Of a DNA stretch of 56,348 bases, positions 1 to 56,348 are shown in pieces. Below the pieces are notes generated by a model that worked only from the letters and a program-made list of their open reading frames with translations, made no database searches and was not told where the DNA came from. This DNA comes from a virus. Lineage: Duplodnaviria > Caudoviricetes. The stretch lies in IMG/VR virus record IMGVR_UViG_3300032260_000005, positions 1 to 56,348 of that record; one strand, 5' to 3'. Position 1 is the first letter of the stretch, and each line of letters opens with the position of its first letter. Both the position numbers and the translations under genes were made by a program.

Positions 1-106
1 ATATCCATTTTCAACCTCGCGTATAACAAAGCAAATCAACTGGACGCTGAAAGCTCTGCGGGTTTTAAGTTAAGCGCCGTGGTGGCGCAAGTTATTTGCG
101 ATGTTA
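1..106. repeat. Terminal direct repeat (identical to 56243-56348); assembly circularity overlap
   Basis: First 106 nt equal last 106 nt; the cassette of ORF 56044-56271 joins attC 21-109 across the junction. Confidence 0.95.
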
Positions 107-109
107 GGC
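21..109 (+). repeat. attC-like site
   Basis: R'' GTATAAC, 5 nt, L'' AAATCAAC ... L' GTTATTT, 5 nt, R' GTTAGGC; GCGTATAAC is the exact complement of GTTATACGC at 56043. Confidence 0.9.
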
Positions 110-370
110 TTCAGTTATTAAGACCCAGAAATTGTCGTCAATTACTTTCTGAAACTCTGGCGGCAAATCCTCCTGGTTTTCCAAAGCTCGCATAAACTCT
201 CTATCTATGCCACAAGTAACATGCATAGGCATTATTTCCTGCCGCTTGCTGCATGCAGGGCAAACGTGAACCATCTTTTTGCCTTGCGGTATCACGATAT
301 GCTGAGGCGGGTTGTGCTCTGGGTGCATGCACATATCTGGTTTAGGTATATCTTCAAAATGTGTTGGCAT
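104..370 (-). CDS. Cassette ORF, Cys/His-rich hypothetical protein
   Basis: 88 aa, CMHPEH and HVCPAC motifs; stop TAA lies in R' at 103; upstream GAGG. Confidence 0.7.
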   Translation of the reverse strand: MPTHFEDIPKPDMCMHPEHNPPQHIVIPQGKKMVHVCPACSKRQEIMPMHVTCGIDREFMRALENQEDLPPEFQKVIDDNFWVLITEA

Positions 371-391
371 TCTATATATCCTCTTCGATTC

Positions 392-477
392 GCCTAACCA
401 TGCAAATCAATCTGAGCAGGTTAGTCTTTAGTTCTGTTCTGGCACTGAGTGTGCCAGCTTATTTGCAATGGTTATGT
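392..477 (+). repeat. attC-like site
   Basis: GCCTAAC ... CTTATTT ... GTTATGT; R'' complements GTTAGGC at 103. Confidence 0.85.
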
Positions 478-741
478 GTAGCCACGCCTTATTGCTTCGT
501 CACGCCTTTCAGCGTCCTGTCTGTTCCAGTGGTCGTATTCCGCATTGTGCCGATCAAGCTCCATCTGGTTTTGCCTGCAGCATTCTTCGCAGTAGCCTTC
601 GTGCAATTCTTCCATAGGCTCTCCGCATTGAGAGCAGTGCAAATCACACATAACAATGGCATCAACGGTGGACGCACCTAGTCTGTGCGCCAATTCAAGT
701 GCTTCTTGGTCTTCGTGTTTTACTGCTGGTTTATGCTTCAT
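472..741 (-). CDS. Cassette ORF, Zn-finger-like hypothetical protein; starts inside its attC
   Basis: CSQC...CEECC; GGAGG RBS and ATG lie within attC 648-780. Confidence 0.7.
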   Translation of the reverse strand: MKHKPAVKHEDQEALELAHRLGASTVDAIVMCDLHCSQCGEPMEELHEGYCEECCRQNQMELDRHNAEYDHWNRQDAERRDEAIRRGYT

Positions 742-780
742 CGTATTTCCTCCGGTGCGCCAGTTATGCTGTCGTTATGT
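648..780 (+). repeat. attC-like site
   Basis: ACATAAC, GCATCAAC ... GTTATGC, GTTATGT; ACACATAAC complements GTTATGTGT at 471. Confidence 0.85.
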
Positions 781-996
781 GTCATAAAAGCTTTCAAACC
801 CAATGCAACTAACAACCACCTTAAAACCTTCGTGCATTTCAGCGCGTTTATCAACATGCCTGCAATCCTGCAAAACGCGAGTGCATGTTTTGCACAATGA
901 TGTTGGGTATATTGAGTCCCTTATTGCCGCTTTGCCACATAACACGCCGTTCGAGGTGACAGAATCACCATCAGCGCCTTGTTCTGAATCTTTCAC
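775..996 (-). CDS. Cassette ORF, Cys-rich hypothetical protein
   Basis: 73 aa; GTG start within attC 937-1023; stop in R' at 774. Confidence 0.55.
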   Translation of the reverse strand: MKDSEQGADGDSVTSNGVLCGKAAIRDSIYPTSLCKTCTRVLQDCRHVDKRAEMHEGFKVVVSCIGFESFYDT

Positions 997-1023
997 GTCT
1001 GCACCTCAACTAAAATGTTATAC
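937..1023 (+). repeat. attC-like site (identical to 4007-4093)
   Basis: ACATAAC, GTTCGAGG ... CCTCAAC, GTTATAC. Confidence 0.9.
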
Positions 1024-1308
1024 AGTCAACGCACCTGTTGTCTTTGCGTACTCCATAAACTGGGACACCCTGGCTTTCTTGGCGTTAATTGCCTGTAGTG
1101 TGCCGCTCTTTTCAATAATTCCGCATTCTTCTAGCATCTCAATAACGGCGATTATGTCACAGCACTCAATAGCAATATCTTCAGCATTTGTTGTGTTGCC
1201 TCCTGGGTATCCATCCTCTGTTCCAAACCGCAAGGCTTTTGTGGCAGCTTGTTGTATCTCTGCGGCCTCTTCAATTAAGCAGGCTAGTAAGTGTTCTCTT
1301 TTATTCAT
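1018..1308 (-). CDS. Cassette ORF, MazG-like NTP pyrophosphohydrolase
   Basis: LIEEAAEIQQA ... IAIECCDIIAV (EExxE ... ExxD metal-binding pattern). Confidence 0.7.
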   Translation of the reverse strand: MNKREHLLACLIEEAAEIQQAATKALRFGTEDGYPGGNTTNAEDIAIECCDIIAVIEMLEECGIIEKSGTLQAINAKKARVSQFMEYAKTTGALTV

Positions 1309-1327
1309 ATCTGCGTGTCCTGTTGCT

Positions 1328-1412
1328 GAATAACAATCACTTCAATTTGACTGCGTGGTCATCGGCGCTCTTTTAGCTATCTGTGGGCAGCAGCTCATTA
1401 GCAACGTTATAC
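1328..1412 (+). repeat. attC-like site (eroded L boxes)
   Basis: GAATAAC ... GTTATAC; CTGAATAAC is 8/9 complementary to GTTATACAG at 1017. Confidence 0.65.
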
Positions 1413-1414
1413 CG

Positions 1415-1657
1415 CTACTGAACTGTACTTCTCTTCCAGTCAGCAATGCCTTCATTTTTAGCAATGTGGTTTGTAGTCCCTTGCATCCGGTCAACTGCCT
1501 CTTTCTGTCCTACGACTGCACACATTCCCAGCCCGCACATGCTGGCTAATTTCATCAGCACATTGGCAACGTCTTGCTCGTTTTTGCAGTCGCACGAATT
1601 TACATATTCTTCTACTGTTTTATTAGCCAGCTTTTCAGCTTCTTTCGGTTTTATCAC
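1415..1657 (-). CDS. Cassette ORF, hypothetical protein
   Basis: 80 aa, GAGG RBS, fills the space between two attC sites. Confidence 0.65.
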   Translation of the reverse strand: MIKPKEAEKLANKTVEEYVNSCDCKNEQDVANVLMKLASMCGLGMCAVVGQKEAVDRMQGTTNHIAKNEGIADWKRSTVQ

Positions 1658-1672
1658 GTTGCCATCCTCGCG

Positions 1673-1796
1673 TTATAACAAGTCGCATTAACTCGGACAC
1701 ATGCCGCAGTGTCCGGCGATCAAGTTTAGTTAAATGTTTCCGTCGTTCTATTCGTATTCAGTGTTGGCATGTGCTCGGTTATGCGCAACGTTATGC
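1673..1796 (+). repeat. attC-like site
   Basis: TTATAAC, GCATTAAC, CACATGCC ... GGCATGTG, GTTATGC, GTTATGC. Confidence 0.85.
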
Positions 1797-1800
1797 AGCC

Positions 1801-2010
1801 TTAATAATTGCCATCGTTCAAAATAGTTACGCTTTCAAAAGTTGTACTCAAAAGCACCATCTCCCCAGGCACGGCTGTTTCCTCTAAGCCCATATCAACA
1901 AGGCTACGGTTCAACGCTTCTGCGGCTTCTTCAGGGTTCTCTGCAACTACCACGGCGGCAGTGCCTACAGGATAGTGGCCTGTAAAACAATTATTGAAAT
2001 ATACGTTCAT
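1801..2010 (-). CDS. Cassette ORF, hypothetical phage protein
   Basis: 69 aa, TAAGGA RBS, ends NDGNY. Confidence 0.7.
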   Translation of the reverse strand: MNVYFNNCFTGHYPVGTAAVVVAENPEEAAEALNRSLVDMGLEETAVPGEMVLLSTTFESVTILNDGNY

Positions 2011-2030
2011 AGCGGTTCCTTATTAAATTT

Positions 2031-2115
2031 GCATAACCAGCCGTTCGAGGTGACAGCGAGGTCAATGCGGTTTGTTCTGGTTTCGGTGGGCTGCACCTCA
2101 ACTAAAATGTTATGC
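2031..2115 (+). repeat. attC-like site (arms shared with 937 and 4007)
   Basis: GCATAAC, GTTCGAGG ... CCTCAAC, GTTATGC; R'' complements R' at 1790. Confidence 0.9.
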
Positions 2116-2154
2116 CGCACACTCTACCAGCTGTGCGGCTTGCCTGTTTTGCTA

Positions 2155-2355
2155 TCAGGGCTTTCCATTATCGAGGTAGTCAATGTCTTGCGGTGCGTTT
2201 CTTAGTGAGCAATACTCAAGTTCCACTTTTAGCGAGTGAATAATTTTTCCTGCACTATTATTCATTTCAGAAGCCCGCTTCACATCAATTTTCCCGTTTT
2301 TTACATCTTGAAACAACTCTGATAGCTCTTTTCTCAATTCTACGATATTGTTCAT
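2155..2355 (-). CDS. Cassette ORF, small helical hypothetical protein
   Basis: 66 aa, overlaps the stop of 2352-2732; AAGGAG RBS. Confidence 0.7.
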   Translation of the reverse strand: MNNIVELRKELSELFQDVKNGKIDVKRASEMNNSAGKIIHSLKVELEYCSLRNAPQDIDYLDNGKP

Positions 2356-2732
2356 GTTCTACTCCTTATCTCTCGTTTGATTAAAATATTTAGTGCTTTT
2401 GCGGTTACTAATTCAGGCTCCTTAAACCTGTAGCGGTTTCTGACTTGATACTCTGCGTAGGCAATCGGGTTTGATTGCCTCCATTTCTTATGGCTTTCTA
2501 GACACCTTTCAGGGTTTCTTTGCTGCCATTCTTTTGCATGCTCGGGGTTCTTTTTTCGCCAAGCTAGGGCTTTGATTTTAATTCGCTCTTTATTCAGCTG
2601 ATAATACTTAGCATCTTCTTTACTTTTACACTCCTTGCATACAGTAGCCAGCCCATCTTTTGAGGCTGAATGTTTGCGGTAGCAATGATCTTGCTTTGTG
2701 ATGCCGCATTTCTTACAAGTTTTCTCGCTCAT
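2352..2732 (-). CDS. Zn-finger basic protein resembling the N-terminal part of HNH homing endonucleases, no catalytic HNH
   Basis: CKKC ... CKEC and repeated W(R/Q)xxNPE motifs. Confidence 0.6.
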   Translation of the reverse strand: MSEKTCKKCGITKQDHCYRKHSASKDGLATVCKECKSKEDAKYYQLNKERIKIKALAWRKKNPEHAKEWQQRNPERCLESHKKWRQSNPIAYAEYQVRNRYRFKEPELVTAKALNILIKREIRSRT

Positions 2733-2905
2733 GATTTGCTGCTCTCTTTCATAACACTTGCTACAGAAAGAAGAGATGCGGATAAAATGCTGTCTACAAT
2801 CTTTATTGCTCTTTCTTTTGTTAATCCGTCAACCGAGTGTGCTAACAATAGCACTGCGTTGTTTTTTAGAATTTCTATTTTTTCATCAATAGTTTGTTCT
2901 GTCAT
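2729..2905 (-). CDS. Small ORF missing from track (58 aa, MTEQTIDEKIEIL...)
   Basis: Translated by hand; AGGA RBS; TGA overlaps ATG of 2732. Confidence 0.55.
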   Translation of the reverse strand: MTEQTIDEKIEILKNNAVLLLAHSVDGLTKERAIKIVDSILSASLLSVASVMKESSKS

Positions 2906-2930
2906 AGCTTTATAGTCCTGTGTCAGTCCG

Positions 2931-3020
2931 GCCTAACCAGGCAAATCCAGCGGATGCCGATAGTCGTGTGCGTTTTAGTCTATTACCGCGCTAGGCACAG
3001 CTGATTATGCAACGTTATGA
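2931..3020 (+). repeat. attC-like site
   Basis: GCCTAAC, AAATCCAG ... CTGATTA, GTTATGA. Confidence 0.8.
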
Positions 3021-3377
3021 CTCTTCTTCATACCGTGCTTTAAACCATGTTGCTATTCTGTTGCGTTCAGCATCATCAAGCATCTCATCAAACTCCCACA
3101 TGATCTGATTCAGGCAGTCCATGCAGTCAAGCTCGGCATCACGATTGATTAGGTTTCGAGTGATGCTCATCTTTACCGGCCCAGGTTTGCGCATCTCTTC
3201 GATTAATTTAGCATCAGCCTTATATCCGTCAAATGATTCTGAGCCGTCACAAAACAACTCACTTGATCGACCAGAAAATCCTTTTAAGAATTGCTCAACT
3301 TCTGGTTCTGAATCAGCATTTGCAACAATGTGGTAAACAGTAAAATCTGTCATAACAATTAGCTCCAGGCGACGCAA
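3015..3377 (-). CDS. Cassette ORF, hypothetical protein (alternative start ATG at 3353, overlapping R'')
   Basis: 120 aa; stop in R' at 3014. Confidence 0.65.
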   Translation of the reverse strand: MRRLELIVMTDFTVYHIVANADSEPEVEQFLKGFSGRSSELFCDGSESFDGYKADAKLIEEMRKPGPVKMSITRNLINRDAELDCMDCLNQIMWEFDEMLDDAERNRIATWFKARYEEES

Positions 3378-3451
3378 TAAAGCGGCGCGGTTATCAGTTA
3401 AATTTGAGGTTCAGTAGGCGCTTTATTGCGCCCCTGAGCATGGTGTTAGAA
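3350..3451 (+). repeat. attC-like site
   Basis: TCATAAC, GCTCCAGG, CGCAATAAAGC ... GCTTTATTGCG, CCTGAGC, GTTAGAA. Confidence 0.9.
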
Positions 3452-3718
3452 TGCATCTCGCTCTATGCTCTCTATCTTGCCTCGGCGCTTTTCTATCCGC
3501 TGAGACCATCCGCAATGGGCGCATTCTTTAACTATTGATTGTCTAGCTGGCCCGTTGTACCAAGTACCGTCCGTATCTTTCCATGCCGTGTGGCAATCAG
3601 CCGTCACGCTACCATGCGCATTCCAATGAGGGCACCCGCACTTCGGGCATTCTAACAAGCACGTCAACTCTGACGCTGTGCTGTCACGTGGTTTCTTCTC
3701 TTCGTTTGAGTCAGTCAT
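3446..3718 (-). CDS. Cassette ORF, Zn-ribbon protein; starts inside its attC
   Basis: CPKC ... CAHC; GGGAG RBS within attC 3650-3772. Confidence 0.7.
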   Translation of the reverse strand: MTDSNEEKKPRDSTASELTCLLECPKCGCPHWNAHGSVTADCHTAWKDTDGTWYNGPARQSIVKECAHCGWSQRIEKRRGKIESIERDAF

Positions 3719-3772
3719 TGCCTATCTCCCTTTGCGGCCTAATAGGGGCGCAGGTTACGTTTATCGTTATGT
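3650..3772 (+). repeat. attC-like site
   Basis: TTCTAAC, ACGTCAAC ... GTTACGT, GTTATGT; GCATTCTAAC complements GTTAGAATGC at 3445 (10 bp). Confidence 0.9.
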
Positions 3773-4066
3773 GGCTTTATCGCATGCGTCTAATGCTTCT
3801 TTGGCCCAGGCTTTATATTCGTAGTCCATAGCATTAACACTCACTATCTTTTCCAGGTGGTGTCTATATACCCTGGCCTCAATCTCAAGGTTTCTTGCAA
3901 TGGTTCTGAGTTCTTCATAGCTTTTGCATCGCTGGTACTTGTTGCAAGCCCATGTCTCATTCCCGTCTTCATCAATCCTGGTATAGCGGCCCTGCTTACC
4001 GCAGCCACATAACACGCCGTTCGAGGTGACAGAATCACCATCAGCGCCTTGTTCTGAATCTTTCAC
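3767..4066 (-). CDS. Cassette ORF, hypothetical protein; first 21 aa identical to ORF 775-996
   Basis: MKDSEQGADGDSVTSNGVLCG encoded by the duplicated attC. Confidence 0.65.
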   Translation of the reverse strand: MKDSEQGADGDSVTSNGVLCGCGKQGRYTRIDEDGNETWACNKYQRCKSYEELRTIARNLEIEARVYRHHLEKIVSVNAMDYEYKAWAKEALDACDKAT

Positions 4067-4093
4067 GTCTGCACCTCAACTAAAATGTTATAC
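4007..4093 (+). repeat. attC-like site (identical to 937-1023)
   Basis: AGCCACATAAC complements GTTATGTGGCT at 3766 (11 bp). Confidence 0.9.
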
Positions 4094-4300
4094 AGCACAG
4101 AACCAATCACGAATTCCAGTTAATAGGCTTCGCTTGGGTTTAACTGTGCGGCAGCCACCGCTGTTCCATCCGGCATACCAATTATCAGCAGCGCCATAAA
4201 AGAACTCATCCCCATGGCTTTCGTATGGGCAAGAGCTTTTAGGTTCACCAGTATCTCTGGCCGCCCTGCCTTGCTCGTAAGCTTCTGCATCTGTAGTCAT
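4088..4300 (-). CDS. Cassette ORF, ribosome modulation factor (RMF/CrpP)-fold-like protein
   Basis: AYEQGRAA..G.PKSSCPY ... WYAGW resembles RMF (RGYQAGIAGRSKEMCPY ... WLGGW); GGAG RBS before ATG 4300. Confidence 0.6.
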   Translation of the reverse strand: MTTDAEAYEQGRAARDTGEPKSSCPYESHGDEFFYGAADNWYAGWNSGGCRTVKPKRSLLTGIRDWFCAV

Positions 4301-4318
4301 ATTTTCTCCGTTCGTGCT

Positions 4319-4407
4319 GTATAACAAAGGCAATTAACAATGGACGTATTCTTCATTTGTGGCAATTTCTAGCACCCAGCGCCGCCAGTTATTAGCCAAC
4401 GTTAGGC
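4319..4407 (+). repeat. attC-like site
   Basis: GTATAAC ... GTTAGGC; GTGCTGTATAAC complements GTTATACAGCAC at 4087 (12 bp). Confidence 0.88.
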
Positions 4408-4638
4408 ATCAAGCCTGAATGTCATCGCTTCGTTCTCAGTTATACCCTCATGTATGCAATCTGCGAAATACACAATCCCGTCTGTTGCGCGGATAAACCT
4501 CCATCCAAAAAACGAATCAGCACCTATATTGCCAGGAAGGTCATCCGGGTATTCAATAGCGTTTACTGCAAGCCATCTCATCGCATGCAATCTATTTGGC
4601 TTGTTCTTTGGTCTGAATTTCAATATTTTCGCAATCAT
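4402..4638 (-). CDS. Cassette ORF, hypothetical protein
   Basis: 78 aa; stop in R' at 4401. Confidence 0.65.
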   Translation of the reverse strand: MIAKILKFRPKNKPNRLHAMRWLAVNAIEYPDDLPGNIGADSFFGWRFIRATDGIVYFADCIHEGITENEAMTFRLDA

Positions 4639-4642
4639 AATA

Positions 4643-4810
4643 TCAATCCCATATCACCTGCGCAGTCATTTCACATTGGCGCTTCTTTTTGTCCAGAAAA
4701 ACAGCAACCCTCTGTCTTCCAGCATGCCCCGCTCCATCACTAAATCTTCTGCTTTCGTAGCGCAAGAGTTTGTTTGGTGGTCTGCAATAAACTGGTATAT
4801 ATGGTTTCAT
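4643..4810 (-). CDS. Small ORF missing from track (55 aa, MKPYIPVYCRPP...)
   Basis: Hand translation; fills the cassette upstream of 4638. Confidence 0.4.
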   Translation of the reverse strand: MKPYIPVYCRPPNKLLRYESRRFSDGAGHAGRQRVAVFLDKKKRQCEMTAQVIWD

Positions 4811-4817
4811 GTTCGAT

Positions 4818-4900
4818 GCCTAACAAGTAAAATCTAGCTGACGGGTCAAGTTCAGCGGCAAAATATACACCCAGAGCCGCAACTAATTTTCATGTTAGCC
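4818..4900 (+). repeat. attC-like site
   Basis: GCCTAAC, AAATCTAG ... CTAATTT, GTTAGCC; GATGCCTAAC complements GTTAGGCATC at 4401. Confidence 0.85.
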
Positions 4901-5380
4901 TTCAACGATGCGGCGCAAGCTAATCGGTGAGTATTCGTGTTCAATGAACACCAGCTTATGCCGCGGGTCTGTTTTATCTTCCGGGTGGTGTCCAGTATTG
5001 TGGTGGTGTCCATGCACGTTAATATAATCACCATCGTCATCAATTGGCTTATGGGTAAGCACGATAGTTTTGCCAAAAATATTAAGTTGCACTCTGTCAC
5101 CTACAAAGTCCCACCCGTTCCGGTGATACCATGTGTTGCTCTTTCTGTCATGGTTCCCGCGAATAAGCCACTTTTTACCAGAGCACATCATCATGAATTT
5201 TTGATGCCAGTACTCATCTTTACCTATGCAAAAGTCACCAAGGTGAATTAGCACATCATCAATGTGTATTTGACTATGTAGCGTTTTAAAAATGCGCTCT
5301 TCAAAATCCTGCGGGCGCTGGCAATACTCATGCATTTGCTCATCCCCAAAGTGCGTATCTGTAATTACCCAATAATTCAT
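4895..5380 (-). CDS. Calcineurin-like metallophosphoesterase
   Basis: DTHFG, HLGDF, RGNHD, THKP, HGHHH motifs. Confidence 0.9.
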   Translation of the reverse strand: MNYWVITDTHFGDEQMHEYCQRPQDFEERIFKTLHSQIHIDDVLIHLGDFCIGKDEYWHQKFMMMCSGKKWLIRGNHDRKSNTWYHRNGWDFVGDRVQLNIFGKTIVLTHKPIDDDGDYINVHGHHHNTGHHPEDKTDPRHKLVFIEHEYSPISLRRIVEG

Positions 5381-5390
5381 TTCAAATCCA

Positions 5391-5467
5391 GGCTAATCAG
5401 CGATGTTATTCCTACCCAGAAAGCCCCGTAAATGGGGCGGGCTAGAGATAATCAAGGACTGTTAAAA
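5391..5467 (+). repeat. Degenerate attC-like site at promoter-proximal end of array
   Basis: AGGCTAAT is 1 nt from the expected AGGCTAAC; GTTAAAA at 5461 contains the stop of the next ORF; arms poorly paired. Confidence 0.4.
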
Positions 5468-5827
5468 TCGCCTCTCATCTAAGTATTGCCGACTTCTAAA
5501 CTCTACGCCATTATTGTAAGCATCAACAGATGCCTCCATGTCCTCGTTTATATCCTCTGTTGCTCTGTGTTCTGCGTAGGCGTCGCGCACCTCGCTTAAT
5601 GAATCGTGCATGGCCTCAACCTCATCAGAGCTTGGTGTATTCCCTGTCAGGAATACCCTGCAAGCCCGTAGAGCAATAATGTAAACCATTCGCTCATCTG
5701 AGCTGCTTCCAATAATCTTTTGCTCTCCATCCGTCCATTCAACCCCATCCATAAGTAGTTTACCTGTCTGGTCATCATCAATCCGCTGTTTCCATTCTTT
5801 GATTTGTTCTTTAGTAGGCGTAATCAT
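5462..5827 (-). CDS. Hypothetical protein, first gene of leftward early operon
   Basis: 121 aa, AAGGA RBS, downstream of promoter. Confidence 0.7.
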   Translation of the reverse strand: MITPTKEQIKEWKQRIDDDQTGKLLMDGVEWTDGEQKIIGSSSDERMVYIIALRACRVFLTGNTPSSDEVEAMHDSLSEVRDAYAEHRATEDINEDMEASVDAYNNGVEFRSRQYLDERRF

Positions 5828-5862
5828 GTGGTTATCCTTTTGTTTTATTGCTGGTGTGATTG

Positions 5863-5892
5863 TACTTTAGCTCAAAAAGCTTACCCGGTCAA
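5863..5892 (-). promoter_or_regulatory. Leftward sigma70-like promoter
   Basis: TTGACC-17 nt-TAAAGT on - strand. Confidence 0.65.
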
Positions 5893-5916
5893 CGCATTAA
5901 CATGCGTATAGCGCAC

Positions 5917-5945
5917 TTGACTGCTTTTTAGATATAGGCAATAAT
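5917..5945 (+). promoter_or_regulatory. Rightward sigma70-like promoter
   Basis: TTGACT-17 nt-AATAAT; ATG follows 6 nt later (leaderless-like). Confidence 0.65.
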
Positions 5946-5951
5946 GAAAGC

Positions 5952-6188
5952 ATGAAAAAGATAATGTCAGCTTCCAGAGTAGTGCGAGACCTTCAACAGA
6001 GGGTTAAGGTTCTAAAAAAGAACGGCGTAACCTACAAGGCCTTACAGGATAAAGCCGGAGTAAAAGCACGGTGGTTTTTATATTTCAGGAATAGGGAAGA
6101 CCCAAATACTGAAACGCGTCTATTAGACGCCCTTGAAAGGGCGGTGGTGTATTATGAAGCTGCTTTTCAGCAGAAAGAGAATACCTGA
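5952..6188 (+). CDS. Cro/XRE-like helix-turn-helix regulator
   Basis: GVTYKALQDKAGVKARWF ... NTETRLLDALERA pattern; position at divergent promoters. Confidence 0.6.
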   Translation: MKKIMSASRVVRDLQQRVKVLKKNGVTYKALQDKAGVKARWFLYFRNREDPNTETRLLDALERAVVYYEAAFQQKENT

Positions 6189-6205
6189 AATAGCTGGTTT
6201 CTTCG

Positions 6206-6340
6206 GAAGAACGATTAGCTAACCTGCACAGCGAGGAATTAACTATGTACTGTGATAAATGTGGAAGATTTTGGGAAGAGTGCGAATGTGACGAAAAGGC
6301 GCAAAAGAAAGCTGTGTCTGCGTTGAGCGGCTTGTTAGAA
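6206..6340 (-). repeat. attC-like site, last of array C; non-consensus R' (GTTCTTC) at junction to backbone
   Basis: On + strand: GAAGAAC-5 nt-GCTAAC ... GTTGAGC-5 nt-GTTAGAA. Confidence 0.7.
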
Positions 6341-6613
6341 GGCACTTGCACCAGTGCGGCATCTTGCGAGAACCAGGAGCCTGTTACTGTTGAGAGCTTG
6401 CTTGCAGCTAAGAAAATGATGGATGAAAAATTCCCCGACCCTATTGCACAATGCATGAGGGAAAAAGGATTTGACCCGAATAATGGCGGCATTCTCTTTT
6501 TACACGAATCAATGAGGAGAGAAATGCCATTTATACCTAGCTATGTGCGTTTCTCTTCACTAATTGATGCGCCCCTATTGATTGACAGCAGGGTAGTGCC
6601 GGGTGCCTTCTAA
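6245..6613 (+). CDS. Cassette ORF, hypothetical protein; starts inside its attC
   Basis: GAGGA RBS; CDKC..CEC N-terminus; TAA at crossover 6611-6613. Confidence 0.65.
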   Translation: MYCDKCGRFWEECECDEKAQKKAVSALSGLLEGTCTSAASCENQEPVTVESLLAAKKMMDEKFPDPIAQCMREKGFDPNNGGILFLHESMRREMPFIPSYVRFSSLIDAPLLIDSRVVPGAF

Positions 6614-6696
6614 CGCCCAAAATAACTGGGCGCGTGACCAAGTTTAAATAGAAGCGGGGCGCTTTATTCGCTCCATGTTGATTTTGATTGTTAGAG
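6608..6696 (-). repeat. attC-like site
   Basis: TTCTAAC, AAATAAC ... GTTGATTT, GTTAGAG; GTGCCTTCTAAC complements GTTAGAAGGCAC at 6334 (12 bp). Confidence 0.9.
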
Positions 6697-6832
6697 GCGC
6701 TACGGAGTAACAAATGAGACAAGATTGCCATTATTACCATGAGTGCAAATTGCCAGCCCAACTCTGTAACTCAAAGTGCAAAGAGTTTAAAAAGGCAGAT
6801 TGGGGTGGGATTAAACCAAAGAGGAAAAAGAA

Positions 6833-7021
6833 ATGAGCGACCATAAATATTGGGATGAGGATGTAGAAAAAGCCGTAAACAATGCATGCATTGGCAATGA
6901 AGACTCTTACGAGATTCAGTTTAAAGAGCCAGTGGAGGCATTCAATATCCATAAAGATGATGTTATTCACTTAGCAAAGTGTTTTGGGCTTGCTGTTTAT
7001 GAGAAAGATACTGCCCTCTAA
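6833..7021 (+). CDS. Cassette ORF, hypothetical protein (preceded by a 40-aa Cys-rich ORF at 6714-6836)
   Basis: 62 aa, GAGG RBS, TAA at crossover. Confidence 0.65.
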   Translation: MSDHKYWDEDVEKAVNNACIGNEDSYEIQFKEPVEAFNIHKDDVIHLAKCFGLAVYEKDTAL

Positions 7022-7139
7022 CATCGTTATTAACCGGCGCTTGCGCCGAAAAGGAGCCATAAAATGAATGAGAACGAAACCGCAGAAACAACGCCAGCCG
7101 CTGAGCTTGAAGCGTCCGCGTTGAATAACCTTGTTATGC
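7016..7139 (-). repeat. attC-like site containing RBS and start codon
   Basis: CTCTAAC, TATTAAC ... GTTGAATA, GTTATGC; AAGGAG and ATG 7064 lie inside. Confidence 0.9.
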
Positions 7140-7372
7140 GAACCCATGAGACTATTTATCTAATCCCTACTGAGGAAGGTATGGAGTGGTGTGTTGGCCC
7201 AGCACCCGGTAACGATATGGAAGAAAATTACTCGGTCAGATATGTTAGATCTGACATCCATGAAATGGAGCTAAAGCGACTGAGCGACATGCTTTTAATT
7301 GAGCGAAAGGCACATATCAGAGTGAAAGCACGGGTTGAAGAGGCTGTGGCCACACTTAATAAAATATACTGA
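7064..7372 (+). CDS. Cassette ORF, hypothetical protein
   Basis: 102 aa; N-terminal about 25 aa encoded by attC. Confidence 0.7.
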   Translation: MNENETAETTPAAELEASALNNLVMRTHETIYLIPTEEGMEWCVGPAPGNDMEENYSVRYVRSDIHEMELKRLSDMLLIERKAHIRVKARVEEAVATLNKIY

Positions 7373-7373
7373 C

Positions 7374-7462
7374 GCATAACGATTAATTGAGGAGCGCGGC
7401 GCTCCCAAGCTTGAACAAAACGCCGCTAATTAAACCGCGTCTGCTCGAATGACGTGTTATAC
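7374..7462 (-). repeat. attC-like site
   Basis: GCATAAC, ATTGAG ... CTCGAAT, GTTATAC. Confidence 0.85.
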
Positions 7463-7483
7463 AGCGAGATTATTTAGGAGACT

Positions 7484-7807
7484 ATGATGGATATACAAAG
7501 ACTGAGAAACCTAACCACAGGTAGATTGCACACGGAAATGGGCCATATTTACGAAGACCTCGGCATGCTCACTGGTGAAGAAGGATTGATGACTCATATG
7601 CTGCCAAGAGCAATGAAGGCGGTTGAGCCATGGCTGCGAGAGAACGTGAAGGATGGGCGATTTTGGGATGACGAATACGACACCACCCATGTTGGCGAGT
7701 ATGACTTGCCAGTACCAACTGAGGCAGACCAGAAAGTTTTCCTTGAAAGATATGCAGAAATGCCAAACCCATTAGCTGGAAAAGAGGTGATAGGGGCAGC
7801 TGTATAA
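7484..7807 (+). CDS. Cassette ORF, hypothetical phage protein
   Basis: 107 aa, AGGAG RBS, TAA at crossover. Confidence 0.75.
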   Translation: MMDIQRLRNLTTGRLHTEMGHIYEDLGMLTGEEGLMTHMLPRAMKAVEPWLRENVKDGRFWDDEYDTTHVGEYDLPVPTEADQKVFLERYAEMPNPLAGKEVIGAAV

Positions 7808-7933
7808 CATCGCAATTAACCCGACCACGGGCAGACAAATAAGGACTATATGAAATGACTAAATCGAACGAAAGCAACCAAACAGAAAACGAGCACCACA
7901 GTAGTGGGTCGGCGTTGAATTGCCTTGTTATGC
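7802..7933 (-). repeat. attC-like site containing RBS and start codon
   Basis: GTATAAC, AATTAAC ... GTTGAATT, GTTATGC; GCTGTATAAC complements GTTATACAGC at 7456. Confidence 0.9.
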
Positions 7934-8217
7934 CTACCGATATGAAGGTGCATCTTGTAGAGGTTTTTTATCAGCGCGGTGACCCTGCTTTTACATGCGG
8001 ATCAATTGGCCACTGGTGTATAGAGAATTTATTAACCATTGAAGCTCAAGTTAATGATGGGATGGATGATGAAGACAAGGCCAATCTTTTTACTGATGGA
8101 GATGGATCATATCTTTTTGACATGAGTTTTGAGCCGCCAGATTATGAGTTAGGCGGCATAGGTGATGGATACTGGTATTTCGAGAAAGTTAAATACAAGC
8201 CTGTGATTAAGGCATAA
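7855..8217 (+). CDS. Cassette ORF, acidic hypothetical protein
   Basis: 120 aa; starts in attC; TAA at crossover. Confidence 0.7.
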   Translation: MTKSNESNQTENEHHSSGSALNCLVMPTDMKVHLVEVFYQRGDPAFTCGSIGHWCIENLLTIEAQVNDGMDDEDKANLFTDGDGSYLFDMSFEPPDYELGGIGDGYWYFEKVKYKPVIKA

Positions 8218-8298
8218 CGTTTAGTTGAGGTGCTGCCAGCACCGACAATAAAGAAAGGCGCTAATGGTGGCGCAGTCAGCTCTAACGGCTTGTTAGGG
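8212..8298 (-). repeat. attC-like site (same family as 937/2031/4007, inverted)
   Basis: GCATAAC, TTTAGTTGAGGTGC ... GTTAGGG. Confidence 0.8.
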
Positions 8299-8319
8299 TG
8301 CATTTTAAGAGTAACGATC

Positions 8320-8520
8320 ATGACAAAAGAAGAATTAGTAGATGAATTCTCAGAGCTTGCAAAGGCTGACATAGAGGGGGCTTTACAGGTTATCACCGGC
8401 CTTTTTGTTGGACTGAATGTGGCGTTTGTAGAGCTACGGGGTAACGACGGGGATGGCAGTAAACAGATAACAATAGATGGGCCTGAGGGGCAGCGAAAGA
8501 TTACGATCCATGCAGCATAA
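8320..8520 (+). CDS. Cassette ORF, hypothetical protein
   Basis: 66 aa from ATG 8320 (track start 8230 lies in attC). Confidence 0.6.
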   Translation: MTKEELVDEFSELAKADIEGALQVITGLFVGLNVAFVELRGNDGDGSKQITIDGPEGQRKITIHAA

Positions 8521-8598
8521 CACTTAATTAATTTGCGGCGCATTGATGCATATACGACCGCGAATGAAGAATACGTCAAATTTAATGTTTTGTTATTT
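8515..8598 (-). repeat. attC-like site (partly eroded)
   Basis: GCATAAC ... GTTATTT with AT-rich arms. Confidence 0.7.
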
Positions 8599-8619
8599 TG
8601 CGAGATCGAGGAAACAGAA

Positions 8620-8853
8620 ATGAATAGAAGATTATTTGTGAAAGGTGCGGTTGCCTTAGCTATTGTCCCAGGTGTTGTTTTGAGTGCCAATAAACCAAGA
8701 TTGCACACTTTTTCCAACCTAGTTGGTGTAGACGGCAAACCGATCACTGTGGAGATATACCCAGAGCAAGAGGCATCATTTGCAACTGCTGGCAGGGCCG
8801 GGAGACACAGCGCATTAAACCTGGACAAGCTATGCAGGGCACGGAGGGACTAA
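8620..8853 (+). CDS. Cassette ORF with twin-arginine signal-like N-terminus
   Basis: MNRRLFVKGAVALAIVPGVVLSA; GAGGA RBS; followed by 41-aa membrane ORF 8853-8978. Confidence 0.6.
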   Translation: MNRRLFVKGAVALAIVPGVVLSANKPRLHTFSNLVGVDGKPITVEIYPEQEASFATAGRAGRHSALNLDKLCRARRD

Positions 8854-8980
8854 TGCTAGCGTATCTAGAAATGGTATTGACAGCGTTTATATTTATTGCA
8901 ATAGGGGCTATTAGCGTAGAGCTGATAGCAGTAAAGCTAGGGCTGTTACCAGGGGTGAAACTCCCTTGGGACGATTAGCC

Positions 8981-9068
8981 AAATAACATTCAAAATCAGG
9001 AGCGGCACTCGGTGCCTGCTTAAAAACCACAACGCTTAAACCCGTCTGCTGAATTTTGTTGGTTAGGC
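8981..9068 (-). repeat. attC-like site
   Basis: AAATAAC, CAAAATCAG ... CTGAATTTTG, GTTAGGC. Confidence 0.8.
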
Positions 9069-9099
9069 GATTTGATGAACCGGAAACTAGGAGCTGAAA

Positions 9100-9330
9100 A
9101 TGGAAAAACAAGATATTAAGAAGGGCGACTTGGTGCAACTGAACCCGGAAACCGTGGGTAATAAGATGTTCACAGCATGCATTATGGTAATTACTGAGCC
9201 TAAGCCATGGGGCGCGCAAGGGTATGTGCAAGCTTTTGGCGTTGAAGGTGGGCGCGGTGGCCAAGCATATTACAGGGCTAAATGGGAAGAGATGGAGTTA
9301 GTAGGGCATGCTGAATGGGTTGCAGCCTAA
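9100..9330 (+). CDS. Cassette ORF, small SH3/KOW-like beta-barrel protein
   Basis: IKKGDLVQL N-terminus; AGGAG RBS; TAA at crossover. Confidence 0.7.
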   Translation: MEKQDIKKGDLVQLNPETVGNKMFTACIMVITEPKPWGAQGYVQAFGVEGGRGGQAYYRAKWEEMELVGHAEWVAA

Positions 9331-9448
9331 CATCGTGCTTAACCTGGCCACGGCCAGACAACACTGGACACTATGAATATGAACAGTACAACTGAAACCA
9401 AAACCAAACACCGCAGTAGTGGATCAGCGTTGAAGCACCTGGTTATGC
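9325..9448 (-). repeat. attC-like site containing start codon (related to 7802-7933)
   Basis: GCCTAAC, GCTTAAC ... GTTGAAGC, GTTATGC. Confidence 0.9.
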
Positions 9449-9864
9449 GTGATCCTAGCGCCCAAATTAAAGCATGGATTAATGATAGCTATGAGCAATG
9501 GCAATTTTGGCTAACTGTAGTTTCTGCTGAAAATTATGATGGACTAGATAAAACAAAAGAGCAGGCAGAAAACTTGGTTGGCTACTACGAAGGCCAATAT
9601 GACCTAGCTTGTGATGTGCGTGATTTTGTTTCCCAGCAAACAGTAAGTGATGGCAACGCTTTTGACCTTGGTACAACTTTTAAAAAACAAGGTCGCAAAG
9701 ACAAGGATCGAATCTACACGGTAGAAGATATTTACACCACAACCAATATAGCTGGGCATGTAGTTAAGCAGCGGTACGTTGCATCATCCACCTTCTGCGG
9801 GCAGAAAGTAACTGATAGAGATATACCCAGCGCAACTATAGCTAGGGGACGGTGTGACGCATAA
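9373..9864 (+). CDS. Cassette ORF, hypothetical protein
   Basis: 163 aa; starts in attC; TAA at crossover. Confidence 0.7.
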   Translation: MNMNSTTETKTKHRSSGSALKHLVMRDPSAQIKAWINDSYEQWQFWLTVVSAENYDGLDKTKEQAENLVGYYEGQYDLACDVRDFVSQQTVSDGNAFDLGTTFKKQGRKDKDRIYTVEDIYTTTNIAGHVVKQRYVASSTFCGQKVTDRDIPSATIARGRCDA

Positions 9865-9947
9865 CAACGTAAATAACCGGGCGCGTGCCCAACTTTAAAT
9901 AAAACCACTACTGACGGGGCGCTCCGAGTTGATTTGCCTTGTTAGGT
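9859..9947 (-). repeat. attC-like site (related to 6608-6696)
   Basis: GCATAAC, AAATAAC ... GTTGATTT, GTTAGGT. Confidence 0.9.
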
Positions 9948-9963
9948 TACAGGAGAAACAACC

Positions 9964-10266
9964 ATGAAAGCTATAGGCTACACAGTAAGCACCGTTGTAA
10001 TAATGTTTTTGCTATGCGTATTTAGTGGATACACGTTAAGCATTTTGTGGCAGTGGTTTGTTATGCCAATATTCCCTGCCCCAGAGCTTACGATACCGAC
10101 CGCTATCGGCCTTGCCATGATAGTTACCTATTTGACTCATCAGGACACCAAGAGCGATACAGAAGGGAAAGGATATGGAGAGATACTTCTGGAGATGACA
10201 TTAAAAGGCATTGGCAGACCAGCTGGCGCTTTATTCTTTGGCTGGATAGTAACTCTGTTTTTGTAA
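9964..10266 (+). CDS. Cassette ORF, membrane protein (about 3 TM segments)
   Basis: Hydrophobic stretches; AGGAG RBS. Confidence 0.75.
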   Translation: MKAIGYTVSTVVIMFLLCVFSGYTLSILWQWFVMPIFPAPELTIPTAIGLAMIVTYLTHQDTKSDTEGKGYGEILLEMTLKGIGRPAGALFFGWIVTLFL

Positions 10267-10363
10267 CCTAACAGGTAATATTCGGCACTCGACTGAATTA
10301 CTCAGGTATTAATCGCTCCGCAGCCTTAACTGTTGTGCTGATTGCGGGATATTCGGCAGGCAA
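10267..10363 (-). repeat. Candidate attI-like site, inverted copy of 49210-49307
   Basis: Near-identical 97-nt inverted repeat whose identity ends at the GTTAGG core; TGTAACCTAAC complements GTTAGGTTACA at 9941. Confidence 0.65.
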
Positions 10364-10382
10364 TAATTAGGAGAAAATTAAC

Positions 10383-10601
10383 ATGGCAAAAATCAGAATC
10401 TCCAAATTTAGTTTCCGCAAAGAATGCGAGGAAACAAAAACTATCACCGCTTTCGTGCTGTTTAGAGGCCATAACGTAGGCATAGCAAGGGTTAATGGCA
10501 AGTGGTGGTTTGCTAATGACACGCTACCTGAGCTGACAAAAGAGGAGCAGGAATATTGCGCACAAATGAACTTCGAGGCAGAACAATGCGATACCCAATA
10601 A
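10383..10601 (+). CDS. Hypothetical protein
   Basis: 72 aa, AGGAG RBS. Confidence 0.6.
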   Translation: MAKIRISKFSFRKECEETKTITAFVLFRGHNVGIARVNGKWWFANDTLPELTKEEQEYCAQMNFEAEQCDTQ

Positions 10602-10688
10602 CAGACGTTAAGCACCTTGGCCGGTCACGCTTTCAGAAGTGGCTAGACAGGATTATTGAATTTTTAAACCAACCAGGAAAACCATGAT

Positions 10689-10991
10689 ATGGCAAAGCGA
10701 CTAGTAGCAAAAATTGACACATATGAAAAAGACGGGCAAACGAAAGGCAAATATGTAGAGGTTGGTGTTATCTTGCCAAGCGATAACGGGGAATACGCGC
10801 TAATCCATCCTCATATTGACTTTGCTGGACTACTCATACAGCAACGATTGCTTAATCCAGGCAAGGCCGGAAAGAGCGTATTGTGTTCAATATTCGAGAA
10901 TGATGGCGGTAATCGCCCTACCGAAAATTCAGCACCTTCTTCACCTGCCCCAGCATCGGTTGCTGATTTTGATGACGATATTCCATTCTAG
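10689..10991 (+). CDS. Single-stranded DNA-binding-like protein
   Basis: Beta-rich core, Pro/Ala linker, C-terminal DFDDDIPF tail. Confidence 0.7.
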   Translation: MAKRLVAKIDTYEKDGQTKGKYVEVGVILPSDNGEYALIHPHIDFAGLLIQQRLLNPGKAGKSVLCSIFENDGGNRPTENSAPSSPAPASVADFDDDIPF

Positions 10992-11001
10992 GGAGAAGCC
11001 A

Positions 11002-11190
11002 ATGTCAAGAAAAGGCACAACACATTTAAGCAATAAAACACAGGCAGGAACCCCACCTTGCGAGCTTGGTTGCGAACACGTTATTGAATGCTTTGAGCTG
11101 CAAAAAGCATGTAGACAATACGTCAGATACCAGGCGCATGGGGATATTAAAGAAAACCTACCCCGTAAGCCTCGCAAGGATCTTTATTAG
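11002..11190 (+). CDS. Small Cys-containing hypothetical protein
   Basis: GGGAG RBS before ATG 11002. Confidence 0.5.
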   Translation: MSRKGTTHLSNKTQAGTPPCELGCEHVIECFELQKACRQYVRYQAHGDIKENLPRKPRKDLY

Positions 11191-11229
11191 CAATATGCTA
11201 ATAACCCAGAGCAGATAGGAAAGCTGATT

Positions 11230-11484
11230 ATGAAATTCGAAACCATCAACGGCATGCAGGCCATCACTGAGAATGGAAAGATAATAATGTGGGTGCTTAC
11301 TACATGTAATGGAAAATGGTGCTATGACGTCGTAGGAGCCAAAACAGACGTTAAGCCGGTGGATACTTATGACCAGGCTTTAAATGCAGCGCTTGATGAT
11401 TGGATGGATCTCCAGGTACACGCTGCGCATGTGGCAATAGTCGCAATGCTTATGGTTTTTCATTATTTCTTGACAGTTTTATAG
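11230..11484 (+). CDS. Hypothetical protein with hydrophobic C-terminus
   Basis: 84 aa, AGGA RBS. Confidence 0.5.
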   Translation: MKFETINGMQAITENGKIIMWVLTTCNGKWCYDVVGAKTDVKPVDTYDQALNAALDDWMDLQVHAAHVAIVAMLMVFHYFLTVL

Positions 11485-11498
11485 GAATCAGCCATGCT
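11470..11498 (+). promoter_or_regulatory. Sigma70-like promoter
   Basis: TTGACA-17 nt-CATGCT. Confidence 0.5.
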
Positions 11499-11550
11499 TT
11501 TAATCAGTGATTGTGGTGGTCACTTAGTAATTGGGATACATGGTACAGAG

Positions 11551-11653
11551 CCTCTTGAGTTGTCTTCTGGCTCCAATATAGCAACCGCAAAATCCATGTA
11601 TCCAATTCGCTATATTGGTCATCCACCCAGAAGGCAGCTCAAGGGGTTTTTTT
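11551..11653 (+). terminator. Long terminator/attenuator hairpin with internal alternative pairing
   Basis: CCTCTTGAGTTGTCTTCTGG pairs with CCAGAAGGCAGCTCAAGGGG, then T-tract. Confidence 0.65.
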
Positions 11654-11754
11654 ATGCCCCAAGAAAAACCTTCCAAATCACTCGCCAGAAATGCGAGATC
11701 TCATTCCGGTTCATTGTCCGGGTTTTCAAGAAAGCAATGATGAGTACGTTTAAT

Positions 11755-11975
11755 TGTGGAGCGGCGTGGAAAGCTGCGGCCTTGATCAATATTCGGTTAT
11801 GCGTAACCCATTATTATCAAGTCGCTGGAGACACGCGGGAAGTGCGGGAACAAGCGCACATCAGGGCAGGCGAAAGCCGATGAGGTTCCGGGTATCGGCA
11901 TAATCACCGCGAATGCGGCGAAGTCCCGAGAAGCGCACCGATACCATAGCTGGAGTAGCGTCCAGCCTCCACAAC
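11755..11975 (+). ncRNA. Candidate tRNA-like structured RNA with long insertions
   Basis: TGTGGAG/CTCCACA closing stem, GCGTG/CACGC arm, GCTGG-loop-CCAGC arm next to the 3' end. Confidence 0.4.
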
Positions 11976-12215
11976 TAAACGTATTCAACACAACGTACAG
12001 AAGCAACGTTTTTGAGCCGATCGTTAAACAGGTTTTATCTTGGAGACACAAGGAGAGTCCAGATGGTGCGGATTAATACCAGAGACCCACAAGATCTCAA
12101 AATTAATTGCCTGATATATTGCTGCTGTAACTATGAGAGTAAAGAGGGCTGTTCCTTCCATATCCAAGGTACGGCTCTAAAGTGACAACTATTGTCTAAA
12201 TAACTGGAGAAGGAA

Positions 12216-12509
12216 ATGGATGACAAATTAAAAGTGAAATTATACTTTCTGATGGGTGGCAAGCATCAGAAAAATGAGATTGAAGTAGAGACACATGAAC
12301 CATACACGCCTGAAGACTGGGGGGTTACTGTTGCAACAACAACGATAGAGATACCTTTGCCAGATGTCAGTAGGGCAGAAATGACTAATAAAATGGTCGG
12401 AATTCTGGAGGCCAAAAAGAAGAAAAAGCAGGCCGAATGTCAGCTTGAACTTAATGAGATCGACAAGAAAATAGGCGAATTACTAGCACTCGAAGCGCCA
12501 AAGGAATAG
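12216..12509 (+). CDS. Hypothetical phage protein with coiled-coil C-terminus
   Basis: 97 aa, GGAG RBS. Confidence 0.7.
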   Translation: MDDKLKVKLYFLMGGKHQKNEIEVETHEPYTPEDWGVTVATTTIEIPLPDVSRAEMTNKMVGILEAKKKKKQAECQLELNEIDKKIGELLALEAPKE

Positions 12510-12516
12510 CAATCAT

Positions 12517-12602
12517 GGCAGCGAACAGCAACCGGCAAACCTGCAACTAAGTAGTGAGGTCGGAAGGGCGTACATTGGGTTTGAGTCCTGACGCTGGCAC
12601 CA
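12517..12602 (+). ncRNA. tRNA-like element or pseudo-tRNA
   Basis: GGCAGCG/CGCTGGC stem (6/7) + A + CCA; T-arm-like GGGTTTGAGTCCT; D and anticodon arms non-canonical. Confidence 0.4.
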
Positions 12603-12627
12603 AACAAGCAACTATGGAGAAACGAGC

Positions 12628-12831
12628 GTGATCACCAACTTCGGAGACAGGAAAGAGTGTCAACAAACGGGGATTATTACGGCTTTTGTAGACGATGATG
12701 ACCATCCATGCGCGGTAGTTAGGCAGGGAATGGTTTGGATGTTTATGGATGAAAGCCTCCGCATTCTAACAACAGAAGAGCAGGAATACTGTTCAATAGA
12801 GAACTTTAAGATGGAGAATGGAGATGAATGA
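12628..12831 (+). CDS. Hypothetical protein
   Basis: 67 aa, GGAG RBS, GTG start. Confidence 0.55.
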   Translation: MITNFGDRKECQQTGIITAFVDDDDHPCAVVRQGMVWMFMDESLRILTTEEQEYCSIENFKMENGDE

Positions 12832-12968
12832 ATTCGCAGATGACTTTCTAAGAGGTCAGCAAGATTGCATTAATGGAAAGCCTCACAAGCAAGGTGAATC
12901 AGATGCATATGATAGAGGCTTTGCTACTCAGTATGCAATGGAGCAGCAGCTAACAGAGGCCACTAAAA

Positions 12969-13454
12969 ATGACAGATGACCATCAAGATCTAGCGGATAG
13001 GCTGAAAGAGCCGTTTCCAGTTAAATCGATACATTGGCGAATTGGCGCAAGAACGAGAGATAAGACCAAAGGGATAGCCCTCGCTTATATCGATGCCAGG
13101 GACGTTATGCACAGGCTTGACACAGTGGCTGGGCCTCTTAAATGGCAGTGCAGATATTCACACGTTACAGCTAAAGGCGTTATCTGTGAGATTGGTATAC
13201 ATGTTGATGGTGAGTGGATATGGAGGGCAAATGGCGCTGGTGACACAGATGTTGAGGCTGAAAAGGGCGCAATGTCAGACGCATTTAAACGAGCCGCTGT
13301 GATGTGGGGTATTGGTCGTTATCTCTATATGCTGCCTAATACGTGGGTAGCTCTAGAAAATGAAGGGAAGAAGCTCTCAGGCACACCTAATCTGCCTGCA
13401 TGGGCTACACCTGAAGGCTATAAGGCAGCACTTGAAAAAAGGAGCGCAAAATGA
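12969..13454 (+). CDS. Rad52/Sak-like single-strand annealing recombinase
   Basis: LAYIDARDVMHRLD ... EAEKGAMSDAFKRAAVMWGIGRYLY. Confidence 0.9.
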   Translation: MTDDHQDLADRLKEPFPVKSIHWRIGARTRDKTKGIALAYIDARDVMHRLDTVAGPLKWQCRYSHVTAKGVICEIGIHVDGEWIWRANGAGDTDVEAEKGAMSDAFKRAAVMWGIGRYLYMLPNTWVALENEGKKLSGTPNLPAWATPEGYKAALEKRSAK

Positions 13455-14134
13455 ACCTATACATCGACATCGAAACGATCCCATCCCAGCAACAATGGGT
13501 TAAAGATGAGATAGCAAAAACCATCGCAGCTCCGGCTCAGTACAAGAAACCAGACAGTATTGCCAGGTGGCTTAAGGATAACAGAGAGTCAGCAGCTGAT
13601 GATAAGTGGCGTAATACTTCGTTTGACGGATCGCTTGGTGAGATTGTCGCTATTTCATGGGCTACTGATGGAGGCTTGCCTAAAGTTGTTAGCAGGGGGC
13701 TTGGTGAGTCTGAAGCAAATATGCTTGATGATTTTTTTAGAAGCGTAACGCTTGACCTAACAGATAAGCAAAATGTACTACATGAGCCAGTATGGATTGG
13801 TCATTACATCACCGGGTTTGATCTTCGTTTTTTGTGGCAGAGGTGCGTTCTTAATGACGTACATCCTACAATATCCATTCCTTATGCTGCAAAACCGTGG
13901 GATAAAGCAGTATTTGACACTAAAATTGAATGGTCAGGCATGCAATCAACTGGCTACGGATCTCTTGATATGGTCAGCAAAATTATGGGGTACGAAGGAA
14001 AGGGCGATATTGATGGATCAAAAGTATGGGATTATGTAAAAGACGGCAGAATCAAAGAGGTTGCAGAATATTGCAAAGATGATGTTGAGAAATGCAGGGC
14101 GCTCCATAGAAGAATGATCTTTGCAGGGGCATAA
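13451..14134 (+). CDS. DnaQ/PolB-like 3'-5' exonuclease
   Basis: YIDIET (ExoI), GHYITGFDL (ExoII), YCKDDV (ExoIII). Confidence 0.88.
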   Translation: MNLYIDIETIPSQQQWVKDEIAKTIAAPAQYKKPDSIARWLKDNRESAADDKWRNTSFDGSLGEIVAISWATDGGLPKVVSRGLGESEANMLDDFFRSVTLDLTDKQNVLHEPVWIGHYITGFDLRFLWQRCVLNDVHPTISIPYAAKPWDKAVFDTKIEWSGMQSTGYGSLDMVSKIMGYEGKGDIDGSKVWDYVKDGRIKEVAEYCKDDVEKCRALHRRMIFAGA

Positions 14135-14223
14135 CCCATGAAACCAGAAACAAAACTAGCACAAAGAGCTGGGCTGCTCTATTTCACGTTGGCATTTCTT
14201 TCTATGCCTGTGGGTGGCTACTG

Positions 14224-14712
14224 ATGAGCAATGATGTTGAAGTTTTTAGGCTGACACATAAGACAGCATTGCAAAATGCAATCACAGAGATCCGGTCGCA
14301 CGATCTTGATGGCACTTATGAGGTCATCGTTAGAAAGATTGCAGCGGCAAAGACTTTAGCTCAATTGGGTGGCTTGTTTGGTTGTTGGAAAGAATACCTT
14401 GCAAACGAGACTGGGGAATCAGTCATTTACATCCATAGGATGTGGAAGGCAAAGTATCTATCACCTATTTACCATGATGATATTATTAACGAAAAGCCAT
14501 GCATTGATGAGGTTTATTGCTGGGCTGAGGCATTACATGCACACAGGGTTAGTGGAGATATGGAAAAGTACAAGGCATGTGCAAAGCGTATCTCTTTAAA
14601 GTGGGCCAACCTAGACCAAACCAGACGATATATGAACGCTATTGAAGCTGATTATCAATCACAGGAAATGCCGCTACCTGTATTGGATAAATTCAGGAAA
14701 TATTACAAATGA
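14224..14712 (+). CDS. NinB/Orf-like recombination accessory protein
   Basis: YEVIVRK...KTLAQ...W...LA pattern and C-terminal helix + LP; context. Confidence 0.5.
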   Translation: MSNDVEVFRLTHKTALQNAITEIRSHDLDGTYEVIVRKIAAAKTLAQLGGLFGCWKEYLANETGESVIYIHRMWKAKYLSPIYHDDIINEKPCIDEVYCWAEALHAHRVSGDMEKYKACAKRISLKWANLDQTRRYMNAIEADYQSQEMPLPVLDKFRKYYK

Positions 14713-15113
14713 AATTCACTATCGGCATTGACCCTGGTAAATCAACAGGGGTAGCAATCTACGACAGGCAGTCAAAAAAGCTGATCGCGCTATCCAATGA
14801 AAACTTCGTGTCCGCGCTGAAATTAATAAAGACCAGCGTGGCCCCTGACGATGTGTTTGCTTGCGTCGTGGAGGTGCCTCGGACTAAGGCAAACTGGCAC
14901 AAAGACAAATCTGGGACAACCGCACATAACATAGGAAGAGTATGCCGAGAAGCTGAGTTAATGTCAGCTATGCTTATGGATATGGGCTATAAGGTCATCA
15001 CGCAGCCTCCGAAGGGTAAGGTTAAGGCTAATGTATTTAAGCAAATAACAGGGTGGGAGGGTAGCTCTAATGAGCATACACGAGACGCAGCTATGCTGTG
15101 CTTTGACCTATGA
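14709..15113 (+). CDS. RuvC-like Holliday junction resolvase
   Basis: IGIDPGKSTGVA, VVEVP, NEHTRDAA. Confidence 0.8.
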   Translation: MKFTIGIDPGKSTGVAIYDRQSKKLIALSNENFVSALKLIKTSVAPDDVFACVVEVPRTKANWHKDKSGTTAHNIGRVCREAELMSAMLMDMGYKVITQPPKGKVKANVFKQITGWEGSSNEHTRDAAMLCFDL

Positions 15114-15409
15114 AGAATAGAGATAGAAAAGAGCTTAACAAAGCTAAACACAGGCCTTGCATCAGATGCGGAATAGACGGTGAAACAAGGGCATCACACT
15201 ATAACGGGTTCCGCTCATATGCTTACGGCAAGGGCAGAGGCATAAAAGGCTCTGATGTAGTCACAGCAGAATTTTGCCACAGGTGCGACGATACATTTTC
15301 AGAATCTAATTATCATAAGTGGGAAGGAGGAAGCAAAAATATTGAGAGGAGTGAGGAGTTCCTGCATTGGGTAATAATGACAAATATCAGACGAGCCGGT
15401 AATGACTAG
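15110..15409 (+). CDS. HNH-like/DUF1364-type nin-region protein
   Basis: PCIRC, GKGRGIKGSD, FCHRCD. Confidence 0.65.
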   Translation: MKNRDRKELNKAKHRPCIRCGIDGETRASHYNGFRSYAYGKGRGIKGSDVVTAEFCHRCDDTFSESNYHKWEGGSKNIERSEEFLHWVIMTNIRRAGND

Positions 15410-15490
15410 CATTATCAGTAAATAAACGAGCAATATTAATCACATAACCCACAAAGCTCGTCGCTTTGTGACTAGAAAAGGAGAAGGATC

Positions 15491-15694
15491 ATTTTAATTT
15501 TAACGAGAAGATGCGGTGAGAGCATTATGATTGGTGATGACGTAACCGTAACGGTGCTAGGCGTTAAGGGCAACCAGGTACGTATCGGGATTAATGCTCC
15601 ACGAGACGTATCGGTACACCGCGAAGAGATCTATGAAAGGATAAAACGGGAACAAGCAGGAAACAATCACATCACAACCGGAGCAAAAAACTAA
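15491..15694 (+). CDS. csrA: Carbon storage regulator CsrA/RsmA homolog with ATT start codon (absent from ORF track)
   Basis: (M)[51 protein letters not shown]; AAGGAG RBS; TAA overlaps next ATG. Confidence 0.93.
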
Positions 15695-15885
15695 TGGCCG
15701 ACAAATCAGAAAAACCAATTAATGCAACCATCTCAATCGCAGGCAGTGAAAAGGAAAACTTCGATGCCGTCTATGCCCACATGACTACCACGCTGCCAGG
15801 CATCACGCCAAACAATGCGGATGTAATGCGGCATGCTTTGCATTTGGCTGCTAAATCGGTTCCGGTTCCTGCAAAAAAGGAATAG
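15694..15885 (+). CDS. Small ribbon-helix-helix-like DNA-binding protein
   Basis: Beta strand ATISI followed by two helices (NNADVMRHAL). Confidence 0.45.
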   Translation: MADKSEKPINATISIAGSEKENFDAVYAHMTTTLPGITPNNADVMRHALHLAAKSVPVPAKKE

Positions 15886-15910
15886 ATGAACAGTAGATAA
15901 AACAGAAACG

Positions 15911-15937
15911 GCCGCCAGCATTAACTAACTGGCGGCT
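15911..15937. terminator. Hairpin between convergent early and late operons
   Basis: GCCGCCAG ... CTGGCGGC. Confidence 0.55.
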
Positions 15938-15960
15938 GTTATCTACCCATTATCAGATTA

Positions 15961-18327
15961 CTAAGTCTCATTATCAGAGAAGCTTAACTCTTTCCAATTA
16001 GCTCCAAGCTTTAAAAGCATTAAAGTATCGTCCGTGTGAGTAAGGGCATGTGGCGATGATGACAATCTTATGTTTCCTGCTTCGTCCACATTAACAGTTC
16101 TAGCATTGCTTACAGCAGTGAGAATAATTATATCCCCCTCGCCACCTCCATTAATTGTAGACAAGGTGTCACTGGCTGCATCAGCCTCGGTATCAATCCA
16201 CCAATTAGAAATCTTTGCCCTTGTTGGAAGGGTAATGGCTGCTGCTGCAACGGTTAGCTCATTATTAGTAAAGTTAGATTGTAAATAATTGAGGTCAACA
16301 GTTAACTGATCATCGGTGCTGTTGGAATTGTAAGCACCAGATCCGCCATGATCAACATAGCCAGAAATATGAACAGGCTGCGTTATACCTCCACCAGCGT
16401 CAACATTAACTGCATAACCTGTTTGACTAGTGGCCGTGATATCCGTAATGTAGATATTTCTCAGAGCTTCGGTAGGCGAACTGATTTCAACGCAGTCAGC
16501 TGCACAAGTAGAGATTGAAGGCGACAAGATCTTAATATGTGACAGCGCACCCGATGCGTCAGAGAGCTTAATGCCAGAATCAGCCGTATCATCAATAGTT
16601 GGATCTGTAATCGTTACATAGGATGCATCTTCGATGAAAATACCATTGTATGACGATGTGCCCACATTCTCCTGCTTCATTACAGAGAAACCAGTGACGG
16701 TAACGCCATCAGCTTGCATGATCCTTAAACCGTCTTCGTTAGAGCTTGACGCACCACCGAAAGAGCAATCCCTTACTAACAGGCCATTAATGGTAATATC
16801 CTGAGTTCTAAACGCGCCAGTATCTTGGATTTTAAACCCACACTGACCAGGACGGATGGCTTGCACATTAGAAAACGTCAACGACCTGGATGCATTGGTT
16901 GTTGAGCTGCCTATCCTTAAAGCATGCTCTCCAGCATCTGCGAGCATTAAATTAGAAAAATCTGAATACCTTATCTCTGATAGTAAAACGCTATTATGCC
17001 CGGGTGATGTTGTGGCGTTAGCTGATTTTGTGTGCGCCTTAACCCCGTTAACTTGGAGATTGTCACACACATCAGCATAAAGCCCCCTGACAAACGTATC
17101 AATGCGAATATCATCAATGGTTATATCTTCACCTGATGCATTTACCGTTCTATCCCAGCTAGAAACCGTTAGCCCGTTCGCTTTGATCCTATCACCGATT
17201 AAACGAATAGCGCCGTGGTCGTTTAGTGCTGTGTTAGCCTGTTGGTCTGTTGATGTTACTGAAATATTCAATAACTGACTGTCATCACCTACAACCAATC
17301 CACGATTTACTGTGAATGAGGTAGCAACATTGATTGTGAGGTTTTCAGCATAGCAATCAGTGCCTAGTGAAAATATAGGAGTTGAGTCAGCAATAGTCCC
17401 CTCAAGTGAAATGGTCGCTCCATTACCATATAGTGTGAAATTATTGCTACCTGCCATCCCGCTTGTGATTTTATAGGTTGAAGCAGGATTCATACTGAAG
17501 CTGCGAGACACATTGGAGGCCTTGGTTAGAGCGGTTGTATCATCTGCTGAGCCATCGCCAACTATCCCGGCAGCTTCAATAGGCAAAATAACATCATCAC
17601 GCATCCAGCAACCAACCCCAACCCCAGTGCCTTGCCCGGACGCGCCGTAGTATGTGGTATCTATAGTTGCCTGCGTACCATCCCATCCACCCAAGGTATC
17701 TGTGTCAATAATGGTTATACCGTTTGCATTTGCTTTATCTTGCGATGAGTCCCAGTAGAAAATACCGCCGCCCCCCCTTGATGCCGAGTAAAATGCATTG
17801 ACCTGAACTGTATTGGCTGCCTGAACAGCATTTGTAATCATCAAATAAACAGATGCATAAGCAGCATTAACTAAATTGGTCACTCTAAGTTCGTCAGTGT
17901 CTTTTGACGCGCCAAGAACAAGTGCCTTACTTGCTACCGCTGTTCCGGCTACCGATCCGTCTACTAAATTCAACTCTGCTGCTGTTGATGTGACTCCATC
18001 GAGAATATTTAACTCTGCCGCTGTTGATGTGACTCCTAGCGTAACAAGTTGGGCAGCTGCATTAGCATCATCTACTAAAGCTCTACCAGCAGCGGTAAAA
18101 TCTGCTTCAGCATAAGTATCAACGCCAGTCGCATAGGGAAGCTTGTCAGCAGCCGTAGCTAGAGCGGCTAAAGACGTTAAGCTGGCATCGACGTTTTGCT
18201 TAGCCGCATCTACCGCTTGAATATCTGTATCAACACTAGCAAACCCAGTTTCAATCCCCTCAAGATCGACCTCTGCCATCTTGTCTATGCCGTCTTTTTT
18301 CGCATTTGTGTAATATGGGCCAGCCAT
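15961..18327 (-). CDS. Tailspike, pectate-lyase-like parallel beta-helix
   Basis: Phage fibre N-terminus (LTSLAALATAADKLPY), GIVGDGSADDTTAL, beta-helix repeats. Confidence 0.85.
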   Translation of the reverse strand: MAGPYYTNAKKDGIDKMAEVDLEGIETGFASVDTDIQAVDAAKQNVDASLTSLAALATAADKLPYATGVDTYAEADFTAAGRALVDDANAAAQLVTLGVTSTAAELNILDGVTSTAAELNLVDGSVAGTAVASKALVLGASKDTDELRVTNLVNAAYASVYLMITNAVQAANTVQVNAFYSASRGGGGIFYWDSSQDKANANGITIIDTDTLGGWDGTQATIDTTYYGASGQGTGVGVGCWMRDDVILPIEAAGIVGDGSADDTTALTKASNVSRSFSMNPASTYKITSGMAGSNNFTLYGNGATISLEGTIADSTPIFSLGTDCYAENLTINVATSFTVNRGLVVGDDSQLLNISVTSTDQQANTALNDHGAIRLIGDRIKANGLTVSSWDRTVNASGEDITIDDIRIDTFVRGLYADVCDNLQVNGVKAHTKSANATTSPGHNSVLLSEIRYSDFSNLMLADAGEHALRIGSSTTNASRSLTFSNVQAIRPGQCGFKIQDTGAFRTQDITINGLLVRDCSFGGASSSNEDGLRIMQADGVTVTGFSVMKQENVGTSSYNGIFIEDASYVTITDPTIDDTADSGIKLSDASGALSHIKILSPSISTCAADCVEISSPTEALRNIYITDITATSQTGYAVNVDAGGGITQPVHISGYVDHGGSGAYNSNSTDDQLTVDLNYLQSNFTNNELTVAAAAITLPTRAKISNWWIDTEADAASDTLSTINGGGEGDIIILTAVSNARTVNVDEAGNIRLSSSPHALTHTDDTLMLLKLGANWKELSFSDNET

Positions 18328-18338
18328 GATTTATACCT

Positions 18339-18659
18339 CTAGTGGGTTTTCTTTTGTAGTGGAATTATGTCGTAATATTCACATAGACCATTGCCGCGAT
18401 CACCAACAGGCTTTACCCTCAATGCTTGTTGTGGTTTATCGATTAATTCTATTAGCCGGTTTTGAGCTGTTATAAGCCGCGTCATCTCCTTTATGAGCGC
18501 ATCGTTACTCATTGTCTCTATCATTGTCTGAGCAAGCTTAGTCGCTGCCTCTGCGCTACGTTGAGCCTCTTTTGCCGCATCCATAGCAACCTTGGCCGTA
18601 ATATCCTCTCTAGGCTTGGCAGGTAAAACCTTTTCCTCTTTGACGTATTCTCTTTTCAT
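18339..18659 (-). CDS. Hypothetical protein
   Basis: 106 aa, translationally coupled in late operon. Confidence 0.65.
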   Translation of the reverse strand: MKREYVKEEKVLPAKPREDITAKVAMDAAKEAQRSAEAATKLAQTMIETMSNDALIKEMTRLITAQNRLIELIDKPQQALRVKPVGDRGNGLCEYYDIIPLQKKTH

Positions 18660-21403
18660 TTTTTACCCAAACAGGCTATAACTTCATTGAGTTTCTTAAT
18701 ACGCTCTACGAGACCCATTTCAAGCCGCTTCCCATTCTTGTCGTACTTGCCTAAAACGGTTTCGGTAACTTCGGCGCTGTTCGCGCTAAATGTGCCAATG
18801 TCGATCTTTACCCTTATATCCTTGTTTGCTTTGCGAATCTCTGCATCGGTCTGGCGCTTGGCAAAAACCGCTTCAGCTTCAGCTTTCTTCTTTGTCTCGG
18901 CTGCTTCTCTGTCAGCTCTGCGCTTATCAGACTTGGCCTTTAGCTCTTCTCTGCGTTGTTGTGGCTTGGTTTTGGGCTTTTCGACTGCCTCTTTGATTTC
19001 AGTGGACTTTTCTTGAGCTGGCTTAGGTTCTTCTGCTTTCCTAAAGTCAATTACCGGAATAGCGCCCATGCCAAGCTCTTTTGCTGCTATCGCTCTATGC
19101 CGCCCATCCTCTTCACCATTCTCATAAATAGCCAATGGATCGAGTGTTTTCCCGCTATTGATATGATCCTTTAATATATCAATGTTTTCTCTTGATTCTT
19201 CATCTATCGTTAATGGCTTTACCTGATCAAGAAATGCATCTGGCGATATTTCTACTATCCTTCCTCCCCTAGCCTTGTAATCAGAATCACCGTACCACTC
19301 GCCTCTATCAGCTATCGGATATTCTTTTACCTCACCCGCAACACCAGCAGGTTCCACTTCTGGCTTAGCCACAGCTTTAGCAGGCTTCTCGACTGGGGCA
19401 GGCTTAATCTCAACAGGCTTTTGAGCTGCTTTAGCTCTTTGCTCAATTGCTCTATCTGATTCAATCTGGTCTTTTCTTGCTTGAACATCAGACTCTTCCT
19501 GCTGTTTTAATTCGTATTCACGCTGTCTAACCTGTAGCTCTACAGATGCTGCATATGCCTCTGGAGTGCGTACAGCCTCACCACGAAGCCTGGTATTGAC
19601 CGCGTTAAGGAGGTCATTCTTGTCTTTGAACGTGAAGCCTTCCTGATTAACAGCTTCAAGCATGCCATCAACAGAGTCACCTTCTTTGGTAAATACACCT
19701 TTACTGTAATTTGTATCAGCCGGGTCAAGCCCCTCAGTTGCGGCCTCTGTTTTTGTAATCCCGCCCTTTCTTTTAATAACCTCGAATAGATCCCCAGCCT
19801 TTTCCTTCTTTTCTAGCTGGGTCTCTTCGCGTATCGCTGTTTTCTCAGCAAGTATCTTGGCCTTTACTTCAGCGCTTTCTACCTTCTTATCGGCCTCGTT
19901 AAGCTCCTTATATTCTTTCTGAAGCTCGGATAGTTTGGTCTCTCTGGCTGTCTTATGGGCTAATTTGTAATCAGCTTCCTGCTCTGCTCGATCGGTTTTA
20001 GACTCAGCGGGATAAACCTCCTGCTCAGCCTGCATCATGTCTGGCAACGGCTTCCTGAATGCGGCCTGCATTGCACTTTCTAGTTTTGGCGCGCCACGAT
20101 CAACATCGGCTTGTTGCGCTGCTTTGCGCTTTTCTATAATCGCCCTAACCCTAGGGGTTCTTACCCTGACCTCTTCAGCTATTGCCCTAACCTTATCCTT
20201 GCGCTGCTGCTCTTTAAAGTATTGCTCTCCCTTTAGCCGATCTTCTTCTAATTGATAATCAGCTACGTCTAGTGGCACTTCTTGTGAAAGAGGCGCTACA
20301 TCAACCTGCTCCATCGTAGGCGCAGCTATATCTACTGGCGCATCTACTATTGCACTGGCGTTGGCTAGTGTTTCGTCTAGTGACCCGGTGTTTAATGTTG
20401 CGTCTTCGATTTCATCAAGACTAATTGGCTTTCTTTCTGGCACTGAAGGGATGCCGCCAACACCGCCCATTACTGTGCCGCCAATAGCGCCAGCAGCAGC
20501 TGCATTCATCATCATTGATGCTAAATCTTCAGGTAAATCATGGTCGGTGATGAAGGATTTTGTAGCTTCCTCTATTACTGTTTGCAGTGCCTCAGTAATA
20601 CCCTCAAAACCGGCTTGAGAAGCGGCCATCGAGCCTATTCGCTTCCCTATGCCCATCTGCGCGTATTTAGCCTGGAGTGCCTTAGAAAGCCCTCCCCCAA
20701 AACCTAACTGTTTGGCAACCCGCATTACAGGCAGAACATCCAGTGCACCAGCAGCAACACCACCTGCGATTGACGAAGCAATGGCTTTCGCCCCCTCAAA
20801 TCCCTCGGCAGCCACATCACCATAAATCTCCCCCGTTTCCATACCCATAGCACCAACAGCAGCGCCTTGCATCTGTCCTTTTGCAGCAGCTCTTTGCAAT
20901 ATTCTTGACATTGCCTTTTTGCTGACTTCTTTACCTACGTTCTTTTTGAGGTAATTAGCAATACTCTTTTTTGCAACCTGCCTAGCCAGAACGCCACCAA
21001 CGCCACCCGTAGCAATAACGCTTGCAACCGTGGGCGCTAGTTGACCAATTGAACCCATAGCCCAGTCAGCAAAATCATTCGCACCATGTATATCTTCAAT
21101 CCTTTGGACTCTAGGCGCATTGGCTTGAGCTTCAGCTACATTTTCTTCATAGCCTTCAATGCCCCACTTTCTTAACGGATCCCAGCCAGTTGCATCACCA
21201 GCCAGCGCAGCCAACCCATATCCAAGACCTTGCGTTAGATCAATGCCAGAAGAAATTCCTTTTGTTATTTCAAGCCTGTCATCCTCCTCTTTGGGGCCAG
21301 ATTCAAACTGACTAAAGTAATCAGACGCATGCGAGCTTATACCCTCTGCTGGAGTAGCATCTTGTTCAAATGACTTAAAATATTCGTCAGAATACTTGCT
21401 CAT
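18656..21403 (-). CDS. Internal virion (ejection) protein with ParB-like domain
   Basis: Gly/Ala-rich N-terminal third; DPLAIY...DGRHRAIAAKELGMGAIPV. Confidence 0.7.
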   Translation of the reverse strand: MSKYSDEYFKSFEQDATPAEGISSHASDYFSQFESGPKEEDDRLEITKGISSGIDLTQGLGYGLAALAGDATGWDPLRKWGIEGYEENVAEAQANAPRVQRIEDIHGANDFADWAMGSIGQLAPTVASVIATGGVGGVLARQVAKKSIANYLKKNVGKEVSKKAMSRILQRAAAKGQMQGAAVGAMGMETGEIYGDVAAEGFEGAKAIASSIAGGVAAGALDVLPVMRVAKQLGFGGGLSKALQAKYAQMGIGKRIGSMAASQAGFEGITEALQTVIEEATKSFITDHDLPEDLASMMMNAAAAGAIGGTVMGGVGGIPSVPERKPISLDEIEDATLNTGSLDETLANASAIVDAPVDIAAPTMEQVDVAPLSQEVPLDVADYQLEEDRLKGEQYFKEQQRKDKVRAIAEEVRVRTPRVRAIIEKRKAAQQADVDRGAPKLESAMQAAFRKPLPDMMQAEQEVYPAESKTDRAEQEADYKLAHKTARETKLSELQKEYKELNEADKKVESAEVKAKILAEKTAIREETQLEKKEKAGDLFEVIKRKGGITKTEAATEGLDPADTNYSKGVFTKEGDSVDGMLEAVNQEGFTFKDKNDLLNAVNTRLRGEAVRTPEAYAASVELQVRQREYELKQQEESDVQARKDQIESDRAIEQRAKAAQKPVEIKPAPVEKPAKAVAKPEVEPAGVAGEVKEYPIADRGEWYGDSDYKARGGRIVEISPDAFLDQVKPLTIDEESRENIDILKDHINSGKTLDPLAIYENGEEDGRHRAIAAKELGMGAIPVIDFRKAEEPKPAQEKSTEIKEAVEKPKTKPQQRREELKAKSDKRRADREAAETKKKAEAEAVFAKRQTDAEIRKANKDIRVKIDIGTFSANSAEVTETVLGKYDKNGKRLEMGLVERIKKLNEVIACLGKK

Positions 21404-22455
21404 TTACTAAGCCTTTTTAGCTCTGTCTCTGCCCATTTATCACCGGCCTTGGCTAACTCTCTCAGGAGTTCAATAGCCTGGCTTTGTCTTTTAGGATCTA
21501 ACGAAGCCCAAGATCTAACCAAGCCCTCAGCTAGCGGTTTGTCCTTAGATACATCCCCAGTAAACAAAGGAGACACTGCACCCACCCCGGCCAATAACCC
21601 ACGGCCAACAGCTCCAGCGCCCTTTTCTGCTATTGTGGATAAGCTGCTTCCTTCAGCCTTGGCCTTCTGGCGCTCTTCCATTGCTGTTAGTGGCTTTGCT
21701 GGTACAGATTCTTTCGCAGGTATCTTCGGTGCTTTAGTTGCTGCCTTAGTGATTCGACCGCTCCTAACAGCCTCCTGCACATCTTTTTCTATCTCAGAAT
21801 CAGACATGCCTTTTGATTTTAGTGCTGCACGTAAACCAGCCTCAGTTGGGCCAGAAGGTGCTTGTGTGGGTTTGCCCATTATATCTTCAGGTTGCTCACC
21901 AGACATAAGGCGTTGTTTTGTTTGTGATATGAATGCTTTTTTACCACCCCATTTACTAAAGTCTGTTGCGTCAGTTGCTCCCCAGGTTGAAATATTATCA
22001 GCCATATCTTCAGCCAGAGTAGAAGCCTCGGTTTCATCCATGCCTGAAGGCCCAGCCACACCCATTGGTGCAGGCACAAACCCGCCGATAGTTTCATCCC
22101 ATATAAAAGGAGCGTCATCTATCATTTGAACTTTAGGCGCTTTAGGTGGGGTTCCTTTTTTCCCTGCTGCCTTTAGTTCTAGTTCTCTTTTGTGCTTGGT
22201 CGTAGCCTGAATATCCTCACGCTTGTTGGCCTCAGACAGAAGCCCCGCCTTGTGAGTCCGTGACTCAGATAGCGTCTCAGACTCACGCTTTTCACTATAA
22301 GCCCGATCCTCTTGCTTAATTCCAGCCAATCTAGCCGCACGCCTTTCCTCCATCTTTGAATCAAGAACACCTTCGGCATAGTCCTGCCCAGCTTGCGCAA
22401 GCCCTTTAGCAGCGCCAGTAAGTAAACCCATTACATCGCCCCCTGCTTTATCCAA
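21400..22455 (-). CDS. Probable internal virion protein (likely start at MGLLTG, 22431)
   Basis: Gly/Ala-rich N-terminus, position in ejection cluster. Confidence 0.6.
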   Translation of the reverse strand: MDKAGGDVMGLLTGAAKGLAQAGQDYAEGVLDSKMEERRAARLAGIKQEDRAYSEKRESETLSESRTHKAGLLSEANKREDIQATTKHKRELELKAAGKKGTPPKAPKVQMIDDAPFIWDETIGGFVPAPMGVAGPSGMDETEASTLAEDMADNISTWGATDATDFSKWGGKKAFISQTKQRLMSGEQPEDIMGKPTQAPSGPTEAGLRAALKSKGMSDSEIEKDVQEAVRSGRITKAATKAPKIPAKESVPAKPLTAMEERQKAKAEGSSLSTIAEKGAGAVGRGLLAGVGAVSPLFTGDVSKDKPLAEGLVRSWASLDPKRQSQAIELLRELAKAGDKWAETELKRLSK

Positions 22456-22597
22456 GCATCATCAACAAGCTTGTATCTAATGCCTCCTCTAACGGCATGC
22501 AGAATGCCTGCGATCATCATGCATGTTGTCACTTGCCCAGAACCAGGTACGGGAGGCCCTAACTTTTTATAGCCTGGTATAGTCTTATATAAACCCA

Positions 22598-23182
22598 TTA
22601 CATCCCCCCTTGTGGCCCCATTGGTGCAGGCTGTTGAGCCGGTTGCTCTTGTTGAGGCGGTTGCTGACCAGCTGACTTTTGAGCCTGCTGCCTGATAGTG
22701 GCAACCAACTGAGACAGTTCTTCAAGCTCTTGAGGTGATATTTTACCCGCATTTGTCTTGCCCCACCCCTCAAGAATAAGAGCCTGAGCTTCTAAGGCTT
22801 GTTCTTCACTAATATCTGTAATTACCCCGCCTTCCATAATGTCTTGAAGGATTATCTCAAATAGCTTTGTTCCAACCTCAGATAACAGGGCAAGTGGAAT
22901 ATCTTGGTTTTCAGACTGCAATCGCTCAAGCATGCCTAAAACCGCTGTAGCCATAGCCGTTGCAAAACCTTCCGGGCCGTGCTGCTGGAACATCTTCACC
23001 ATGTTCTCAAGGTTGCCCTCGCCAGGTGAGTAAAGGATTTTAACCGCCTGATCAACCAAGACCTTGGCCTCTGGTGACACCTGAAGCTCTCCCATGCTGG
23101 GATCTTGCTCTTGCTGCGTAGACTGTTGAGCAGGCTGCTGCGTAGGTTCTTGACTGTTTAATAGGCCATTAGGCATTACCAT
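22598..23182 (-). CDS. Gln-rich hypothetical virion-associated protein
   Basis: 194 aa, late operon. Confidence 0.6.
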   Translation of the reverse strand: MVMPNGLLNSQEPTQQPAQQSTQQEQDPSMGELQVSPEAKVLVDQAVKILYSPGEGNLENMVKMFQQHGPEGFATAMATAVLGMLERLQSENQDIPLALLSEVGTKLFEIILQDIMEGGVITDISEEQALEAQALILEGWGKTNAGKISPQELEELSQLVATIRQQAQKSAGQQPPQQEQPAQQPAPMGPQGGM

Positions 23183-23918
23183 TACCCCTCTGTTCTTCTA
23201 GCATTCTCTTGTAATTAGGCAAAACTGCCCCGGTTTTATGCTCTGCTGGGCCTTGCTCCATTAGCGTTTGATATTGTGATTTATATCCGCTATCCGCTAG
23301 GGTTTGATTTACATCCGAAACATTCCTAACTTGATTTGGATCAAATGTCTGATGCTCTCTCTCATAGCTCTCTGCATCCGTTCTTTCTTTCCAGTCCCTA
23401 TACTTTTGTTCCTCTTCCTCTTTCCAGTCTCTCTGCTCTTCGGCTTCTTGCGCTTGAGCCATTCCACCAAGAACTTGCGACCCAACTTTAACCAGCTCTG
23501 GATTCTTGTTCATCCAGTTACCAGCCTTGCTTGCCATGTTGCTTACGCTAGACAGCAGTCCGCCTCCACCCGGTGTTACAGCCCCTGTGGCGGCTGGTGC
23601 CGAACTTAGCAGCCCCGTGCTTGTTGCATTTGCCAGAGGTACGGTAGCAGGGGAAAACGACCCGGCCAACTGAGTAGCATTGGGAGCCATATTTAATACT
23701 TGAGAGCCACCATAGGTGACTTGACCAGCATTGGCTAATGGAGCTGAAGCAGTCGTCCCAGCGGCGGCACCAGCGGCACCACCGCCCGCGCTCATCAACC
23801 CCCCAGCGCCCATGCCAGCAATAGCACCAACCATTGCGTTTCCTGTTATGCTGGTTACTACTTTGCTAACAACGGCGCTAATAACCATTTTAGCGATAAA
23901 CGGTACGGCAGGAGCCAT
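23169..23918 (-). CDS. Probable ejection/pilot protein
   Basis: Hydrophobic Gly/Ala-rich N-terminus directly after GNAT gene. Confidence 0.6.
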   Translation of the reverse strand: MAPAVPFIAKMVISAVVSKVVTSITGNAMVGAIAGMGAGGLMSAGGGAAGAAAGTTASAPLANAGQVTYGGSQVLNMAPNATQLAGSFSPATVPLANATSTGLLSSAPAATGAVTPGGGGLLSSVSNMASKAGNWMNKNPELVKVGSQVLGGMAQAQEAEEQRDWKEEEEQKYRDWKERTDAESYEREHQTFDPNQVRNVSDVNQTLADSGYKSQYQTLMEQGPAEHKTGAVLPNYKRMLEEQRGNGNA

Positions 23919-23919
23919 G

Positions 23920-24339
23920 TTATACCTCTCTCGCGAAGACTTGCCCCGCCTTTTTGTAGCCTAATTTCATTAGGAGATTGTCATATCGTTCATTAACGAC
24001 CAAGCTTGTTATGTTTACCATTTCAGCATCTTGCTCTTCTGCCCAAATATGAAAGCGCTTTAATAATTTATCTGTGCTTCTTGTGGAGTAGAAAATAACG
24101 TCACTCGCTATTTTGCAACCCCACACATTCTTATCTACACCACCGCCCATAACACCAACGATCTTTCCTTTGTGCTCAACGACCTCACAAAAGAAATTAG
24201 GCATACACACGCCAAAAGATAACATCCGCCTAATCTGCCACTCGTTGAAGCTAGTGTTTTTAAACATAGTGTTCTGATGAGCGACCCTAAACAGAGGCAT
24301 CAGCTCGTCAATATCTTCAAGTTTGGCCTTACGTATCAC
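23920..24339 (-). CDS. GNAT-family acetyltransferase-like protein
   Basis: MIRKAKLEDI ... GKIVG ... LLMKLGY. Confidence 0.8.
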   Translation of the reverse strand: MIRKAKLEDIDELMPLFRVAHQNTMFKNTSFNEWQIRRMLSFGVCMPNFFCEVVEHKGKIVGVMGGGVDKNVWGCKIASDVIFYSTRSTDKLLKRFHIWAEEQDAEMVNITSLVVNERYDNLLMKLGYKKAGQVFAREV

Positions 24340-25451
24340 CTATTCTGCTTCCATACCGCATATGGCAGCGTTTCAGTATAGGCCGCATCATCTCTGCGCG
24401 TGTATGCATCATATTCTGCAACGAGAGCGGCCTCTCTCTTCTGGGCTGCTATTTCAGCAGCCGCTGCCTCTTCTTTGCTTTTTACAGCCGCATCATAATC
24501 AGATAGCCTATTTGGGTATTGCTGTTCCGTCCAATCATCTAAGCTCAGGTTCGTCTTTCCTTGATCTAGTGCGGATTGATGCATCTTATAGATGTCCAGA
24601 TCACTCAAGTCCTGTGGCGCAATACCTTCCCTGCTAGCATCAACCTTAGCTGATTCAGCCATCGTAGACGTACCAGGCATGCTGGTTATCCCTGCCATGA
24701 ACTGCAATCCGGCCTGGAGGTTTGATATGATCGTGTTCAGCCCCGTTTGTTGCTGTGCAGCGCTCATATCGGGGTTATCTAAAAATGTAGCTATCGACTT
24801 CAAAGCATCCGCGTACATCCCCCCCATTTGAGTATCTTTGTTTTTGATAATCTCATAGTTCTGCTGCATCGATTCAAGCTCTAAAGCGTACCCCTGCTCA
24901 ATGCCAGATAGCCTTTCTCTTACTTGAGAATCAAGATCCAGCATCTGCCCTCGAATAGCAGCATCTTCACGCATTTTCTCCAGCTGTTGCCCCTGTTCTG
25001 TCTGCATAAGGTTTTGTTTGATAGCTGCTTCTTGTTCTTGTCCTTGTAGTGCGTACTGTTGGCCTTGCTCTATTCCTTGGGTTTTAGCGCCTATGTCCTG
25101 ATTAGCTCTTCCCTGCTGAAAGTAAGTAGCAGCATCTTGTGTCGCTATTGGCATTGCGGCCTTAATGCCCTCTCTTTCAGCCGCTCCAGCAGAGATTGAA
25201 GAGTTTAATAACCCCCTTTGGTTCGCCATCTCCACACCGCGTTGACGACCTTCTGCAATATATGGATTGTTTGAACTTAGTAGCCCTGTCATCTGACCAG
25301 CCACAGTCTCTTTAGCTGGATCAATTTGACGAGTTATAGGCTCAAAAGCTTCCACATCAGGCGCTTTAGGCAGCTCTGGCGGCTTATACGGATCAATCTC
25401 TTTAATGCCAAACCCTGGCGTTACTGATGTTGTGCTTAGTGTCTGTGCCAT
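24336..25451 (-). CDS. Probable internal virion protein
   Basis: NQRGLLNSSISAGA motif, Gln-rich coiled coil. Confidence 0.65.
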   Translation of the reverse strand: MAQTLSTTSVTPGFGIKEIDPYKPPELPKAPDVEAFEPITRQIDPAKETVAGQMTGLLSSNNPYIAEGRQRGVEMANQRGLLNSSISAGAAEREGIKAAMPIATQDAATYFQQGRANQDIGAKTQGIEQGQQYALQGQEQEAAIKQNLMQTEQGQQLEKMREDAAIRGQMLDLDSQVRERLSGIEQGYALELESMQQNYEIIKNKDTQMGGMYADALKSIATFLDNPDMSAAQQQTGLNTIISNLQAGLQFMAGITSMPGTSTMAESAKVDASREGIAPQDLSDLDIYKMHQSALDQGKTNLSLDDWTEQQYPNRLSDYDAAVKSKEEAAAAEIAAQKREAALVAEYDAYTRRDDAAYTETLPYAVWKQNR

Positions 25452-25453
25452 GA

Positions 25454-26929
25454 TTAACGCCTCTTTTTCCTGCCAAACTCAAACTGATAGTTAAGGCCGT
25501 CGATTTCCCACTGACCCTGTACGGAGTTGCTGTATAAGTAGGTGGACACATAAGCACCACCGCCAGGAGTATCTAGTACCCCACTCATTAGGTCAGTTTC
25601 ACCCAAAACAACCTCACCCAAAATAGCCTCTCCAAGCGGATTACCTAAAACGCCGTCAATATCCATGTTTTGATACGATTGAGACAACCCAGTCCGTAAC
25701 GGATAAACATTCTTACCCTGGATAGTTACAACTCCTGAAGACTGAATATCCACTTGTGTTCTTTTGAACCGCTTTTCATGGTACGGTGATCCTAGGTGAG
25801 TTGGTATGGTCACCATGTAGCTCTCAATAGCAGCGCCATCAAATGCTAGTGAGCTTTCAAGGCTGTAGATGTACCCGTCAGTCGAGCCAAAGTGAATAAC
25901 CTCGGCTCCATTCGCGTCCTCACCATTGCAAATAGACTTAACCACCAAAGGAAGAGTAAACGGCCCCCATCCCTTGAGCTTGTCTTTATAAAATGTCGCT
26001 GTAATCCCCGTGCCGTCTGAGAAAAACAACCTATACTGAGTCTTGGCTTTAACCACAACAGACCCCACAACCGCCGTCTTTTTAGAAGCAAGCGTAGTTT
26101 CAATCATTTCAGTTAAAGTAGCGTCTGAAAAATCCCCCGACTTGTCAGAGGTGTAAAATTCAGTAACGCCACGATCATCCATGTATAAAGTCCTGCTTCC
26201 CATCTGCTGTAGCGAGTCTTCAATACACCCCATTGAATTGCCGTATTCTCTTTTAGATGAGAGCACCCAGTCAGCGGTTACTGATCCTGCTAATATGTTG
26301 GTACTGTTCCGCGAGAAGATTCCCAAGGTGCCATCAGGTAATTGCATAAACCCTGTTACATCACTCTCGGTAAGTATCTCTGTTGTTCCTGTTACAAGAC
26401 TCCAGACACCTGTAGGGGCGCCAACGGGAGAAGCTTGAACAGAAGGGCCAAAGGATAAAAACAAATGGCCCTTATGCCCTATGACATGAGTCGGGGTGTC
26501 CGGTGTCATCCCTGTTGTAACATCAGTCCAGGTAGTTCCATCCCACTCAGCTGCTAAATGAACACCTGACGCAAGGTACATTTTCTGCACTCCGCCTATG
26601 TTGGCATTAGCGAACCTGTATTTTCCATCGGGAGTTAAACCTGTTTTCTTTGAAGTCCACCCAGAACCTGCTGATTCGTACATTACAGCCGTAGCGCCAC
26701 CCACTGCGTTTCTAAAGGCATATACTTTATTTCCATACCGCCATACGCCTAGAATATCTCCCTCACCAGGTACAACCGTGGAATCAAACTTCTCATACCC
26801 CTTAATCGAGCGATAACCAACACTGCGCTTGCATTCGACATTCTTAGCGCGAATAAGCACCCCAGGAGAAGCATCAACGCCTTGATCAATCTCGTTCAGT
26901 CCACCCTGTAATGTGACGTATTTGTCCAT
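25454..26929 (-). CDS. Tail nozzle/stabilisation protein (tail tubular B or P22 gp10-like)
   Basis: 491 aa beta-rich, TLQGGLN N-terminus, follows adaptor. Confidence 0.7.
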   Translation of the reverse strand: MDKYVTLQGGLNEIDQGVDASPGVLIRAKNVECKRSVGYRSIKGYEKFDSTVVPGEGDILGVWRYGNKVYAFRNAVGGATAVMYESAGSGWTSKKTGLTPDGKYRFANANIGGVQKMYLASGVHLAAEWDGTTWTDVTTGMTPDTPTHVIGHKGHLFLSFGPSVQASPVGAPTGVWSLVTGTTEILTESDVTGFMQLPDGTLGIFSRNSTNILAGSVTADWVLSSKREYGNSMGCIEDSLQQMGSRTLYMDDRGVTEFYTSDKSGDFSDATLTEMIETTLASKKTAVVGSVVVKAKTQYRLFFSDGTGITATFYKDKLKGWGPFTLPLVVKSICNGEDANGAEVIHFGSTDGYIYSLESSLAFDGAAIESYMVTIPTHLGSPYHEKRFKRTQVDIQSSGVVTIQGKNVYPLRTGLSQSYQNMDIDGVLGNPLGEAILGEVVLGETDLMSGVLDTPGGGAYVSTYLYSNSVQGQWEIDGLNYQFEFGRKKRR

Positions 26930-27636
26930 TATGCCAGCGGGGGACTAGCGCCAAAGCCAGCCATTTGGTTTCTTTCAAGCTGTCGAGTGAGTCGTTTCAC
27001 TTCAACACTTGCCATATTAAATAGCAGTTGAGCCTCTTCATAGCGCGCGTACTTCTCCAGTGCCTTATACACAATGAGATTATGAAACTGTGTGGGCATT
27101 TCAGGCACGTCTGCATCAGCAGCTAATACTTGGTCAGAGCGATAATAATCCCCGGTTAAGGTATAAATGCCATTCGGAGAAGGCCCAAGCATAATGTTAT
27201 TCTGTGGGTCTACAGTGATATGAGCTGGCGCACCTGTATTGGCAGACTGTGCCCCAATCTTATAGACGCGCTTGAAGTCATCCCAAGCCGTATAAATTAA
27301 CCAGCGTTCACCACCTACACCAGCAGAGGTTAGGTATATTTTAGGCGGATCATAGTCATCATTTAGCCGCCAATCATTAAATCTTGTGATAGGGGCTGAT
27401 GTACCTAAATCAGTACAGTCGCCATAAGCATAAGAATCATCACCAGAAGTAGTGTCAACGGTAAACCCATAACGCATCCATTTCCACTTATGCCGGTTCT
27501 GAATCTCTGTGTAAGCGTCTATGTACCAATCAACCAAGCGCTTGGACTCCCCCGTCTGGCTAACAACTGTAGAAGGAACGCCAGCAGCGCCAGCCTCTCT
27601 AGCTAACTTTTGTACACCAGCCAGGAACGTGCTCAT
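26929..27636 (-). CDS. Head-tail adaptor (tail tubular A-like)
   Basis: MSTFLAGVQKLARE, WKWMR, PEMPTQFHNLIVYKA. Confidence 0.75.
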   Translation of the reverse strand: MSTFLAGVQKLAREAGAAGVPSTVVSQTGESKRLVDWYIDAYTEIQNRHKWKWMRYGFTVDTTSGDDSYAYGDCTDLGTSAPITRFNDWRLNDDYDPPKIYLTSAGVGGERWLIYTAWDDFKRVYKIGAQSANTGAPAHITVDPQNNIMLGPSPNGIYTLTGDYYRSDQVLAADADVPEMPTQFHNLIVYKALEKYARYEEAQLLFNMASVEVKRLTRQLERNQMAGFGASPPLA

Positions 27637-28268
27637 GGCTCAGCCAGTACGCCTTTAAGCCAAGCCTTGCCATTCTGTGTGTCTTCTAATACAGAGAATC
27701 CGTAACGCAAACCACGACGAGTAGGCCACTTAACGCCTCGCTCACCATTGCTCATGGTGTATTCTACGTTCTCATAGTGAATAGGCTTTGCTCTTGCCAA
27801 GCCCTCAACATACTTGCGCTCAACCAGGTATTCTTGATCTCGTTGAAATACACGCTTCACGCCATTTACAGCCACTTCAAATACCTTATCTGCATTCTTT
27901 TCTGCTGTGTCGTGAATGTAAATCTTTACCTTTTCATTCATAAACGCAAGTGCAGCTGCTTTGTTCTTGAACTCAATAGAATCAGGGTTTACGTTTGCAG
28001 GATGCTCAATGACGGCAGAACCATCTACCTCTTTAGCTTCAGCCGCACCTTCTTCACCTAGACCTTGCTCCATTGGCTCAAAAGCATCACGAATCACAAC
28101 AGGGTTATTGATTGCCTTAAGAATTTGATCCAATTTTGAGTCAACGTCCTCAATGCGCTCATTTGTAGCAGTGAGTGCGTCATTAGTAGAGGCAACAACC
28201 TTATCCAGCTTATTGGTCATTTCCTCTTGTACCTTCTTTGGTGATAAACGTTCTTTTGGCTCAGTCAT
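27633..28268 (-). CDS. Hypothetical virion assembly protein
   Basis: 211 aa; VAVNG..VERKYVEGLARAK motif; follows capsid cluster. Confidence 0.65.
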   Translation of the reverse strand: MTEPKERLSPKKVQEEMTNKLDKVVASTNDALTATNERIEDVDSKLDQILKAINNPVVIRDAFEPMEQGLGEEGAAEAKEVDGSAVIEHPANVNPDSIEFKNKAAALAFMNEKVKIYIHDTAEKNADKVFEVAVNGVKRVFQRDQEYLVERKYVEGLARAKPIHYENVEYTMSNGERGVKWPTRRGLRYGFSVLEDTQNGKAWLKGVLAEP

Positions 28269-28313
28269 AAATTACCTCGAAAACATAGGGCCACCGAAGC
28301 GACCCCTGGTTGG

Positions 28314-29198
28314 TTAAGCGTTGCTAGTTGGACGTGCAGCAGTAAACTGAATGTAATCAATTGCCAGATCAGTTACAGTCTGTGCGTCGGTTCCTGCATC
28401 AATTGCAATATATGGAATCAACAAAGCAGTTGTAGCTACAGCTAAAGCACGTTCCAGTTTGAATACTCCATCAACATAGAACCTGGCGTGGCCAGCAGCA
28501 GTCACTTCAATTCGCAAAGTTGCATAAGTATTGGCGGTTGGGCCAATATCTAGCGCCTCTTCTGCTCCTGCGTTACCAATGGTTCCAGCATTCTCAGAGC
28601 ATATCTGCCATTTAGTAGTAGCGGTTGCGTCTGAAGAAAAGCCAAATTCAACCGTATTAGTAACAGTTAGCCCGCCGTCTGCAACAGTCCCGCTATCAAT
28701 GGTATGCAGAAGATGCTCACCAGTAGTCGCTAAAGCGTCAGATAGGCCAAAGTTCGCAGCAACACCAGTTAGCTGGCTAAATGAAACCCGTGTTTCAAAG
28801 ACGGTAGTACCAAGACTTACAAGCGCACCCTTAGACAAAAGAATCAAACTCATTACCGCGCCATCTTCAGTTGATCCGCCGTCGCCCGAACCCATTGTAA
28901 TCTGCCCTTCTGGGACACCAGCCGTAGTCAGTGCGGCAGTCGCGTCACCATCAGTACCAGCGAAGGTAATCCAGTGGCCATCACCAACGCCTGTACCCTG
29001 TAGCGCTTCAGCATGGAAGTCATCAAAGATTTCAAAGCTTGTATTGCGAACCAGAGCACCATCAAGTGCAGCCAGCTCGGCAGTGCTTACATTACTGGTG
29101 GTGCCATCAGCATTATTTACTTTGAGCTGTGAGTTTTTACCCATTGTAAGATTGCCGGTAACTTTTAGGTTATCGCATCTTTCGTGTAATCTAGTCAT
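28314..29198 (-). CDS. Probable capsid decoration/lectin-fold structural protein
   Basis: FEIFDDF ... FYVDG ... IDYI beta-sandwich pattern. Confidence 0.6.
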   Translation of the reverse strand: MTRLHERCDNLKVTGNLTMGKNSQLKVNNADGTTSNVSTAELAALDGALVRNTSFEIFDDFHAEALQGTGVGDGHWITFAGTDGDATAALTTAGVPEGQITMGSGDGGSTEDGAVMSLILLSKGALVSLGTTVFETRVSFSQLTGVAANFGLSDALATTGEHLLHTIDSGTVADGGLTVTNTVEFGFSSDATATTKWQICSENAGTIGNAGAEEALDIGPTANTYATLRIEVTAAGHARFYVDGVFKLERALAVATTALLIPYIAIDAGTDAQTVTDLAIDYIQFTAARPTSNA

Positions 29199-29261
29199 TT
29201 TATCTCTCTCTATTTAGAGGCCAGTCCCGCAGGGGTTTTTACGCCCCCCGGACTAAGTTAG

Positions 29262-29744
29262 TTACAGGATTTGTGGTCGCTGGGGTAGTACGGTAACGTC
29301 TGTGTAGGTATCTGTGAGGCCAGTGGCCGTCCAGTTACTAGCACCAAAAGTCCACGCAGAACCAGTGGATGCGTTCTTGCAAACCACATACCCAAAAGGC
29401 ATGTAGGTCTCAAGATCAATATCAGGAAACTCGCAGGCATTTACAAACAAATTGCCTGAATCAAGAGTTTCTACCGGCCCTTGGTGAACAGCAATAGTGC
29501 CTGCTGCAATTATGCTATAGACAAAGATACAGCCTTGACTAGCAGCTAGAGCGGTGAATGCATCGCCGTTATAGTCAGTAGTGGGGGTTGCTGTGTTGGT
29601 CTGTGCGGCTAGTGCCGTTGCAAACTTACCTGCAATAGACCCGCCAGCAGCGGCAGCCGTCGTGTAAGTAGTTGTGGTTCCAGCAGTTAGACCGGCTTTA
29701 GAGATGCAGATTGTCGCACCCCGTAAATCGCTTGCTTGTGTCAT
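29262..29744 (-). CDS. Probable minor capsid/decoration protein
   Basis: Ala/Thr-rich, directly after major capsid gene. Confidence 0.6.
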   Translation of the reverse strand: MTQASDLRGATICISKAGLTAGTTTTYTTAAAAGGSIAGKFATALAAQTNTATPTTDYNGDAFTALAASQGCIFVYSIIAAGTIAVHQGPVETLDSGNLFVNACEFPDIDLETYMPFGYVVCKNASTGSAWTFGASNWTATGLTDTYTDVTVLPQRPQIL

Positions 29745-29802
29745 TTTCTTGACCTCGTTAATTACTGTTAAATTTCTCCCCAGCGAACCAGGGAGGCTTT
29801 AA

Positions 29803-30843
29803 TTACAGGTTAGTTGCGCCACACTCGGCCACAGCCATCCACCCATCATTCTGGATGAAGGAAGCAGACCAGAAGGAAGCACCGATATAGCCACGTTGGC
29901 CCAGTGGATCAGATTTATCTTTCTGACCGTGTGGGATGTGGGTTACATCAAAGGAGTCCATGCCACGCAGAGCAATATCGCCCCAAGCATCAGCAGCAAT
30001 CACGATGAGTGGGTAAACGTCAATGCTTGTGCCAGTGGTTGAAAGCAGCCCAGTAGTACCGACAGCAGCGCCAGAATCAGCAATTTCATTCAGCTCAGGA
30101 GAGCAGATAAAGCGATACCGATCCACAGCGCCTAGCTCCATCTCATGCATGACCTTGCGAGATCCGTAAGCAGCAGTCTCAACAAACCCTGGCAACTCCC
30201 GAATGTCGTTTTCCATATCGGTATGGCAAAAGACAAGATAGCCGGCTTCAACAGATGACGTGTTGTAGTTAGGCGAGCTAGATAGGATTGAGGTGACGTG
30301 ACGACCACGATTGCCTGCAATACTACGTGTGATCTTACGCAGCAGGCCCAGACTGACAGCCTCATCTACTGTTGCGCGTGAAGTGCCACCGGCATAGAAC
30401 TTATTGGTGTTGCCCTTCAGTACGCCATAGCGGATCATTTCACGAACCAGACCCATGCGTTCGCCGGTCTGCTTCTTCATTGCATCAGGGATATTATCCT
30501 CATACAACTCAGCGGTCTTGTCAGTGTACATATAGAGACAAGAATACTGGTTAACCTGAACGGTAATATCCTGTGGCGTCAGAACGTCAGAATCAGGGGT
30601 AACACCATCCTGGGTTTGATGCAGCGTAGGATCAACAGACCATGTGTTAATGGTTGTGGAGTTGGTAGTCGCACCACCGTAAGGCAACCAGCGACGAAAG
30701 ATAATCGTATCTGACCCGTTCTTAGGCATCTTGTGGTTTTCGCCAGTAATCCCCAAAACCTCAACGGGTACAGCGTGCTTTAGAATAGATCCTTTGAGCT
30801 TGCCAACGCGGGGTGTGCGCAGCGCGTATGTTTGTGTAGTCAT
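29803..30843 (-). CDS. Major capsid protein (N4-gp56-like)
   Basis: 346 aa; MPKN..DTIIFRR, ELGAVDRYRFI, DKSDPLGQRGYIG. Confidence 0.9.
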   Translation of the reverse strand: MTTQTYALRTPRVGKLKGSILKHAVPVEVLGITGENHKMPKNGSDTIIFRRWLPYGGATTNSTTINTWSVDPTLHQTQDGVTPDSDVLTPQDITVQVNQYSCLYMYTDKTAELYEDNIPDAMKKQTGERMGLVREMIRYGVLKGNTNKFYAGGTSRATVDEAVSLGLLRKITRSIAGNRGRHVTSILSSSPNYNTSSVEAGYLVFCHTDMENDIRELPGFVETAAYGSRKVMHEMELGAVDRYRFICSPELNEIADSGAAVGTTGLLSTTGTSIDVYPLIVIAADAWGDIALRGMDSFDVTHIPHGQKDKSDPLGQRGYIGASFWSASFIQNDGWMAVAECGATNL

Positions 30844-30951
30844 AATAGACCTCAGTTATTTAAATCACTACCCCCATAAGGGGAACCAATTAGCGAAGGA
30901 CTGAGGTCGTTCGTTCTACAACTTCGTGGGGCATACGCGCCACCCATCTAT

Positions 30952-31806
30952 TTAGCCTTTAAACGCGGCTAGAAATTCATCTTCTTCTGTACTGCTTTTC
31001 TGTGTCGAGCTTCTACCCCCAGTTGTTGCAGGTACGGCGCGACTCAGACGGTCTTTCTTTTCGCTTTGCTTCTTTAGCTCGTTCGTTTGTTCATTGTATG
31101 AATCTAGTAAGCTGATCGCATCGACAGCATAATCAGAATTAAACAATTCTACTGCGGCTGCATCTTGCTTGCCCATCCATTCATTGAACTCAGCAGACTC
31201 TCTTACTTGCCTCCATCTAGGATGGCGAACTTCAAGCAATGTCATCTGCCTCTCTCTAGCAATATTAGCACTATTTTCTTCTTTTGTAACATAACCCCGC
31301 ATACTATCCGCTGTTACGAAGGCAGCAAGGTCTTCTTTAGTTACAAACTCATCAACACCCAGTCTGGCATGCATGATGGCCTCACGTGACTCTACCTCTT
31401 CGGCCCAAACCGGATAGCGCTCCTTGAGATCATCCAGCTTATCTGGGTCGCTTATTGCAGCCTTAACATCTTCGCGTGACGGATGCCCCGCAGGAGGCTG
31501 ATTATTCTTGGCCTCTTTAAGTTCTTTGATCTGCGAGTTTAGGTCTCCATACTTGCCCTCTTGTTTTCTCAATCGATCATTGAGAGCATGAATGGTGGTC
31601 ATAGCCTCAGCAAGCGGGTCGGGCTTTTCCTCTTCTTGCTTTTCCTCTTCTTGCTCTTCCTCTTTCTCCTCCTTCTCTACTTCAGGTTTAGCCTCTTCAT
31701 ACTCATCTTCTTCCTCTCCAAACTCAGCGGCAAAATCAGCCTCATCTTCAGCGGCTTCTGCTACGATCTCTTCCTCTGTGATCTCTTCGTTTAGCTCATC
31801 AGTCAT
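30952..31806 (-). CDS. Scaffolding protein
   Basis: Very acidic N-terminus, coiled coil, upstream of capsid gene. Confidence 0.75.
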   Translation of the reverse strand: MTDELNEEITEEEIVAEAAEDEADFAAEFGEEEDEYEEAKPEVEKEEKEEEQEEEKQEEEKPDPLAEAMTTIHALNDRLRKQEGKYGDLNSQIKELKEAKNNQPPAGHPSREDVKAAISDPDKLDDLKERYPVWAEEVESREAIMHARLGVDEFVTKEDLAAFVTADSMRGYVTKEENSANIARERQMTLLEVRHPRWRQVRESAEFNEWMGKQDAAAVELFNSDYAVDAISLLDSYNEQTNELKKQSEKKDRLSRAVPATTGGRSSTQKSSTEEDEFLAAFKG

Positions 31807-31810
31807 AAAA

Positions 31811-32014
31811 TTACCCGTATCGTTTTGGCTCTACAGCCGTTATTAAACCCTTTAAAGCCTTGATCTCACCACGGAGGCATTCAGTCTTCTCTGAACTCAT
31901 GCCGGACTGATCATTGGCCTCACGCTTGCTTTCCATCCTTAACTCAATGTAAGCCCTGAGCTTTTGCCATACAGCTCCACGGGTCTCTTCATAGGTTAAT
32001 ATCTCAGGCTTCAA
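31811..32014 (-). CDS. Small head-module protein
   Basis: WQKLR ... TECLRGEIKALK; between portal and scaffold. Confidence 0.65.
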   Translation of the reverse strand: MKPEILTYEETRGAVWQKLRAYIELRMESKREANDQSGMSSEKTECLRGEIKALKGLITAVEPKRYG

Positions 32015-32243
32015 GAGTGTCTACCCGTCTTGCCATGTACCATAATTGACTGCCTTTGATCTGCCCCATCTCACCAGCAACCAAAGACCCCATTACATCT
32101 GGATCTTTTATCTCTTCAGGGACATCATCTGGCTTAACTAAATCCCATCCGTCTTTCTCAGGATCAAGTGAGGATAAGATAAGCAGCATGCTTGAACGGG
32201 TTACGTTATCGTTCCTGCTTAGAAATGCGTTAGCTTTACTCAT
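32004..32243 (-). CDS. Hypothetical protein
   Basis: 79 aa, coupled to portal stop. Confidence 0.6.
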   Translation of the reverse strand: MSKANAFLSRNDNVTRSSMLLILSSLDPEKDGWDLVKPDDVPEEIKDPDVMGSLVAGEMGQIKGSQLWYMARRVDTLEA

Positions 32244-34441
32244 TGCTCGTAAGATCTCCCATCTTTAGCTCTTCCGCGAGGCTCGACCTTTGGTGCTATT
32301 GCCTGGGTTCCGCTTAATTCTTTCTGAGTTCGCAGCCCCATAGTTGTTTTAGCAAGATCAACCTTAAGCCCGCTACCCTTCATTTCCTTATCATCGCCTA
32401 ACTTCATAACCTTGATCTGCTGCTCATTATTTGCAATACCAGCCTCAAGCGCCCGATCCTTGCCATTCTCGGCGGCCTGGAACTGTAACTTCATCTGTTC
32501 AAGCTGTTCTTTTGACTGAACCTTAAGCTGCTCGATCTGCGCTCTCATCTCAGCTATCTGTAATGAGCTGTCTTGCTGTTGGGGTTGAGCCATATTATTC
32601 AGAATCTCTTCCCATCTCTCATCATCAAACTTGAAGTTATTTGGATCAAGACGCTGTGATTTAAGGTGCTCTTCCATCCATCTCTTAGGATCAATGCCAA
32701 ACATAGGATTAACCGTGTACTGGCCTAACATCAACAGGCTTTGGCTTTGTGCGTCGCGCTCGATTAATGCAGATGACCCCCTGGCCTCGACTACGAAATC
32801 ACCCTTTTCTTCATCATTCTCACCGTACTGTAGCAAATACCTGTAATACCTTCTTACGTGAGGCTCAGTGACGTAATCATCCCAAAGCCTTGCAATCCTT
32901 CTAAGTACGGTTGAAGCATTGTTATTTACAATCTGCGTGCCACCCAATGTATCTGGAGCGTTGCCTTGCTGACCTTGAAGCAACATAGGCAATCCGGTTA
33001 CATCTTCAGCCATCTTCAGACCAAGCTGGATAATCGCCTGTAGGTCTTCTTGAACCATTGGTATCTGAATAAACGAGAACGCTTTTCTAATATCATCAAT
33101 GTCGGCATCTTCTGAAGCCATCCATCCCTTACGTGGGGCTAACTCATATCGCCCATCAATAGGCTCAACTAAACCAGACTGGAATATCCACATCGGCCCA
33201 CCAGCCAGCCCTGCGTTATCCATTAGATTTCTAGCCGCGCCGTTTACAACTCTTTGAGGCGTTCTGATCTGCCTGGCAACGCCAATGCCCCAAGGAGAGT
33301 CAGTTCTGCGTTGCCAGGTCATGTAGTCGTATGGGAACTCACCAGAGTCCATATAGTTAGGCTCGGCCTTGATTACCCGGTTATTAACCATAGTCACGCA
33401 AACATCTATAGCTTCATCGCCTTCCTCGCACTCACACCCAGCAGACTCAATATCTTCTTTCTTTAATCGGCCGTAGTAATACCAGATCTCAAACAGAGAG
33501 GAGCTTTCGCGCTTAATCAGCCCTCTTTGATCATTTCTATCTGAGTAGTCTTTAACGGCTTTGTGTGGATCTTCTTCTAAGCAAATATCAATCTGACTAT
33601 CAATGTATCCAGGCGAACCCTTCAACATAGAAAGATCCTTTGGCGTAATGTCATCACGCTCCCAGTGATACTGCCCTTTGTGTATGTTGTTTCCGCAGCC
33701 AGGGTCAGGAAAACAATTCCACGAATCAACCCGCTTTGATACGGGGACAATCTCCTCTGAAGTATGCAGCGCCCCCTCTTTATACATAACAGATGTTTTG
33801 CGTTCAGGAACTGGGCCTTTCATTATGCCGGTGCCGATCTTACTTGAGTCTTCTATTATTTGCCGCATCTCTGCGTTGTACTGTCCCTCAGAATGCCAAT
33901 CCTCTATTCTTTTCTCCGCCTTCTCCGCTGCTTTCGCGGCAACATCAATCATCTCGGCGGCTTTGGCTGCCATTGATTGCATTTCTTTTTGTGGGTCTGG
34001 TGATCCCTGTTGAATCTGAGACTGCATCATTGGAGAGAATTTCCCCTCTGATATATCAACTAGAGTAGGAATTGGTGTGGCTTTAATAGCCCAGCCTTTG
34101 TCCTCAGTAGGCAAGAGCATGTCGCCTATTCGAGCACTAGCCGCATCACAGTATGGTCGGGTGATATTGAAAAAGACCGTTGATCCTGTTCGACTCCCTC
34201 CGCCCAACTCAGCTTGTCCGGCAGGCTTTGAACTCCACGCGCCAGTCTCACCACGATTCGCATTATCTATGCCCTCGTAATGCTCTTCATCTTCTTCCCA
34301 TACGGATTCAATGCCAGAAGTTTCACGCCCATGTATCGCTTCACTCCTTGTTTTAGCCAAGGCCATACCCAGCGAGTTAAGCTTCTCGATCCGCTCTTCT
34401 TGAGCCTCGCTGTTCTCTTCTTCTAGCGCTTCTTCTTGCAT
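32240..34441 (-). CDS. Portal protein (P22-like size)
   Basis: 733 aa; GTGIMKGP, PWGIGVARQIRTPQRVVN, Gln-rich C-terminal barrel. Confidence 0.88.
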   Translation of the reverse strand: MQEEALEEENSEAQEERIEKLNSLGMALAKTRSEAIHGRETSGIESVWEEDEEHYEGIDNANRGETGAWSSKPAGQAELGGGSRTGSTVFFNITRPYCDAASARIGDMLLPTEDKGWAIKATPIPTLVDISEGKFSPMMQSQIQQGSPDPQKEMQSMAAKAAEMIDVAAKAAEKAEKRIEDWHSEGQYNAEMRQIIEDSSKIGTGIMKGPVPERKTSVMYKEGALHTSEEIVPVSKRVDSWNCFPDPGCGNNIHKGQYHWERDDITPKDLSMLKGSPGYIDSQIDICLEEDPHKAVKDYSDRNDQRGLIKRESSSLFEIWYYYGRLKKEDIESAGCECEEGDEAIDVCVTMVNNRVIKAEPNYMDSGEFPYDYMTWQRRTDSPWGIGVARQIRTPQRVVNGAARNLMDNAGLAGGPMWIFQSGLVEPIDGRYELAPRKGWMASEDADIDDIRKAFSFIQIPMVQEDLQAIIQLGLKMAEDVTGLPMLLQGQQGNAPDTLGGTQIVNNNASTVLRRIARLWDDYVTEPHVRRYYRYLLQYGENDEEKGDFVVEARGSSALIERDAQSQSLLMLGQYTVNPMFGIDPKRWMEEHLKSQRLDPNNFKFDDERWEEILNNMAQPQQQDSSLQIAEMRAQIEQLKVQSKEQLEQMKLQFQAAENGKDRALEAGIANNEQQIKVMKLGDDKEMKGSGLKVDLAKTTMGLRTQKELSGTQAIAPKVEPRGRAKDGRSYEQ

Positions 34442-35004
34442 TAGTCTTGGGCTACTACTAGATCAACTGTGAATACTTCGCCTGATACTGGGGTATAAGC
34501 AGCCCTGTGAACCAACTGGCCATACAGAGTGCCTGTGTTGGTTGAGCCTGACCGTGTTGCTGGGGTAGTTACATAAGGGAGATTGATACCAGCAACCACT
34601 TGCGCCGAGTTGCCAGCAGCTCCGGCTGTTACCGTTCCGACCTTCCAGTTAGCTACAGGAATGTCAACGACACCAACAAGAGTAAGCATCTCAGCATCCG
34701 TAGGTGCAAAAGCCAGGTTATCTGCAACCTCTGCAATGTCAGTGTGGAATAGCCAAAGCTCTAAATCAGGCTTGGTCGCTACACTTGCACTGGTATTGGC
34801 AATTAGTGAAAGGATCGTACCTGTATATTTGCCACCCTCGCTTACGATAAACTCCATGTGGGCATCGGTAGTAACAGCCGACAGAACATCACCAGAGGCA
34901 TACGCCGTTACGTCGGCTGGCCTGATTACCGCACTAGATACTCTCTTCTGTTTTAGCGACCTAATCGCCTTGATGTTTTGCATTAATCTTTCTCCAAACG
35001 ACAA
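34441..35004 (-). CDS. Hypothetical structural protein
   Basis: RPADVTAYASGDV motif. Confidence 0.6.
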   Translation of the reverse strand: MSFGERLMQNIKAIRSLKQKRVSSAVIRPADVTAYASGDVLSAVTTDAHMEFIVSEGGKYTGTILSLIANTSASVATKPDLELWLFHTDIAEVADNLAFAPTDAEMLTLVGVVDIPVANWKVGTVTAGAAGNSAQVVAGINLPYVTTPATRSGSTNTGTLYGQLVHRAAYTPVSGEVFTVDLVVAQD

Positions 35005-35096
35005 AAAGCCATCAACACGGAATGCTGACGGCTTCTTATCTTGACTGTTTCAATTTGCACCATGCTGTCATCTCGACATGAGGTAGTTATAGTTTA

Positions 35097-35116
35097 TATC
35101 ATTTTAGCATATAAGC
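35097..35116 (-). promoter_or_regulatory. Candidate late promoter (extended -10)
   Basis: TTATATGCTAAAATGATA on - strand; near-identical copy at 49161-49180. Confidence 0.5.
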
Positions 35117-35123
35117 AAAGCTG

Positions 35124-35645
35124 CTACCTTCCTTCTGTCTTTTCTTGCGCAGCGTTCCTTGCTTCTATTTCCATTGGCGCTTGACTGTAACCATATTCAA
35201 TCATCTCATTTATGTACCTGCTCAGAAAAGCCTCCATTGATGCGGCCTTCTGGTATTGGGCTACATGTGTGAACTCATGGCCAAGCAAACCATCGCTTAT
35301 GTACTTTCTATTAACATACACGCAGTCGCCAATAGTCATACCTGCCAATTCTTGAGAGTATAAGCCAGTCAGCTTACCTGCCTGCAACAATAGCCAGTTA
35401 TCTGGTAGCGGAACACTATCACACTCAATCACCCTCATAGCACTTGGATGTACAACCCCCGCATCAAATGCAATAACAGCCTCTTCAGTTGTAATTGCCC
35501 TGCCTTTTGAGTACATGTCATCGCGTTGTAATGAACACCACCGCGTAGCCATGGGTAAGATTATTGGCTTTAGTATCTTGAGTATAGTTTTAACAACTGT
35601 CATCTCCACTTCTCCCTTAAAGCCTCTTTCTGCTTCCCGCTCCAT
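35124..35645 (-). CDS. DUF4157-like HExxH metallopeptidase
   Basis: AGMTIG, LLGHEFTHVAQY, PMEIEAR. Confidence 0.75.
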   Translation of the reverse strand: MEREAERGFKGEVEMTVVKTILKILKPIILPMATRWCSLQRDDMYSKGRAITTEEAVIAFDAGVVHPSAMRVIECDSVPLPDNWLLLQAGKLTGLYSQELAGMTIGDCVYVNRKYISDGLLGHEFTHVAQYQKAASMEAFLSRYINEMIEYGYSQAPMEIEARNAAQEKTEGR

Positions 35646-35878
35646 CTTGTCTTTCGTCGCTTTCTATTCATCTTTTGCGCTGTTGTTAAGTGCCATTTGC
35701 CACATTCTGTGCAGCTATACGGCCTTAGATTTCCTTTAGGCTTTCCTGGCTTAGTGTGCTGATGGCGCTTTACATCACTGTTTACTATCTTCGCGCCTCT
35801 TAGGGCGTCGCTTATCGTCTCGTATGGTATCTTGTTGCACATTGTTACCTCGCTTATTGAAGATTCGATCCCACTCAC
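35600..35878 (-). CDS. Zn-finger hypothetical protein
   Basis: RPYSCTECGKWHLT. Confidence 0.6.
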   Translation of the reverse strand: MSGIESSISEVTMCNKIPYETISDALRGAKIVNSDVKRHQHTKPGKPKGNLRPYSCTECGKWHLTTAQKMNRKRRKTRWSGKQKEALREKWR

Positions 35879-35937
35879 TTGCTACATGCTTATCTGATAC
35901 TTTCTGTGGCCTGCGCTTATCGCCTTTGCCGCTCAAC

Positions 35938-37584
35938 TCAATAGCCCACTGTTGCGTCAGTCATTCTACGAGGAGCCATATTAAGCCGCTTCTTCTCTTT
36001 TGGCTTCTTGATGCTAATAGCGATGATAGCACTATCGGCTAAATTAGGAGAGATAACACCCCTAGCCCTCATCTGCTTCTTAGACTCGACCTGCTTCTTT
36101 CCGTTGTTGGTGAAGATTCGCTTTGGCCTGGATAATTCAGACGTCAGGTCATGCAGATCCTCGCATTCAGAGCTGATACTGATTAGGTTCTCTGGGTTTA
36201 CATTGATAAGAAGGCCTTGTTCAGCTCTCTGAACCGCCTCGTAAGTTGCCTTGAATCTGTCCCTGGCCCATGTCCAGGTTTGCGCCCGATAATTTAAAAA
36301 CTCATCCTTGTTCTTCTTTAGCTGAGTATCCTTATTTTCAGTTGCGCCATAATACTTTTCAGGCTCATCTACACCAGAAGAGCCATAATATGCATGCATC
36401 TTCATTTTAGAGGGCTTGTTCCCAACAAGGGACAGCTTCATGCTGGGAGCGCCCATTCCATCAGCATCATAACTAAATACATCAGAACCATACTCTGTAG
36501 CTGTGGACATAGCCCAAGGTATAGCAATAGTAATATCGCCTTTTTTCATCTGCTTTGCTTCAGTTATGACCGAGCCATACTTATTCGTTATGGCCTTGGC
36601 GTCACCTACGTCAGCAGGATCAAAGGCTGTCACCTTAAGTCCTGATGGCTCAAACCCTAATTTGATGTGAGCGTCAACTGATGCTTTAACCCACTTTGCA
36701 GGGATAAACACATCTTCAGCAGAAGCATTGTAATCACGGTCTATCTCTTGAGCCACCGTTACTTCGTCCTGCTCTTCAACCTGCTTTTGATACCAGGCGT
36801 CATCCTTTCTTGGATCGTCGCGCCAATCAAATACGAATATCTTGCTTGTACCAGAGAACCGCTGCCTTTTCTTGTAAAAGAGGTTTCCACTTCCGTTTGG
36901 TGTTGATATGTCAATCTGACAGTTTGTGTTCTGTGATAGAGCCGCATCTACCTTTTCTTGCCTCTCAACGAATGCGGCCTCATCCACAATATAGACCGAG
37001 CATCGACCGCCACGGCCAATCTCATCGCCTGATTCGCCTATGATTGCCGCCTCTGTATTAGGATTAACTATCCTCATGTGAGCAGAGCAAGTTCGTCTAT
37101 CCCAGCTCTCAGGCATGAACTCAACAGGTATGTTCTCTAGGAAAAACCTGATCTTCTCAAAAATAGACTTGGAATCCCCTCTCTTGTCTACCAGCTCTTC
37201 CTTTCTTGACCCAAAGCCAGCAGTAAAGCCATCCTCAAAGCACCACATCGACACGGCGAACCCTACAGAAAGCCATGTCACGCCACAGTCACGCGACTTC
37301 TCTACTAATCCACGCTCTTGATTCCTCCAACTCTGATACGCCCACCGTATATACTCTTCCTGCTTAGGCCAGAGAACAAACGGTATTGAGGCAATCAATC
37401 CTCTTTCTATGTTGCGAGGCTCAAAAGTCATACCCCAGTCAGATATGAAATCCCACGGATGAGTACGGTAATGTGTCTTTGCTGCGGATAATAGCTTTGG
37501 GTCTGCACGAAGCTTGGCTAATACCTTAGCTCTACGTGCGAATATTGCGGAATATTCGGGGTTTTGATAATCCATACAATTCAA
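35938..37584 (-). CDS. terL: Terminase large subunit
   Basis: EKSRDCGVTW Walker A, YIVDEAA Walker B, ISTPNG, AFDPAD and SPNLADS nuclease motifs. Confidence 0.95.
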   Translation of the reverse strand: MNCMDYQNPEYSAIFARRAKVLAKLRADPKLLSAAKTHYRTHPWDFISDWGMTFEPRNIERGLIASIPFVLWPKQEEYIRWAYQSWRNQERGLVEKSRDCGVTWLSVGFAVSMWCFEDGFTAGFGSRKEELVDKRGDSKSIFEKIRFFLENIPVEFMPESWDRRTCSAHMRIVNPNTEAAIIGESGDEIGRGGRCSVYIVDEAAFVERQEKVDAALSQNTNCQIDISTPNGSGNLFYKKRQRFSGTSKIFVFDWRDDPRKDDAWYQKQVEEQDEVTVAQEIDRDYNASAEDVFIPAKWVKASVDAHIKLGFEPSGLKVTAFDPADVGDAKAITNKYGSVITEAKQMKKGDITIAIPWAMSTATEYGSDVFSYDADGMGAPSMKLSLVGNKPSKMKMHAYYGSSGVDEPEKYYGATENKDTQLKKNKDEFLNYRAQTWTWARDRFKATYEAVQRAEQGLLINVNPENLISISSECEDLHDLTSELSRPKRIFTNNGKKQVESKKQMRARGVISPNLADSAIIAISIKKPKEKKRLNMAPRRMTDATVGY

Positions 37585-37619
37585 TAGGTTAGTTAACTTT
37601 CTACAGTAGTGATATATAC

Positions 37620-38171
37620 CTACTCTTGATTCATCATTTCCTTGTAAATACGGGATGCTTCTTTAGGGTCTTCGCTACCAGTTATCACATGAACTTGAGG
37701 CCCACCACCAGGGCCAGTGACCTCTTGGGATATCTTGTCCCCATACTTCTTAGGGTTCTCCTTCGATGACTGCCACTTGAATGCGTCTAGATGCAGTTTG
37801 GCTAATGCAACCGACGTAGTCGTAACTGTCTCTACGATTTTACCGTCTACCATCAGCGGCACATCATCAATAACTACCGGAACTTTTGCGATTGAGTGGA
37901 GTTCATGCTCAAGCTCATCAAACTTATAATCCTTGGAATACTGCCGTGCGCGCACGTATTGGTCACGAAACTTTATGTACTTTTCCTCGGCGTCTTCTAT
38001 GTCTGCCTTCAATAACCACCTGAATACAGTGGTTTTGCTTGGCATTCCGTCCTCCTCGCATACCTTCCTTAAAGATCCCACGCTAATCAGCGAATCGCAC
38101 ACCCTCGTTCCCAACTCTGGCGTAAAGGTAGTGTTTGCTTCTGCGTACTTATTGCCCTTAGGTGCTGGCAT
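37620..38171 (-). CDS. terS: Terminase small subunit
   Basis: MPAPKGNKYA, GSLRKVC..GMPSKTTVFRWL, PKKYGDK. Confidence 0.9.
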   Translation of the reverse strand: MPAPKGNKYAEANTTFTPELGTRVCDSLISVGSLRKVCEEDGMPSKTTVFRWLLKADIEDAEEKYIKFRDQYVRARQYSKDYKFDELEHELHSIAKVPVVIDDVPLMVDGKIVETVTTTSVALAKLHLDAFKWQSSKENPKKYGDKISQEVTGPGGGPQVHVITGSEDPKEASRIYKEMMNQE

Positions 38172-38348
38172 CAGACTCTAAAGGCTCTCACTACTTTTCA
38201 TGGCTTTATCTCATTACCCTGTAATTTAATGATTAGGGTTATAACAGCAGCTCCTACTATAACTATTGAGCCTATGATGGTTGCTACTGTCTCAATCACC
38301 CAGAAGAGATACCCTAGTGTTTCAAACATTATTCTCCCTATCCGTAGC

Positions 38349-38681
38349 TCATCTATTTCGCGCTTCTGTCTTCTGGGTTAATTCCATCTCAAGTAATTCT
38401 ATTTTAATTCTCCGCTCTTCGTGCTCTTGATCCTCTTCACGTTTGAATATTTCGTGCTTTTCTTTTTCTAAGTTGAATTTTTTAACCTGAATGACACAAA
38501 GGATAACTGATATTACTAATCCGCATAGTGGAAGGATTGGGCTTGCATTTGTTACTAGACTAGCGCCTCCTGCTATCACTGTTACTATGCTTACACCTAG
38601 CGCAGCCTTGAGGCTTAGAAGTGCATCCATTGCAGACCATGCTTGTTCTGCTGCCTCTGCTGTTGTCGAGGTAACGCTCAC
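38349..38681 (-). CDS. Membrane protein, possible holin
   Basis: Two TM segments and charged C-terminus. Confidence 0.5.
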   Translation of the reverse strand: MSVTSTTAEAAEQAWSAMDALLSLKAALGVSIVTVIAGGASLVTNASPILPLCGLVISVILCVIQVKKFNLEKEKHEIFKREEDQEHEERRIKIELLEMELTQKTEARNR

Positions 38682-39148
38682 GTTTCCTCTTTATGCTTAA
38701 AATTGCATTGACGCAATACATTGAAAGATAAGCTAGGCCCGCCAATCCCGCTAAAATGCTGATTGCTTCCTCTAGCATCTCCCTTACCTATTATTAGTAT
38801 TGAGGTTGAGTAGATTATGATAAATGAAATGGCATACACATAAGGTTCTAGGTAGGCAGCCCACATGGCAAGCCCGACTAGGTCGGCAACTATACAAGCC
38901 AAGGCCAGCCACATTATGTCCCTCCGTTCTGGGAATGCCCTAATAACCAAGCACACGGTCATTGCTGATAATAGCCCAGATGATGAGAAGTAGACTACTC
39001 CTTCAAGCGAGTCTTTAAATAAATAATGTATAGCCATTGGTAATATAAATACCAGACCACTAAGTGAGGATCTTCCTACAGCTACAACCACAGCGGCCAC
39101 GATAAGTGACTCTGTGATTAGCGTGATAGTTGCGTCTAGCGGGATCAT
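38678..39148 (-). CDS. Multi-pass membrane protein
   Basis: 4-5 hydrophobic segments. Confidence 0.6.
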   Translation of the reverse strand: MIPLDATITLITESLIVAAVVVAVGRSSLSGLVFILPMAIHYLFKDSLEGVVYFSSSGLLSAMTVCLVIRAFPERRDIMWLALACIVADLVGLAMWAAYLEPYVYAISFIIIYSTSILIIGKGDARGSNQHFSGIGGPSLSFNVLRQCNFKHKEET

Positions 39149-39371
39149 GCGCCCTCTTTCTTCTTCCTTCGTTTCAGTGCGCCACTTGCGATCTTTTCAC
39201 GATCAGCAGCCCTTTTATATTCCTTCATTGGTCGCTTCTCTTCATTCTCTGAGATTTGTTTCTTTTTCATTCGCATCACTACCTATCACATTCACATGAA
39301 TTAATTATAACATATCTGGTTATTGCCACCTAAATGACTCGCCGTAGTAATCATCAGCTATAATTCAGCCT

Positions 39372-39554
39372 ATGACATGGGACGGATACAAAACAAAGCA
39401 TAAAACCCGCTCGCAATCTACTGTGAAGGCAGAGCGTATATTAATTTCATCGCTCAAATGGGCGGCAGCTGCTTTAGCTATATGGCTATTCATAGTCTCA
39501 CCAATGCTCACCCCTCCAGAGTATGACTTACCTGTGGATTTTACTCACGACTAA
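39372..39554 (+). CDS. Small membrane protein, opposite strand
   Basis: 60 aa with one TM segment; TATAAT immediately upstream. Confidence 0.45.
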   Translation: MTWDGYKTKHKTRSQSTVKAERILISSLKWAAAALAIWLFIVSPMLTPPEYDLPVDFTHD

Positions 39555-42500
39555 GCTGCTGTAGCTCTCTATGGCGCTCCCTAAACCTAGCGCCAGCCTC
39601 TTTATCAAAGAGCATATCAGCCTTTTTAAGTGCGTTTCTCAAGCTGGCCGCTGATGGCTTCCATGTAGGAACCGTGTCTCTCATAAGGGCAGCCACATCT
39701 ATTTTTGAGATTCCGCTTTTTAATAGGATACGCCTAATCTGACTAACAGATAACCCGCTTTTACTGGCGGCATGGATAATCTTAAACATATTGCCATAAG
39801 CCTTCTGCCTTAGCTCTGCGCTTAACTCCCATGCGGCTTTCAGCTCATCTTTAGTGATTTTATTCGGATTACGGATAACCTTATTTATCTTCCTTGTTGC
39901 ATCGCGCTTTATATCCTTAAAATCATAGCTTCTATAATATAGCGCAACCTTTGGGTCGAGCGTGGACACCCTCCATCCACCCCAAGCCATAGCCTCATCT
40001 GCTATATTGTACTTCCTGCCAGATGGGGATCTTTCGCCATTAATAGCCTTCATGGTTCGCTCAACATTAGCCATAACCCCCGGCTGAAGGTTCTTTCTGA
40101 GGTGATTCGCAATATCTTTTGTCGCTTCCCACGGCTGATCATGCTCGCTATAAACAGGCGCGCCTGACTCCTTTTTGTTGGCAAGAATCTCAAAAACAGC
40201 GCCAGCTGCAATGTCAGTACCTAAGAACGGCGATAATGTTTCTTTTAATACATCCTTCGCTGATTCCTTCCAATCCTGATCCCTAATAACAGCGGTAATA
40301 GGCCGCTTCCAATAGTTGTACGGGTCAAGAAAAGAGATATCAAAATACTGTAGCTCTCCATTCTCACCTCTTCCTGTGAAAATCAAATTACTGTTTCTCT
40401 GCCAAGGAGCGGCAAGTAGACGAACAGCCTCTTCCTCATCGTCATCAACCCCAAGGGCTGTCTTCATTATTTCCTGAAGAGCATAGGCAAAACTAGATAC
40501 AATCGCTAGCCCAGCAGCGCGGCGCATAGCAATTGGTCGCATGCCAGGTGTCTTCATATCCTCCGCCATGTACTTCACGATATGAATAGATGTGCGAATA
40601 ATCTCCGAAGGGAACGAAACAAATGTTCCAGCTAGCGGGAAGCGGCGCAATGACTGCATTGCTTTTCCAACCATTGAATAGGTTGGGTATGTGTTTCTAA
40701 TGCGCTCCGCTGCTTTCTTCTTTGCTGCTTGCTCGCTAAGGCCGGCATGCTTCATGAGAAGATTCTTTTCATTCTCGAAGCCTATGATTTTCCAAAAATC
40801 ATCTCCGTACTGATAGAATTTCTGGGCGTTTTGCAACAAGAACTCTGCTATAGATACTGCTTTTCCGCGCTTTCCTTTTAGCATGTCTTCCATGCGAGAG
40901 TCATCAAGAAGCCTCATCATCTCGCCTGCATATGGGGTATCGTAAACTACTCCAAGCTCTTTCATCTCTCTTAGATACGCAAGTTTTGACCCTTCGCCCT
41001 GCTGGGTGAAATACTCCCTTAACCCAGCAAGCGATTTGGACGCATGTGAAATATCAAAATGACCGTTCGCCAAAGTGAAAAACATAGCCGATTGCCAGTT
41101 ACGCATCGCAGTAGTTGGTGAAAGTATGGTCTTGCCAAACTTAACCATGCCGTTCATCTGGACAATTGTTCGATACCAATTTTCCATTTGCTCCTTACCC
41201 AGAGCGTCACGGAAAGCCTCCTCTATCTCTGGGTATGTCCATAGTCCATTCAGTGGCGCGTAGGATTCTGACCCATCTGCCGCAAATTGCTTAGTGGCCT
41301 CTGGTGGTCTGTCTGTTCCTTCGAATAGGAAGTTATCCATACCATGCACAAGCACCCGATCAAGAAACTTTTGGTTCCAGATCAATCTGCCCATCTTTGA
41401 TGCTGATTTAGCAAAACTCAATCTAGGGTCAACGTACTCCCCCAGTAAAGCGCGAATTTCAGGAGCTATCTGCTTCCTATGCTTTAGAACAGATAAGTCT
41501 TTTGCGCCTAATTTAGATTCCTTGATGAAAGATTCCATGCTGTCATAGGCGGTTCCTGTTTTCACAATCTCATGTAAAGCAACTTCAGCTAGCCGACCAG
41601 CCTCTGCGGCATCTTCTCCATTAGAGATATGTCTATCACGGATATAATCTCTAGCCGCATTCAGCACATTATCAGGAATCTTTTTAAACCACGTCTTGTC
41701 ATCAAAAGCCCGATAAGAGCGATTAACATATGTCCCTATATTGCTCACTATTGTTTCTAATAGGCCCGCTTTTGCCTGAGCTGCTGCTGAGCCTTCTTGT
41801 GTTAGTGTGTCTACCTCATTGTTTATGATCTCTACATACTGTGCTGATAGCCCGTCTATATACCCCCTCATGGCATATATCTCACTGCGCACAGACTCTG
41901 GTATGCTTGGATCTACGTCACCAGTAAGAGCTTTGCCTAGCTTTTCAAGAAGAGGCTTATCTAGCGCCTCGAAACGTTTTCCATATTCTTTCTTGACCGC
42001 TATTTCTAGCCTTCCCACCAAGTGCCTAACGTCAAACTCAACCACCTCAAACTCTGAATCACGAATAATCTTCTCATCAAACACTTCTTTTGGCAGCAGC
42101 CCACCAGGGCTAAAATACCTCTTCAGCGTTTTATCTGCCTTTTCCCATAGCGGCGTATCTTCTTCTCTCAGGCGCTGGTTTTCTTTCTGGAACTCATTTA
42201 GCTCTGGTTTCTTCCCACTTAGGCCGCGTTTGGAGTAGCCTGCTTTTTTCTCCTCAACAGCTAACCCAACCAGCGGCCTACCATATTCCATTCCAGGATC
42301 AGGTGTGATTCCCTTAAGTATGCGCAGCGAATCCCCGTTGCGATAAATTACATCCGTAAGAAGCCCTTTTTCTATCGCCCGCATGGTTAGTGACTTATAT
42401 CTACCATCTGGGATGTTCACGGCGAACATGTCCTTTGCCCCCGTAGCTCTTGCGAACTTACGTATCTCTGCCGCAAGGCGTAGCGGCCTCCCTTCGTTTA

Positions 42501-45228
42501 TCACATCTAAAGGTACATCCATGACACCTGCTATACCTCCTAAGCCAGCCTTGCGACCTACTAGCTGGAAAGTGCCTTCTGACCCAGCTAACGCCGCGCC
42601 AATATGGGCAGCGTCTTTTGGCTGCATGATCCTCTCTCCAAGAATCTTATGCGGGATCTTTGGAGAGGCAAGATTATACTTATACCTGTCTGGTGTTTTT
42701 GATGTGTCAAGAGCATGCTCGCTGTAATTGGCAGCGCCCTGTTCATTGGTAGCTATGCTTACATATTTCTCATGGTTAATAACAATATGGGATTTAAGCC
42801 CTGGAAGCTTTAAGCTCAGCCTGCCAGTAAAAGCGAGATCGCTTCCTGATGGAGTCGGGTTGCCGGACGGATGATTATGAAGCAGATAATAGCTGTCCGC
42901 TCCAGATGCCTTCATTTTCGCATTTAAATCCTCGATAGCGGCATCCCTGCTGAATCCGCGCCTGCCTTGCCCGACAAATACAGCCGACGCACCTGGAAGC
43001 CTAGATGTAATGCCTGTCTGTCCTACGACGCGCGCTCCTTTCATAAAGAAAATACGGAACGTCTCAAACGATGGGTTTCGATATATCTGAGCCAGCGCCG
43101 CCAGGTCTTTGTGGTTATTTATGGTCTGCCCTATTAGGTAGGTTTTCCCTTCTTCTTGGAAGTCTTTTGGCATGCTGTTAGCGAGTATGGAGCCTTCAAT
43201 CCTCCGCACACGCTCCACTGCTTGAGCTGCTTCTTTGAATGGCTTTTCGTTGGCTTTATTTGGTTCATACTTTGCCTCCAGTTGTGCTACATATTCAGCG
43301 CCAGTCTCGTATATCGCCACGCCATTATCTGTTTCCTTGGTTTGAATGGTAGAAAACAGATCGTCGAATGACTTATGGATTGACTCTTGCTCAGCCTCAA
43401 TAGGATATGGATAGCTGCTATCTGTCTCCAAGCCCAGCGCCTCTGCTGCATCCCAGTATTCTTTAGATACGATGTTGGCAAGATAGTCACTCTCAAAGCC
43501 ATTGGTCTTGAGCCTTTCGATAACATAACTCTCAAATGACCGAGCAGACATTTCTACGCTTGTTGACCAATAGTTTTTGGTTTTCCTTCCATCTAGTTTG
43601 AGTGCGCGCTGCGGCAGCCCAGATGCTTTGATTGCCGTCATTACGCCCTTGAATTTTGCCAGCACCTCTTTCCTGACAGATTTATCCATTAACTCATAAG
43701 GACGATCAGAGACATACTGGATGTTATCTCCGCGCATTCTGGAGAAATAGTTATCTAAAGCATGAAACCACTCATGAGCAAGGCTTCCTGCCCCCTTCTT
43801 TTTGGTGAGATTGATGACGACCCTGCTTGGCTCGTAGTGAGCTGCTGGAGTAATGCCTCCAGCAATCTTTCCTTTGCCTCTAGCACCAAAGGCCATGCCT
43901 AGCTCACCATCCAGTGATATTGCTTTGGACGGTATATCTAACAAGTTAGCAAGATCCATAAGCCCGTCATACGCATCATTTAGGCTTTCTTGTCGTTTGG
44001 CCTGCTCAACCCAGTTGCCGAACTCTACACCCCTAAAGCCAAAGGTTTCACGAAAATCATCAGCTGACACATCTTTGTCTTCGCGATAATTCTTACCTAT
44101 CCTGACCTCGTTGGTAGCTCTTCGGTGTGCAGGTATCTCTTTTCTGTGCTTTAGCGTCTGCTCTAAGGTGTTTTGGTTTTCGTCTATGTGGCTGCGCGCT
44201 TCTTTCGCGGTCTTAAACCCTTCGGCAAGATCAAGATGGTTGCCTCCTACCTTTTTGCCGACAATCCATCCCCGGCCAGGTTCAGCGCGATACTGGTATA
44301 CATCAAAGGAAGTCTGCTTGCCTGTTTTTGGCTTGGCCTGTTCTGTCTCTAGGTAATGCTTCAGCGCCTCTACAGCAGTCTCTCTCGTATCAGATGCGGC
44401 TATCTCGCCACCCATACCTCCAAATGACTTACGGCTTTTTGCTGGAACGTCTACGATCCATTTATTTACATTCCTCTCGTCTCCATAAGATGCATAATGC
44501 CTTTTCTCTAAGGTGATGCCTTTAAGATCAGCTGCGCTACCAGGGAATCCAAGCTCAAGCATTAGATCAACGCGGTCAGCAAGAGTGTTTATCATCCCGC
44601 TATTACGCATCTTATCGAGGAAATTACCCGCGTATGCAGGATTATCTAAAATATCTTTTGCAGCCTTCCTTAAAACAGTAACGCCTTCAACGTACCGTTC
44701 CTTCTGGAAGTTGCTTCGGCCTCTTGGTTTGGCAGGAATCTCTTCGCGCATCACCTTAATTAAAGCTAGTGATTGTGCGTTAGCCCCCTGCTCAGCAAGT
44801 GTCTTGTAGTTTGGCTCTGGGAATGACTTGCTTAGGGGCAGCGCCAGGATGTCGCTTTCTGATAAGTCATTTGACACCTTATCTCTAAATCCAGCCCAGG
44901 TATCCTTTCTTGCCCCGCCTATCTTCTCGCCTACGTCCTCAATCTTCTCGCCGCTTGGCTTGGCCTCCTTAACCGCTTCAACCACTTCAACTACAGGAAT
45001 CCTCCAGCTCTCAGGCACAATCCCGCCCGCCTTAGTGATCTGGCTGTGAATGTCGGTTAATTCTTTGGTGTATTCACTCAGTTTGTCTTTGACCGCCTCC
45101 AGGTGAGCCTCGGCAGGAGTGTAACCCTCTGTGCTTTGATATTCTTTTGAGCCAGCCCGAATATCATCTTTATCCACATTAGGCAGATCCGATAGCTCAG
45201 CAGATAAGCATTTCTTGAGTGTACCCAT
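39541..45228 (-). CDS. Large polyvalent protein (LPD5/LPD1-like zincin region, RadC-like JAB domain, helical C-terminus)
   Basis: KIEDVGEKIGGARKD; FRETFGFRGVEFGNW ... GAGSLAHEWFHALD ... EMSARSFE; LLHNHPSGNPTPSGSD. Confidence 0.85.
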   Translation of the reverse strand: MGTLKKCLSAELSDLPNVDKDDIRAGSKEYQSTEGYTPAEAHLEAVKDKLSEYTKELTDIHSQITKAGGIVPESWRIPVVEVVEAVKEAKPSGEKIEDVGEKIGGARKDTWAGFRDKVSNDLSESDILALPLSKSFPEPNYKTLAEQGANAQSLALIKVMREEIPAKPRGRSNFQKERYVEGVTVLRKAAKDILDNPAYAGNFLDKMRNSGMINTLADRVDLMLELGFPGSAADLKGITLEKRHYASYGDERNVNKWIVDVPAKSRKSFGGMGGEIAASDTRETAVEALKHYLETEQAKPKTGKQTSFDVYQYRAEPGRGWIVGKKVGGNHLDLAEGFKTAKEARSHIDENQNTLEQTLKHRKEIPAHRRATNEVRIGKNYREDKDVSADDFRETFGFRGVEFGNWVEQAKRQESLNDAYDGLMDLANLLDIPSKAISLDGELGMAFGARGKGKIAGGITPAAHYEPSRVVINLTKKKGAGSLAHEWFHALDNYFSRMRGDNIQYVSDRPYELMDKSVRKEVLAKFKGVMTAIKASGLPQRALKLDGRKTKNYWSTSVEMSARSFESYVIERLKTNGFESDYLANIVSKEYWDAAEALGLETDSSYPYPIEAEQESIHKSFDDLFSTIQTKETDNGVAIYETGAEYVAQLEAKYEPNKANEKPFKEAAQAVERVRRIEGSILANSMPKDFQEEGKTYLIGQTINNHKDLAALAQIYRNPSFETFRIFFMKGARVVGQTGITSRLPGASAVFVGQGRRGFSRDAAIEDLNAKMKASGADSYYLLHNHPSGNPTPSGSDLAFTGRLSLKLPGLKSHIVINHEKYVSIATNEQGAANYSEHALDTSKTPDRYKYNLASPKIPHKILGERIMQPKDAAHIGAALAGSEGTFQLVGRKAGLGGIAGVMDVPLDVINEGRPLRLAAEIRKFARATGAKDMFAVNIPDGRYKSLTMRAIEKGLLTDVIYRNGDSLRILKGITPDPGMEYGRPLVGLAVEEKKAGYSKRGLSGKKPELNEFQKENQRLREEDTPLWEKADKTLKRYFSPGGLLPKEVFDEKIIRDSEFEVVEFDVRHLVGRLEIAVKKEYGKRFEALDKPLLEKLGKALTGDVDPSIPESVRSEIYAMRGYIDGLSAQYVEIINNEVDTLTQEGSAAAQAKAGLLETIVSNIGTYVNRSYRAFDDKTWFKKIPDNVLNAARDYIRDRHISNGEDAAEAGRLAEVALHEIVKTGTAYDSMESFIKESKLGAKDLSVLKHRKQIAPEIRALLGEYVDPRLSFAKSASKMGRLIWNQKFLDRVLVHGMDNFLFEGTDRPPEATKQFAADGSESYAPLNGLWTYPEIEEAFRDALGKEQMENWYRTIVQMNGMVKFGKTILSPTTAMRNWQSAMFFTLANGHFDISHASKSLAGLREYFTQQGEGSKLAYLREMKELGVVYDTPYAGEMMRLLDDSRMEDMLKGKRGKAVSIAEFLLQNAQKFYQYGDDFWKIIGFENEKNLLMKHAGLSEQAAKKKAAERIRNTYPTYSMVGKAMQSLRRFPLAGTFVSFPSEIIRTSIHIVKYMAEDMKTPGMRPIAMRRAAGLAIVSSFAYALQEIMKTALGVDDDEEEAVRLLAAPWQRNSNLIFTGRGENGELQYFDISFLDPYNYWKRPITAVIRDQDWKESAKDVLKETLSPFLGTDIAAGAVFEILANKKESGAPVYSEHDQPWEATKDIANHLRKNLQPGVMANVERTMKAINGERSPSGRKYNIADEAMAWGGWRVSTLDPKVALYYRSYDFKDIKRDATRKINKVIRNPNKITKDELKAAWELSAELRQKAYGNMFKIIHAASKSGLSVSQIRRILLKSGISKIDVAALMRDTVPTWKPSAASLRNALKKADMLFDKEAGARFRERHRELQQLSRE

Positions 45229-45513
45229 TTAGATCAGACCCCTGGCCCTTAAGATTAATATAATTTCATGAACTTCTTGATCTTGTATCCTGGCTATTCT
45301 CTCATGATACTGAATATTAGCCCATGATCCTTGTCTTGGCTCTTCCCCGCCTCCAGGTGCTGGAGTTATTGGCCCTCCAATGGCTGTCCCAGCGCCATCA
45401 ACCCATATACCCGTTAATGCAAGATAGCTTCTCCAGCCTGCCTGAGATACAGAAGGTGGAGAGCTAGGCCATACGCCCGTTAAGCCTAGTATCCCACCCC
45501 AGCCGCCAGCCAT
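45229..45513 (-). CDS. Hypothetical protein
   Basis: 94 aa, coupled to neighbours. Confidence 0.55.
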   Translation of the reverse strand: MAGGWGGILGLTGVWPSSPPSVSQAGWRSYLALTGIWVDGAGTAIGGPITPAPGGGEEPRQGSWANIQYHERIARIQDQEVHEIILILRARGLI

Positions 45514-47345
45514 TAATCAGTATCAGCCCCAGTAATAGGGTCTGCCGCCGCATCTGTGGTGAGGGTCTGTGTTCCAAGGCTTGTAGCGTCATCTGCCTCA
45601 GTTATGGTTAGTGTTGTGCCAGATATACTGACTTTATTAACCAGTTTAGCAATCGCTCCAAGCAATGACCTAAAAGACTTAGCATCTCCATCAGCACTAG
45701 CTGCTGCTGTAGCAAACGCTCTGCGCAGAACATGATCTGCAATCTTGTTGCCTCCAGCGTCTGTTACAGTCACTCCCGCAAGAATCGTATCTACATTGGT
45801 ATCAATAATGTCTTGCTTGGTTTCTGTGGCAAAGCCTGTAGCAGTTACCCAGTTCCCTTGGTTTCCTTGCAGCTCATTGGTATCAGCAAGTATCAAAGCA
45901 ACTTCACTAGCCTTTACTGAACTATCAGTGCCTAGTGGTGTGCCTGTGCGATTATCAGTCACCGTTGCAGCAATTCCAGTAATATCTACAGTAGCATCTG
46001 CGCCGTTTAGAATGATATCTCCGAAATTGCCGTTCAGCTCAATGGTATCGCCAGCCAAAATATTGTTGATAGTTACACTGCCATTGTGGCTCATTATACT
46101 GAGATGAGATCCGCCAAGAGAATTCATATCAAAGATCGAGGCTGTACCGTTTTCCTGGTAACAACGCTCTACTACATGATTGGCAGCAGCGCCTAAAGTA
46201 TACGTGCCAGTTAAGGCGCACCCTGTCAAATGACCAATACCTAGCTCTAAGTTACCAACATGACCCCCGTTTACATGCGCCTCGCCCGTGGGGCATGTTC
46301 CAACACCTGAAATAGTACTGAAATGATAAAAATGGGTCTTGCTTACATCGTTTCCAGCGCCAGACCCAATAACCAAAGTAGCACCTTGGCTATCCCATAC
46401 CTCCGAGGCATGAGCCTCGACAAATGTTATGGATGAATCGTTGCTTACTTTAAACTTAAACAGCCCGATAGATATAGCTATCGTTATGGCGTCAGCAAGA
46501 CTATCAACATCGTTTAGTTCTGTTCCATTTTCGTAATCATCAGTTCCAGCTGCTCCGTTTACGGTATTAATATGAACAAATCCATCTGTGTACCCACCAA
46601 ACTCTGAGAACAACTCCAGTCTATTTGCTGCACCTGCATCATTGCTGATGGAGTACATATCCGTTTCAGGTTTATTAGTAATTGACGATGTAGTGACCGC
46701 AGTTCCTAGCCAGGACCCTACATCAGCACGACCATTAGCATCAATATTGTATGTATTCGCTGGTGTAGTTGATCTTACAAGCTGAGCGTTGCCGTATGCT
46801 ACGTCGCTTACAATGGCGTAAGCATCCCCAGTCTGCGGGGTATGTCCTGTTAGTGTGCTAACAGTCGGTATCACAGCCCCAGTGTGGGTTACTGCTGCAA
46901 GAGTTGGGTTAACAGCAAGCGTTCCAGATGCAGGTAGGGCTGTCAATCCGCCTCTGACACCATCATACAAATCAATATCAGTAAGTACTACATGAATTGT
47001 GTGAGGAGCTAGATCGGCATAACCACTTAACTCGATTGTGGCGTAATCGACCCCTGTAGCAAGGATAGCGTCGGAAAAGTCTAACCTGTATTTACCCGGT
47101 GTATTTGCTGCTGAGACCTCCACAAAACCACCGTCTGAGTGCGCCCCTGTGACCGTCTGAGTGGCTAAAGTAAGCTGAACAGCTGCCGCTAAAGGTCTTA
47201 CATAGTAACAAACAAGTCCAGTTGAGTTATATACAAGGCCAGTTAGTGGATCTCCAGGGTTTGTACCTGAGTTATCCTGCAATAGATCAACGTAACATGT
47301 GAAGTCTGTTGTTGCCTTGGTAACGAATACTGTTTGCGAACTCAT
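45513..47345 (-). CDS. Probable structural/fibre protein
   Basis: 610 aa Thr/Ala/Gly-rich; HSDGGFVEV..NTPGKYRLD motif. Confidence 0.6.
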   Translation of the reverse strand: MSSQTVFVTKATTDFTCYVDLLQDNSGTNPGDPLTGLVYNSTGLVCYYVRPLAAAVQLTLATQTVTGAHSDGGFVEVSAANTPGKYRLDFSDAILATGVDYATIELSGYADLAPHTIHVVLTDIDLYDGVRGGLTALPASGTLAVNPTLAAVTHTGAVIPTVSTLTGHTPQTGDAYAIVSDVAYGNAQLVRSTTPANTYNIDANGRADVGSWLGTAVTTSSITNKPETDMYSISNDAGAANRLELFSEFGGYTDGFVHINTVNGAAGTDDYENGTELNDVDSLADAITIAISIGLFKFKVSNDSSITFVEAHASEVWDSQGATLVIGSGAGNDVSKTHFYHFSTISGVGTCPTGEAHVNGGHVGNLELGIGHLTGCALTGTYTLGAAANHVVERCYQENGTASIFDMNSLGGSHLSIMSHNGSVTINNILAGDTIELNGNFGDIILNGADATVDITGIAATVTDNRTGTPLGTDSSVKASEVALILADTNELQGNQGNWVTATGFATETKQDIIDTNVDTILAGVTVTDAGGNKIADHVLRRAFATAAASADGDAKSFRSLLGAIAKLVNKVSISGTTLTITEADDATSLGTQTLTTDAAADPITGADTD

Positions 47346-48142
47346 AAGCTATTAGCCTGATTTAATAAAAGAAGCCCATTGCCACCACCAGCTGCCGCCT
47401 GATAATAAGGGTTAAATATGAAACTTGATTTGATTAATGACATAGGGTTTTCGTGTATTTTTTTAACTTCATCTACACCTATATCATCAGCTATCAAAGC
47501 ATTTAGTGTGAACTTTCCAGAAAACCTATCTCCATTGCTTCTGGTTCCGCCAAGTGCAATATTGTTAACACCCGTAGTATTAAATGCCGCAGTATTACCA
47601 AGCAGCTCATGTTCTTGGTCTAGCATTACAGTAACATCATTATCTGAGTGAGCTATACAGGAAATAGCATGTAATCCTGAGGTTGGCGTTGAAATACTTG
47701 AAGTAATGTCAGCTACACCATGCTTTGTGAATCCTATAGCGCCTGTGCCTGGGTATTGTTCCGATTTCAATGACCAGCCGGTATTACCACCACCTGATTG
47801 TGAATAACTGAAAAGCGCCTGAGTTGATCCTGCGTTATTGTACTCACCAATAGTAATCACTGTGAATGGCGGTGATTTAAGCGCTGGCGCATGATCCCCT
47901 AAAGAGATCATATTTGCGCCATCAAAGTTTAGTGCGGATTCTCCATCAACATCAGAATGTGAATTGGTTAAAATTCCATAGCTTCCTCTGCATACTAAAT
48001 CAAAAACATCTCCACCACGCTCATTATGTAGAAACAATACTACTAAAGGGTATTTATCATAATGAGGCGCTACCTCTCCCTCTGGTTTAATCCCATCTAA
48101 TAAAGATGGTTCAAACAGCATATTGGTGATGAAATCATCCAT
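47342..48142 (-). CDS. LamG/concanavalin-A-like lectin domain protein
   Basis: ALNFDG, FTVI, HAIS, ALGG...RFSGK, EVKKIHENP. Confidence 0.7.
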   Translation of the reverse strand: MDDFITNMLFEPSLLDGIKPEGEVAPHYDKYPLVVLFLHNERGGDVFDLVCRGSYGILTNSHSDVDGESALNFDGANMISLGDHAPALKSPPFTVITIGEYNNAGSTQALFSYSQSGGGNTGWSLKSEQYPGTGAIGFTKHGVADITSSISTPTSGLHAISCIAHSDNDVTVMLDQEHELLGNTAAFNTTGVNNIALGGTRSNGDRFSGKFTLNALIADDIGVDEVKKIHENPMSLIKSSFIFNPYYQAAAGGGNGLLLLNQANSL

Positions 48143-48711
48143 TACTGATTTTGCGGAATAATAGAGTCGAATACGATGTGCATTTCTACATCATCAGAAT
48201 GTAAAGCTGGAGTGGTATTATTCACCACAACGAGTGAACCGTATTGCGTAGGAGGTGCAAACCTACCAATATACGCAACCTGGACAGTTGCTGTCGCATC
48301 ATCTGTTGCAATAAAAGAACCGATCTTAAGTAACTGCCTAACACTTTCTGCCACCGTTGAGCCTGTGGTTCCTGTATACGCAGCATCTGAGCCACTAACG
48401 CCTCCAGGGTTTCCGTTTGCTGCCGTTGCATCTGGAGATGCCGCCCAATACAGTGTTACTGTCTCACCAGCCACCACACCAGAGGCAAACTCTAAAGCAG
48501 CCATCACTGTAAAGGCTGGCGCTCTTGTAGATCCTAGGTCTATTTTTGCGCTCTGTCTAGCAGCGGCGGCAGCTACGCTGGCAAGCGATAGCTGCACATT
48601 TGTCGGTGTACCCTGCTCCAAGCTAGTTGCAGCAGCAGGGCTAAAGTCTCCGGCATGGTCGGCAAAGCTAAACTGTGTGCCAACGGTTAATAGAAAATCC
48701 CCGGCTGCCAT
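48142..48711 (-). CDS. Hypothetical structural protein
   Basis: 189 aa Ala-rich beta protein. Confidence 0.6.
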   Translation of the reverse strand: MAAGDFLLTVGTQFSFADHAGDFSPAAATSLEQGTPTNVQLSLASVAAAAARQSAKIDLGSTRAPAFTVMAALEFASGVVAGETVTLYWAASPDATAANGNPGGVSGSDAAYTGTTGSTVAESVRQLLKIGSFIATDDATATVQVAYIGRFAPPTQYGSLVVVNNTTPALHSDDVEMHIVFDSIIPQNQ

Positions 48712-49126
48712 TAGAGCGCCCTCGCTTTAGTTATTTCAATGAGTGTAGGCTTGGTATTTAATTCAGCCTCCCATCTCTCGATATCTTCATAAGAAAACGC
48801 TAGTAAATCATTGCGCTCATCTGCTCCAGCCTTATACACCGCAATATCGGTGTCATCCACTGAGAATGTCATGATATAGTAATCTGTTGACAGACCGTAT
48901 ACTAAATTTCCACTGTCTGTTACATCATGTATATCTGAGCACATAATGAAATCCCCTGCTACAGGGGGGTAGTTGCGGCAAGCGCCGCCTCTATTGAGGG
49001 GTAATATTCTGCGGTAGTTGTAAAGGTGGTATCCCAGTCACCTGTTTGCTGTGAGGCATACCTGCCCTGGTCGCCTGTTCCGGTTCCAGTCCCGTCTGCA
49101 TGCGTTCTAACGTAATACCAAGCCAT
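48711..49126 (-). pseudogene. Gene split by a 1-nt frameshift in a C6 run (55-aa ORF 48959-49126 plus 77-aa ORF 48711-48944)
   Basis: One extra C at 48964-48969 gives continuous ...AALAATTPPVAGDFIMCSDIHD... Confidence 0.55.
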
Positions 49127-49160
49127 TGTTCAGCCCATCTACTTAAGTAAATTGATTCTG

Positions 49161-49180
49161 TATCATTTTAGCACATAAAC
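49161..49180 (-). promoter_or_regulatory. Candidate late promoter (extended -10)
   Basis: TTATGTGCTAAAATGATA on - strand; copy at 35097. Confidence 0.5.
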
Positions 49181-49209
49181 CAATATCCTTATACCAGTCC
49201 ATTCTGTTT

Positions 49210-49308
49210 TTGCCTGCCGAATATCCCGCAATCAGCACAACAGTTAAGGCTTGAGGCTGATTTAATACCTGAGTAATTCAGTCGAGTGCCGAATATTACC
49301 TGTTAGGC
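49210..49308 (+). repeat. Candidate attI-like site heading array A
   Basis: Inverted copy of 10267-10363; internal direct repeat TGCCGAATAT (49215, 49287); ends in GTTAGGC. Confidence 0.65.
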
Positions 49309-50274
49309 CGCACTAATCCTATCCTGTGCAATCTTGAAATACTGCTCATCGAGTTCTATTCCAATAAAGCGGCGGTTTAGATTCTTGCAGGCCACACCTG
49401 TGGTTCCGCTGCCCATTGTGAAATCGCATACCGTATCGCCTTCGTTGGTATAGGTGTTGATCAAGTCCTCAATTAATGCTACCGGCTTCTGTGTTGGGTG
49501 CAACCCGGTATAATCTTTTTTGTATTCCAGCACATTGCTTTTGTATTTCTCGCCATCTGGCAAATTAAACACTTTAGGGCTTGCTGCCGTCATCTTTTCT
49601 ATTAAGTCAAACCTGTATGCCTTGTCCTCCTTGGTTAAATCAGCAAACTCTCTAAATCCGCTCATGCAATCTATCTTATATAGCCCTACCAGCTCGCTGT
49701 AGGTTTTCTCTGTACACATATTAAACTGTGAGGTTTCGTGCCTCATAAAGTGGCACAGCCCTTGGTGCCTCATATCTGAAAACACCTCTTTTTTCTTTTT
49801 ACCTATAAACTCGCATATAGCTTTTGCGTATGGGCGCAGAGGGTGAAAGCCTTCAAAATCGTGCTTGGTATGCTTTTTGAAGAAGAGGCATATATCCTCT
49901 GTGTAATTCACTGGCGCTTTGTTTACTACCAGGGAGTTGGCAAAATGATCTTTAAGCCACACTAGCCTATAGCTAAAAGGCACATTATTGTGGGCTTCGC
50001 ATATCATCCTGCTTGTGAATGGCTCCTGGCTAAATATCGCCATCGCTCCATTAACCCGTATAACACGGTTGCACTCTTCGTTAATCTCTTTCTGTGGTAG
50101 GCATTCATCCCACTCTGATTCTGCCAGCCTTTTATATCGCGGCTCACTTGCACCCATTCCACCCGCTGTACCATATGGTGGGTCAGTCAATATCATATCA
50201 ACCGATCCATCTGGTATTTCTTTCATCATCTCAAGGCAATCGCCCTGCATTAGCTTTATCATAGTGGTTTCCAT
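49303..50274 (-). CDS. DNA N6-adenine/N4-cytosine methyltransferase (beta class), carried as a cassette
   Basis: GDCLE, TDPPYG, HPTQKPVAL, DFTMGSGTTG, FIGIELD. Confidence 0.92.
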   Translation of the reverse strand: METTMIKLMQGDCLEMMKEIPDGSVDMILTDPPYGTAGGMGASEPRYKRLAESEWDECLPQKEINEECNRVIRVNGAMAIFSQEPFTSRMICEAHNNVPFSYRLVWLKDHFANSLVVNKAPVNYTEDICLFFKKHTKHDFEGFHPLRPYAKAICEFIGKKKKEVFSDMRHQGLCHFMRHETSQFNMCTEKTYSELVGLYKIDCMSGFREFADLTKEDKAYRFDLIEKMTAASPKVFNLPDGEKYKSNVLEYKKDYTGLHPTQKPVALIEDLINTYTNEGDTVCDFTMGSGTTGVACKNLNRRFIGIELDEQYFKIAQDRISAA

Positions 50275-50291
50275 AGTTCAGTGTAGGTTCG

Positions 50292-50354
50292 GCCTAACCA
50301 GGCAAATCAACGCGGACAGCAAAAAGCGTTGCCGGTTATTTGCGGATGTTATGT
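50292..50354 (+). repeat. attC-like site (63 nt)
   Basis: GCCTAAC, AAATCAAC ... GTTATTT, GTTATGT; CGGCCTAAC complements GTTAGGCCG at 49302. Confidence 0.92.
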
Positions 50355-50543
50355 GTCTTTAATTATCCGCTCAATATCGCTAGGTTTTAGTTGCTGACGC
50401 CATTTTGGCTTCCAGTCTTCGTGCCATTTTTTTACTTCTCTAGTGACGCTATTAAAAATAACGACCGATACGCAGCCGCTTATTTTATAAAAATACAGCA
50501 CACCATCAACAGTTATTTCCTTTCGCCCTTTCTTGGGTAGCAT
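50349..50543 (-). CDS. Cassette ORF, hypothetical protein
   Basis: 64 aa, AAGGAGG RBS, stop at crossover. Confidence 0.75.
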   Translation of the reverse strand: MLPKKGRKEITVDGVLYFYKISGCVSVVIFNSVTREVKKWHEDWKPKWRQQLKPSDIERIIKDT

Positions 50544-50563
50544 TCGCCAACCTCCTTAGTTAC

Positions 50564-50686
50564 ACATAACAAGCCAATTAAAGCTGACTTGCTACCGCGT
50601 AGTTTAATTTAAAGTTTCTAGTGTTCGTTTTGTTTCAGTGTTTCCAGCGTCATCAATTCGCAAGCAGTTTATTGGTGTCGTTATGC
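50564..50686 (+). repeat. attC-like site
   Basis: ACATAAC, CAATTAAA ... TTTATTG, GTTATGC; ACACATAAC complements GTTATGTGT at 50348. Confidence 0.85.
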
Positions 50687-50687
50687 C

Positions 50688-50870
50688 TCACCAGCTCTCT
50701 GCTTTATCTGGCCTCTTGGTGTGCGGCACAAATTCAATATAATGCTCGCAACCGTCCTCTGTAGGTTTAAAAATAGCCCAGCTCTGCCAATAGCTAGGCT
50801 CAGCTTTTGCTCTATAGCATCTATCTCTAATTGAGCACTTTTGGTTGTCGCACATAGTAATCTCAGGCAC
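50688..50870 (-). CDS. Small Cys-rich hypothetical phage protein
   Basis: MPEITMC...C..RDRCYR ... CEHY; GGAGG RBS. Confidence 0.65.
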   Translation of the reverse strand: MPEITMCDNQKCSIRDRCYRAKAEPSYWQSWAIFKPTEDGCEHYIEFVPHTKRPDKAESW

Positions 50871-50933
50871 GCCCCCATGTCCTCCATTCGCTATCTGCTG
50901 TTTTTGGACTATCAGTTAAAACGATATTAATCA

Positions 50934-51143
50934 TCATCCCGCTCTCCTTATCTTCTCTATCTGGTTTTTTCGGTAAAAAAATTTAATAGATAAATACTCT
51001 TTAATTATCTTCTCTAATGCTTCACCTGTCATTTCTACAACATCTTCTACATCATTCTTATACCAATCTATCAAATCATCATAATCAGCCTTTAGCCGTT
51101 TAGACATATATTTGATTCTTTTCTCAAACTCTTGGTTTTGCAT
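50934..51143 (-). CDS. Hypothetical protein
   Basis: 69 aa, coupled to primase-domain gene. Confidence 0.55.
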   Translation of the reverse strand: MQNQEFEKRIKYMSKRLKADYDDLIDWYKNDVEDVVEMTGEALEKIIKEYLSIKFFYRKNQIEKIRRAG

Positions 51144-51630
51144 ATAGCACCTTTATTAGTTTGAATATTTCCCTTGCCGCTTCTATCTCCCTGTCCCAGT
51201 GCTCTTTTGGGTAGCTTTTATCGTTGCTCCTAGCAAACAATACTTGCTGCAACACGGTCATTTCGTGCGATAACTTCTTTTCTAGTTTGATTGCTTCAGC
51301 TTGTCTTGCATACTCTCTTGATCTGGCTTTAGCCTCTGGGCTTGCATCGGGCTTAACACCTAGAAACTCGGCAACCTCTTTAAATGCAATTGACGTACTC
51401 CACCCGTTTACATGGCTTAATAGATCAAATACATCGCCTGTAGAGTATTCGCCACCGCCACCGCAATGGTAGCACTCTTTTTGCTTGTCATATCTGAACC
51501 TGTCATCACCACCGCAACCAGGGCAAGGGCAATGTTTGCCTGTTAAGTATTCAGCGGCCACACCTAAGCCTATTAATATCATTTCTGATTTTCCGTTTGC
51601 TGCAAACTTTACATCTTTAAATTCAAGCAT
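51124..51630 (-). CDS. Primase-helicase Zn-binding-domain protein (P4 alpha-like N-terminus only)
   Basis: HCPCPGCGGDDRFRY ... HCGG ... GDVFDLL; too short for a TOPRIM domain. Confidence 0.8.
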   Translation of the reverse strand: MLEFKDVKFAANGKSEMILIGLGVAAEYLTGKHCPCPGCGGDDRFRYDKQKECYHCGGGGEYSTGDVFDLLSHVNGWSTSIAFKEVAEFLGVKPDASPEAKARSREYARQAEAIKLEKKLSHEMTVLQQVLFARSNDKSYPKEHWDREIEAAREIFKLIKVLYAKPRV

Positions 51631-53123
51631 TATCTTGTTTCAGCCATAAAATCAGCCGTCATCATTTGCCACTGTCCACCCTTTGGCAACCTATCAAGTC
51701 CTTTTGGCCATACGCCTGTTTTTTGTTTATATATATGAGCTGCTGCTCCAACCTTGCAATTTCTATATTTTGCGGTCCATAACGCATCATTCCATATCTT
51801 TTGCTTTTGCTCTGGATCCATCTTTTTAGGCTTAACTCTCTTTAGGTCCGCTTCATGAAACTCTAACTTCTCCCCCTTTTTGACATTTTGATGTCCGCAC
51901 CATGGGCAAATATGCGAAGCCTGATAAATTCTTTTGCATTGCTTGCACTCAATATCCTTCTTTTCTTTCTTTTCCTGTTTCCTCTGTTCAACGCGGTCCT
52001 GTATTTTTTCAACAGCATCAAGGGACCAGTCATTAATATACTCAACTGCGCCCATACATGGATCCATAGTCATGCCGCCATGGTCAATTACATTTGCATG
52101 GTCCTGACCTTCGTATGGCCTTAATACTCTTCCCACTGCTTGCATCCATTTAGATACGCTTTTTGTCGCTGTTGCCATTACAACAGTTTGAAGCCTTGGA
52201 ATATCAGTCCCCATTGAAACTATACCCACTTGGCATACAATAAGGATCCTGCCACTTGCCAGGCCGTCAAATACTTCTTTTCTGTCTTCATCCTCTGTAT
52301 TAGCGTCAATATAAGCCGCTGCAAACCCTGCTGCTATAAACTCATCAACTAGGTGCTGTGCGTTTGCACGGGTTGGTGTAAACACTACAGTCGTTGTGTT
52401 TTTTGCAATTTTTATCCAGTTCTTTACGACATCACCAACAATTTCACCATCATAGACTTCACCTAATTGCTTCTGGTTGTACTCACCTGCTGTAGTTTTT
52501 ACCTGTGATAAGTCAGGTTTAGGGGCTGAGTAATAGTGTGGCTGAAGTAAATACCCATCTTTTATTAGGTCCACCATCTCAATAGGTATTACTAGATCAT
52601 CAAAAATGGATCCCAGCCCACCACCACCACTTACGCATGGTGTGGCCGTCATCCCAAGCACCAACTTATTATCTCCCCACACTCCATCCAGGATGTCGGT
52701 GATAAATTTTCCTCTTACCTTAGCAGCGTAGGTATGTCCCTCATCAGCAATTATGAGTGAGCAGCCTTTAATTGCATGCTCTGCCTTGCTGTTATTACGT
52801 TTCAATTGAGAGGTGACAGAATCAATGCTGGCTATTGTTATCCTATGTGGCCTGTATTGCACTCCTGACATAAGGATTCCACAGTCAAGACCCTTTGCTT
52901 TGAATGAATCTAGAGTTTGGAAAACTAAATTCCGTCGTGGTGCTAGAAATAGTATTTTATTCCCCTTAGCAAGGGCGGTCCGGCATATATCCGATGCCTG
53001 GGCAGTCTTACCATACCCTGTAGGGGCAACAAGGCATGGGGCGCGATTGCCAGCCTTGTATGATTCGATAATCTCTATTCGTGCGGTTTTTTGGTAAGGT
53101 CTTAATTCAAATTCCGTATCCAT
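51630..53123 (-). CDS. Superfamily 2 DNA helicase with C-terminal Zn ribbon
   Basis: LRPYQ, APTGYGKT, ADEGH, GMTATP, QAVGRVLR, CKQC...CPWC. Confidence 0.92.
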   Translation of the reverse strand: MDTEFELRPYQKTARIEIIESYKAGNRAPCLVAPTGYGKTAQASDICRTALAKGNKILFLAPRRNLVFQTLDSFKAKGLDCGILMSGVQYRPHRITIASIDSVTSQLKRNNSKAEHAIKGCSLIIADEGHTYAAKVRGKFITDILDGVWGDNKLVLGMTATPCVSGGGGLGSIFDDLVIPIEMVDLIKDGYLLQPHYYSAPKPDLSQVKTTAGEYNQKQLGEVYDGEIVGDVVKNWIKIAKNTTTVVFTPTRANAQHLVDEFIAAGFAAAYIDANTEDEDRKEVFDGLASGRILIVCQVGIVSMGTDIPRLQTVVMATATKSVSKWMQAVGRVLRPYEGQDHANVIDHGGMTMDPCMGAVEYINDWSLDAVEKIQDRVEQRKQEKKEKKDIECKQCKRIYQASHICPWCGHQNVKKGEKLEFHEADLKRVKPKKMDPEQKQKIWNDALWTAKYRNCKVGAAAHIYKQKTGVWPKGLDRLPKGGQWQMMTADFMAETR

Positions 53124-53584
53124 GTTTGCCTCCTCTTGTCGGATTCCTGGCCAAGCTCAGCCTAGCCCTAGTAAAAGGGTGGCGGAGCCTAATATCACGA
53201 AATCACTTATCTGGAATTTAATGCTAGCAAAGCCTGCTTTTCACACAGAACAATTACTATTTAGGCATTTCTCGCCGCCGGTCTTTAGAGTTCCCGTAGG
53301 AGCCTTATAGCGATACTGTCCACATTAATAACCATATTCTCAAGACCTTTCGTGTTCGCTCGATCTCTTGCGCTATGAGAAGCCCAACGGTAACGCAAAT
53401 ATGGATTATCCCGCTGTCATGGTAGACCAACAATAATCCACAATAAGACGCGGTTGAACAAATTAAGAGAAATGGTTTATAATCTGGTTATGGCTTGTCG
53501 CCAATGTTGAACCGATTGCCTTCTCTCTATAAATCTGTTCGACTAGGTACTGAATATACCGCGTCGATAAGCTAATGCTACACT

Positions 53585-53623
53585 AACCCCGCGATGGTTT
53601 CAAACTGTTGCGGGGTTTTTTAT
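53585..53623 (+). terminator. Intrinsic terminator
   Basis: AACCCCGCGATGG / CTGTTGCGGGGTT stem followed by T-tract. Confidence 0.7.
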
Positions 53624-53782
53624 TCTCTAATCACCTTCAATGCAATTTACCACCCCACTTAGCCTGTGAGTCGTTGTAAAACGGCACATTAGGCGGGAAC
53701 CTATAGAAGCCCATAGAAGCCACCAGATAGCCGGTCTTGGCCGGGTCACGGATGCCTGGCGCCTGCAGTTCAGTTAGTTTTT

Positions 53783-54013
53783 TCATTTCTCATCATATCG
53801 ATAAAATGCTTTATTCTGCTGGGCCATTAAAAAATGGTTAACCTTCTGCCCAACCTGAGTACCTGTCATTTCTGGGTATCTCTTTGAGTTTCTACCCTTG
53901 TATTTAACCCTGAATTTTCCAGGCCGCTCCGCTTGAGGTAGATGCAAAGTAGATGATTCGCCAGTCCATCTATCCTTCATCATAACAACAAACCTATGGT
54001 CTTCGCGCGGCAT
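53783..54013 (-). CDS. Hypothetical basic protein
   Basis: 76 aa, GGAGG RBS. Confidence 0.6.
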   Translation of the reverse strand: MPREDHRFVVMMKDRWTGESSTLHLPQAERPGKFRVKYKGRNSKRYPEMTGTQVGQKVNHFLMAQQNKAFYRYDEK

Positions 54014-54085
54014 CTTTTCGCCCCTCCATGCCTGGTTTTTATAAGGCTATCAACTTGTTATAAATAGTTACGTTTAAACGCATGC

Positions 54086-54106
54086 AGGATATTACATGTT
54101 AGGCCG
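54086..54106 (+). repeat. Third attI-like core heading array B
   Basis: GGATATTACATGTTAGGCCG vs GAATATTACCTGTTAGGCCG at 49291; GTTAGGCC complements GGCCTAAC at 54515. Confidence 0.5.
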
Positions 54107-54139
54107 CACAACCATAAGCCGTGCGGCCAGCCAGTTCAG

Positions 54140-54478
54140 CTACTCGACCTCGTTGATTTTTGATAAAGCCTCTGCCAACTCATCTTCGTAGTAGGTTTTA
54201 TCACCCACCTCAATAGTCTTGCGCTCTTTTGGTTTCATCCACTCAATATCGATCTCCGTGTGAGGCTGGTCTTCAAACCAGCTAGAGGTTGGACTATCGG
54301 TATAACTAATACGCCCATCAGAATGTCCATATAGATAAAGTGCATTTGGAAATTGAACTGTTGTTCCATCTACCCATTCGTACCCGAGCTTAAACAACCG
54401 CTTCTGGATAGCTTTGCATAGTGATGGGTTGTTACCAATATTGAATTTCATTGCTTTAAATGTTTTGTTCATTTTCAT
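54140..54478 (-). CDS. Cassette ORF, hypothetical phage protein
   Basis: IQKRLFKLGYEW motif common in phage proteins. Confidence 0.7.
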   Translation of the reverse strand: MKMNKTFKAMKFNIGNNPSLCKAIQKRLFKLGYEWVDGTTVQFPNALYLYGHSDGRISYTDSPTSSWFEDQPHTEIDIEWMKPKERKTIEVGDKTYYEDELAEALSKINEVE

Positions 54479-54515
54479 CTCCGTTGGTGGTACATCTAGT
54501 TTAGTGTCGGTACTG

Positions 54516-54575
54516 GCCTAACAAAACGCTGCACCAGACACTCGCTTCGCTCGTGCAGTGAGCTAAGTGTTAGGC
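54516..54575 (+). repeat. attC-like site (60 nt, classical short type)
   Basis: GCCTAAC AAAAC GCTGCAC ... GTGAGC TAAGT GTTAGGC. Confidence 0.9.
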
Positions 54576-54595
54576 CGCACACTCTACCAGCTGTG

Positions 54596-54886
54596 CTACA
54601 TGTGCAGCATATGAATAACTGCGAGTAATGAATAAGCACCAGTGGCGAATGCAAGCAGTACCAAATAAACACCGGCGATATATTTAATCGCAATAAAAAG
54701 CATCAGTATTAACGTCAGCTTTATAGTCATTAGGCCAGTATACCCTGCATTTTCAATCACCCACCACGCAATTGGATTAGCCTCCTCGTATCCTATTTGT
54801 ATAGCGTTTGCTGTTGCATATACGTCAAACGCATTTGTTATGAGCAACAACAATATTAGAATTTTAGCCATATTAATCTGTTTCAT
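54596..54886 (-). CDS. DUF5658-like membrane protein
   Basis: FDVYAT ... EEANPI ... K, three TM segments. Confidence 0.7.
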   Translation of the reverse strand: MKQINMAKILILLLLITNAFDVYATANAIQIGYEEANPIAWWVIENAGYTGLMTIKLTLILMLFIAIKYIAGVYLVLLAFATGAYSLLAVIHMLHM

Positions 54887-54936
54887 ATCTCCTCCGTATA
54901 AGGCCGCGCAAGTCGAAACCTGCGCGGCCTTGCGTC

Positions 54937-55482
54937 CTATTCAGCGCTAATGGTTACCGTTGCTTTCCCTGATTTAGTAACCCTGTTCTTCTCATAATCA
55001 ACCTTTACGCTGTACGGATACGTGGTCACTTTCGTTTCAACATACACAGGCTCAATCATTCCGGTCTTGCCCGCGCATAGAACCCATGTTGCTGCTGTGT
55101 TTTTACTGGCGAAAATACCGTTTGGCTCTGCCTGTTCAACAACATGCCTATCATAAGAACTTCGACCAAAATCTGTAGCTGTTAGCGGGTTAGTCAAGCT
55201 TGTGTCATAAGGGATGCCGAAGCCTATACTAGGGCAATCACCCTCAATCAAGCCTCTGTCGCTGCGCCATACTGAATGTGTCACAGCCTTTAGGTTGCGC
55301 AAATTATATAGCTCTATAATCAAATGCCTCTCTAGACTCCAGTCGTACATAGGAACGGGCTGCGAGGCTGCATACTGGCTTTGCTGTGCCTGAACTTGCT
55401 TCCTGTCTTTGGTCTCCTGGTTTTGCTCGTTACAGGCGGTCAACCCAAATGCCACTAAGACTACGAATATAACTTTTTTCAT
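54937..55482 (-). CDS. Lipoprotein
   Basis: Signal peptide with LTAC lipobox. Confidence 0.8.
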   Translation of the reverse strand: MKKVIFVVLVAFGLTACNEQNQETKDRKQVQAQQSQYAASQPVPMYDWSLERHLIIELYNLRNLKAVTHSVWRSDRGLIEGDCPSIGFGIPYDTSLTNPLTATDFGRSSYDRHVVEQAEPNGIFASKNTAATWVLCAGKTGMIEPVYVETKVTTYPYSVKVDYEKNRVTKSGKATVTISAE

Positions 55483-55492
55483 GCCATTCCCC

Positions 55493-55813
55493 TTATTTTG
55501 TAATTGCTAATAGTTGGGCTTTAAGTACCCGTTTCTGCCCAAGAAGCTCATCCCTATTGCCTTGCCCTGTTGAAATCATTGCGTCTATTTCGGCAATATT
55601 TGCTTTCAACACCCCGGCTCGCTGTTCCATTCCCTCAATGTATTGATGGCTATTTACTAGAACCTGGCGCTCAACCATCTTTCCGCCTATTAAGCCAAAG
55701 CTTTTAAGACCAAACCCAATAGCAACAATTAGCAGCAATATTGGAAGGAATTTCCATATTGTCCAGTGTGCTTCTTTTGCTACCTGCCGTGCGTCGTTTC
55801 TGTAGTCGTTCAC
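55493..55813 (-). CDS. Membrane-anchored coiled-coil protein
   Basis: One TM segment then helical region; GGGAG RBS, GTG start. Confidence 0.7.
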   Translation of the reverse strand: MNDYRNDARQVAKEAHWTIWKFLPILLLIVAIGFGLKSFGLIGGKMVERQVLVNSHQYIEGMEQRAGVLKANIAEIDAMISTGQGNRDELLGQKRVLKAQLLAITK

Positions 55814-55825
55814 TTTATTGCTCCC

Positions 55826-55962
55826 AATAAAAAACCTCCCTCCTCTCCTGGGTTAGACTGCCGGTAGTGGCACCAAGAGCGGAAGAAGGTTTTGTATTAA
55901 TCTACCGTATACGGGTCTAACACCGTGTTTCTTAATTTAGTCTGCTATCAGCGGTTAGTCAA
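55826..55962 (-). promoter_or_regulatory. Cassette-internal promoter and attenuator-like leader
   Basis: TTGACT-17-TAAATT (55962-55934); terminator stem 55893-55831 whose loop is complementary to upstream GTTAGAC..CGGTAG. Confidence 0.6.
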
Positions 55963-55979
55963 TACCTGCGTTGGTGCTG

Positions 55980-56049
55980 CCCTAACAAAGCGCTGCACCA
56001 GACATTCGCTGCGCTGCGCTTGCTCATGCATGTGAGCTAAGTGTTATAC
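55980..56049 (+). repeat. attC-like site (arms shared with 54516)
   Basis: CCCTAAC AAAGC GCTGCAC ... GTGAGC TAAGT GTTATAC. Confidence 0.9.
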
Positions 56050-56271
56050 GCTAGCCTCAATGGTTGCTTTAGTATCGCTCTCTTCCCAGCTAGCGTCTTC
56101 ATCCCCGCAGGCTCTGTTAATTGGGTGTCCGTCTGATAAACCAGCGCCGTATCCCATGTTCCATCCATCTCGAAAAGCCGCCTCCAGTGCTTTAGTTACA
56201 TCGTCCTGCAAGTTAGTCATTGCTTCTATTTGCTCTTTAGTAATATCCATTTTCAACCTCGCGTATAACAA
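56044..56271 (-). CDS. Cassette ORF, hypothetical protein (likely start MDITKE, 56250)
   Basis: GAGGT RBS; stop at crossover. Confidence 0.65.
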   Translation of the reverse strand: MLYARLKMDITKEQIEAMTNLQDDVTKALEAAFRDGWNMGYGAGLSDGHPINRACGDEDASWEESDTKATIEASV

Positions 56272-56348
56272 AGCAAATCAACTGGACGCTGAAAGCTCTG
56301 CGGGTTTTAAGTTAAGCGCCGTGGTGGCGCAAGTTATTTGCGATGTTA

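What the first reader, a model, noticed from the sequence alone, without database searches (positions are those of the whole stretch)
1..10363. Phage accessory genome organised as integron-type attC cassette arrays with no integrase
Seen in sequence: 27 sites (60-135 nt) with attC grammar, i.e. R'' (xxxTAAC), about 5 nt, 8-nt L'', variable core, 7-nt L', about 5 nt, R' (GTTAxxx). They separate short ORFs in three arrays (49302-50686; 54098 across the origin to about 5400; 6206-10272). The strongest evidence is that each site's R'' is complementary to the R' on the far side of its ORF, often better than to its own R', for 8-12 bp (GTTATACAGCAC 4087 / GTGCTGTATAAC 4314; GTTAGAAGGCAC 6334 / GTGCCTTCTAAC 6603; GTTAGAATGC 3445 / GCATTCTAAC 3647). 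Established knowledge: this is the signature of cassettes that existed as circles and were joined at G|TT by an IntI-type recombinase. No tyrosine recombinase is recognisable in this complete genome. Inference: the phage acquires or shuffles typical phage early genes using a host integron integrase in trans. Integrase-less attC clusters are known from bacterial chromosomes; I am not aware of them being described as the organising principle of a phage genome, but cannot check the literature.
Basis: partly seen in the sequence, partly recalled or inferred. Interest (0 to 1): 0.97.

Follow-up and report, generated by a model that had tools for sequence, protein, structure and literature searches.

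The report
Phage genes packaged as integron cassettes
A sediment phage keeps about a third of its genome as roughly 27 small gene cassettes separated by the same folded recombination sites that bacterial integrons use, but flipped relative to the genes and with no integrase of its own, which suggests that a phage can borrow a host enzyme to shuffle its accessory genes.

Summary
The window is a complete 56.3-kb phage record with 27 attC-like sites of 60-133 nt in three arrays.

- **Cassette signature.** The 7-nt box that ends a gene pairs perfectly with the box across that gene at 19 of 24 junctions. It pairs with its own site's partner box in 3 of 27 sites.
- **Family membership.**
  - A covariance model built from the phage sites finds real attC sites in three integrons.
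  - It also finds the three attC sites of phage TJE1.
  - It finds nothing in 889 kb of other viral DNA.
  - One phage site type occurs in 57 bacterial stretches. All 5 genomes tested carry an integron integrase.
- **No recombinase.** The phage has no tyrosine, serine or Y1 recombinase.
- **Turnover.** Contigs from other samples carry 2, about 9 or about 12 cassettes between the same flanks. Identity breaks right after TAAC.
- **New twist.** The sites are inverted relative to the genes compared with every control array.
- **Prior art.** Small integrase-less attC clusters in phages are in print (PMC9892861).
- **Still inferred.** Recombination by a host integrase in trans has not been shown.

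The parts
6217..6340 (+). first site of the right arm; its loop holds the RBS and first ~30 codons of ORF 6245-6613
   Evidence: Its GTTAGAAGGCAC box pairs over 12 nt with 6603-6614 across the ORF. Not reached by model R1 at E<=1.
6608..6696 (+). attC-like site
   Evidence: R1 59.7 bits, training member. Cross-ORF match extends 8 nt beyond the core. Fold shows R stem, internal loop and bulged L stem.
7016..7139 (+). attC-like site whose loop holds the start of ORF 7064-7372
   Evidence: R1 29.2 bits, E 9e-4, not in training. Cross-ORF extension 4.
7374..7462 (+). attC-like site
   Evidence: R1 55.4 bits, training member. Cross-ORF extension 4.
7802..7933 (+). attC-like site whose loop holds the start of ORF 7855-8217
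   Evidence: R1 37 bits, E 1.6e-5, not in training. 93% identical to L240:5916-6047 although the flanking ORF bodies differ.
8212..8298 (+). attC-like site
   Evidence: R1 68.3 bits, training member. 94% identical to L240:7166-7254.
8515..8598 (+). attC-like site; with ORFs 8620-8978 it forms the one cassette shared by the window, L240 and L310
   Evidence: R1 66.1 bits, training member. Block 8575-8988 is 100% identical to L240 and about 90% to L310, ending at TAAC. Chain to the previous site is broken (extension 0).
8981..9068 (+). attC-like site
   Evidence: R1 62.7 bits, training member. Identity with L240 and L310 stops right after its TAAC.
9325..9448 (+). attC-like site whose loop holds the start of ORF 9373-9864
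   Evidence: R1 21.8 bits, E 0.043, not in training. Cross-ORF extension 3.
9859..9947 (+). attC-like site
   Evidence: R1 69.4 bits, training member. Its GTTAGGTTACA box pairs over 11 nt with 10262-10272.
10266..10375 (+). array-end element T1; it sits where attI would sit if the array is read on the attC top strand
   Evidence: Starts right after xxxTAAC. Carries ATATTCGGCA twice, at 10278 and 10349. About 92% like the copy at 49190-49308. Any attI-like role is inference.
4818..4900 (-). attC-like site after the phosphoesterase gene 4895-5380
   Evidence: R1 53.2 bits, training member. An X3 contig joins 4899 to 6610 on opposite strands, inside the shared GTTAG.
4319..4407 (-). attC-like site
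   Evidence: R1 56.3 bits, training member. Cross-ORF extension 6.
4007..4093 (-). attC-like site, identical copy of 937-1023
   Evidence: 4004-4095 equals 934-1025 over 92 nt. R1 63.3 bits. Cross-ORF extension 8.
3650..3772 (-). attC-like site whose loop holds the start of ORF 3446-3718
   Evidence: R1 32.9 bits, E 1.3e-4, not in training. Cross-ORF extension 7.
3350..3451 (-). attC-like site
   Evidence: R1 26.7 bits, E 0.0033, not in training. Cross-ORF extension 6.
2931..3020 (-). attC-like site, followed by a three-ORF cassette at 2155-2905
   Evidence: R1 58.3 bits, training member. Cross-ORF extension 4.
2031..2115 (-). attC-like site, third copy of the GTTGAGGTG type
   Evidence: R1 67.1 bits, training member. 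Chain to the previous site is broken (extension 0).
1673..1796 (-). attC-like site
   Evidence: R1 22.3 bits, E 0.033, not in training. 88% identical over 120 nt to L234:4751-4870, bounded by the boxes, with unrelated flanking ORFs.
1328..1412 (-). attC-like site
   Evidence: R1 45 bits, E 2.6e-7, not in training. Cross-ORF extension only 2.
937..1023 (-). attC-like site whose loop holds the GTG start of ORF 775-996
   Evidence: R1 63.3 bits, training member. Arms GTT-GAGGTG / GTT[C]GAGGTG.
648..780 (-). long site whose loop holds the start of ORF 472-741
   Evidence: Arms of 31 nt, 71% complementary. Own and cross box pairing. Not reached by R1 at E<=1.
392..477 (-). attC-like site
   Evidence: R1 54 bits, training member. 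Cross-ORF extension 5.
21..109 (-). attC-like site spanning the record's terminal repeat (repeated at 56263-56348)
   Evidence: R1 67.1 bits, training member. The 106-nt terminal repeat is shown. It matches the two-arm pattern used.
55980..56049 (-). attC-like site
   Evidence: R1 38.5 bits, training member. Cross-ORF extension 5.
54516..54575 (-). attC-like site
   Evidence: R1 32.5 bits, training member. Its GTTAGGCC box pairs with 54098-54105.
54050..54104 (-). end of the array that crosses the origin; a partial relative of the T element follows xxxTAAC
   Evidence: Sequence comparison of the three elements.
50564..50686 (-). attC-like site
   Evidence: R1 41.3 bits, E 1.8e-6, not in training. 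Its core is 83% like L234:5513-5565.
50292..50354 (-). attC-like site upstream of the N6/N4 DNA methyltransferase cassette 49303-50274
   Evidence: R1 43.4 bits, training member. GTTAGGCCG pairs over 9 nt with 49302-49310. Methylase by Pfam, 9e-35.
49190..49308 (-). array-end element T2
   Evidence: Same element as 10266-10375. ATATTCGGCA at 49296 and 49224 on the minus strand. Also present in L240 and L310.
6196..6213 (+). palindromic hairpin with GTT...AAC ends at the promoter-proximal edge of the right arm
   Evidence: In L310 the first full site begins right after its GAAGAAC. Window and L240 go on alike to TAAC at 6221-6224 and then diverge.
5830..5950 (.). central divergent region from which both arms are probably transcribed
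   Evidence: The best promoter-like matches are at 5917-5945 (+) and 5892-5864 (-). Gene strands and GC skew switch here.

Best explanation
**What it is.** These are true integron-type attC sites. They organise about 17 kb of a lytic phage genome into three integrase-less cassette arrays (CALINs). Two arms diverge from the central promoter region. Each arm ends in a conserved 'T' element next to core genes.

**Polarity.** The strand that folds like the recombinogenic bottom strand of bacterial attC sites is here the coding strand. It has an R stem, a 3-6 nt unpaired spacer, and an L stem with unpaired bases on the 3' arm. The cassettes are therefore inverted relative to classic integrons.

**The unit.** With the usual crossover at G|TT of the top strand, which reads TAA|C on the coding strand, one cassette would be a site plus the gene or genes downstream of it. 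The invariant TAA would be both the gene's stop codon and the last three bases of the cassette.

**How it works.** Cassettes are gained, lost and swapped by IntI-type recombination at this point. The phage has no recombinase of its own, so the enzyme is most likely the integron integrase of the host, acting on single-stranded phage DNA during infection.

**Shown versus inferred.**
- Shown: site family membership, structure, polarity, the pairing across genes, the absence of a recombinase, and natural variants that break at the boxes.
- Inferred: the enzyme, the circular intermediates, and the role of the T element.
For: **1. Structure.**
- In an alignment of 30 sites from three phage records, 90.6% of cells pair, against 72.6% in shuffles. 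The covariation score is 0.366 against 0.100. 0 of 500 shuffles reach it and all slid controls are 0.062 or lower.
- An unpaired T is present in 28 of 30 sites.

**2. Cassette signature.**
- Pairing across the gene is perfect at 19 of 24 junctions. Pairing within the site is perfect in 3 of 27.
- The integron of Vibrio phage MK672802 shows the same chain. So does the array next to intI in G002.

**3. Same family as real attC.**
- Model R1 hits 13-14 attC sites in the Vibrio integron, 9 in G002 and about 17 in G004, at their exact coordinates.
- R1 hits exactly the 3 sites behind orf1-3 of TJE1.
- R1 gives 0 hits in 889 kb of other viral DNA.
- The two-arm pattern of one phage site type occurs in 57 bacterial stretches.
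- 5 of 5 genomes tested have TIGR02249 above its cut-off, against 0 of 14 control genomes.
- In G002 that site is the attC 800 nt from intI. In G004 it sits inside a chromosomal array.

**4. Polarity.**
- The bulged arm has the same orientation relative to genes in 20 of 22 window sites.
- All 25 R1 hits are on the gene strand.
- ORFs lie on the model strand in 10 of 11 decisive intervals in the phage records. In the bacterial loci 34 of 38 lie on the opposite strand, and in the Vibrio integron 8 of 9 do.
- Three genes with Pfam support (methylase, DUF7736, DUF5658) are on the model strand.

**5. ORFs fit the inverted unit.**
- At least 8 ORFs start inside a site loop.
- The box TAA closes an open frame of 35 codons or more in 23 of 30 boxes. 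For all TAAC in the genome the figure is 79 of 494.

**6. Turnover.**
- Between the same central region and T element, the window has about 12 cassettes, L310 has 2 and L240 has about 9. Identity ends right after TAAC or GAAC.
- In Logan contigs of two other studies, 25 of 26 joint end-points lie in sites (25% expected). 17 of 26 lie within 5 nt of a box (8% expected).

**7. No recombinase.**
- PF00589 and PF00239 give no match. PF01797 gives only a sub-threshold match inside the helicase gene.
- G007 also has such an array, yet shares only the helicase with the window.
Against: - **No recombination event was observed.** There are no circle junctions and no raw reads. The runs are Logan contigs, and many joints have fewer than 30 letters on one side, which the tool warns may come from repeats.
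- **Chain breaks.** 5 of 24 junctions are imperfect.
- **Sites without their ORFs.** Some sites are conserved while the ORFs on both sides differ. Examples are 8212-8298 against L240 and 1673-1796 against L234. A single crossover point does not predict this by itself. It needs reuse of site families, as in chromosomal integrons, or extra events.
- **Weak polarity count.** 15 of 26 phage intervals were ambiguous and one was opposite.
- **Rough E-values.** R1's E-values are rough, and its hits in the Vibrio integron are weak (E 5e-4 to 0.2).
- **Possible chimera.** The first 10,100 bases of the L240 contig show no similarity to the window. That contig may be a chimera or a mosaic.
- **Unknown host.** It is not shown that the host has an integrase.
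- **Unannotated proteins.** Several phage proteins have no family match, for example 45513-47345 (610 aa). An unknown recombinase is not excluded.
- **No shared cassette ORFs.** No cassette ORF other than the methylase matched the bacterial loci fetched.
Confidence: 0.72

Rival explanations
1. The sites are attC-like, but an unrecognised phage-encoded enzyme moves them, not a host integron integrase.
For: Several sizeable phage proteins have no family match in Pfam or PHROGs: 45513-47345, 47342-48142 and 48142-48711. A lytic phage that depends on a host enzyme usually induced by SOS is an awkward design (recalled knowledge).
Against: - The same site family sits in arrays of bacteria that carry integron integrases: 57 stretches, with 5 of 5 tested genomes positive.
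- The window and G007 both have arrays, yet share no detectable protein other than the helicase.
- Six-frame searches find no tyrosine, serine or Y1 recombinase.
Confidence: 0.1
2. The arrays are passive relics of one or a few captures of a bacterial cassette array. Nothing recombines at the sites in the phage.
For: Temperate Vibrio phages have picked up pieces of chromosomal integrons (PMC9892861, passages of section 3.1 seen). The phage sites belong to a bacterial site family.
Against: - Backbones that are 98-99.8% identical in their flanks carry 2, about 9 or about 12 cassettes, with breaks at the boxes.
- There are three arrays, each co-oriented with phage transcription in two diverging arms.
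- The polarity is opposite to that of bacterial arrays.
- ORF starts are built into the sites.
Confidence: 0.06
3. Shuffling is done by homologous or single-strand-annealing recombination between the repeated sites, as proposed for the PeSL motifs of T4-type phages. The likeness to attC does not matter for the mechanism.
For: The phage encodes a Rad52-like annealing protein and an exonuclease. One joint, 6633 to 9871, lies inside the similar arms of two related sites, not at a box. PeSL papers were seen as search listings only (PMC2839356, PMC4122927).
Against: - Crossovers at arbitrary places in a site would not make the box before a gene complementary to the box after it (19 of 24).
- The sites share little sequence: mean column identity is 49%.
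- Promoter-like and terminator-like motifs are not enriched: 15 found against 19.2 expected, and 8 against 10.4.
- Annealing may still add events on top of site-specific exchange.
Confidence: 0.08
4. The hairpins act in RNA, for example as processing, stability or termination signals of the early transcripts. The DNA-level pattern is a by-product.
For: The folding strand is the transcribed sense strand, so every mRNA carries the hairpins. attC sites are thought to be weak terminators (PMC9892861, section 3.4 read).
Against: - No Rfam family matches.
- Terminator-like sites are not enriched.
- An RNA role explains neither the pairing across genes, nor the breaks at the boxes in variants, nor the presence of the same sites on the non-coding strand of bacterial cassettes.
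- An added RNA role is not excluded.
Confidence: 0.04

Closest known systems
Clusters of attC sites lacking an integrase (CALINs) in virulent phages, e.g. Tetrasphaera phage TJE1 (Qi et al. 2023, PMC9892861; abstract, section 3.4, Table 2 and figure legends read)
   Same: - attC sites between short ORFs in a phage without an integron integrase.
- A DNA methyltransferase among the cassettes.
- My phage-derived model finds exactly the 3 TJE1 sites.
   Different: - TJE1 has 3 sites and 4 ORFs. Here there are about 27 sites in three arrays covering roughly 30% of the genome.
- In TJE1 the model strand is opposite to the ORFs, which is the classic polarity. Here it is the ORF strand.
- Here ORFs start inside the sites and stop in the box.
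- Cassette content differs between near-identical backbones.
Sedentary chromosomal and complete integrons of bacteria (controls: the integron in Vibrio phage MK672802; the arrays next to intI in G002 and G004)
   Same: - R boxes xxxTAAC/GTTAxxx.
- A 3-nt spacer.
- A stem with extra bases after 5-6, 3 and 3 pairs.
- Pairing across cassettes.
- Families of similar sites joined to unrelated ORFs.
   Different: - No intI, and no recognised attI or Pc.
- ORFs lie on the bottom-strand side.
- There are two diverging arms.
- The carrier is a lytic phage.
PeSL promoter/stem-loop cassettes of T4-type phages (PMC2839356, PMC4122927; search listing only, content recalled)
   Same: Repeated intergenic motifs flank variable accessory genes of a lytic phage and mark the break-points of gene gain and loss.
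   Different: PeSLs are promoter-plus-terminator motifs thought to act through homologous recombination. The sites here carry no promoter-like motif, fold as attC sites, and show the box pairing that a fixed crossover point leaves.

Membership tests
integron attC recombination site | Inverted R''/R' boxes with conserved AAC...GTT (RYYYAAC / GTTRRRY) | tested here: met
   TAAC and GTTA are invariant in 30 of 30 aligned sites. The four R pairs never vary.
integron attC recombination site | L''/L' stem separated from the R stem by an unpaired spacer, with extrahelical bases on one arm only | tested here: met
   Covariation supports the stem. An unpaired T is present in 28 of 30 sites. The extra bases follow 5-6, 3 and 3 pairs, the same spacing as in the Vibrio integron control.
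integron attC recombination site | Variable terminal loop, overall length about 55-140 nt, structure conserved more than sequence | tested here: met
   Lengths are 60-133 nt. Mean column identity is 49%, with 75 cells changed on both sides of a pair.
integron attC recombination site | Detected by a covariance model of attC sites (IntegronFinder / HattCI) | tested here: inconclusive
   Those programs were not available. The reverse test was met: a model of the phage sites finds real attC sites in three integrons and in TJE1, and nothing in 889 kb of other viral DNA.
integron attC recombination site | In arrays, the R' of one site is complementary to the R'' of the next, the trace of a crossover at G|TT | tested here: met
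   19 of 24 junctions plus 3 array ends. The same holds in the controls and in L234, 8 of 8.
integron attC recombination site | Recombined by an integron integrase, the bottom strand far better than the top | not testable with these tools
   Needs the attC x attI conjugation assay.
classic integron cassette | ORF on the attC top strand, with the site downstream of its ORF | tested here: not met
   The model strand is the ORF strand in the window (25 of 25 hits). ORFs lie on the bottom-like strand in 10 of 11 decisive intervals. In the controls it is the opposite strand.
complete integron | intI with adjacent attI and Pc | tested here: not met
   No PF00589 match at E<=1 in six frames of the complete record.
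CALIN (attC cluster lacking an integrase) | Two or more attC sites close together and no integron integrase nearby | tested here: met
REP / RAYT or IS200-type hairpin elements | A Y1 (HUH) transposase that acts on the hairpins | tested here: not met
   PF01797 gives only an 11.9-bit match inside the helicase gene, below the cut-off.

The most novel reading that the evidence does not exclude
A group of lytic phages runs its own integron-like gene library. The whole early accessory set is a stock of polarity-inverted cassettes. Each carries its own translation start inside the attC loop and ends on the crossover TAA. The T element serves as the insertion point, in the way attI does, and the host integrase is the motor. 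The inversion would keep the phage and bacterial cassette pools apart in expression. A bacterial cassette that lands in the phage would be antisense, and so would a phage cassette that lands behind a bacterial Pc. If so, this would be the phage-side mirror of chromosomal integrons as stores of anti-phage defence genes.
Probability: 0.3. Interest if true: 0.95.

Novelty: new variant of a known kind. Interest (0 to 1): 0.86.

Why it matters
Integrons are seen as bacterial devices. In phages only small attC clusters have been reported, as a possible route of transfer (PMC9892861). Here the accessory genome of a lytic phage is built from such cassettes, and it turns over between near-identical backbones.

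- **Mechanism for phage mosaicism.** This gives a concrete, testable way that phage ORFan genes could come and go.
- **A host enzyme used by the parasite.** It suggests that a host adaptive enzyme can be exploited by the phage.
- **Strand choice.** The inverted polarity is a natural experiment on how strand choice, replication and transcription shape attC activity.
- **Arms race.** Chromosomal integrons have been reported to store anti-phage defence genes (bioRxiv 10.1101/2024.07.02.601686, abstract in the search listing only). A phage-side cassette store may hold the counter-measures.

Tried and rejected
**Searches that led nowhere.**
- Megablast of 1-10400 against GenBank phages found nothing. 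tblastn of the helicase found only relatives at 31.5% identity or less.
- The search for related loci with the single helicase found nothing. An alignment of 25 homologues was needed.
I treat these as chance. The first 100 of those loci then served as a negative control for the model. The remaining loci of those two scans were not searched.
- The 23-base two-arm pattern found nothing in viral contigs. Records near the window may be left out by the tool.
- Rfam gave no match and ARAGORN found no tRNA.
- The metagenome scan returned the L240 contig again (L309) and one new contig, L310.

**Analyses that failed or were weak.**
- RNAalifold on the MAFFT alignment predicted no pairs, because the arm registers of the site types differ. 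I wrote the structure by hand and tested it.
- My loose AAC/GTT scan of the bacterial loci was too noisy for chain counts.
- tblastn of 131 array ORFs against the bacterial loci gave only a methylase match.
- Most cassette ORFs have no family. An RMF match was below the cut-off. DUF5658 and DUF7736 matched.

**Relatives that did not help.**
- G008 1-10100 (L308) has no DNA or protein similarity to the window. I therefore make no claim of a large inversion between the T elements.
- G006, a 60-kb relative with 52% helicase identity, has no model hit, but it does carry a tyrosine recombinase.

**Ideas rejected.**
- Promoter or terminator cassettes: no enrichment.
- RNA elements alone, and REP/RAYT elements.

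**Things not interpreted.**
- Parts of the stretch without contig cover.
- The X1 joint 106 to 932, which lies at the record's terminal repeat and has a 21-letter side.

**Tools and sources not available.**
- IntegronFinder and HattCI could not be run.
- Supplementary tables of PMC9892861, which list all 17 phage CALINs, could not be seen. A larger phage array may be listed there.

Full report
**What the window is.** It is a complete IMG/VR virus record of 56,348 bases with a 106-nt terminal repeat and a CheckV completeness of 100%.
- It encodes an Sf6-like small terminase, a large terminase, an SU10-like portal, a beta-helix tail protein and a 1,895-aa polyvalent protein.
- It also encodes a ResIII/DEAD helicase, a Rad52-like annealing protein with an exonuclease, and an N6/N4 DNA methyltransferase.
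- Genes run leftwards from about 5830 and rightwards from about 5950. From 15961 onwards they are on the minus strand.
- GenBank phages hold no close relative.

Most gaps between the short genes of 1-10,300 and 49,200-56,348 have one layout in gene orientation.
- The stop codon lies inside xxxTAAC.
- A few bases follow, then a first arm, a variable core and a second arm.
- A few more bases lead to GTTAxxx, then the ribosome-binding site and start of the next gene.

I curated 27 such sites of 60-133 nt.

**Pairing across the gene.**
- The variable part of the box at the end of a gene is complementary to the box on the far side of that gene at 19 of 24 junctions. At 11 of 24 the match is 9 nt or more.
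- It is complementary to its own site's partner in only 3 of 27 sites.
- The three array ends add matches of 8-11 nt.
- Unrelated pairs matched in 9% of 531 comparisons.
- An unbiased scan found 13 inverted GTTA/TAAC pairs of 9 nt or more. All 13 are in the arrays.

**Structure.**
- Folding the gene-sense strand as DNA gives an R stem, an internal loop, and a stem with bulges on the 3' arm.
- I aligned 30 sites from the window and two other phage records. RNAalifold found nothing on this alignment because the arm registers differ.
- A structure that I wrote by hand pairs 90.6% of cells, against 72.6% in shuffles. Its covariation score is 0.366 against 0.100. 0 of 500 shuffles reach it and slid controls are 0.062 or lower.
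- One unpaired T is present in 28 of 30 sites.

**Are they attC sites?** I could not run IntegronFinder, so I tested the question in reverse with controls.
- The integron carried by Vibrio phage MK672802 shows the same box vocabulary and the same chain from one site to the next.
- It also shows the same pattern of extra bases, after 5-6, 3 and 3 pairs.
- Covariance model R1 was built only from phage sites. It finds 13-14 attC sites of that integron at their exact coordinates. It also finds 9 in an array next to intI in G002 and about 17 in a chromosomal array in G004.
- In Tetrasphaera phage TJE1 it finds exactly three sites, behind orf1, orf2 and orf3. PMC9892861 describes a cluster of 3 attC sites and 4 ORFs there. 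It reports that the two TJE1 sites tested recombined with attI1 under IntI1 (section 3.4, Table 2 and figure legends read).
- R1 gives no hit at E<=0.001 in 889,078 bases of 100 unrelated viral loci. It gives no hit in the window outside the arrays.
- A 23-base two-arm pattern of the commonest phage site type occurs in 57 stretches of bacterial genomes. Going by the record titles these are mostly Gammaproteobacteria of sediments, symbioses and sulfur habitats. By my own arithmetic about 0.5 matches would be expected by chance.
- All 5 genomes tested hold an integron integrase above NCBIfam's cut-off, against 0 of 14 control genomes.
- In G002 this site is the attC 800 nt from intI.

I conclude that the sites are members of the attC family.

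**The twist: polarity.**
- In the Vibrio integron the arm with the extra bases is the one next to the stop codon on the ORF strand. In the phage it is the arm next to the following gene.
- The orientation is the same in 20 of 22 window sites.
- All 25 R1 hits in the window lie on the gene strand. In the three integrons and in TJE1 the hits lie on the strand opposite to the ORFs.
- A cruder count asked which strand holds the longest ORF between sites:

| Records | Decisive intervals on the model strand | Decisive intervals on the opposite strand | Ambiguous |
|---|---|---|---|
| Phage records | 10 of 11 | 1 of 11 | 15 |
| Bacterial loci | 4 of 38 | 34 of 38 | 6 |
| Vibrio integron | 1 of 9 | 8 of 9 | 5 |

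- So the strand that folds like the recombinogenic bottom strand is the coding strand in this phage.
- With the usual crossover, the unit is then the site plus the gene after it, ending at TAA|C.
- Two features fit this unit and not the classic one. At least 8 ORFs start inside a site loop and read through its 3' arm. The box TAA closes an open frame of 35 codons or more in 23 of 30 boxes, against 79 of 494 for all TAAC.

**Natural variants.**
- L240 shares the central region at 99.4% and a 2.3-kb block at 98%. Its right arm has about 9 cassettes. Only one of them is shared with the window, plus three shared sites.
- L310 comes from a third sample. It has the same central region (99.8%) and the same T element followed by the 10383 gene (91.6%), with only 2 cassettes between them. 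The window has about 12 there.
- Identity ends right after TAAC at 6224 and 8987, and after GAAGAAC at 6213.
- The cassette that is next to T in L240 and L310 has three more cassettes between it and T in the window.
- Logan contigs of two other studies give joints whose end-points lie in sites in 25 of 26 cases. In 17 of 26 they lie within 5 nt of a box. One joint, 4899 with 6610 on opposite strands, falls inside the shared GTTAG. These are contigs, not reads, and many joints have short sides.
- L234 (G007) shares only the helicase with the window, at 51% identity. It has 10 model hits with a perfect chain at 8 of 8 junctions and the same polarity.
- One L234 site is 88% identical to window 1673-1796, although all flanking genes differ.

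**Recombinase.**
- Six-frame searches of the complete record find no tyrosine or serine recombinase. They find only a sub-threshold Y1 match inside the helicase gene.
- G007 and G008 also lack PF00589.
- G006 has no sites, but it does have a tyrosine recombinase.

**Mechanism.**
- Shown: the site family, the fold, the polarity, the trace of a fixed crossover, the lack of a recombinase, and turnover at the boxes.
- Inferred: that a host integron integrase does the work on single-stranded phage DNA.
- Inferred: that cassettes pass through circles.
- Inferred: that T acts like attI.
- Inferred: that the inverted polarity matters, for example by putting the folding strand on the lagging-strand template if replication starts in the central region.

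**Rivals.**
- An unknown phage enzyme.
- A passive relic of a captured bacterial array.
- Annealing-type recombination between repeats, as proposed for PeSLs. This may add events, such as the joint 6633 to 9871.
- A role in RNA only.

None of these explains the chain rule together with the bacterial kinship.

**Novelty.** Integrase-less attC clusters in virulent phages are in print (PMC9892861: 17 in 10,705 genomes, each with at least two sites). My searches found nothing on genome-scale arrays or on inverted polarity in phages. The supplements of that paper could not be seen.

**Caveats.**
- R1's E-values are rough.
- The chain is broken at 5 junctions.
- Some sites are conserved without either neighbouring ORF.
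- The L240 contig may be a mosaic or a chimera.
- The host is unknown.

Noticed in passing
window 10266-10375 (+), 49190-49308 (-), partly 54050-54104 (-): A conserved 'T' element closes each array right after xxxTAAC and is followed by core genes. It carries ATATTCGGCA twice, about 71 nt apart. L240 and L310 have it too. Relative to them, the window has three extra cassettes exactly at this junction, as expected of an attI-like insertion point.
   Followed up: partly
window ORFs 472-741, 775-996, 3446-3718, 3767-4066, 6245-6613, 7064-7372, 7855-8217, 9373-9864: These ORFs start inside an attC loop and read through its 3' arm. This gives shared N-terminal stretches such as SALNxLVM. ORFs 775-996 and 3767-4066 share their first 21 residues and then diverge. 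In the GTTGAGGTG site type the arm itself supplies the ribosome-binding site.
   Followed up: partly
window 6196-6213: A palindromic hairpin with GTT...AAC ends lies at the edge of the right arm. In L310 the first cassette is joined right after it. PMC9892861 notes a similar terminator with two inverted GTTRRRY boxes next to the TJE1 cluster.
   Followed up: partly
window 934-1025 and 4004-4095; 2031-2115: Two 92-nt copies of one site are identical and a third copy is related. All three are joined to unrelated genes.
   Followed up: yes
window 12969-14134: A Rad52-like annealing protein and a PolB-exonuclease-like protein lie side by side. This is a recombination module that could supply single-stranded DNA or add homology-driven exchange between sites.
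   Followed up: no
array ORFs, e.g. 6245-6613, 3446-3718, 472-741, 775-996: Many cassette proteins are small and rich in CxxC pairs, so they look like zinc ribbons. Nearly all lack a family match. 4088-4333 has a sub-threshold match to ribosome modulation factor.
   Followed up: no
L240:7900-8000 (minus strand): One cassette of the relative carries a near-consensus sigma-70 promoter (TTGACA, 17 nt, TATAAT) just after its site, followed by several ORFs. The window's own sites have no such motif.
   Followed up: no
G008 (contig of L240) 1-10100 = L308: The first 10,100 bases of this 20.7-kb contig have no DNA or protein similarity to the window. The rest shares blocks that are 98-99% identical. 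It is either a strong mosaic or an assembly chimera.
   Followed up: partly
G006 (contig of L233): This complete 60-kb relative (helicase 52% identical) has no attC-like site but does encode a tyrosine recombinase. The array-bearing records have none.
   Followed up: partly
L306:13266-13339 (G004): A site of the phage's GCAAAT[C]AAC type sits alone inside a chromosomal array. All the other sites of that array belong to a different, uniform type. It looks like an imported cassette, so this site type seems to travel widely between phyla.
   Followed up: partly
window 39541-45228 (-): A 1,895-aa polyvalent protein with LPD5, LPD1 and RadC-like JAB domains.
   Followed up: no

What the first reader, a model, noticed from the sequence alone, without database searches (positions are those of the whole stretch)
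6206..10272. Cassette ORFs are inverted relative to canonical attC polarity
In canonical cassettes the L'' box with the extra base lies just downstream of the ORF on the coding strand. Here the extra-base box (AAATCAAC, GTTCGAGG, GCTCCAGG, ACGTCAAC) is on the + strand in arrays A and B, where ORFs are on -, and on the - strand in array C, where ORFs are on +. So each attC sits at the 5' end of its gene. R'/R'' pairing agrees: the cassette unit is attC plus the gene downstream of it. Inference: phage cassettes captured by a host integron would be antisense to Pc, and canonical host cassettes (for example defence or toxin genes) landing here would be antisense to the phage promoters, separating the two gene pools.
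Basis: partly seen in the sequence, partly recalled or inferred. Interest (0 to 1): 0.88.

Follow-up and report, generated by a model that had tools for sequence, protein, structure and literature searches.

The report
Phage integron cassettes with reversed genes
A complete tailed-phage genome carries about 26 genuine integron-type attC recombination sites whose neighbouring genes all lie on the opposite strand to the one used in bacterial integrons, and the same mirror-image layout turns up in many other viral contigs.

Summary
The window is a complete 56-kb tailed phage with no tyrosine or serine recombinase. A covariance model built only from attC sites of bacterial integrons placed 82 of 82 control sites on the expected strand. 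In the window it calls the attC top strand antisense to the genes at all 22 sites it detects. A window-trained model raises this to 27 of 27 sites, one of them the terminal-repeat copy.

Other evidence agrees:
- The extra-helical bases have the right identity, sit on the right arm and show the 6-bp spacing.
- Each array ends in a lone R box followed by a conserved ~95-nt element.
- In two natural variants a gene travels with the attC on its 5' side, and the breakpoints fall at the AAC of the R boxes.

Boxes flanking each gene are exact mates in 21 of 27 cases. This shows cassette-wise site-specific assembly, but the test is symmetric and gives no polarity.

The reversed layout recurs in four related viral contigs and in most of 39 other IMG/VR loci. 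Phage TJE1 is canonical.

No recombination was observed, the recombinase is unidentified, and the proposed separation of gene pools is untested. I rate it a new variant of a known kind, of high interest.

The parts
6206..10272 (+). Right cassette array ('array C'). It holds 10 attC sites, each followed by its gene(s) on the + strand, and is closed by a lone R box.
6206..6340 (-). attC site, top strand on -. ORF 6245-6613 starts inside its loop. The outer R box GAAGAAC (6206-6212) is the junction with the conserved backbone.
   Evidence: R3 30.2 bits. Arm alignment. Contigs in runs X2 and X3 break at 6210-6213.
6608..6696 (-). attC site, top strand on -.
   Evidence: R2 13.1 bits, R3 28.9 bits. 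A bulged G on the 3' arm of the + strand in the DNA fold.
7016..7139 (-). Long attC, top strand on -. Its loop holds the ribosome-binding site and start of ORF 7064-7372.
   Evidence: R3 37.5 bits
7374..7462 (-). attC site, top strand on -.
   Evidence: R2 29.3 bits, E=1e-4; R3 52.7 bits
7802..7933 (-). Long attC, top strand on -. It encodes the first 26 residues of ORF 7855-8217. The same attC, about 94% identical, occurs in two other phages fused to unrelated protein bodies.
8212..8298 (-). attC site, top strand on -.
   Evidence: R2 27.3 bits; R3 48.9 bits
8515..8598 (-). attC site, top strand on -. It is the first part of the cassette shared with contig G001.
8981..9068 (-). attC site, top strand on -.
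9325..9448 (-). Long attC, top strand on -. ORF 9373-9864 starts inside it.
9859..9947 (-). attC site, top strand on -. It has three extra bases (C, T, A) on the top-strand 5' arm.
10266..10272 (-). Lone R box (ACCTAAC on +, GTTAGGT on -). It is the exact mate of the distal box of site 9859-9947.
10273..10366 (-). Array-end element E. It is attI-like by position only and contains the direct repeat ATATTCGGCA twice.
   Evidence: Three different cassettes abut it in natural contigs.
49207..49301 (+). Second copy of element E, inverted relative to the first. It closes the left array in the same relative orientation.
49302..49308 (+). Lone R box GTTAGGC of the left array. It is the exact mate of R'' of site 50292-50354.
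49303..50274 (-). Cassette gene next to element E: an N6_N4 DNA methyltransferase.
   Evidence: Pfam PF01555, E=9e-35
50292..50686 (+). Two attC sites (50292-50354 and 50564-50686), top strand on +, among genes on -.
54516..56049 (+). Two attC sites (54516-54575 and 55980-56049), top strand on +, among genes on -.
21..4900 (+). Thirteen attC sites, top strand on +, among genes on -. Sites: 21-109, 392-477, 648-780, 937-1023, 1328-1412 (weak), 1673-1796, 2031-2115, 2931-3020, 3350-3451, 3650-3772, 4007-4093, 4319-4407, 4818-4900.

Best explanation
Two early-gene regions of this virulent-type tailed phage are integron-style cassette arrays. They span 49302 through the genome end to 4900, and 6206 to 10272, about 16 kb or 28% of the genome.

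Shown:
- The sites are structurally bona fide attC sites.
- Each gene lies on the attC bottom strand, the strand that integron integrases recombine.
- Read in the direction of the gene, a cassette is attC, then gene, then the first six bases of the next R box. The stop codon usually sits inside that box.
- In the long attC sites the ribosome-binding site and start codon lie inside the attC loop.
- Each array starts with a complete attC next to the divergent early promoter region. It ends with a lone R box plus a conserved ~95-nt element placed where attI would sit.
- Breakpoints between related genomes fall at the AAC of R boxes.

Inferred:
- Cassettes are inserted, lost and swapped by an IntI-type integrase supplied by the host.
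- The reversed polarity makes the recombinogenic strand the non-template strand in transcription. If replication runs with transcription, that strand is also the lagging-strand template, so it is exposed often.
- Any cassette exchanged with a bacterial integron would end up antisense to the recipient's promoter.
For: Canonical polarity was checked on R100 aadA1: the 8-nt L'' box lies next to the ORF stop on the coding strand.

Strand calls:
- Model R1 put 82 of 82 hits in 57 integron loci on the strand that reads away from intI.
- Model R2, built from those 82 sites, window sites, all antisense to the genes. Seven have E<0.01. The best is 43.1 bits, and its opposite strand was not listed at E<=10.
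- Model R3 of 27 sites antisense. The opposite strands score 17.8 bits or less.

Extra-helical bases: the extra bases are C, then a 6-bp stem, then A, on the model-called top 5' arm in 23 of 26 sites. On the other strand these are G and T, as Nivina et al. 2016 describe (passages).

Gene strand:
- PHROG hits for 7 of 10 and 4 of 10 array ORFs.
- Codon model: 0 sense and 23 antisense in the window, against 36 sense and 4 antisense in bacterial integron loci.
- Longest ORF: 3 sense and 20 antisense in the window, against 34 and 4 in the bacterial loci.

Site-specific assembly: the boxes flanking each gene are exact mates in 21 of 27 cases, and 0 of 20000 permutations reach that. Bacterial integrons give 32 of 41.

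Architecture: a lone R box plus element E sits at the gene-sense 3' end of both arrays.

Natural variants:
- Window 8575-8988 is 100% identical in contig G001, and the 5' arm 8517-8536 is also identical. The block ends at the next R box and there abuts E.
- Contig 9 of run X2 holds window 6210-6614 with no differences. It runs from the AAC of one R box to the AAC of the next, and both flanks are unrelated to the window.

Recombinases: no tyrosine or serine recombinase was found in the phage, and no tyrosine recombinase in four relatives.

Generality:
- G001 has 11 sites, all antisense to its genes.
- G002 has 5 sites and G003 has 5, all antisense.
- G004 has 17 sites, of which about 15 are clearly antisense.
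- In 39 other IMG/VR loci the split is 104 antisense to 41 sense by longest ORF and 88 to 45 by codon model.
- PHROG hits: 7 of 20 antisense ORFs, against 1 weak hit among 20 sense ORFs.
Against: - No recombination was observed; everything is comparative.
- No integrase is known for these sites, and the host is unknown.
- Fifteen of the 22 R2 hits have E>0.01. R3 was trained on the window itself.
- The same attC, 94-100% identical, is found with unrelated downstream gene bodies in other phages and contigs. I explain this by attC families, as in chromosomal integrons, but have not shown it.
- The shared cassette 8517-8988 has an unrelated attC loop (8537-8574) in G001.
- G004 has no E-like repeat, and one of its arrays ends in a complete attC. 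The architecture argument therefore rests on this phage and G001 alone.
- Run X1 may be the source sample. Contig 14 of X2 is the same variant as G001, so the natural variants amount to two events.
- The survey is noisy. The codon model called 9 of 39 loci mostly sense, although PHROG hits in two of those loci favoured antisense.
Confidence: 0.75

Rival explanations
1. The sites are attC-like, but the enzyme that acts on them uses the other strand or the other R box. In function the cassettes would then be canonical: gene followed by its attC. The extra-base asymmetry would be misleading for this system.
For: - The R-box mating signature is symmetric and fits either polarity.
- Identical or near-identical attC sites occur upstream of unrelated gene bodies, with similarity ending at the distal box.
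- One array of G004 ends in a complete attC, as a canonical array would.
Against: - Both informative shared cassettes keep the 5' attC and lose the 3' attC.
- The arrays end in a lone xxxxAAC box plus a non-palindromic element. That is the mirror image of attI-G|TTRRRY.
- In four long attC sites the gene's ribosome-binding site and start lie inside the upstream attC.
- The identity and 6-bp spacing of the extra bases match the integrase-contacting bases of canonical bottom strands.
Confidence: 0.08
2. The palindromes are phage intergenic elements, such as terminators or RNA-processing or translation-control hairpins. Genes would be shuffled by homologous recombination through the phage's own Erf-like annealing protein and exonuclease, not by an integron integrase.
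For: - The phage encodes an Erf-like protein (12969-13454, E=4e-52) and an exonuclease-like protein.
- It encodes no site-specific recombinase.
- attC families of 94-100% identity are shared among phages.
- Some attC loops carry translation starts.
Against: - Junctions share only TAAC(A), about 5 nt (joint 8983 to 10269, 'both' = 5). That is too short for annealing-based recombination.
- Mates are exact across each gene rather than within a site, in 21 of 27 cases. This is the footprint of a cut inside the R box and equals bacterial integrons at 32 of 41.
- A model trained on bacterial attC sites finds the phage sites.
- A model trained on the phage sites finds sites in 48 of 151 sampled Gammaproteobacteria genomes. 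That count includes the unpublished genome G150; without it the figure is 47 of 150. I did not check that those hits lie in integrons.
Confidence: 0.08
3. The arrays are a piece of a bacterial chromosomal integron, or an assembly chimera, and not a feature of the phage.
For: - The record is a metagenome assembly.
- The Logan assembly breaks at the attC sites.
- The arrangement around element E differs between the window and G001.
Against: - The record is complete with terminal repeats and carries head, portal, terminase, tail-fibre and helicase genes.
- The array genes match phage families.
- The arrays are co-directional with the flanking phage operons.
- Four related viral contigs and many other viral contigs show the same layout.
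- Bacterial arrays have the opposite gene polarity.
Confidence: 0.03

Closest known systems
Cassette arrays of bacterial integrons (class 1 and sedentary chromosomal integrons)
   Same: - attC anatomy: R and L boxes, unpaired spacer, two or three extra-helical bases with a 6-bp stem, and length 60-135 nt.
- Exact R-box mates across each cassette.
- An array that starts, on the top strand, at a non-palindromic site with a GTTRRRY box.
   Different: - There is no intI.
- Genes lie on the bottom strand in every cassette, against 4 of 40 by codon model in my bacterial control.
- Transcription enters from the attI-distal end.
- Some genes start inside the attC.
[quoted passage not shown] 2023, PMC9892861 (abstract, methods passages and section 3.4 read)
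   Same: - attC clusters without intI in virulent phages.
- Orphan N6_N4 DNA methyltransferase cassettes.
- Qi et al. showed that IntI1 recombines phage attC sites.
   Different: - They report 17 CALINs with at least two attC sites each. Here there are about 26 in one genome.
- They describe TJE1 as having the typical structure, and my model agrees: 3 of 3 sites are sense.
- A reversed gene polarity is not mentioned in the text I read.
Reverse-oriented cassettes with their own promoters in chromosomal integrons, such as toxin-antitoxin cassettes
   Same: The gene is antisense to the attC top strand within a true cassette.
   Different: - Those cassettes are a minority within otherwise canonical arrays and rely on internal promoters. 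Richard et al. 2024, PMC13108822, mention the own promoters in passages I saw. That they are reverse-oriented is recalled, not seen.
- Here the reversal is uniform and the genes are read as an operon from an external phage promoter.
Promoter-early stem-loop modules of T4-like phages (recalled from memory, no call)
   Same: Repeated intergenic hairpins flank small, variable early genes.
   Different: As I recall them, those elements are promoter/terminator units shuffled by homologous recombination. They lack R and L boxes, extra-helical bases and exact R-box mating. I did not test them here.

Membership tests
integron attC site (59-base element) | Terminal inverse core and core boxes, RYYYAAC ... 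GTTRRRY. | tested here: met
   All 27 listed sites start with xxxxAAC and end with GTTxxxx on the model-called top strand. A few depart from strict R/Y, for example GAAGAAC at 6206.
integron attC site (59-base element) | Extra-helical bases on one arm only: G first and T last on the bottom strand, separated by a 6-bp stem (Nivina 2016, passages). | tested here: met
   23 of 26 sites have the extra bases on one arm. The pattern is typically C, then 6 bp, then A on the top strand, with a third base in about half of the sites.
integron attC site (59-base element) | Unpaired central spacer of about 5-6 nt, and total length 57-141 bp. | tested here: met
   Spacers are 4-6 nt by reading. Site lengths are 60-135 nt.
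integron attC site (59-base element) | Scores with a covariance model of bona fide attC sites. | tested here: met
   With R2, built from 82 bacterial sites, 7 sites have E<0.01 and 22 have E<10. IntegronFinder's own model was not available. Rfam has no match.
integron attC site (59-base element) | Recombined by an integron integrase as a folded bottom strand. | not testable with these tools
   Only indirect evidence: exact R-box mates and natural breakpoints at the AAC of R boxes.
complete integron | An intI gene next to the array. | tested here: not met
   TIGR02249 and PF00589 give no match in the whole phage. PF00589 gives none in G001-G004.
complete integron | An attI site at the top-strand start of the array. 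| tested here: inconclusive
   A conserved ~95-nt element with a GTTAGG(C/T) box sits at that position in both arrays and in G001. Three different cassettes abut it. Integrase binding is unknown.
[quoted passage not shown] | Two or more attC sites close together with no intI nearby. | tested here: met
canonical integron cassette (gene on the top strand, attC 3' of the gene) | The gene's sense strand is the attC top strand. | tested here: not met
   0 of 23 inter-attC segments are sense by codon model and 3 of 23 by longest ORF. Those three resolve to antisense through PHROG hits and overlapping start/stop codons.

The most novel reading that the evidence does not exclude
Tailed phages keep a mirror-image integron system. 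It consists of an attI-like array-end element plus arrays of 'attC then gene' cassettes written on the recombinogenic strand. A host integron integrase would serve it in trans during infection. This would give phages a site-specific shuffling system for early accessory and counter-defence genes. The phage cassette pool would be mechanically compatible with bacterial integrons but incompatible with them in expression. The layout would be the rule, not the exception, for virus-borne attC arrays.
Probability: 0.45. Interest if true: 0.92.

Novelty: new variant of a known kind. Interest (0 to 1): 0.82.

Why it matters
Integrons are regarded as bacterial devices whose function depends on cassettes entering in one orientation, so that Pc can read them. 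Here a phage devotes about 28% of its genome to arrays built by the same chemistry but with every gene reversed. The reversal recurs across unrelated viral contigs.

If host integrases act on these sites, several things follow:
- Phages have a dedicated site-specific mechanism for exchanging early genes. The arrays here include orphan DNA methyltransferases, a MazG-like pyrophosphohydrolase and a Lar-like or endonuclease VII-like protein.
- Phage and bacterial cassettes can physically mix, yet remain silent in each other's arrays.
- The presence and type of attC in a phage becomes a clue to its host.

There is also a practical point. Integron-finding tools report attC strand and genes separately, so reversed arrays in viral data would be filed as ordinary CALINs unless orientation is checked.

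Tried and rejected
- **Rfam.** No family matched at gathering scores. I saw no attC family in the results.
- **Fold-based detector.** A symmetric detector based on minimum-free-energy DNA folds worked on GC-rich bacterial sites: 39 of 42 bulges lay on the expected arm. It found a bulge in only 5 of the window's AT-richer, long-looped sites. I replaced it with covariance models.
- **R-box mating as a polarity test.** Rejected after working it through, because the relation is strand-symmetric.
- **An 'inversion' between the two E copies.** G001 joins its array to the window's 49305-46962 module. The rest of that contig has no nucleotide match to the window. It is therefore a mosaic relative, or an assembly join at a repeat, and not a demonstrated inversion.
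- **An E-like repeat in G004.** None was found, and its array ends do not settle polarity.
- **E in other viral contigs.** Only G001 has it.
- **Close relatives.** Megablast of 1-16000 against isolated phages found nothing. The helicase-like protein has relatives at 31.5% identity or less, so no host could be named.
- **PH101 and P12002L.** R2 run through the genome search found nothing. That route uses a loose first look, so this is no evidence that those phages lack sites.
- **Link between orientation and a tyrosine recombinase.** No clear link appeared among 10 viral contigs.
- **Y1 transposase.** One 11.9-bit match inside the helicase gene falls below the cut-off and was discarded.
- **Host search.** R3 over 151 Gammaproteobacteria genomes gave hits in 48, including the unpublished genome G150 (47 of 150 without it). 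No lineage stood out.
- **Literature.** Seven searches found no paper in the held library describing reversed gene polarity in phage attC arrays. Two candidate preprints held no relevant passage.

Full report
**What the window is.** The window is a whole IMG/VR virus record of 56,348 bases, rated 100% complete, with direct terminal repeats. The first 106 bases are repeated exactly at the end. It is a tailed phage. PHROG matches cover a major head protein (E=1e-53), a portal or adaptor protein, the large terminase, a tail fibre, a DNA helicase, an Erf-like annealing protein and an exonuclease-like protein. Its closest isolated relatives share no more than 31.5% identity in the helicase-like protein, and megablast finds nothing. 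No integron integrase (TIGR02249), tyrosine recombinase (PF00589) or serine recombinase (PF00239) is encoded.

**Fixing the canonical polarity from data.** On plasmid R100 the aadA1 coding strand reads: stop codon, TGTCTAAC, a 5-nt spacer, GTTCAAGC (8 nt), then GCTTAAC (7 nt), a 6-nt spacer and GTTAGAT. I used the IntI1 frame of R100 to fetch 80 integron loci. A strand-symmetric fold-based detector placed the bulge on the 5' arm of the strand that reads away from intI in 39 of 42 bulged sites. Eleven of these sites seeded covariance model R1. In 57 integron loci all 82 of its hits fell on that same strand. Those 82 sites gave model R2. Passages of Nivina et al. 2016 supply the defining features:
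- AAC lies in R' on the bottom strand.
- The extra-helical bases sit near L'', usually G first and T last on the bottom strand, separated by a 6-bp stem.
- Those bases are on the same arm as AAC on the top strand.
- The spacer is 5-6 nt and the total length is 57-141 bp.

R2, run on the whole window without filters, detects 22 sites. Where the genes are on - (1-4900 and 50292-56049) every site is called on +. In 6206-10272, where the genes are on +, every site is called on -. Seven sites have E<0.01, and the best are 43.1, 37.8, 37.8, 29.3 and 27.3 bits. Only one site also scores well on the other strand (54516: 26.5 against 14.8 bits). Model R3 was built from the 14 best window sites as oriented by R2. 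It finds 27 sites at E<=0.004, all antisense to the genes, while the opposite strands score 17.8 bits or less. One of the 27 is the terminal-repeat copy. A weak further site lies at 1328-1412.

Aligning the two arms of each site shows the extra bases on the 5' arm of the called top strand in 23 of 26 sites. The usual pattern is C, then six paired bases, then A, often with a third extra base between. On the gene-sense strand these are G and T on the arm opposite AAC, which is the description of a bottom strand.

**Gene strand.** This is not in doubt:
- 7 of 10 left-array ORFs and 4 of 10 right-array ORFs match phage protein families.
- Pfam adds DUF7736 and an N6_N4 methyltransferase.
- A codon model trained on each locus's own long ORFs gives 0 sense and 23 antisense in the window, against 36 sense and 4 antisense in the bacterial loci.
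- The plain longest-ORF rule gives 3 and 20 in the window, against 34 and 4.
- As a positive control for a sense call in a phage, R2 places all three attC sites of Tetrasphaera phage TJE1 on the coding strand at the 3' ends of orf1-orf3.

**Are these recombination sites, or just hairpins?** For each site I compared the four variable bases of one terminal box with three others: the box across the gene, the site's own other box, and the box two positions away. The box across the gene is an exact complement in 21 of 27 cases. The site's own box matches in 3 of 27, and the far one in 1 of 25. No shuffle out of 20,000 reaches 21 (mean 3.6, maximum 11). Bacterial integron arrays give 32 of 41 and 10 of 41. 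This is the footprint of a cut inside the R box followed by joining to another site, so it reflects cassette-by-cassette site-specific assembly. The lone boxes at the array ends take part in the pattern: GTTAGGC at 49302-49308 and ACCTAAC at 10266-10272 are exact mates of the adjacent cassettes. However, the relation says only that the two boxes flanking a gene are mates, and it reads the same on either strand.

**Independent evidence for polarity and for the unit.**

*(a) Architecture.* Read in the gene direction, each array begins with a complete attC and ends with a lone xxxxAAC box. That box is followed by a conserved, non-palindromic ~95-nt element (10273-10366, with an inverted copy at 49207-49301) containing a 10-nt direct repeat. 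This is the reverse complement of 'attI then G|TTRRRY then first cassette'.

*(b) Natural variants.* Contig G001 is 99.4% identical to the window over 5142-6227 and then carries a different array. One cassette is shared. Positions 8575-8988 are 100% identical, and so is the 5' arm 8517-8536. The block ends at AAATAAC of the next site, and in G001 it is joined directly to the array-end element. The joint 8983 to 10269 is also present in run X2, with only 5 ambiguous letters. In X2 an 822-nt contig holds window 6210-6614 without a single difference. The match runs from the AAC of box 6206-6212 to the AAC of box 6608-6614, and the contig's flanks on both sides are unrelated to the window. In both cases the gene keeps the attC on its 5' side and not the one on its 3' side. 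In X3 the backbone runs to 6213 and then continues into a different attC.

*(c) Gene starts inside attC.* In the four long attC sites (6206, 7016, 7802, 9325) the ribosome-binding site and start codon lie in the attC loop, and the 3' arm is translated as ...SAL.xL(V/L)(M/E). Only the reversed unit keeps these genes whole.

**Points that do not fit neatly.**
- The attC at 7802-7933 occurs at about 94% identity in G001 and G004. In each genome it encodes the same 26-residue N-terminus fused to an unrelated protein body. Several Logan contigs also show window-like attC arms next to other sequence. I read this as attC families shared among unrelated cassettes, as in chromosomal integrons, but it is not proven.
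- The shared cassette has an unrelated loop (8537-8574) in G001.
- G004 has no E-like repeat, and one of its arrays ends in a complete attC.
- Fifteen of the 22 R2 hits are individually weak (E>0.01).

**How general is it?** A motif taken from the window's sites found five further viral contigs. R2 and R3, run on those contigs and on G001, show four contigs with arrays:
- G001 has 11 sites.
- G002 has 5 sites.
- G003 has 5 sites.
- G004 is a complete 38.7-kb phage with 17 sites in divergent arrays.

In these contigs the attC top strand is antisense to the flanking ORFs. Two sites at the edge of one G004 array are ambiguous. None of the four encodes a tyrosine recombinase.

A consensus pattern for the top-strand 5' arm then returned at least 120 viral stretches, of which 80 were listed. 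R2 found 223 sites in those 80 loci. In the 39 loci with three or more sites, inter-attC segments are 104 antisense and 41 sense by longest ORF. By codon model they are 88 antisense and 45 sense, with 22 loci mostly antisense, 9 mostly sense and 8 tied. I took ORFs from four loci called mostly antisense and four called mostly sense. Among antisense ORFs, PHROG hits came to 4 of 10 and 3 of 10, with E-values down to 1.6e-53 and including another DNA methyltransferase. Among sense ORFs they came to 0 of 10 and 1 weak hit of 10. Pfam gave 1 of 10 against 0 of 10. The reversal is therefore common in viral contigs, though not universal, since TJE1 is canonical. The survey is rough. The loci were chosen by one motif, the gene calls are mechanical, and I did not verify that each contig is a phage.

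**Most likely mechanism.**

*Shown.* The sites have full attC anatomy. Their polarity is uniformly opposite to the genes. The arrays carry the site-specific recombination footprint. Related genomes differ by whole 'attC plus gene' units, with breakpoints at R-box AAC triplets.

*Inferred.* An IntI-type integrase from the host does the cutting, because the phage has none and Qi et al. 2023 showed that IntI1 recombines attC sites from virulent phages (section 3.4 read). The array-end element may serve as the attI-like entry site.

*Consequences of the reversal (inference).*
- The recombinogenic strand is the non-template strand of heavy early transcription.
- If forks move with transcription, that strand is also the lagging-strand template. 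In Vibrio cholerae this is the condition that raises cassette excision (Richard et al. 2024, passages).
- Because strand selectivity fixes the insertion orientation, a phage cassette captured at a bacterial attI would be antisense to Pc, and a bacterial cassette captured here would be antisense to the phage promoter. It is logically sound, but there is no evidence about actual exchange.

**Comparison with what is known.** attC clusters without an integrase in phages were published by Qi et al. 2023. They report 17 clusters with at least two sites each and describe TJE1 as typical. Seven literature searches found nothing else on the point. New here are the scale (about 26 sites covering 28% of a genome), the uniform reversal, the attI-like array ends, the gene starts inside attC loops, and the recurrence across viral contigs.

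**Verdict.** The finding is real, it is a new variant of a known kind, and it is of high interest.

Noticed in passing
window 10273-10366 and 49207-49301 (inverted copies); L082/L094 (contig G001): The ~95-nt array-end element occurs twice, each time directly upstream of the first gene of a conserved operon. In G001 the array that follows the 5142-6227 module is joined through this element to the window's 49305-46962 module instead of to 10383 onward. The rest of G001 has no nucleotide match to the window. This could be module swapping at the element, or an assembly join at a repeat.
   Followed up: partly
window 7016-7139, 7802-7933, 9325-9448, 6206-6340; L082 5673-5996; G004 12686-12814: Long attC sites encode hydrophilic N-terminal leaders of about 25 residues ending in SAL.xLVM. 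The 7802 attC, about 94% identical in three phages, gives the same leader fused to three unrelated protein bodies. An in-frame ATG also lies inside the distal R box (GTTATGC).
   Followed up: partly
window 8537-8574 versus L082 (reverse complement) about 5612-5647: In a cassette that is otherwise 100% identical between two phages, the attC loop is replaced by unrelated sequence while both arms stay identical.
   Followed up: no
window joints 7139 to 8210 and 7139 to 9855 in contigs of run X2: Contigs in which the distal box of a long-type attC is followed within a few bases by the next attC. These look like gene-less, attC-only cassettes in the natural population. Only 22-29 letters lie on the shorter side of each joint, so confidence is low.
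   Followed up: no
window 49303-50274 (-); L163 1125-1814 (-): Orphan N6_N4 DNA methyltransferase genes occur as reversed cassettes in two unrelated viral contigs. In the window the gene is the cassette next to the array-end element. Qi et al. 2023 noted the same Pfam family in phage attC clusters.
   Followed up: partly
window 937-1023 and 4007-4093: Two identical 87-nt attC copies sit 3 kb apart. Identity runs a few bases beyond both R boxes. The GTG-initiated ORFs 775-996 and 3767-4066 would share an attC-encoded N-terminus preceded by GAGG from the L box.
   Followed up: no
window 1-106 = 56243-56348: The 106-bp terminal repeat ends inside attC site 21-109. The left array is therefore continuous across the record's ends. 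The repeat may be an assembly overlap of a circular or permuted genome rather than true physical ends.
   Followed up: partly
window 50687-54515: A 3.8-kb stretch without attC sites lies inside the left array and holds a DNA helicase (51630-53123) and several small genes. The R boxes on either side are not exact mates (3 of 4 variable bases).
   Followed up: no
window 12969-14134: An Erf-like single-strand annealing protein and an exonuclease-like protein lie just downstream of the right array. They are a possible alternative route to mosaicism at the conserved attC arms.
   Followed up: no
G004 about 18684-18860 (L089): By eye, the ORF just upstream of the first attC of one G004 array translates to a CsrA-like sequence. 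No family search was run on it.
   Followed up: no

What the first reader, a model, noticed from the sequence alone, without database searches (positions are those of the whole stretch)
7016..9448. attC sites double as translation-initiation regions and encode a shared N-terminal peptide
Several longer sites carry an RBS and start codon in their central region (741 in 648-780; 3718 in 3650-3772; 6245; 7064; 7855; 9373), so otherwise unrelated proteins begin with a polar leader followed by the translated L''/R'' arm: ASALNNLVMR, GSALNCLVMP, GSALKHLVMR, ASTVDAIVMC, ASELTCLLEC, VSALSGLLEG, VTSNGVLCG. A recombination site supplying the RBS and N-terminus would let new DNA become an expressed gene, and mRNA hairpin folding could couple translation to the upstream gene.
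Basis: partly seen in the sequence, partly recalled or inferred. Interest (0 to 1): 0.8.

Follow-up and report, generated by a model that had tools for sequence, protein, structure and literature searches.

The report
Phage gene cassettes start inside attC hairpins
In this phage the small early genes are separated by integron-type recombination hairpins, and in about a third of them the hairpin loop carries the ribosome-binding site and start codon, so that translation reads through one arm of the recombination site into the gene.

Summary
The window is a complete 56.3-kb phage genome. Its two divergent early arms are arrays of tiny genes separated by 27 attC-like imperfect palindromes. In 8 of the 27, a start codon in the loop reads in frame through the 3' arm into the next ORF; 7 of these have a Shine-Dalgarno core. 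In 17 of 17 related sites from this and 14 other contigs, the loop ATG, the GTT of the 3' box and the only long downstream frame share one phase, and 8 of the 17 have no ATG in the box. Five homologues of one such protein lack the leader, and homology begins at the box.

The sites are attC by structure: boxes flanking each ORF are complementary, extrahelical G..N..T bases are present, and the same two-armed pattern occurs in 83 bacterial contigs. They are inverted, however: the phage gene-sense strand is the attC bottom strand. The predicted crossover box (RYYYAA|C) therefore holds the previous gene's TAA stop, and each attC mostly travels with the ORF downstream of it. The cassettes mostly bring their own start, rather than a site donating one to new DNA.

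No integrase gene was found in this phage or in three relatives. Translation and recombination are inferred, not shown.

The parts
6217..6340 (+). P0, first site of the right arm. It is a half site with only a good 3' arm. Loop ATG at 6245 (SD GAGG, 8 nt) encodes a Cys-rich leader and reads into ORF 6245-6613.
   Evidence: related full site in L144
6608..6696 (+). P1, attC-like site with no loop start. The TAA in its 5' box is the stop of the 6245-6613 ORF.
   Evidence: z -2.70
7016..7139 (+). P2, attC-like site. Loop SD AGGAG, 7 nt before ATG 7064. The leader MNENETAETTPAAELEASALNNLVM reads through the 3' arm. Extra bases G, C, T lie in the 3' arm.
7374..7462 (+). P3, attC-like site. The downstream gene 7484-7807 (DUF7736) has its own start.
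7802..7933 (+). P4, attC-like site. Loop SD AAGGA, 9 nt before ATG 7855. The leader ends ...HHSSGSALNCLVM.
8212..8298 (+). P5, attC-like site. The downstream gene probably starts at ATG 8320.
8515..8598 (+). P6, attC-like site. Identity with relative G001 begins inside its 3' arm at 8575. This is the one boundary that does not fit a crossover at the 5' box.
8981..9068 (+). P7, attC-like site. In G001 and in run X2 the cassette before it joins the array-end element directly at this AAC.
9325..9448 (+). P8, attC-like site. Loop ATG at 9373 (or 9379) with a weak SD. The leader ends ...HRSSGSALKHLVM.
9859..9947 (+). P9, attC-like site of the AAATAAC...GTTGATTT family that is also found in bacteria.
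4818..4900 (-). M2, attC-like site of the left arm.
   Evidence: z -2.48
4319..4407 (-). M3, attC-like site. The downstream gene has its own SD and ATG.
4007..4093 (-). M4, 87-nt site identical to M11. Loop GTG at 4066 (SD GAGG, 7 nt, predicted to be paired in the stem). The leader MKDSEQGADGDSVTSNGV reads into ORF 3767-4066.
   Evidence: phrog_23713 aligns from residue 19
3650..3772 (-). M5, attC-like site. Loop SD GGAG, 7 nt before ATG 3718. The box is GTTAGAA and the ORF has no Met after it.
   Evidence: homologues lack the leader
3350..3451 (-). M6, attC-like site. ATG lies inside the 3' box (GTTATGA), with GGAG in the L arm 9 nt upstream.
   Evidence: z -3.68
2931..3020 (-). M7, attC-like site, followed by three genes without a site between them.
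2031..2115 (-). M8, a variant of the M4/M11 site without a usable loop start.
1673..1796 (-). M9, a long site (124 nt) without a loop start. The downstream gene has its own SD and GTG at 1657.
1328..1412 (-). M10, a degenerate site. Its own arm partner ranks 9 of 26.
937..1023 (-). M11, a copy of M4. Loop GTG at 996 gives the same leader to a different ORF (775-996).
648..780 (-). M12, attC-like site. Loop SD GGAGG, 7 nt before ATG 741. The leader ends ...GASTVDAIVM.
392..477 (-). M13, attC-like site.
   Evidence: z -3.19
21..109 (-). M14, attC-like site. It lies partly in the 106-bp terminal repeat, so it is also seen at the window's right end.
55980..56049 (-). M15, a short site with poor arm match (own partner ranks 12 of 26).
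54516..54575 (-). M16, a short site related to M15.
50564..50686 (-). M18, a long site (123 nt) without a loop start. The downstream gene has its own SD and ATG at 50543.
50292..50354 (-). M19, a 63-nt site of the bacterial-type family. It precedes the N6_N4 DNA methylase cassette 49303-50274.
10270..10287 (+). Array-end motif AAC|AGGTAATATTCGGCA. The last cassette of the right arm joins it exactly after AAC. It is part of a roughly 100-bp repeat, 10266-10370.
49287..49304 (-). Second copy of the array-end motif, inverted, after the methylase cassette. The repeat spans about 49205-49309.
54083..54100 (-). Third, variant array-end motif AAC|ATGTAATATCCTGCA. In run X2 the 6245 cassette is joined to this same sequence.
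5828..5951 (.). Divergent intergenic region between the two arms, with promoter-like hexamers facing both ways. These are consensus matches only.

Best explanation
The window is a complete phage genome. Its two divergent early operons are built from integron-type gene cassettes, and no integrase gene was detected. In integron terms this is a very large cluster of attC sites lacking an integrase (a CALIN).

The cassettes are inverted relative to bacterial ones: the phage genes lie on the strand that is the attC bottom strand. Read in the gene sense, each cassette has four parts:
1. The C that follows the crossover point.
2. The attC hairpin.
3. The GTTRRRY box.
4. The ORF, ending in RYYY-TAA. 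That end is the next crossover box, so the stop codon is part of the recombination box.

Because the hairpin lies in front of its own gene, its variable loop is free to serve as 5' UTR. In 8 of the 27 sites the loop holds a start codon and an A-rich, polar leader of about 10-20 codons, and in 7 of those 8 a Shine-Dalgarno core precedes the start. The ribosome then translates the 3' arm (stem, L'' box with the extrahelical G, spacer, R'' box) into the body of the protein. The conserved DNA arm thus becomes the shared peptide S-A-L-N-x-L-V-(M).

Shown by sequence: the anatomy, the phase relations, the cassette signature, the inverted orientation, cassette turnover between near-identical phages, and the leader-less homologues.

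Inferred: that ribosomes really start in the loop, and that a host integron integrase cuts at RYYYAA|C of the gene-sense strand.
For: attC identity
- All 27 sites have TAAC...GTTA boxes.
- The inner arms are complementary in a site-specific way. The own partner is the best of 26 candidates in 15 of 26 sites, with a mean score of 16.7 against 8.4 for cross-pairs.
- Unpaired extra bases lie 89 to 28 on the 3' arm, typically G in the L box, a base 3 bp on, and T a further 3 bp on. This matches the G16/N20/T23-24 description in Nivina 2016.
- Boxes flanking one ORF are complementary at 5.7 of 7 variable positions. Boxes of one site match at 3.3 of 7. Permutation p <= 5e-5.
- The two-armed pattern of four window sites occurs in 83 bacterial contigs, mostly marine Gammaproteobacteria. 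My own arithmetic puts the chance expectation at about 0.1.

Inversion
- Bacterial flanks are open on the opposite strand 110 times against 12.
- In the phage, the 5'-box TAA ends an ORF of at least 60 codons in 20 of 27 sites. The opposite-strand control gives 4 of 27.
- Family hits lie on the gene-sense strand.

The unit is attC plus the downstream ORF
- Window 1020-467 equals L136 1369-1922 (99.3%) and runs from |TAAC to TAAC|.
- The L136/L142 block starts at the 5' box.
- In L139 and L141 the same upstream ORF is followed by different sites after AAC.
- A contig of run X2 holds 6210-6614 without a difference and then other sequence after AAC.
- Three different last cassettes join the end motif right after AAC.

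Turnover
- G001 is 99-100% identical to window 5142-6227 and 8575-8988 but has a different cassette set between them.

Loop starts
- In 17 of 17 related sites the ATG, the GTT and the long ORF share one phase. 15 of the 17 have an SD core, and 8 of the 17 lack a box ATG.
- ATG-to-GTT distances are 63, 69, 72 and 87 nt.
- A 3-nt indel separates the two Cys-rich leaders, window 6245 and L144.
- Five homologues of the 3446-3718 protein (61-70% identical) start M-x5-ECPKCG and lack the 23-residue leader.
- phrog_23713 aligns from residue 19 of the 4066 protein.
- The SD and AUG are predicted mostly unpaired in 4 of 7 folded sites.
- Leaders are 45% A and 11% T, against 31% and 24% for the whole arm.
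Against: - There are no translation data of any kind, and no RNA run was listed.
- The site at 9373 and one relative (L132) have no recognisable SD core.
- Substitutions between related leaders are only weakly enriched at third codon positions, so amino-acid constraint on the leader is weak.
- Fold energies are unremarkable. 18 of 20 sites have negative z-scores, but only 5 are at or below -2.4, and the 6245 site is at +0.99.
- 15 of 27 3' boxes read GTTAT, which departs from GTTRRRY.
- No tyrosine recombinase gene was found in the window or in G001-G003, so the recombinase is hypothetical.
- No attC covariance model could be run, and Rfam gave nothing.
- Against a strict attC-plus-ORF unit: identity between the window and G001 begins inside the 3' arm of the 8515-8598 site, with unrelated loops.
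- The 118-nt core of the 7016-7139 site is identical in L136 while both flanks differ.
- The core of the 7802-7933 site is about 93% identical in G001 and G002, again with different ORFs on both sides.
- At the promoter end of the array the three variants already differ a few bases before the AAC.
Confidence: 0.7

Rival explanations
1. The sites are in canonical orientation in the functional sense: the crossover is at G|TT of the 3' box, each attC belongs to the upstream cassette, and it donates RBS, start and leader to whichever cassette is inserted behind it. The shared phase at the box makes cassettes interchangeable.
For: - The identical 118-nt core precedes unrelated ORFs in the window and in L136.
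- The 7802-7933 core precedes different ORFs in the window, G001, G002, L135, L137 and L142.
- The homologous ORFs of window 7064 and L143 carry different leaders, and the alignment starts at SALNNLVM.
- Window/G001 identity starts 17 nt before the GTT of the 8515-8598 site.
- All 17 subfamily members use phase 0 at GTT.
Against: - The extrahelical bases and the bacterial gene orientation make the gene-sense strand the bottom strand, which is cleaved at AA|C in the other box.
- Five block boundaries lie at the 5' box.
- In L139 and L141 the upstream ORF is not linked to the site behind it.
- Arrays end exactly after an AAC without a complete last site.
- Near-identical attC cores on unrelated cassettes are, from my recollection, also the rule in Vibrio chromosomal integrons. 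They therefore do not prove exchange at the 3' box.
Confidence: 0.15
2. The palindromes are not integrase substrates. They are phage-specific hairpins (processing, termination or regulatory elements) whose conserved arms act as short homologies for the phage's own Erf/exonuclease recombination, as proposed for PeSL elements of T4-type phages. The loop starts are ordinary gene starts that happen to lie between the arms.
For: - No integrase gene was found in the window or in three relatives.
- The phage encodes an Erf-like annealing protein and an exonuclease.
- One boundary lies inside an arm.
- Site cores are shared between unrelated genes.
- Fold z-scores are modest.
Against: - Homologous recombination gives no reason for the boxes flanking each ORF to be complementary to each other rather than to their own site.
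- It gives no reason for G..N..T bulges on one arm.
- It gives no reason for the same arms to occur in 83 bacterial contigs with genes on the other strand.
- None of the 8 promoter-like matches in 5300-10500 lies in a site, and promoter-like and terminator-like matches are not enriched there.
Confidence: 0.1
3. The loop starts are unused. Translation begins at the ATG of GTTATG or further downstream, and the open upstream frame is a by-product of the conserved arm.
For: - Five window ORFs (7064, 7855, 9373, 741 and the one at 3353) have an in-frame ATG in the box.
- The 9373 start lacks an SD.
- Leaders show weak amino-acid constraint.
Against: - 8 of 17 related sites have no ATG in the box, yet keep phase and an open frame.
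- The 3446-3718 ORF has no Met after the box.
- No SD core precedes the box ATG at 7136, 7930 or 9445, while strong ones precede the loop ATGs at 7064 and 7855.
- The opposite-strand control gives 0 read-through starts.
Confidence: 0.05

Closest known systems
Integron attC sites and clusters of attC sites lacking an integrase (CALINs), including those reported in phages (Qi et al. 2023, PMC9892861; outline and section 3.4 read)
   Same: Imperfect palindromes with RYYYAAC/GTTRRRY boxes, L boxes, extrahelical bases and a variable loop. ORFs are flanked by complementary boxes, there is no integrase nearby, and a DNA methylase sits among the cassettes, as in the phage CALINs of that paper.
   Different: [quoted passage not shown] Here 27 sites build both early arms. 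The genes lie on the bottom strand. Stop codons sit in the crossover box, and starts sit in the loop. The supplementary tables of that paper could not be opened, so a similar phage in its list cannot be excluded.
Synthetic attC sites embedded in protein-coding sequence (Nivina et al. 2020, PMC7439510; passages read)
   Same: One DNA stretch is both a foldable attC and an in-frame peptide-coding sequence. That work showed experimentally that this is compatible with recombination and with protein function.
   Different: Those sites were designed, lie inside a gene as linkers, and contain no translation start. The phage sites are natural, carry a start codon (and usually an SD) in the loop, and only the 3' half is translated.
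ORF-11 in attI1 and short ORFs inside attC sites that relieve the mRNA hairpin (Hanau-Bercot 2002 and Jacquier 2009, seen only as described in the review PMC8876359)
   Same: A translation-initiation region inside an integron recombination site helps to express the cassette behind it. The attC hairpin in the mRNA is a barrier that translation opens.
   Different: Those ORFs are short and act by termination-reinitiation coupling. Here the ORF is fused in frame to the cassette protein and supplies its N-terminus. The mRNA also carries the bottom-strand sequence, not the top-strand one.
PeSL mobile regulatory cassettes of T4-type phages (PMC2839356, PMC4122927; search listing and abstract starts only)
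   Same: Repeated stem-loop elements between small, variable early phage genes mark the boundaries of gene gain, loss and replacement.
   Different: PeSLs are promoter-terminator motifs thought to recombine by homology. The elements here contain no promoter-like match and carry the box complementarity and bulges of site-specific attC sites.
Vibrio cholerae repeats (VCRs) of chromosomal integrons
   Same: Long sites of about 120-130 nt, nearly identical to one another, on hundreds of unrelated small cassettes.
   Different: VCR cassettes mostly have genes on the top strand with the site downstream. They sit next to intIA and attIA.

Membership tests
integron attC recombination site | Terminal boxes RYYYAAC and GTTRRRY with invariant AAC and GTT | tested here: met
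   All 27 sites have xxxTAAC and GTTAxxx. Deviation: 15 of 27 3' boxes have T at position 5 (GTTAT), which is not a purine.
integron attC recombination site | Second pair of inverted repeats (L boxes) separated from the R boxes by an unpaired spacer of about 4-6 nt, then a stem and a variable terminal structure | tested here: met
   The own partner is the best of 26 in 15 of 26 sites. Site lengths are 60-133 nt. Sites 6217-6340, 1328-1412 and 55980-56049 fit poorly.
integron attC recombination site | Extrahelical bases on the arm opposite the AAC triplet of the recombined (bottom) strand: G in the L box and T about 6 bp further in | tested here: met
   Extra bases lie 89 to 28 on the 3' arm of the gene-sense strand. 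A G...T or G.N.T pattern is seen in most well-aligned sites, for example 7016-7139 with G, C, T. The definition comes from Nivina 2016.
integron attC recombination site | Cassette signature: the box at the start of a cassette is complementary to the box at its end, not to the other box of the same site | tested here: met
   5.7 of 7 positions for 25 ORF-flanking pairs, against 3.3 of 7 for 26 same-site pairs. Permutation p <= 5e-5. One pair was scored one base out of register, which lowers the observed value.
integron attC recombination site | Recombined by an integron integrase as folded single strand, with cleavage between A and C of the bottom-strand AAC | not testable with these tools
   Indirect only: five block boundaries at the 5' box and one boundary that does not fit.
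integron attC recombination site | Match to the attC covariance model used by IntegronFinder or HattCI | not testable with these tools
   No such model is held. Rfam gave no match in the window. As a substitute, the two-armed pattern of four window sites was found in 83 bacterial contigs.
complete integron | intI tyrosine recombinase gene, attI site and Pc promoter next to the array | tested here: not met
   PF00589 gave no match at E <= 1 in the window or E <= 0.1 in G001-G003, while all 14 control genomes matched. The array-end motif is only a candidate attI.
canonical integron cassette | ORF on the attC top strand with the attC downstream of it | tested here: not met
   The phage ORFs lie on the bottom-strand side. 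Bacterial sites of the same family have flanking genes on the other strand, 110 to 12.
CALIN (cluster of attC sites lacking an integrase) | Two or more attC sites without a neighbouring integron integrase gene | tested here: met
   27 sites and no integrase gene in the whole 56.3-kb genome. The definition is as worded in the abstract of PMC7923331 and in Qi 2023.
ORF-11-type translational coupling element | Short ORF inside the site that terminates at or before the cassette's own start | tested here: not met
   The loop ORFs continue for 53-93 codons beyond the site, in frame with the cassette ORF.
PeSL promoter-stem-loop cassette | A sigma-70 early promoter embedded in the repeat | tested here: not met
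   None of the 8 promoter-like matches in 5300-10500 lies inside a site, and matches are not enriched (8 found against 9.2 expected). This was a consensus scan only.

The most novel reading that the evidence does not exclude
A family of phages that encode no integrase of their own keeps its early genes as a private pool of self-expressing integron cassettes and lets the host's integron integrase shuffle them.
- The cassettes are inverted. A phage cassette caught by the host integron would therefore be antisense to Pc and silent, and a bacterial cassette caught by the phage would be silent too.
- The hairpin loop has become the 5' UTR and start, and the bottom-strand arm is translated.
- Because all members of a site family use the same codon phase at the GTT box, rarer exchanges at that box would also swap leaders and protein bodies productively, much like exon shuffling.
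- The conserved motif after the last AAC of each array (AAC|AKGTAATATYCKGCA) would be a phage attI.
Probability: 0.3. Interest if true: 0.9.

Novelty: new variant of a known kind. Interest (0 to 1): 0.78.

Why it matters
Integron attC sites are understood as non-coding structures downstream of promoterless genes, and their hairpins are seen as obstacles to translation. Here the same structure is used the other way round:
- It lies upstream of its gene, on the bottom strand.
- Its loop serves as ribosome-binding site and start.
- One arm is translated.
- The stop codon of the previous gene sits inside the crossover box.

This is a natural counterpart of the engineered coding attC sites of Nivina 2020. 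It shows how far a structure-specific recombination site can overlap with expression signals.

It also suggests that whole early regions of some marine-sediment phages are cassette arrays that turn over between otherwise near-identical genomes, presumably through a host integrase. That would link integrons to phage accessory-gene evolution, including a DNA methylase cassette. It gives directly testable predictions: strand preference, crossover position and N-termini.

Tried and rejected
- Rfam (gathering thresholds) found nothing in the window.
- The phage collection gave no DNA match, near or distant. The helicase protein gave only hits of at most 31.5% identity among the 25 records listed, with all 2,388 matching records below 60%. 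The phage therefore has no close isolated relative there.
- Portal-based relatives in IMG/VR are only 40-41% identical. The two I scanned (L003, L005) have no such sites.
- My first site finder was too strict, giving 2 sites. Ranking AAC/GTT pairs by fold energy did not separate sites from background. The 10-mer box search at 9 of 10 was no better than shuffles in total count, 136 against about 101. Only the GTTA/TAAC pairs stood out, and these were later tested properly.
None of them had the partner arm, so they are chance matches.
- Codon-position counts between related leaders were inconclusive.
- The longest-open-frame test that worked for bacteria (110 to 12) was noisy on the phage (18 to 9 of 54 flanks), because cassettes are short and antisense frames are long. 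It was replaced by the stop-in-box test.
- The search for homologues of the 7064 protein returned only the protein itself.
- No RNA holder was listed for the stretch.
- Parts of the stretch without contig cover in runs X1-X3, and the low-support joints 6235>6304, 6633>9871, 7038>7114, 7139>8210 and 9103>10267 (sides of 22-26 letters), were not used as evidence.
- The automated site finder on relatives is less sensitive than hand curation: it found 20 of 27 window sites and flagged 3 of the 8 loop starts. It was used only qualitatively.
- Supplementary tables of Qi 2023, which list the 17 phage CALINs, could not be opened. They might name a phage with a similar array.
- Literature: six searches turned up no description of attC loops carrying an in-frame start, or of inverted self-expressing cassettes in phages. 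This covers only the held open-access library.

Full report
**What the window is.** The window is one whole virus record of 56,348 bases. IMG/VR classes it as having direct terminal repeats, and the repeat is 106 bp. It encodes a portal, a large terminase, tail fibres, an Erf-like annealing protein, an exonuclease and a helicase. It has no close relative among deposited phages. Small genes run leftward from about 5827, through the ends of the record, to about 49300. Others run rightward from 5952 to about 10270. Between these genes lie imperfect palindromes of 60-133 nt that begin xxxTAAC and end GTTAxxx. I curated 27 of them.

**The observation.** Eight of the 27 sites have a start codon in the central loop whose frame stays open through the 3' arm and at least 53 codons beyond the site:

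| Start | Codon | SD core | Spacing |
|---|---|---|---|
| 6245 | ATG | GAGG | 8 nt |
| 7064 | ATG | AGGAG | 7 nt |
| 7855 | ATG | AAGGA | 9 nt |
| 9373 | ATG | none recognised | - |
| 4066 | GTG | GAGG | 7 nt |
| 3718 | ATG | GGAG | 7 nt |
| 996 | GTG | GAGG | 7 nt |
| 741 | ATG | GGAGG | 7 nt |

- One further site (3350-3451) has the ATG in the GTTATG box itself, with GGAG in the L arm.
- The other 18 sites are followed by genes with their own start.
- On the gene-sense strand, 9 of 16 SD-plus-start candidates inside sites read through. On the opposite strand, 0 of 1 does.
- Two of the eight long sites (1673-1796 and 50564-50686) have no loop start.
- The 6245 site lacks a proper 5' arm.

**Relatives.** A scan of viral contigs for the 3' arm found three relatives, whose records I fetched as G001-G003. 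A two-armed pattern for the subfamily of the 7016, 7802 and 9325 sites found 13 metagenome stretches. This gave 17 sites in all: 3 in the window and 14 elsewhere.
- The pattern specifies only the arms. Even so, all 17 have an ATG in the loop that is in phase with the GTT of the 3' box.
- In all 17 that phase is the only long open frame downstream: 31-180 codons against at most 34.
- By my reading of the printed upstream 16-mers, 15 of the 17 have an SD core.
- Eight of the 17 have no ATG in the box (GTTAGC, GTTATA, GTTATC, GTTAGT). Translation cannot begin there in those cases.
- The downstream ORFs all differ. One pair is homologous (window 7064 and L143): 55% identity starting at SALNNLVM, with unrelated leaders before it.
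- ATG-to-GTT distances are 63, 69, 72 and 87 nt.
- The Cys-rich leader of the 6245 site has a relative in L144 that differs by a 3-nt indel.

**Independent support from proteins.**
- Five database homologues of the 3446-3718 protein (61-70% identical) begin M-x5-ECPKCG and lack its 23-residue leader. Homology begins at the E encoded in the GTTAGAA box.
- A PHROG family aligns to the 4066 protein only from residue 19, which is the box.
- The leader is therefore an add-on joined at the box, and the ORF bodies are real genes.

**Are these attC sites?** By structure, yes.
- The inner arms are complementary in a site-specific way: 26 different sequences, with the own partner best in 15 of 26.
- The extra, unpaired bases lie on one arm (89 against 28). 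They typically follow the pattern G in the L box, a base 3 bp on, and T a further 3 bp on. This is the geometry described for attC bottom strands (Nivina 2016).
- The boxes on either side of one ORF are complementary to each other at 5.7 of 7 positions. The two boxes of one site match no better than random pairs, at 3.3 of 7 (p <= 5e-5). This is the signature of cassettes excised and inserted by a single crossover in the box.
- A pattern made of both arms of four window sites hit 83 bacterial contigs, mostly marine Gammaproteobacteria such as Sedimenticola, Grimontia, Psychromonas and sulfur-oxidising symbionts. By my arithmetic about 0.1 hits were expected by chance.
- Fold energies alone are weak evidence.
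- No tyrosine recombinase gene is present in the window or in three relatives, one of which is complete. The arrangement is therefore a CALIN, a class already reported in phages, where five of six tested sites were recombined by IntI1 (Qi 2023).

**Orientation.** This point changes the interpretation.
- In the phage, the arm with the extra bases is the 3' arm of the gene-sense strand, opposite the AAC triplet. That makes the gene-sense strand the bottom strand.
- Empirically, in the 82 bacterial sites oriented the same way, the longer open frames of the flanks lie on the opposite strand in 110 cases against 12.
- In the phage, the genes lie on the bottom-strand side. The TAA of the 5' box ends an ORF of at least 60 codons in 20 of 27 sites, against 4 of 27 for the mirror test. 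Family hits are on that strand too.
- The phage cassettes are therefore inverted.
- The canonical cleavage point (A|C of the bottom-strand AAC) is the box at the previous gene's stop codon, and the attC precedes its own ORF.

**Sequence comparisons that agree with this.**
- A 554-nt block, 99.3% identical between the window (1020-467) and L136, runs from one 5' box to the 5' box two cassettes later.
- The L136/L142 block begins at a 5' box.
- In L139 and L141 the same upstream ORF is followed by different sites after AAC.
- A contig of run X2 carries 6210-6614 unchanged and diverges after the AAC at 6614.
- Three different last cassettes (window 10272, window 49302, and G001) join a conserved end motif directly after AAC. 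The same joint is seen in run X2.

**Comparisons that do not fit a strict attC-plus-ORF unit.**
- The window and G001 become identical only 17 nt before the GTT of the 8515-8598 site, and the loops are unrelated.
- Identical or near-identical cores stand in front of unrelated ORFs.
- Exchange at or near the 3' box, or copying of cores, therefore also happens.

**Turnover.** G001 is 99-100% identical to the window on both sides of the right arm but holds a different set of cassettes. Other metagenomes hold further combinations.

**Likely mechanism.**
- As mRNA, each site is predicted to fold with its arms paired, at -25 to -32 kcal/mol.
- In four of the seven in-loop sites folded (7016, 7802, 3650 and 648), the SD and AUG lie in the loop with unpaired probabilities of about 0.4-0.9.
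- In the 4007 site the SD lies in the stem, with unpaired probability 0.06. Its identical copy 937 was not folded separately.
- Leaders are A-rich and T-poor: 45% and 11%, against 31% and 24% for the arm. This keeps the loop unstructured and yields Asn/Lys/Glu/Thr-rich peptides.
- My inference is that a ribosome binds in the loop and unwinds the 3' arm as it translates it. A ribosome terminating on the TAA in the 5' box would open the hairpin from the other side, which may matter for the sites with a sequestered SD.
- None of this has been measured.

**Comparison with what is known.**
- Short ORFs in attI1 and in attC sites are known to help downstream translation by termination-reinitiation (review PMC8876359).
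- Synthetic attC sites have been embedded in coding sequence (Nivina 2020).
- Phage CALINs are known (Qi 2023).
- In six searches of the held library I found no description of natural attC loops carrying an in-frame start, of stop codons built into the crossover box, or of inverted cassette arrays forming a phage's early regions.
- I therefore rate the finding as a new variant of a known kind.

Noticed in passing
window 10266-10370 (+) and 49205-49309 (-); motif also at 54083-54100 (-): A repeat of about 100 bp closes both arrays in inverted orientation. Its first 15 nt after the last AAC (AKGTAATATYCKGCA) recur at a third array end and in L012/L133 (one contig), L132, L135 and L136. It contains a direct repeat ATATTCGGCA about 85 nt apart. 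Read on the other strand it ends ...ACCTG|TTAGG, like an attI crossover. It is a candidate phage attI or late regulatory element.
   Followed up: partly
G001 (L012) 12327-14667 versus window 46962-49305: In the close relative G001 the right-arm array is followed, across the end element, by the structural module that in the window follows the left arm (98% identity). The two inverted end elements may mediate inversion or module exchange.
   Followed up: no
window 937-1023 and 4007-4093: Two identical 87-nt sites, with identity running 3 nt beyond each box, give the same 18-residue leader to two unrelated ORFs. A diverged third copy at 2031-2115 has lost the usable start.
   Followed up: partly
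window 49303-50274 (-): The last cassette of the left arm is an N6_N4 DNA methylase (Pfam E 9e-35). This echoes the methylases reported in phage CALINs.
   Followed up: partly
window 803-1333 (+), 4454-4837 (+), 361-681 (+): Long antisense open frames (176, 127 and 106 aa) run across several cassettes and sites of the left arm. I take them to be by-products of composition, but I did not test this.
   Followed up: no
window 53130-53636: About 500 bp upstream of the helicase gene has no sense-strand ORF of 45 aa or more. It may be a replication origin or regulatory region.
   Followed up: no
window 2109-2940: Three genes (2155-2355, 2352-2732, 2729-2905) lie between two sites whose flanking boxes match at only 5 of 7 positions. 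This could be a fused or multi-gene cassette.
   Followed up: no
window 6210-6223 versus G001 and run X3: At the promoter end of the right arm the three variants diverge a few bases before the first AAC box (AGCTAAC, GGCTAAC, AAATAAC). This boundary does not fit a simple crossover in the box.
   Followed up: partly
window 39541-45228 (-): A 1,895-residue virion protein matches phrog_616 and phrog_22602. It is unrelated to the finding.
   Followed up: no

Follow-up and report, generated by a model that had tools for sequence, protein, structure and literature searches.

A 97-nt element at the ends of cassette arrays in an integrase-less phage genome, a candidate attI-type site

What is the function of a 97-nt element that occurs twice, in inverted orientation, in the genome of a sediment phage, and that in both places adjoins the last gene of an array of attC-like sites? 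Integron cassettes represent a bacterial gene-capture system, and bacterial integrons hold many cassettes that specify anti-phage defence. A preliminary description of this DNA had proposed that the element is a duplicated attI site, and here we weigh that proposal against other functions that the element might have. Throughout, the window refers to the whole stretch of DNA that was analysed, namely virus record IMGVR_UViG_3300032260_000005 (56,348 nt), which has a terminal repeat of 106 nt and a completeness rating of 100%.

The element and its place in the phage genome

Strand skew and the arrangement of the ORFs indicate that the genome is organized as two transcription arms that diverge from a central promoter pair. 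The plus arm extends from 5952 to 15885, and the minus arm extends from 5827 through the record ends to 15961 (the positions of the principal features are given in Table 1). We scanned 76 ORFs with Pfam, and the same ORFs together with ten more with PHROGs. The structural genes comprise those for the small and large terminase subunits, an SU10-type portal, the major head protein, and tail fibres; other core genes encode a helicase, a primase-like protein, an HNH endonuclease, and a polyvalent protein of 1895 aa. (Note that the gene for the polyvalent protein, at 39541-45228 on the minus strand, is part of the operon headed by copy B, and that its product contains LPD5, LPD1, and RadC-like JAB domains.) Recombination genes are also present, encoding Erf, an exonuclease, and a Holliday-junction resolvase, as is a gene for an N6/N4 DNA methyltransferase (49303-50274, minus strand). 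Neither the element (by blastn) nor 15 kb of sequence (by megablast) found a match among 50,697 known phage records (INPHARED). A gap of ~500 nt (53124-53636) separates the helicase gene from the end of array C, and within it a GC-rich hairpin (53585-53617), with a T run after it on the plus strand, forms a terminator-like structure that faces against the minus arm.

Searches of the complete 56-kb genome in any frame detected neither a tyrosine recombinase (PF00589, E up to 1) nor a serine recombinase (PF00239, E up to 1), and no recombinase was found among the 76 ORFs scanned with Pfam or in three related fragment records. With no match to PF00239, the invertase gene that accompanies the short inverted crossover sites of a Gin/Cin/Hin-type segment was not found.

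Copies A and B of the element can be aligned over 99 columns (10267-10363 with 49307-49210), 93 of which are identical. The claim that this is a 97-bp inverted repeat whose differences are confined to its centre therefore holds, with three mismatches and three gaps that all fall within 10313-10321/49252-49261. To one side of this variable centre the inverted arms (10267-10312/49262-49307) are 100% identical over 46 nt, and to the other side (10322-10366/49207-49251) they are 98% identical over 45 nt; these are two of only three inverted pairs of at least 30 nt in the window. As had also been described, a direct repeat is present twice in each copy, with exact matches to TGCCGAATAT at four places only in the window, and the identity between the copies stops at CCTAAC, which adjoins the stop codon of the last gene of the array. 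(In copy B, the TAA stop codon of the methyltransferase gene sits within CCTAAC.) Relative to local transcription the two copies are oriented alike, and they are inverted with respect to one another because the plan of the genome is divergent. Directly downstream of copy A are a ribosome site and the start of gene 10383-10601, followed by the recombination module, and downstream of copy B is a run of overlapping, tightly packed genes that leads to the structural module.

Neither strand of the element folds better than shuffled sequences (z of +0.0 to +0.8 for RNA and of +0.15 for DNA), in agreement with the earlier statement that it is not palindromic like attC. The possibility that the 97-mer is itself an attC was rejected on these grounds and because the imperfect palindrome with R''/R' and L''/L' pairing is absent. 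We likewise rejected a structured RNA, since the window contains no Rfam family at gathering score and no tRNA or tmRNA, and since the element folds no better than shuffles. Inside either copy, a consensus scan (at least 9 of 12 matches, with a spacer of 16-18 nt) found no sigma-70-like promoter, and no terminators are listed there. Apart from the third copy discussed below, further matches to submotifs of the element in the window were limited to scattered 14-mers with two mismatches, which we take to be due to chance.

The start of the element may constitute a simple site, made up of an R box, a 7-nt spacer, and an L box, with a candidate crossover point at AA|C within the CCTAAC of the R box. 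When compared to the inverse of GCCTAAC, the L box agrees at 5 of 7 positions, a match whose probability by chance we estimate at ~0.05 if spacings of 5-8 nt are allowed. A diverged relative (contig L100, see below) has retained the two boxes and the distance of 7 nt between them, though the letters of the spacer change, and the third copy has largely retained them as well. This third copy comprises the start of the element only and is divergent after the first ~21-25 nt; array C ends at its edge, at 54103. That the third copy is limited to the start of the element points to the R box, the 7-nt spacer, and the L-like box as the part that would be relevant for joining. The distal ~72 nt of the element contain CCTTAAC-T-GTTG. 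With regard to the direct repeats the preliminary description does need to be amended, in that it likened them to those of attI1; they copy the L-like box rather than the core, and they do so 71-72 nt apart.

Table 1 Positions of the element, its parts, and the neighbouring arrays in the window
Feature	Position (nt)	Strand	Remarks
Central divergent sigma-70-like promoters	5864-5945		TTGACT-17-AATAAT on plus strand, TTGACC-17-TAAAGT on minus strand; strand switch in skew
Array A	6608-9947	+	9 attC-like sites with cassettes; sense strand would be attC bottom strand
Copy A of the 97-nt element	10267-10363	+	Between membrane-protein gene 9964-10266 (last cassette of array A) and gene 10383-10601
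Candidate simple site, copy A	10267-10287	+	R box CCTAAC 10267-10272, spacer 10273-10279, L box ATTCGGC 10280-10286
Variable centre	10313-10321	+	Type A; type B at 49252-49261
Direct repeat ATATTCGGCA, copy A	10278-10287 and 10349-10358	+	Second lies 71 nt after first; kept in L100
Copy B of the 97-nt element	49210-49307	-	Between methyltransferase gene of array B and structural operon 49126 to 39541
Candidate simple site mirror, copy B	49307-49287	-	Same layout of R box, 7-nt spacer, and L box
Direct repeat ATATTCGGCA, copy B	49224-49215 and 49296-49287	-	Spacing of 71-72 nt across the copies
Array B	50292-50686	-	2 attC-like sites; cassettes are 64-aa gene 50349-50543 and methyltransferase gene
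Third, partial copy	54079-54103	-	18 of first 21 nt and 20 of 25 nt matched (E 7.6e-5); distal end of array C
Array C sites	21-4900 and 54516-56049	-	Long minus-arm array

attC-like sites and the orientation of the cassettes

The early genes form three arrays that contain 26 attC-like sites of 60-133 nt. The sites start with RYATAAC or GCCTAAC, usually with a TAA stop codon inside, and they end with GTTAKRY ahead of the next ribosome site. We based the attC calls on our own folds of single-stranded DNA and on alignments of one arm with the other. In about 11 of the 19 sites that were folded, the two arms pair to form an R box of 7 bp and an L box, separated by an internal loop, and single-base bulges are confined to the 3' arm. 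The fold z-scores are -2.7, -3.2, and -2.4 at best; many are weak and two are above zero. When the 5' arm was aligned to the reverse complement of the 3' arm, the 3' arms were found to contain 64 extra bases and the 5' arms 18, with two sites having their extra bases mainly on the 5' arm. The first extra base is a G in 15 of 23 sites, and in 11 of 23 the arrangement is a G, six paired bases, and a T, the middle extra base being optional.

According to the excerpted text of Nivina et al. 2016 (PMC5027507), the attC bottom strand carries extrahelical bases opposite the AAC triplet, G first and T last with a 6-bp stem between them, together with an unpaired spacer of 5-6 nt, and is cleaved between A and C. 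The phage sites display the same extrahelical pattern, the comparison being one of pattern and not of absolute position numbering. Because it is the 3' arm of the sense strand that carries the extrahelical bases, the sense strand of the phage genes would, on this evidence, be the attC bottom strand. It follows that the attI side of each array would be its distal end, which is where the element sits. All 26 sites carry their gene on the attC bottom strand, the reverse of classical cassette polarity. With at least two sites of the form RYYYAAC...GTTRRRY, each within 57-141 nt and with an unpaired spacer and extrahelical G/T, the arrays have the properties of an integrase-less attC cluster (CALIN).

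Several other features of the arrays deserve mention. In the long attC sites (7016-7139, 7802-7933, and 9325-9448 on the plus strand, and 3650-3772 and 648-780 on the minus strand) the ribosome site and the start codon are located inside the hairpin loop; the ORFs leave these sites via the 3' arm, so that unrelated genes share an N-terminus that is encoded by the site (..SALNxLVM..). A perfect direct repeat of 92 nt (934-1025 and 4004-4095) comprises one attC and the start of the next ORF, and is positioned between different minus-arm genes. The cargo of the cassettes on both arms includes CsrA-like, ribosome-modulation-factor-like, and MazG-like pyrophosphohydrolase proteins, a phosphoesterase, a Lar-like restriction-alleviation protein, endonucleases, and a DNA methyltransferase. 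Ribosome modulation factor (RMF) is a gammaproteobacterial family, and the RMF-like cassette hints at a gammaproteobacterial host.

Cassette junctions and related contigs

If circular cassettes are cut at AA|C, then the RYYYAA at the end of a gene should pair with the GTTRRRY of that gene's own upstream attC. As a measure of this footprint, we used the length of the uninterrupted run of complementarity between the gene end and an attC. For gene ends and their own upstream attC sites (n=23) the mean and the median were both 8 nt, with runs of at least 8 nt in 15 of 23 cases. Gene ends and their present hairpin partners gave a mean of 4.9 nt (n=26; at least 8 nt in 2), as did all other pairs (n=625; at least 8 nt in 21). 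Own pairs thus exceed the background (Mann-Whitney p = 1e-11) and present partners show no excess (p = 0.59), which argues that the cassette unit consists of C, attC, ribosome site, gene, and RYYYAA.

This footprint is present wherever a cassette abuts the element. The run measures 11 nt at copy A and 9 nt at copy B, as the preliminary description had noted for the complementarity between the core and the R'' of the first cassette, and it measures 8 nt at the third site. In related contigs it amounts to 14 nt (L166), 10 nt (L178), 8 nt (L100), 7 nt (L133), and 7 nt (L108). All eight terminal junctions have the attC located one gene upstream as their best partner within 1.4 kb, so that the AA|C of the element marks the precise end of a whole cassette. 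Since the element supplies the C at the cassette end and is not a hairpin, it would occupy the attI slot of the array. Seven full copies were compared, two from the window and five from other contigs, and in all of them TAAC is where homology begins. At least six different terminal genes lie upstream of copies of the element, such that near-identical copies differ in their neighbour, and the joins share TAACA (5 nt) only. Contigs from two other studies (runs X2 and X3) contain further joins of this type. In run X2, position 8983 is joined to 10269, and gene 6245-6613 is joined at TAAC to third-site sequence; in a contig of run X3 a minus-arm gene is joined at CTAAC to a plus-arm attC. A contig of run X2 also joins the homologous attC sites 6611-6693 and 9862-9945 (6633 to 9871) and skips 3.2 kb, which would represent a deletion of multiple cassettes if there are no letters between the two pieces.

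The element recurs in four metagenome contigs (L133, which is the same as L006 and L095, L166, L108, and L178) and, in diverged form, in L100. It is therefore not an artefact of the assembly of this record. To find relatives we used a gapped pattern in which both 10-mers had to be exact, which identified more than 117 metagenome stretches and 120 genome stretches, and homology was then judged by blastn. Only five contigs, all metagenomic, proved to be homologous, the remaining matches being chance or unrelated repeats, and the element was found solely in phage-like metagenome contigs. No homolog was found in 185,579 species genomes, in a scan that demanded an exact match of both 10-mers and misses diverged copies. 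The preliminary description had proposed a search of bacterial genomes for the element next to intI; with no homolog among these genomes, no copy beside intI was found. Scans of IMG/VR for the exact pattern returned one other contig at most. Searches with phage proteins recovered the element rarely: the 610-aa protein identified 11 loci, with the element in L006 only; Erf identified 80 loci, none with the element; the 121-aa central protein identified the same contig only; and gene 10689-10991 identified two distant phages, both without the element and without arrays.

Where relatives are available for comparison, the element is more highly conserved than the genes that flank it (131/133 compared to 334/389 identical positions in L166, and 97/99 compared to 292/319 in L178). 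L178 combines a type B centre with the gene that lies downstream on the A side. The plus arm of L133 has a central region that is 99% identical to that of the window and a last gene that is 100% identical to window 8575-8988; it then passes through the element into the B-side operon, while the plus arms of the window and of L178 pass into the A side. The arrangement in L133 and the mixture of centre and flank in L178 would fit exchange (inversion) between copies, a possibility that the preliminary description had raised. That proposal thus finds support in an inverted arrangement, but a mis-join at the ~100-nt repeat could produce the same arrangement in L133. Logan contigs break inside the repeat, and none of those listed bridges copy A. 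(L133, on its reverse strand, also contains a perfect TTGACA-17-TATAAT promoter within its array, about 3.2 kb upstream from the element; in front of this promoter CCGCCTTTAAC is repeated three times in tandem.)

Possible functions and comparison with known systems

The reading that we favour, with moderate confidence, is that the element is a fixed, double-stranded end site of the phage cassette arrays, one that would be an attI in function and would be served in trans. As regards the position and layout expected of an attI, the original proposal stands in part. The element heads the array on the side that is set by attC polarity, it is joined at G|TT (AA|C on the bottom strand), and at 8 of 8 junctions the TTRRRY end of the first cassette is complementary to its own R''. 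The part that does not stand concerns the integrase, since the genome encodes none and the scan of species genomes with exact 10-mers found no copy of the element beside intI. Nor is there a cassette promoter (Pc) on the attI side that reads into the array, as the array genes run towards the element from the promoters at 5864-5945. The element works like an attI at the level of sequence footprints, and it is a candidate member of the attI family.

The arrays are built of units, each composed of C, an attC hairpin, a ribosome site, a gene, and RYYYAA, with AA|C as the point of joining. We envisage that the initial 21 to 25 nt of the element (the R box, the 7-nt spacer, and the imperfect L box) would be bound as a duplex by a tyrosine recombinase of the IntI type. 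Because the phage encodes no such enzyme, it would have to be supplied in trans, most likely by the integron of the host. The sense (bottom) strand of the element would then be exchanged with that of a folded attC, resulting in the addition or removal of cassettes beside the element. The other ~72 nt, with the second ATATTCGGCA and CCTTAAC-T-GTTG, may contain accessory binding sites, act as a leader for the core operon, or both. Two inverted copies of the element would be accounted for by two arrays that point outwards, and recombination between the copies could invert the early region of 17 kb. A point against this reading is that existing junctions could also be passed on by homologous exchange when related phages co-infect a cell. 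As a tentative proposal for the genome as a whole, the phage might be a recombinase-less one with three docking sites for a host integrase, a phage-specific cassette pool, and a flippable early region, in other words an inverted, integrase-less integron. Cassettes from this pool (those for the methyltransferase, CsrA, ribosome modulation factor, the Lar-like protein, and others) might in this way be inserted at the far end of each early operon, and might be read towards the docking site from phage promoters.

We consider it unlikely that the element serves solely as a leader with a regulatory function (a promoter, an operator, or both) for two delayed core operons, those for recombination (copy A) and for structural proteins (copy B). 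According to this idea the element would lie at the ends of arrays because the core operons start there, and the ATATTCGGCA boxes would bind a phage regulator. Such a role would be consistent with the fact that both copies are oriented like the genes downstream of them, that a ribosome site and a gene are located no more than 17-30 nt beyond the element in copy A and in L100, and that the packing of genes changes at the element, the B side having overlapping genes without attC sites. The element also contains TTAACT-16-GATATT, both hexamers of which are kept in the diverged L100 with a changed spacer, and the ~72 nt past the first 25 are conserved and are absent at the third array end. However, this candidate promoter matches the consensus at 8 of 12 positions only, the consensus scan found no promoter in either copy, and the element has no RNA structure signal and belongs to no Rfam family. 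Moreover, a leader function leaves two findings unexplained, namely that complete cassettes end at AA|C in all eight instances although the neighbours differ, and that the first 21 nt of the element recur at the end of a third array. Note that a leader function is compatible with the attI reading as a second function of the element, and a second, regulatory role is likely given that the distal 72 nt, which are conserved but absent at the third site, probably have a function other than docking.

Another possibility is that the element is simply a passive boundary, i.e., backbone DNA or a decayed attC stump into which a first cassette had been inserted at a secondary GTT site. Later diversity would then stem from attC x attC recombination and from homologous recombination, and gene conversion would have kept the copies alike. 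The first ~20 nt of the element do resemble the 5' arm of the phage attC sites (TAAC-A..GT-A(A/T)AT..CGG), the phage encodes Erf, an exonuclease, and a Holliday-junction resolvase, the centre type of L178 is unlinked to its flank in a manner that fits gene conversion, and the insertion of cassettes by IntI at non-att genomic sites has been reported (bioRxiv 10.1101/2022.09.11.507474, as excerpted). A passive boundary is improbable in our view, since a terminal junction cannot be formed anew unless recombination takes place at the element's own core, and copies with 97-100% identity are found next to six or more different terminal cassettes. The 5 nt that the joins share are too few for homologous exchange, the ending of three arrays on homologous sequence is not expected from a random secondary site, and the element is more conserved than its coding flanks. 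We think it very improbable that the copies are instead the ends of a programmed invertible segment resembling Mu G or P1 C, or that they are cis-acting RNAs resembling nutL/nutR or putL/putR. The inverted copies do bound a 17-kb segment, with the plus arm of L133 leading to the B-side operon and those of the window and L178 to the A side, but there is no serine invertase or other recombinase, and the join in L133 is possibly an assembly error at the ~100-nt repeat. A cis-acting RNA would be in keeping with the presence of copies in both divergent early transcription units, but the element folds no better than shuffles (z 0.0 to +0.8) and the distances from the promoters to its copies are 4.3 kb and 12.8 kb, so that neither copy is positioned immediately after a promoter.

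If a phage that lacks an integrase maintains docking sites of its own and has some 26 cassettes as a pool, the integrase of the host would shape phage genomes during infection, and genes for counter-defence and take-over could be traded in the manner of resistance cassettes. The short, defined sequence (R box, 7 nt, L box) is a candidate for a new type of attI, and the arrays would provide a natural case of cassettes that are built for reading against the classical polarity.

Cassettes of a different kind, the promoter-early stem-loop (PeSL) cassettes of T4-type phages, recombine by homologous recombination at repeated promoter-hairpin units. Like the sites described here, PeSLs are conserved over a short length, are located in the intergenic regions of variable early genes, and favour the shuffling of modules; unlike PeSLs, the joins in this phage share 5 nt only and its sites bear the integron attC signature. 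Our literature search found nothing on integron-like intergenic elements between phage early genes.

With attI1 and the attIA of Vibrio cholerae the element has in common that it is a non-hairpin site at the head of an attC array, on the G side of G|TT. As at attI sites, the first cassette has the footprint of a circular cassette, and the R-type core of the element is CCTAA|C. The element also resembles attI1 in having extra direct repeats; its inverted L box is only possible. In attI1, DR1 and DR2 constitute added IntI1 sites, attIA has none, and attI sites are without a common sequence (PMC8946536). The repeats of the element differ from those of attI1 (PMC8946536) in that they copy the L-like box, not the core, 71-72 nt apart. 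The element differs further from attI in having no intI next to it or anywhere in the genome, and in lacking a promoter directed from it into the array, transcription of the cassette genes instead proceeding towards it from distant phage promoters. (In integrons, the selectivity for the bottom strand serves expression from Pc, according to PMC8946536.) Finally, two full copies and one partial copy are present in one phage genome.

Phage-borne integron sequences provide the closest parallels. Among the titles and abstract openings covered, and with the supplements of Qi et al. aside, we found no report of an integrase-less phage with a repeated docking site of its own. Qi et al. 2023 (PMC9892861, in its excerpted text) identified 3 complete integrons, 1 In0 element, and 17 CALINs in 10,705 phage genomes, and IntI1 recombined 5 of 6 attC sites that were tested from virulent phages. 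In the Shewanella prophage M16-3, a duplicated attI heads two arrays (PMC9892861, same text). M16-3 differs from the phage described here in having an intact intI and the attI of its host genus, whereas the present phage has no integrase and no known host attI. In the present phage, 26 sites take up ~30% of 56 kb and all genes are on the attC bottom strand. What the systems share, as far as the excerpted text of PMC9892861 describes them, are phage-borne attC arrays, including CALINs without an integrase of their own, DNA methyltransferases among the cassettes, and, in the case of M16-3, one attI-type sequence that heads two arrays.
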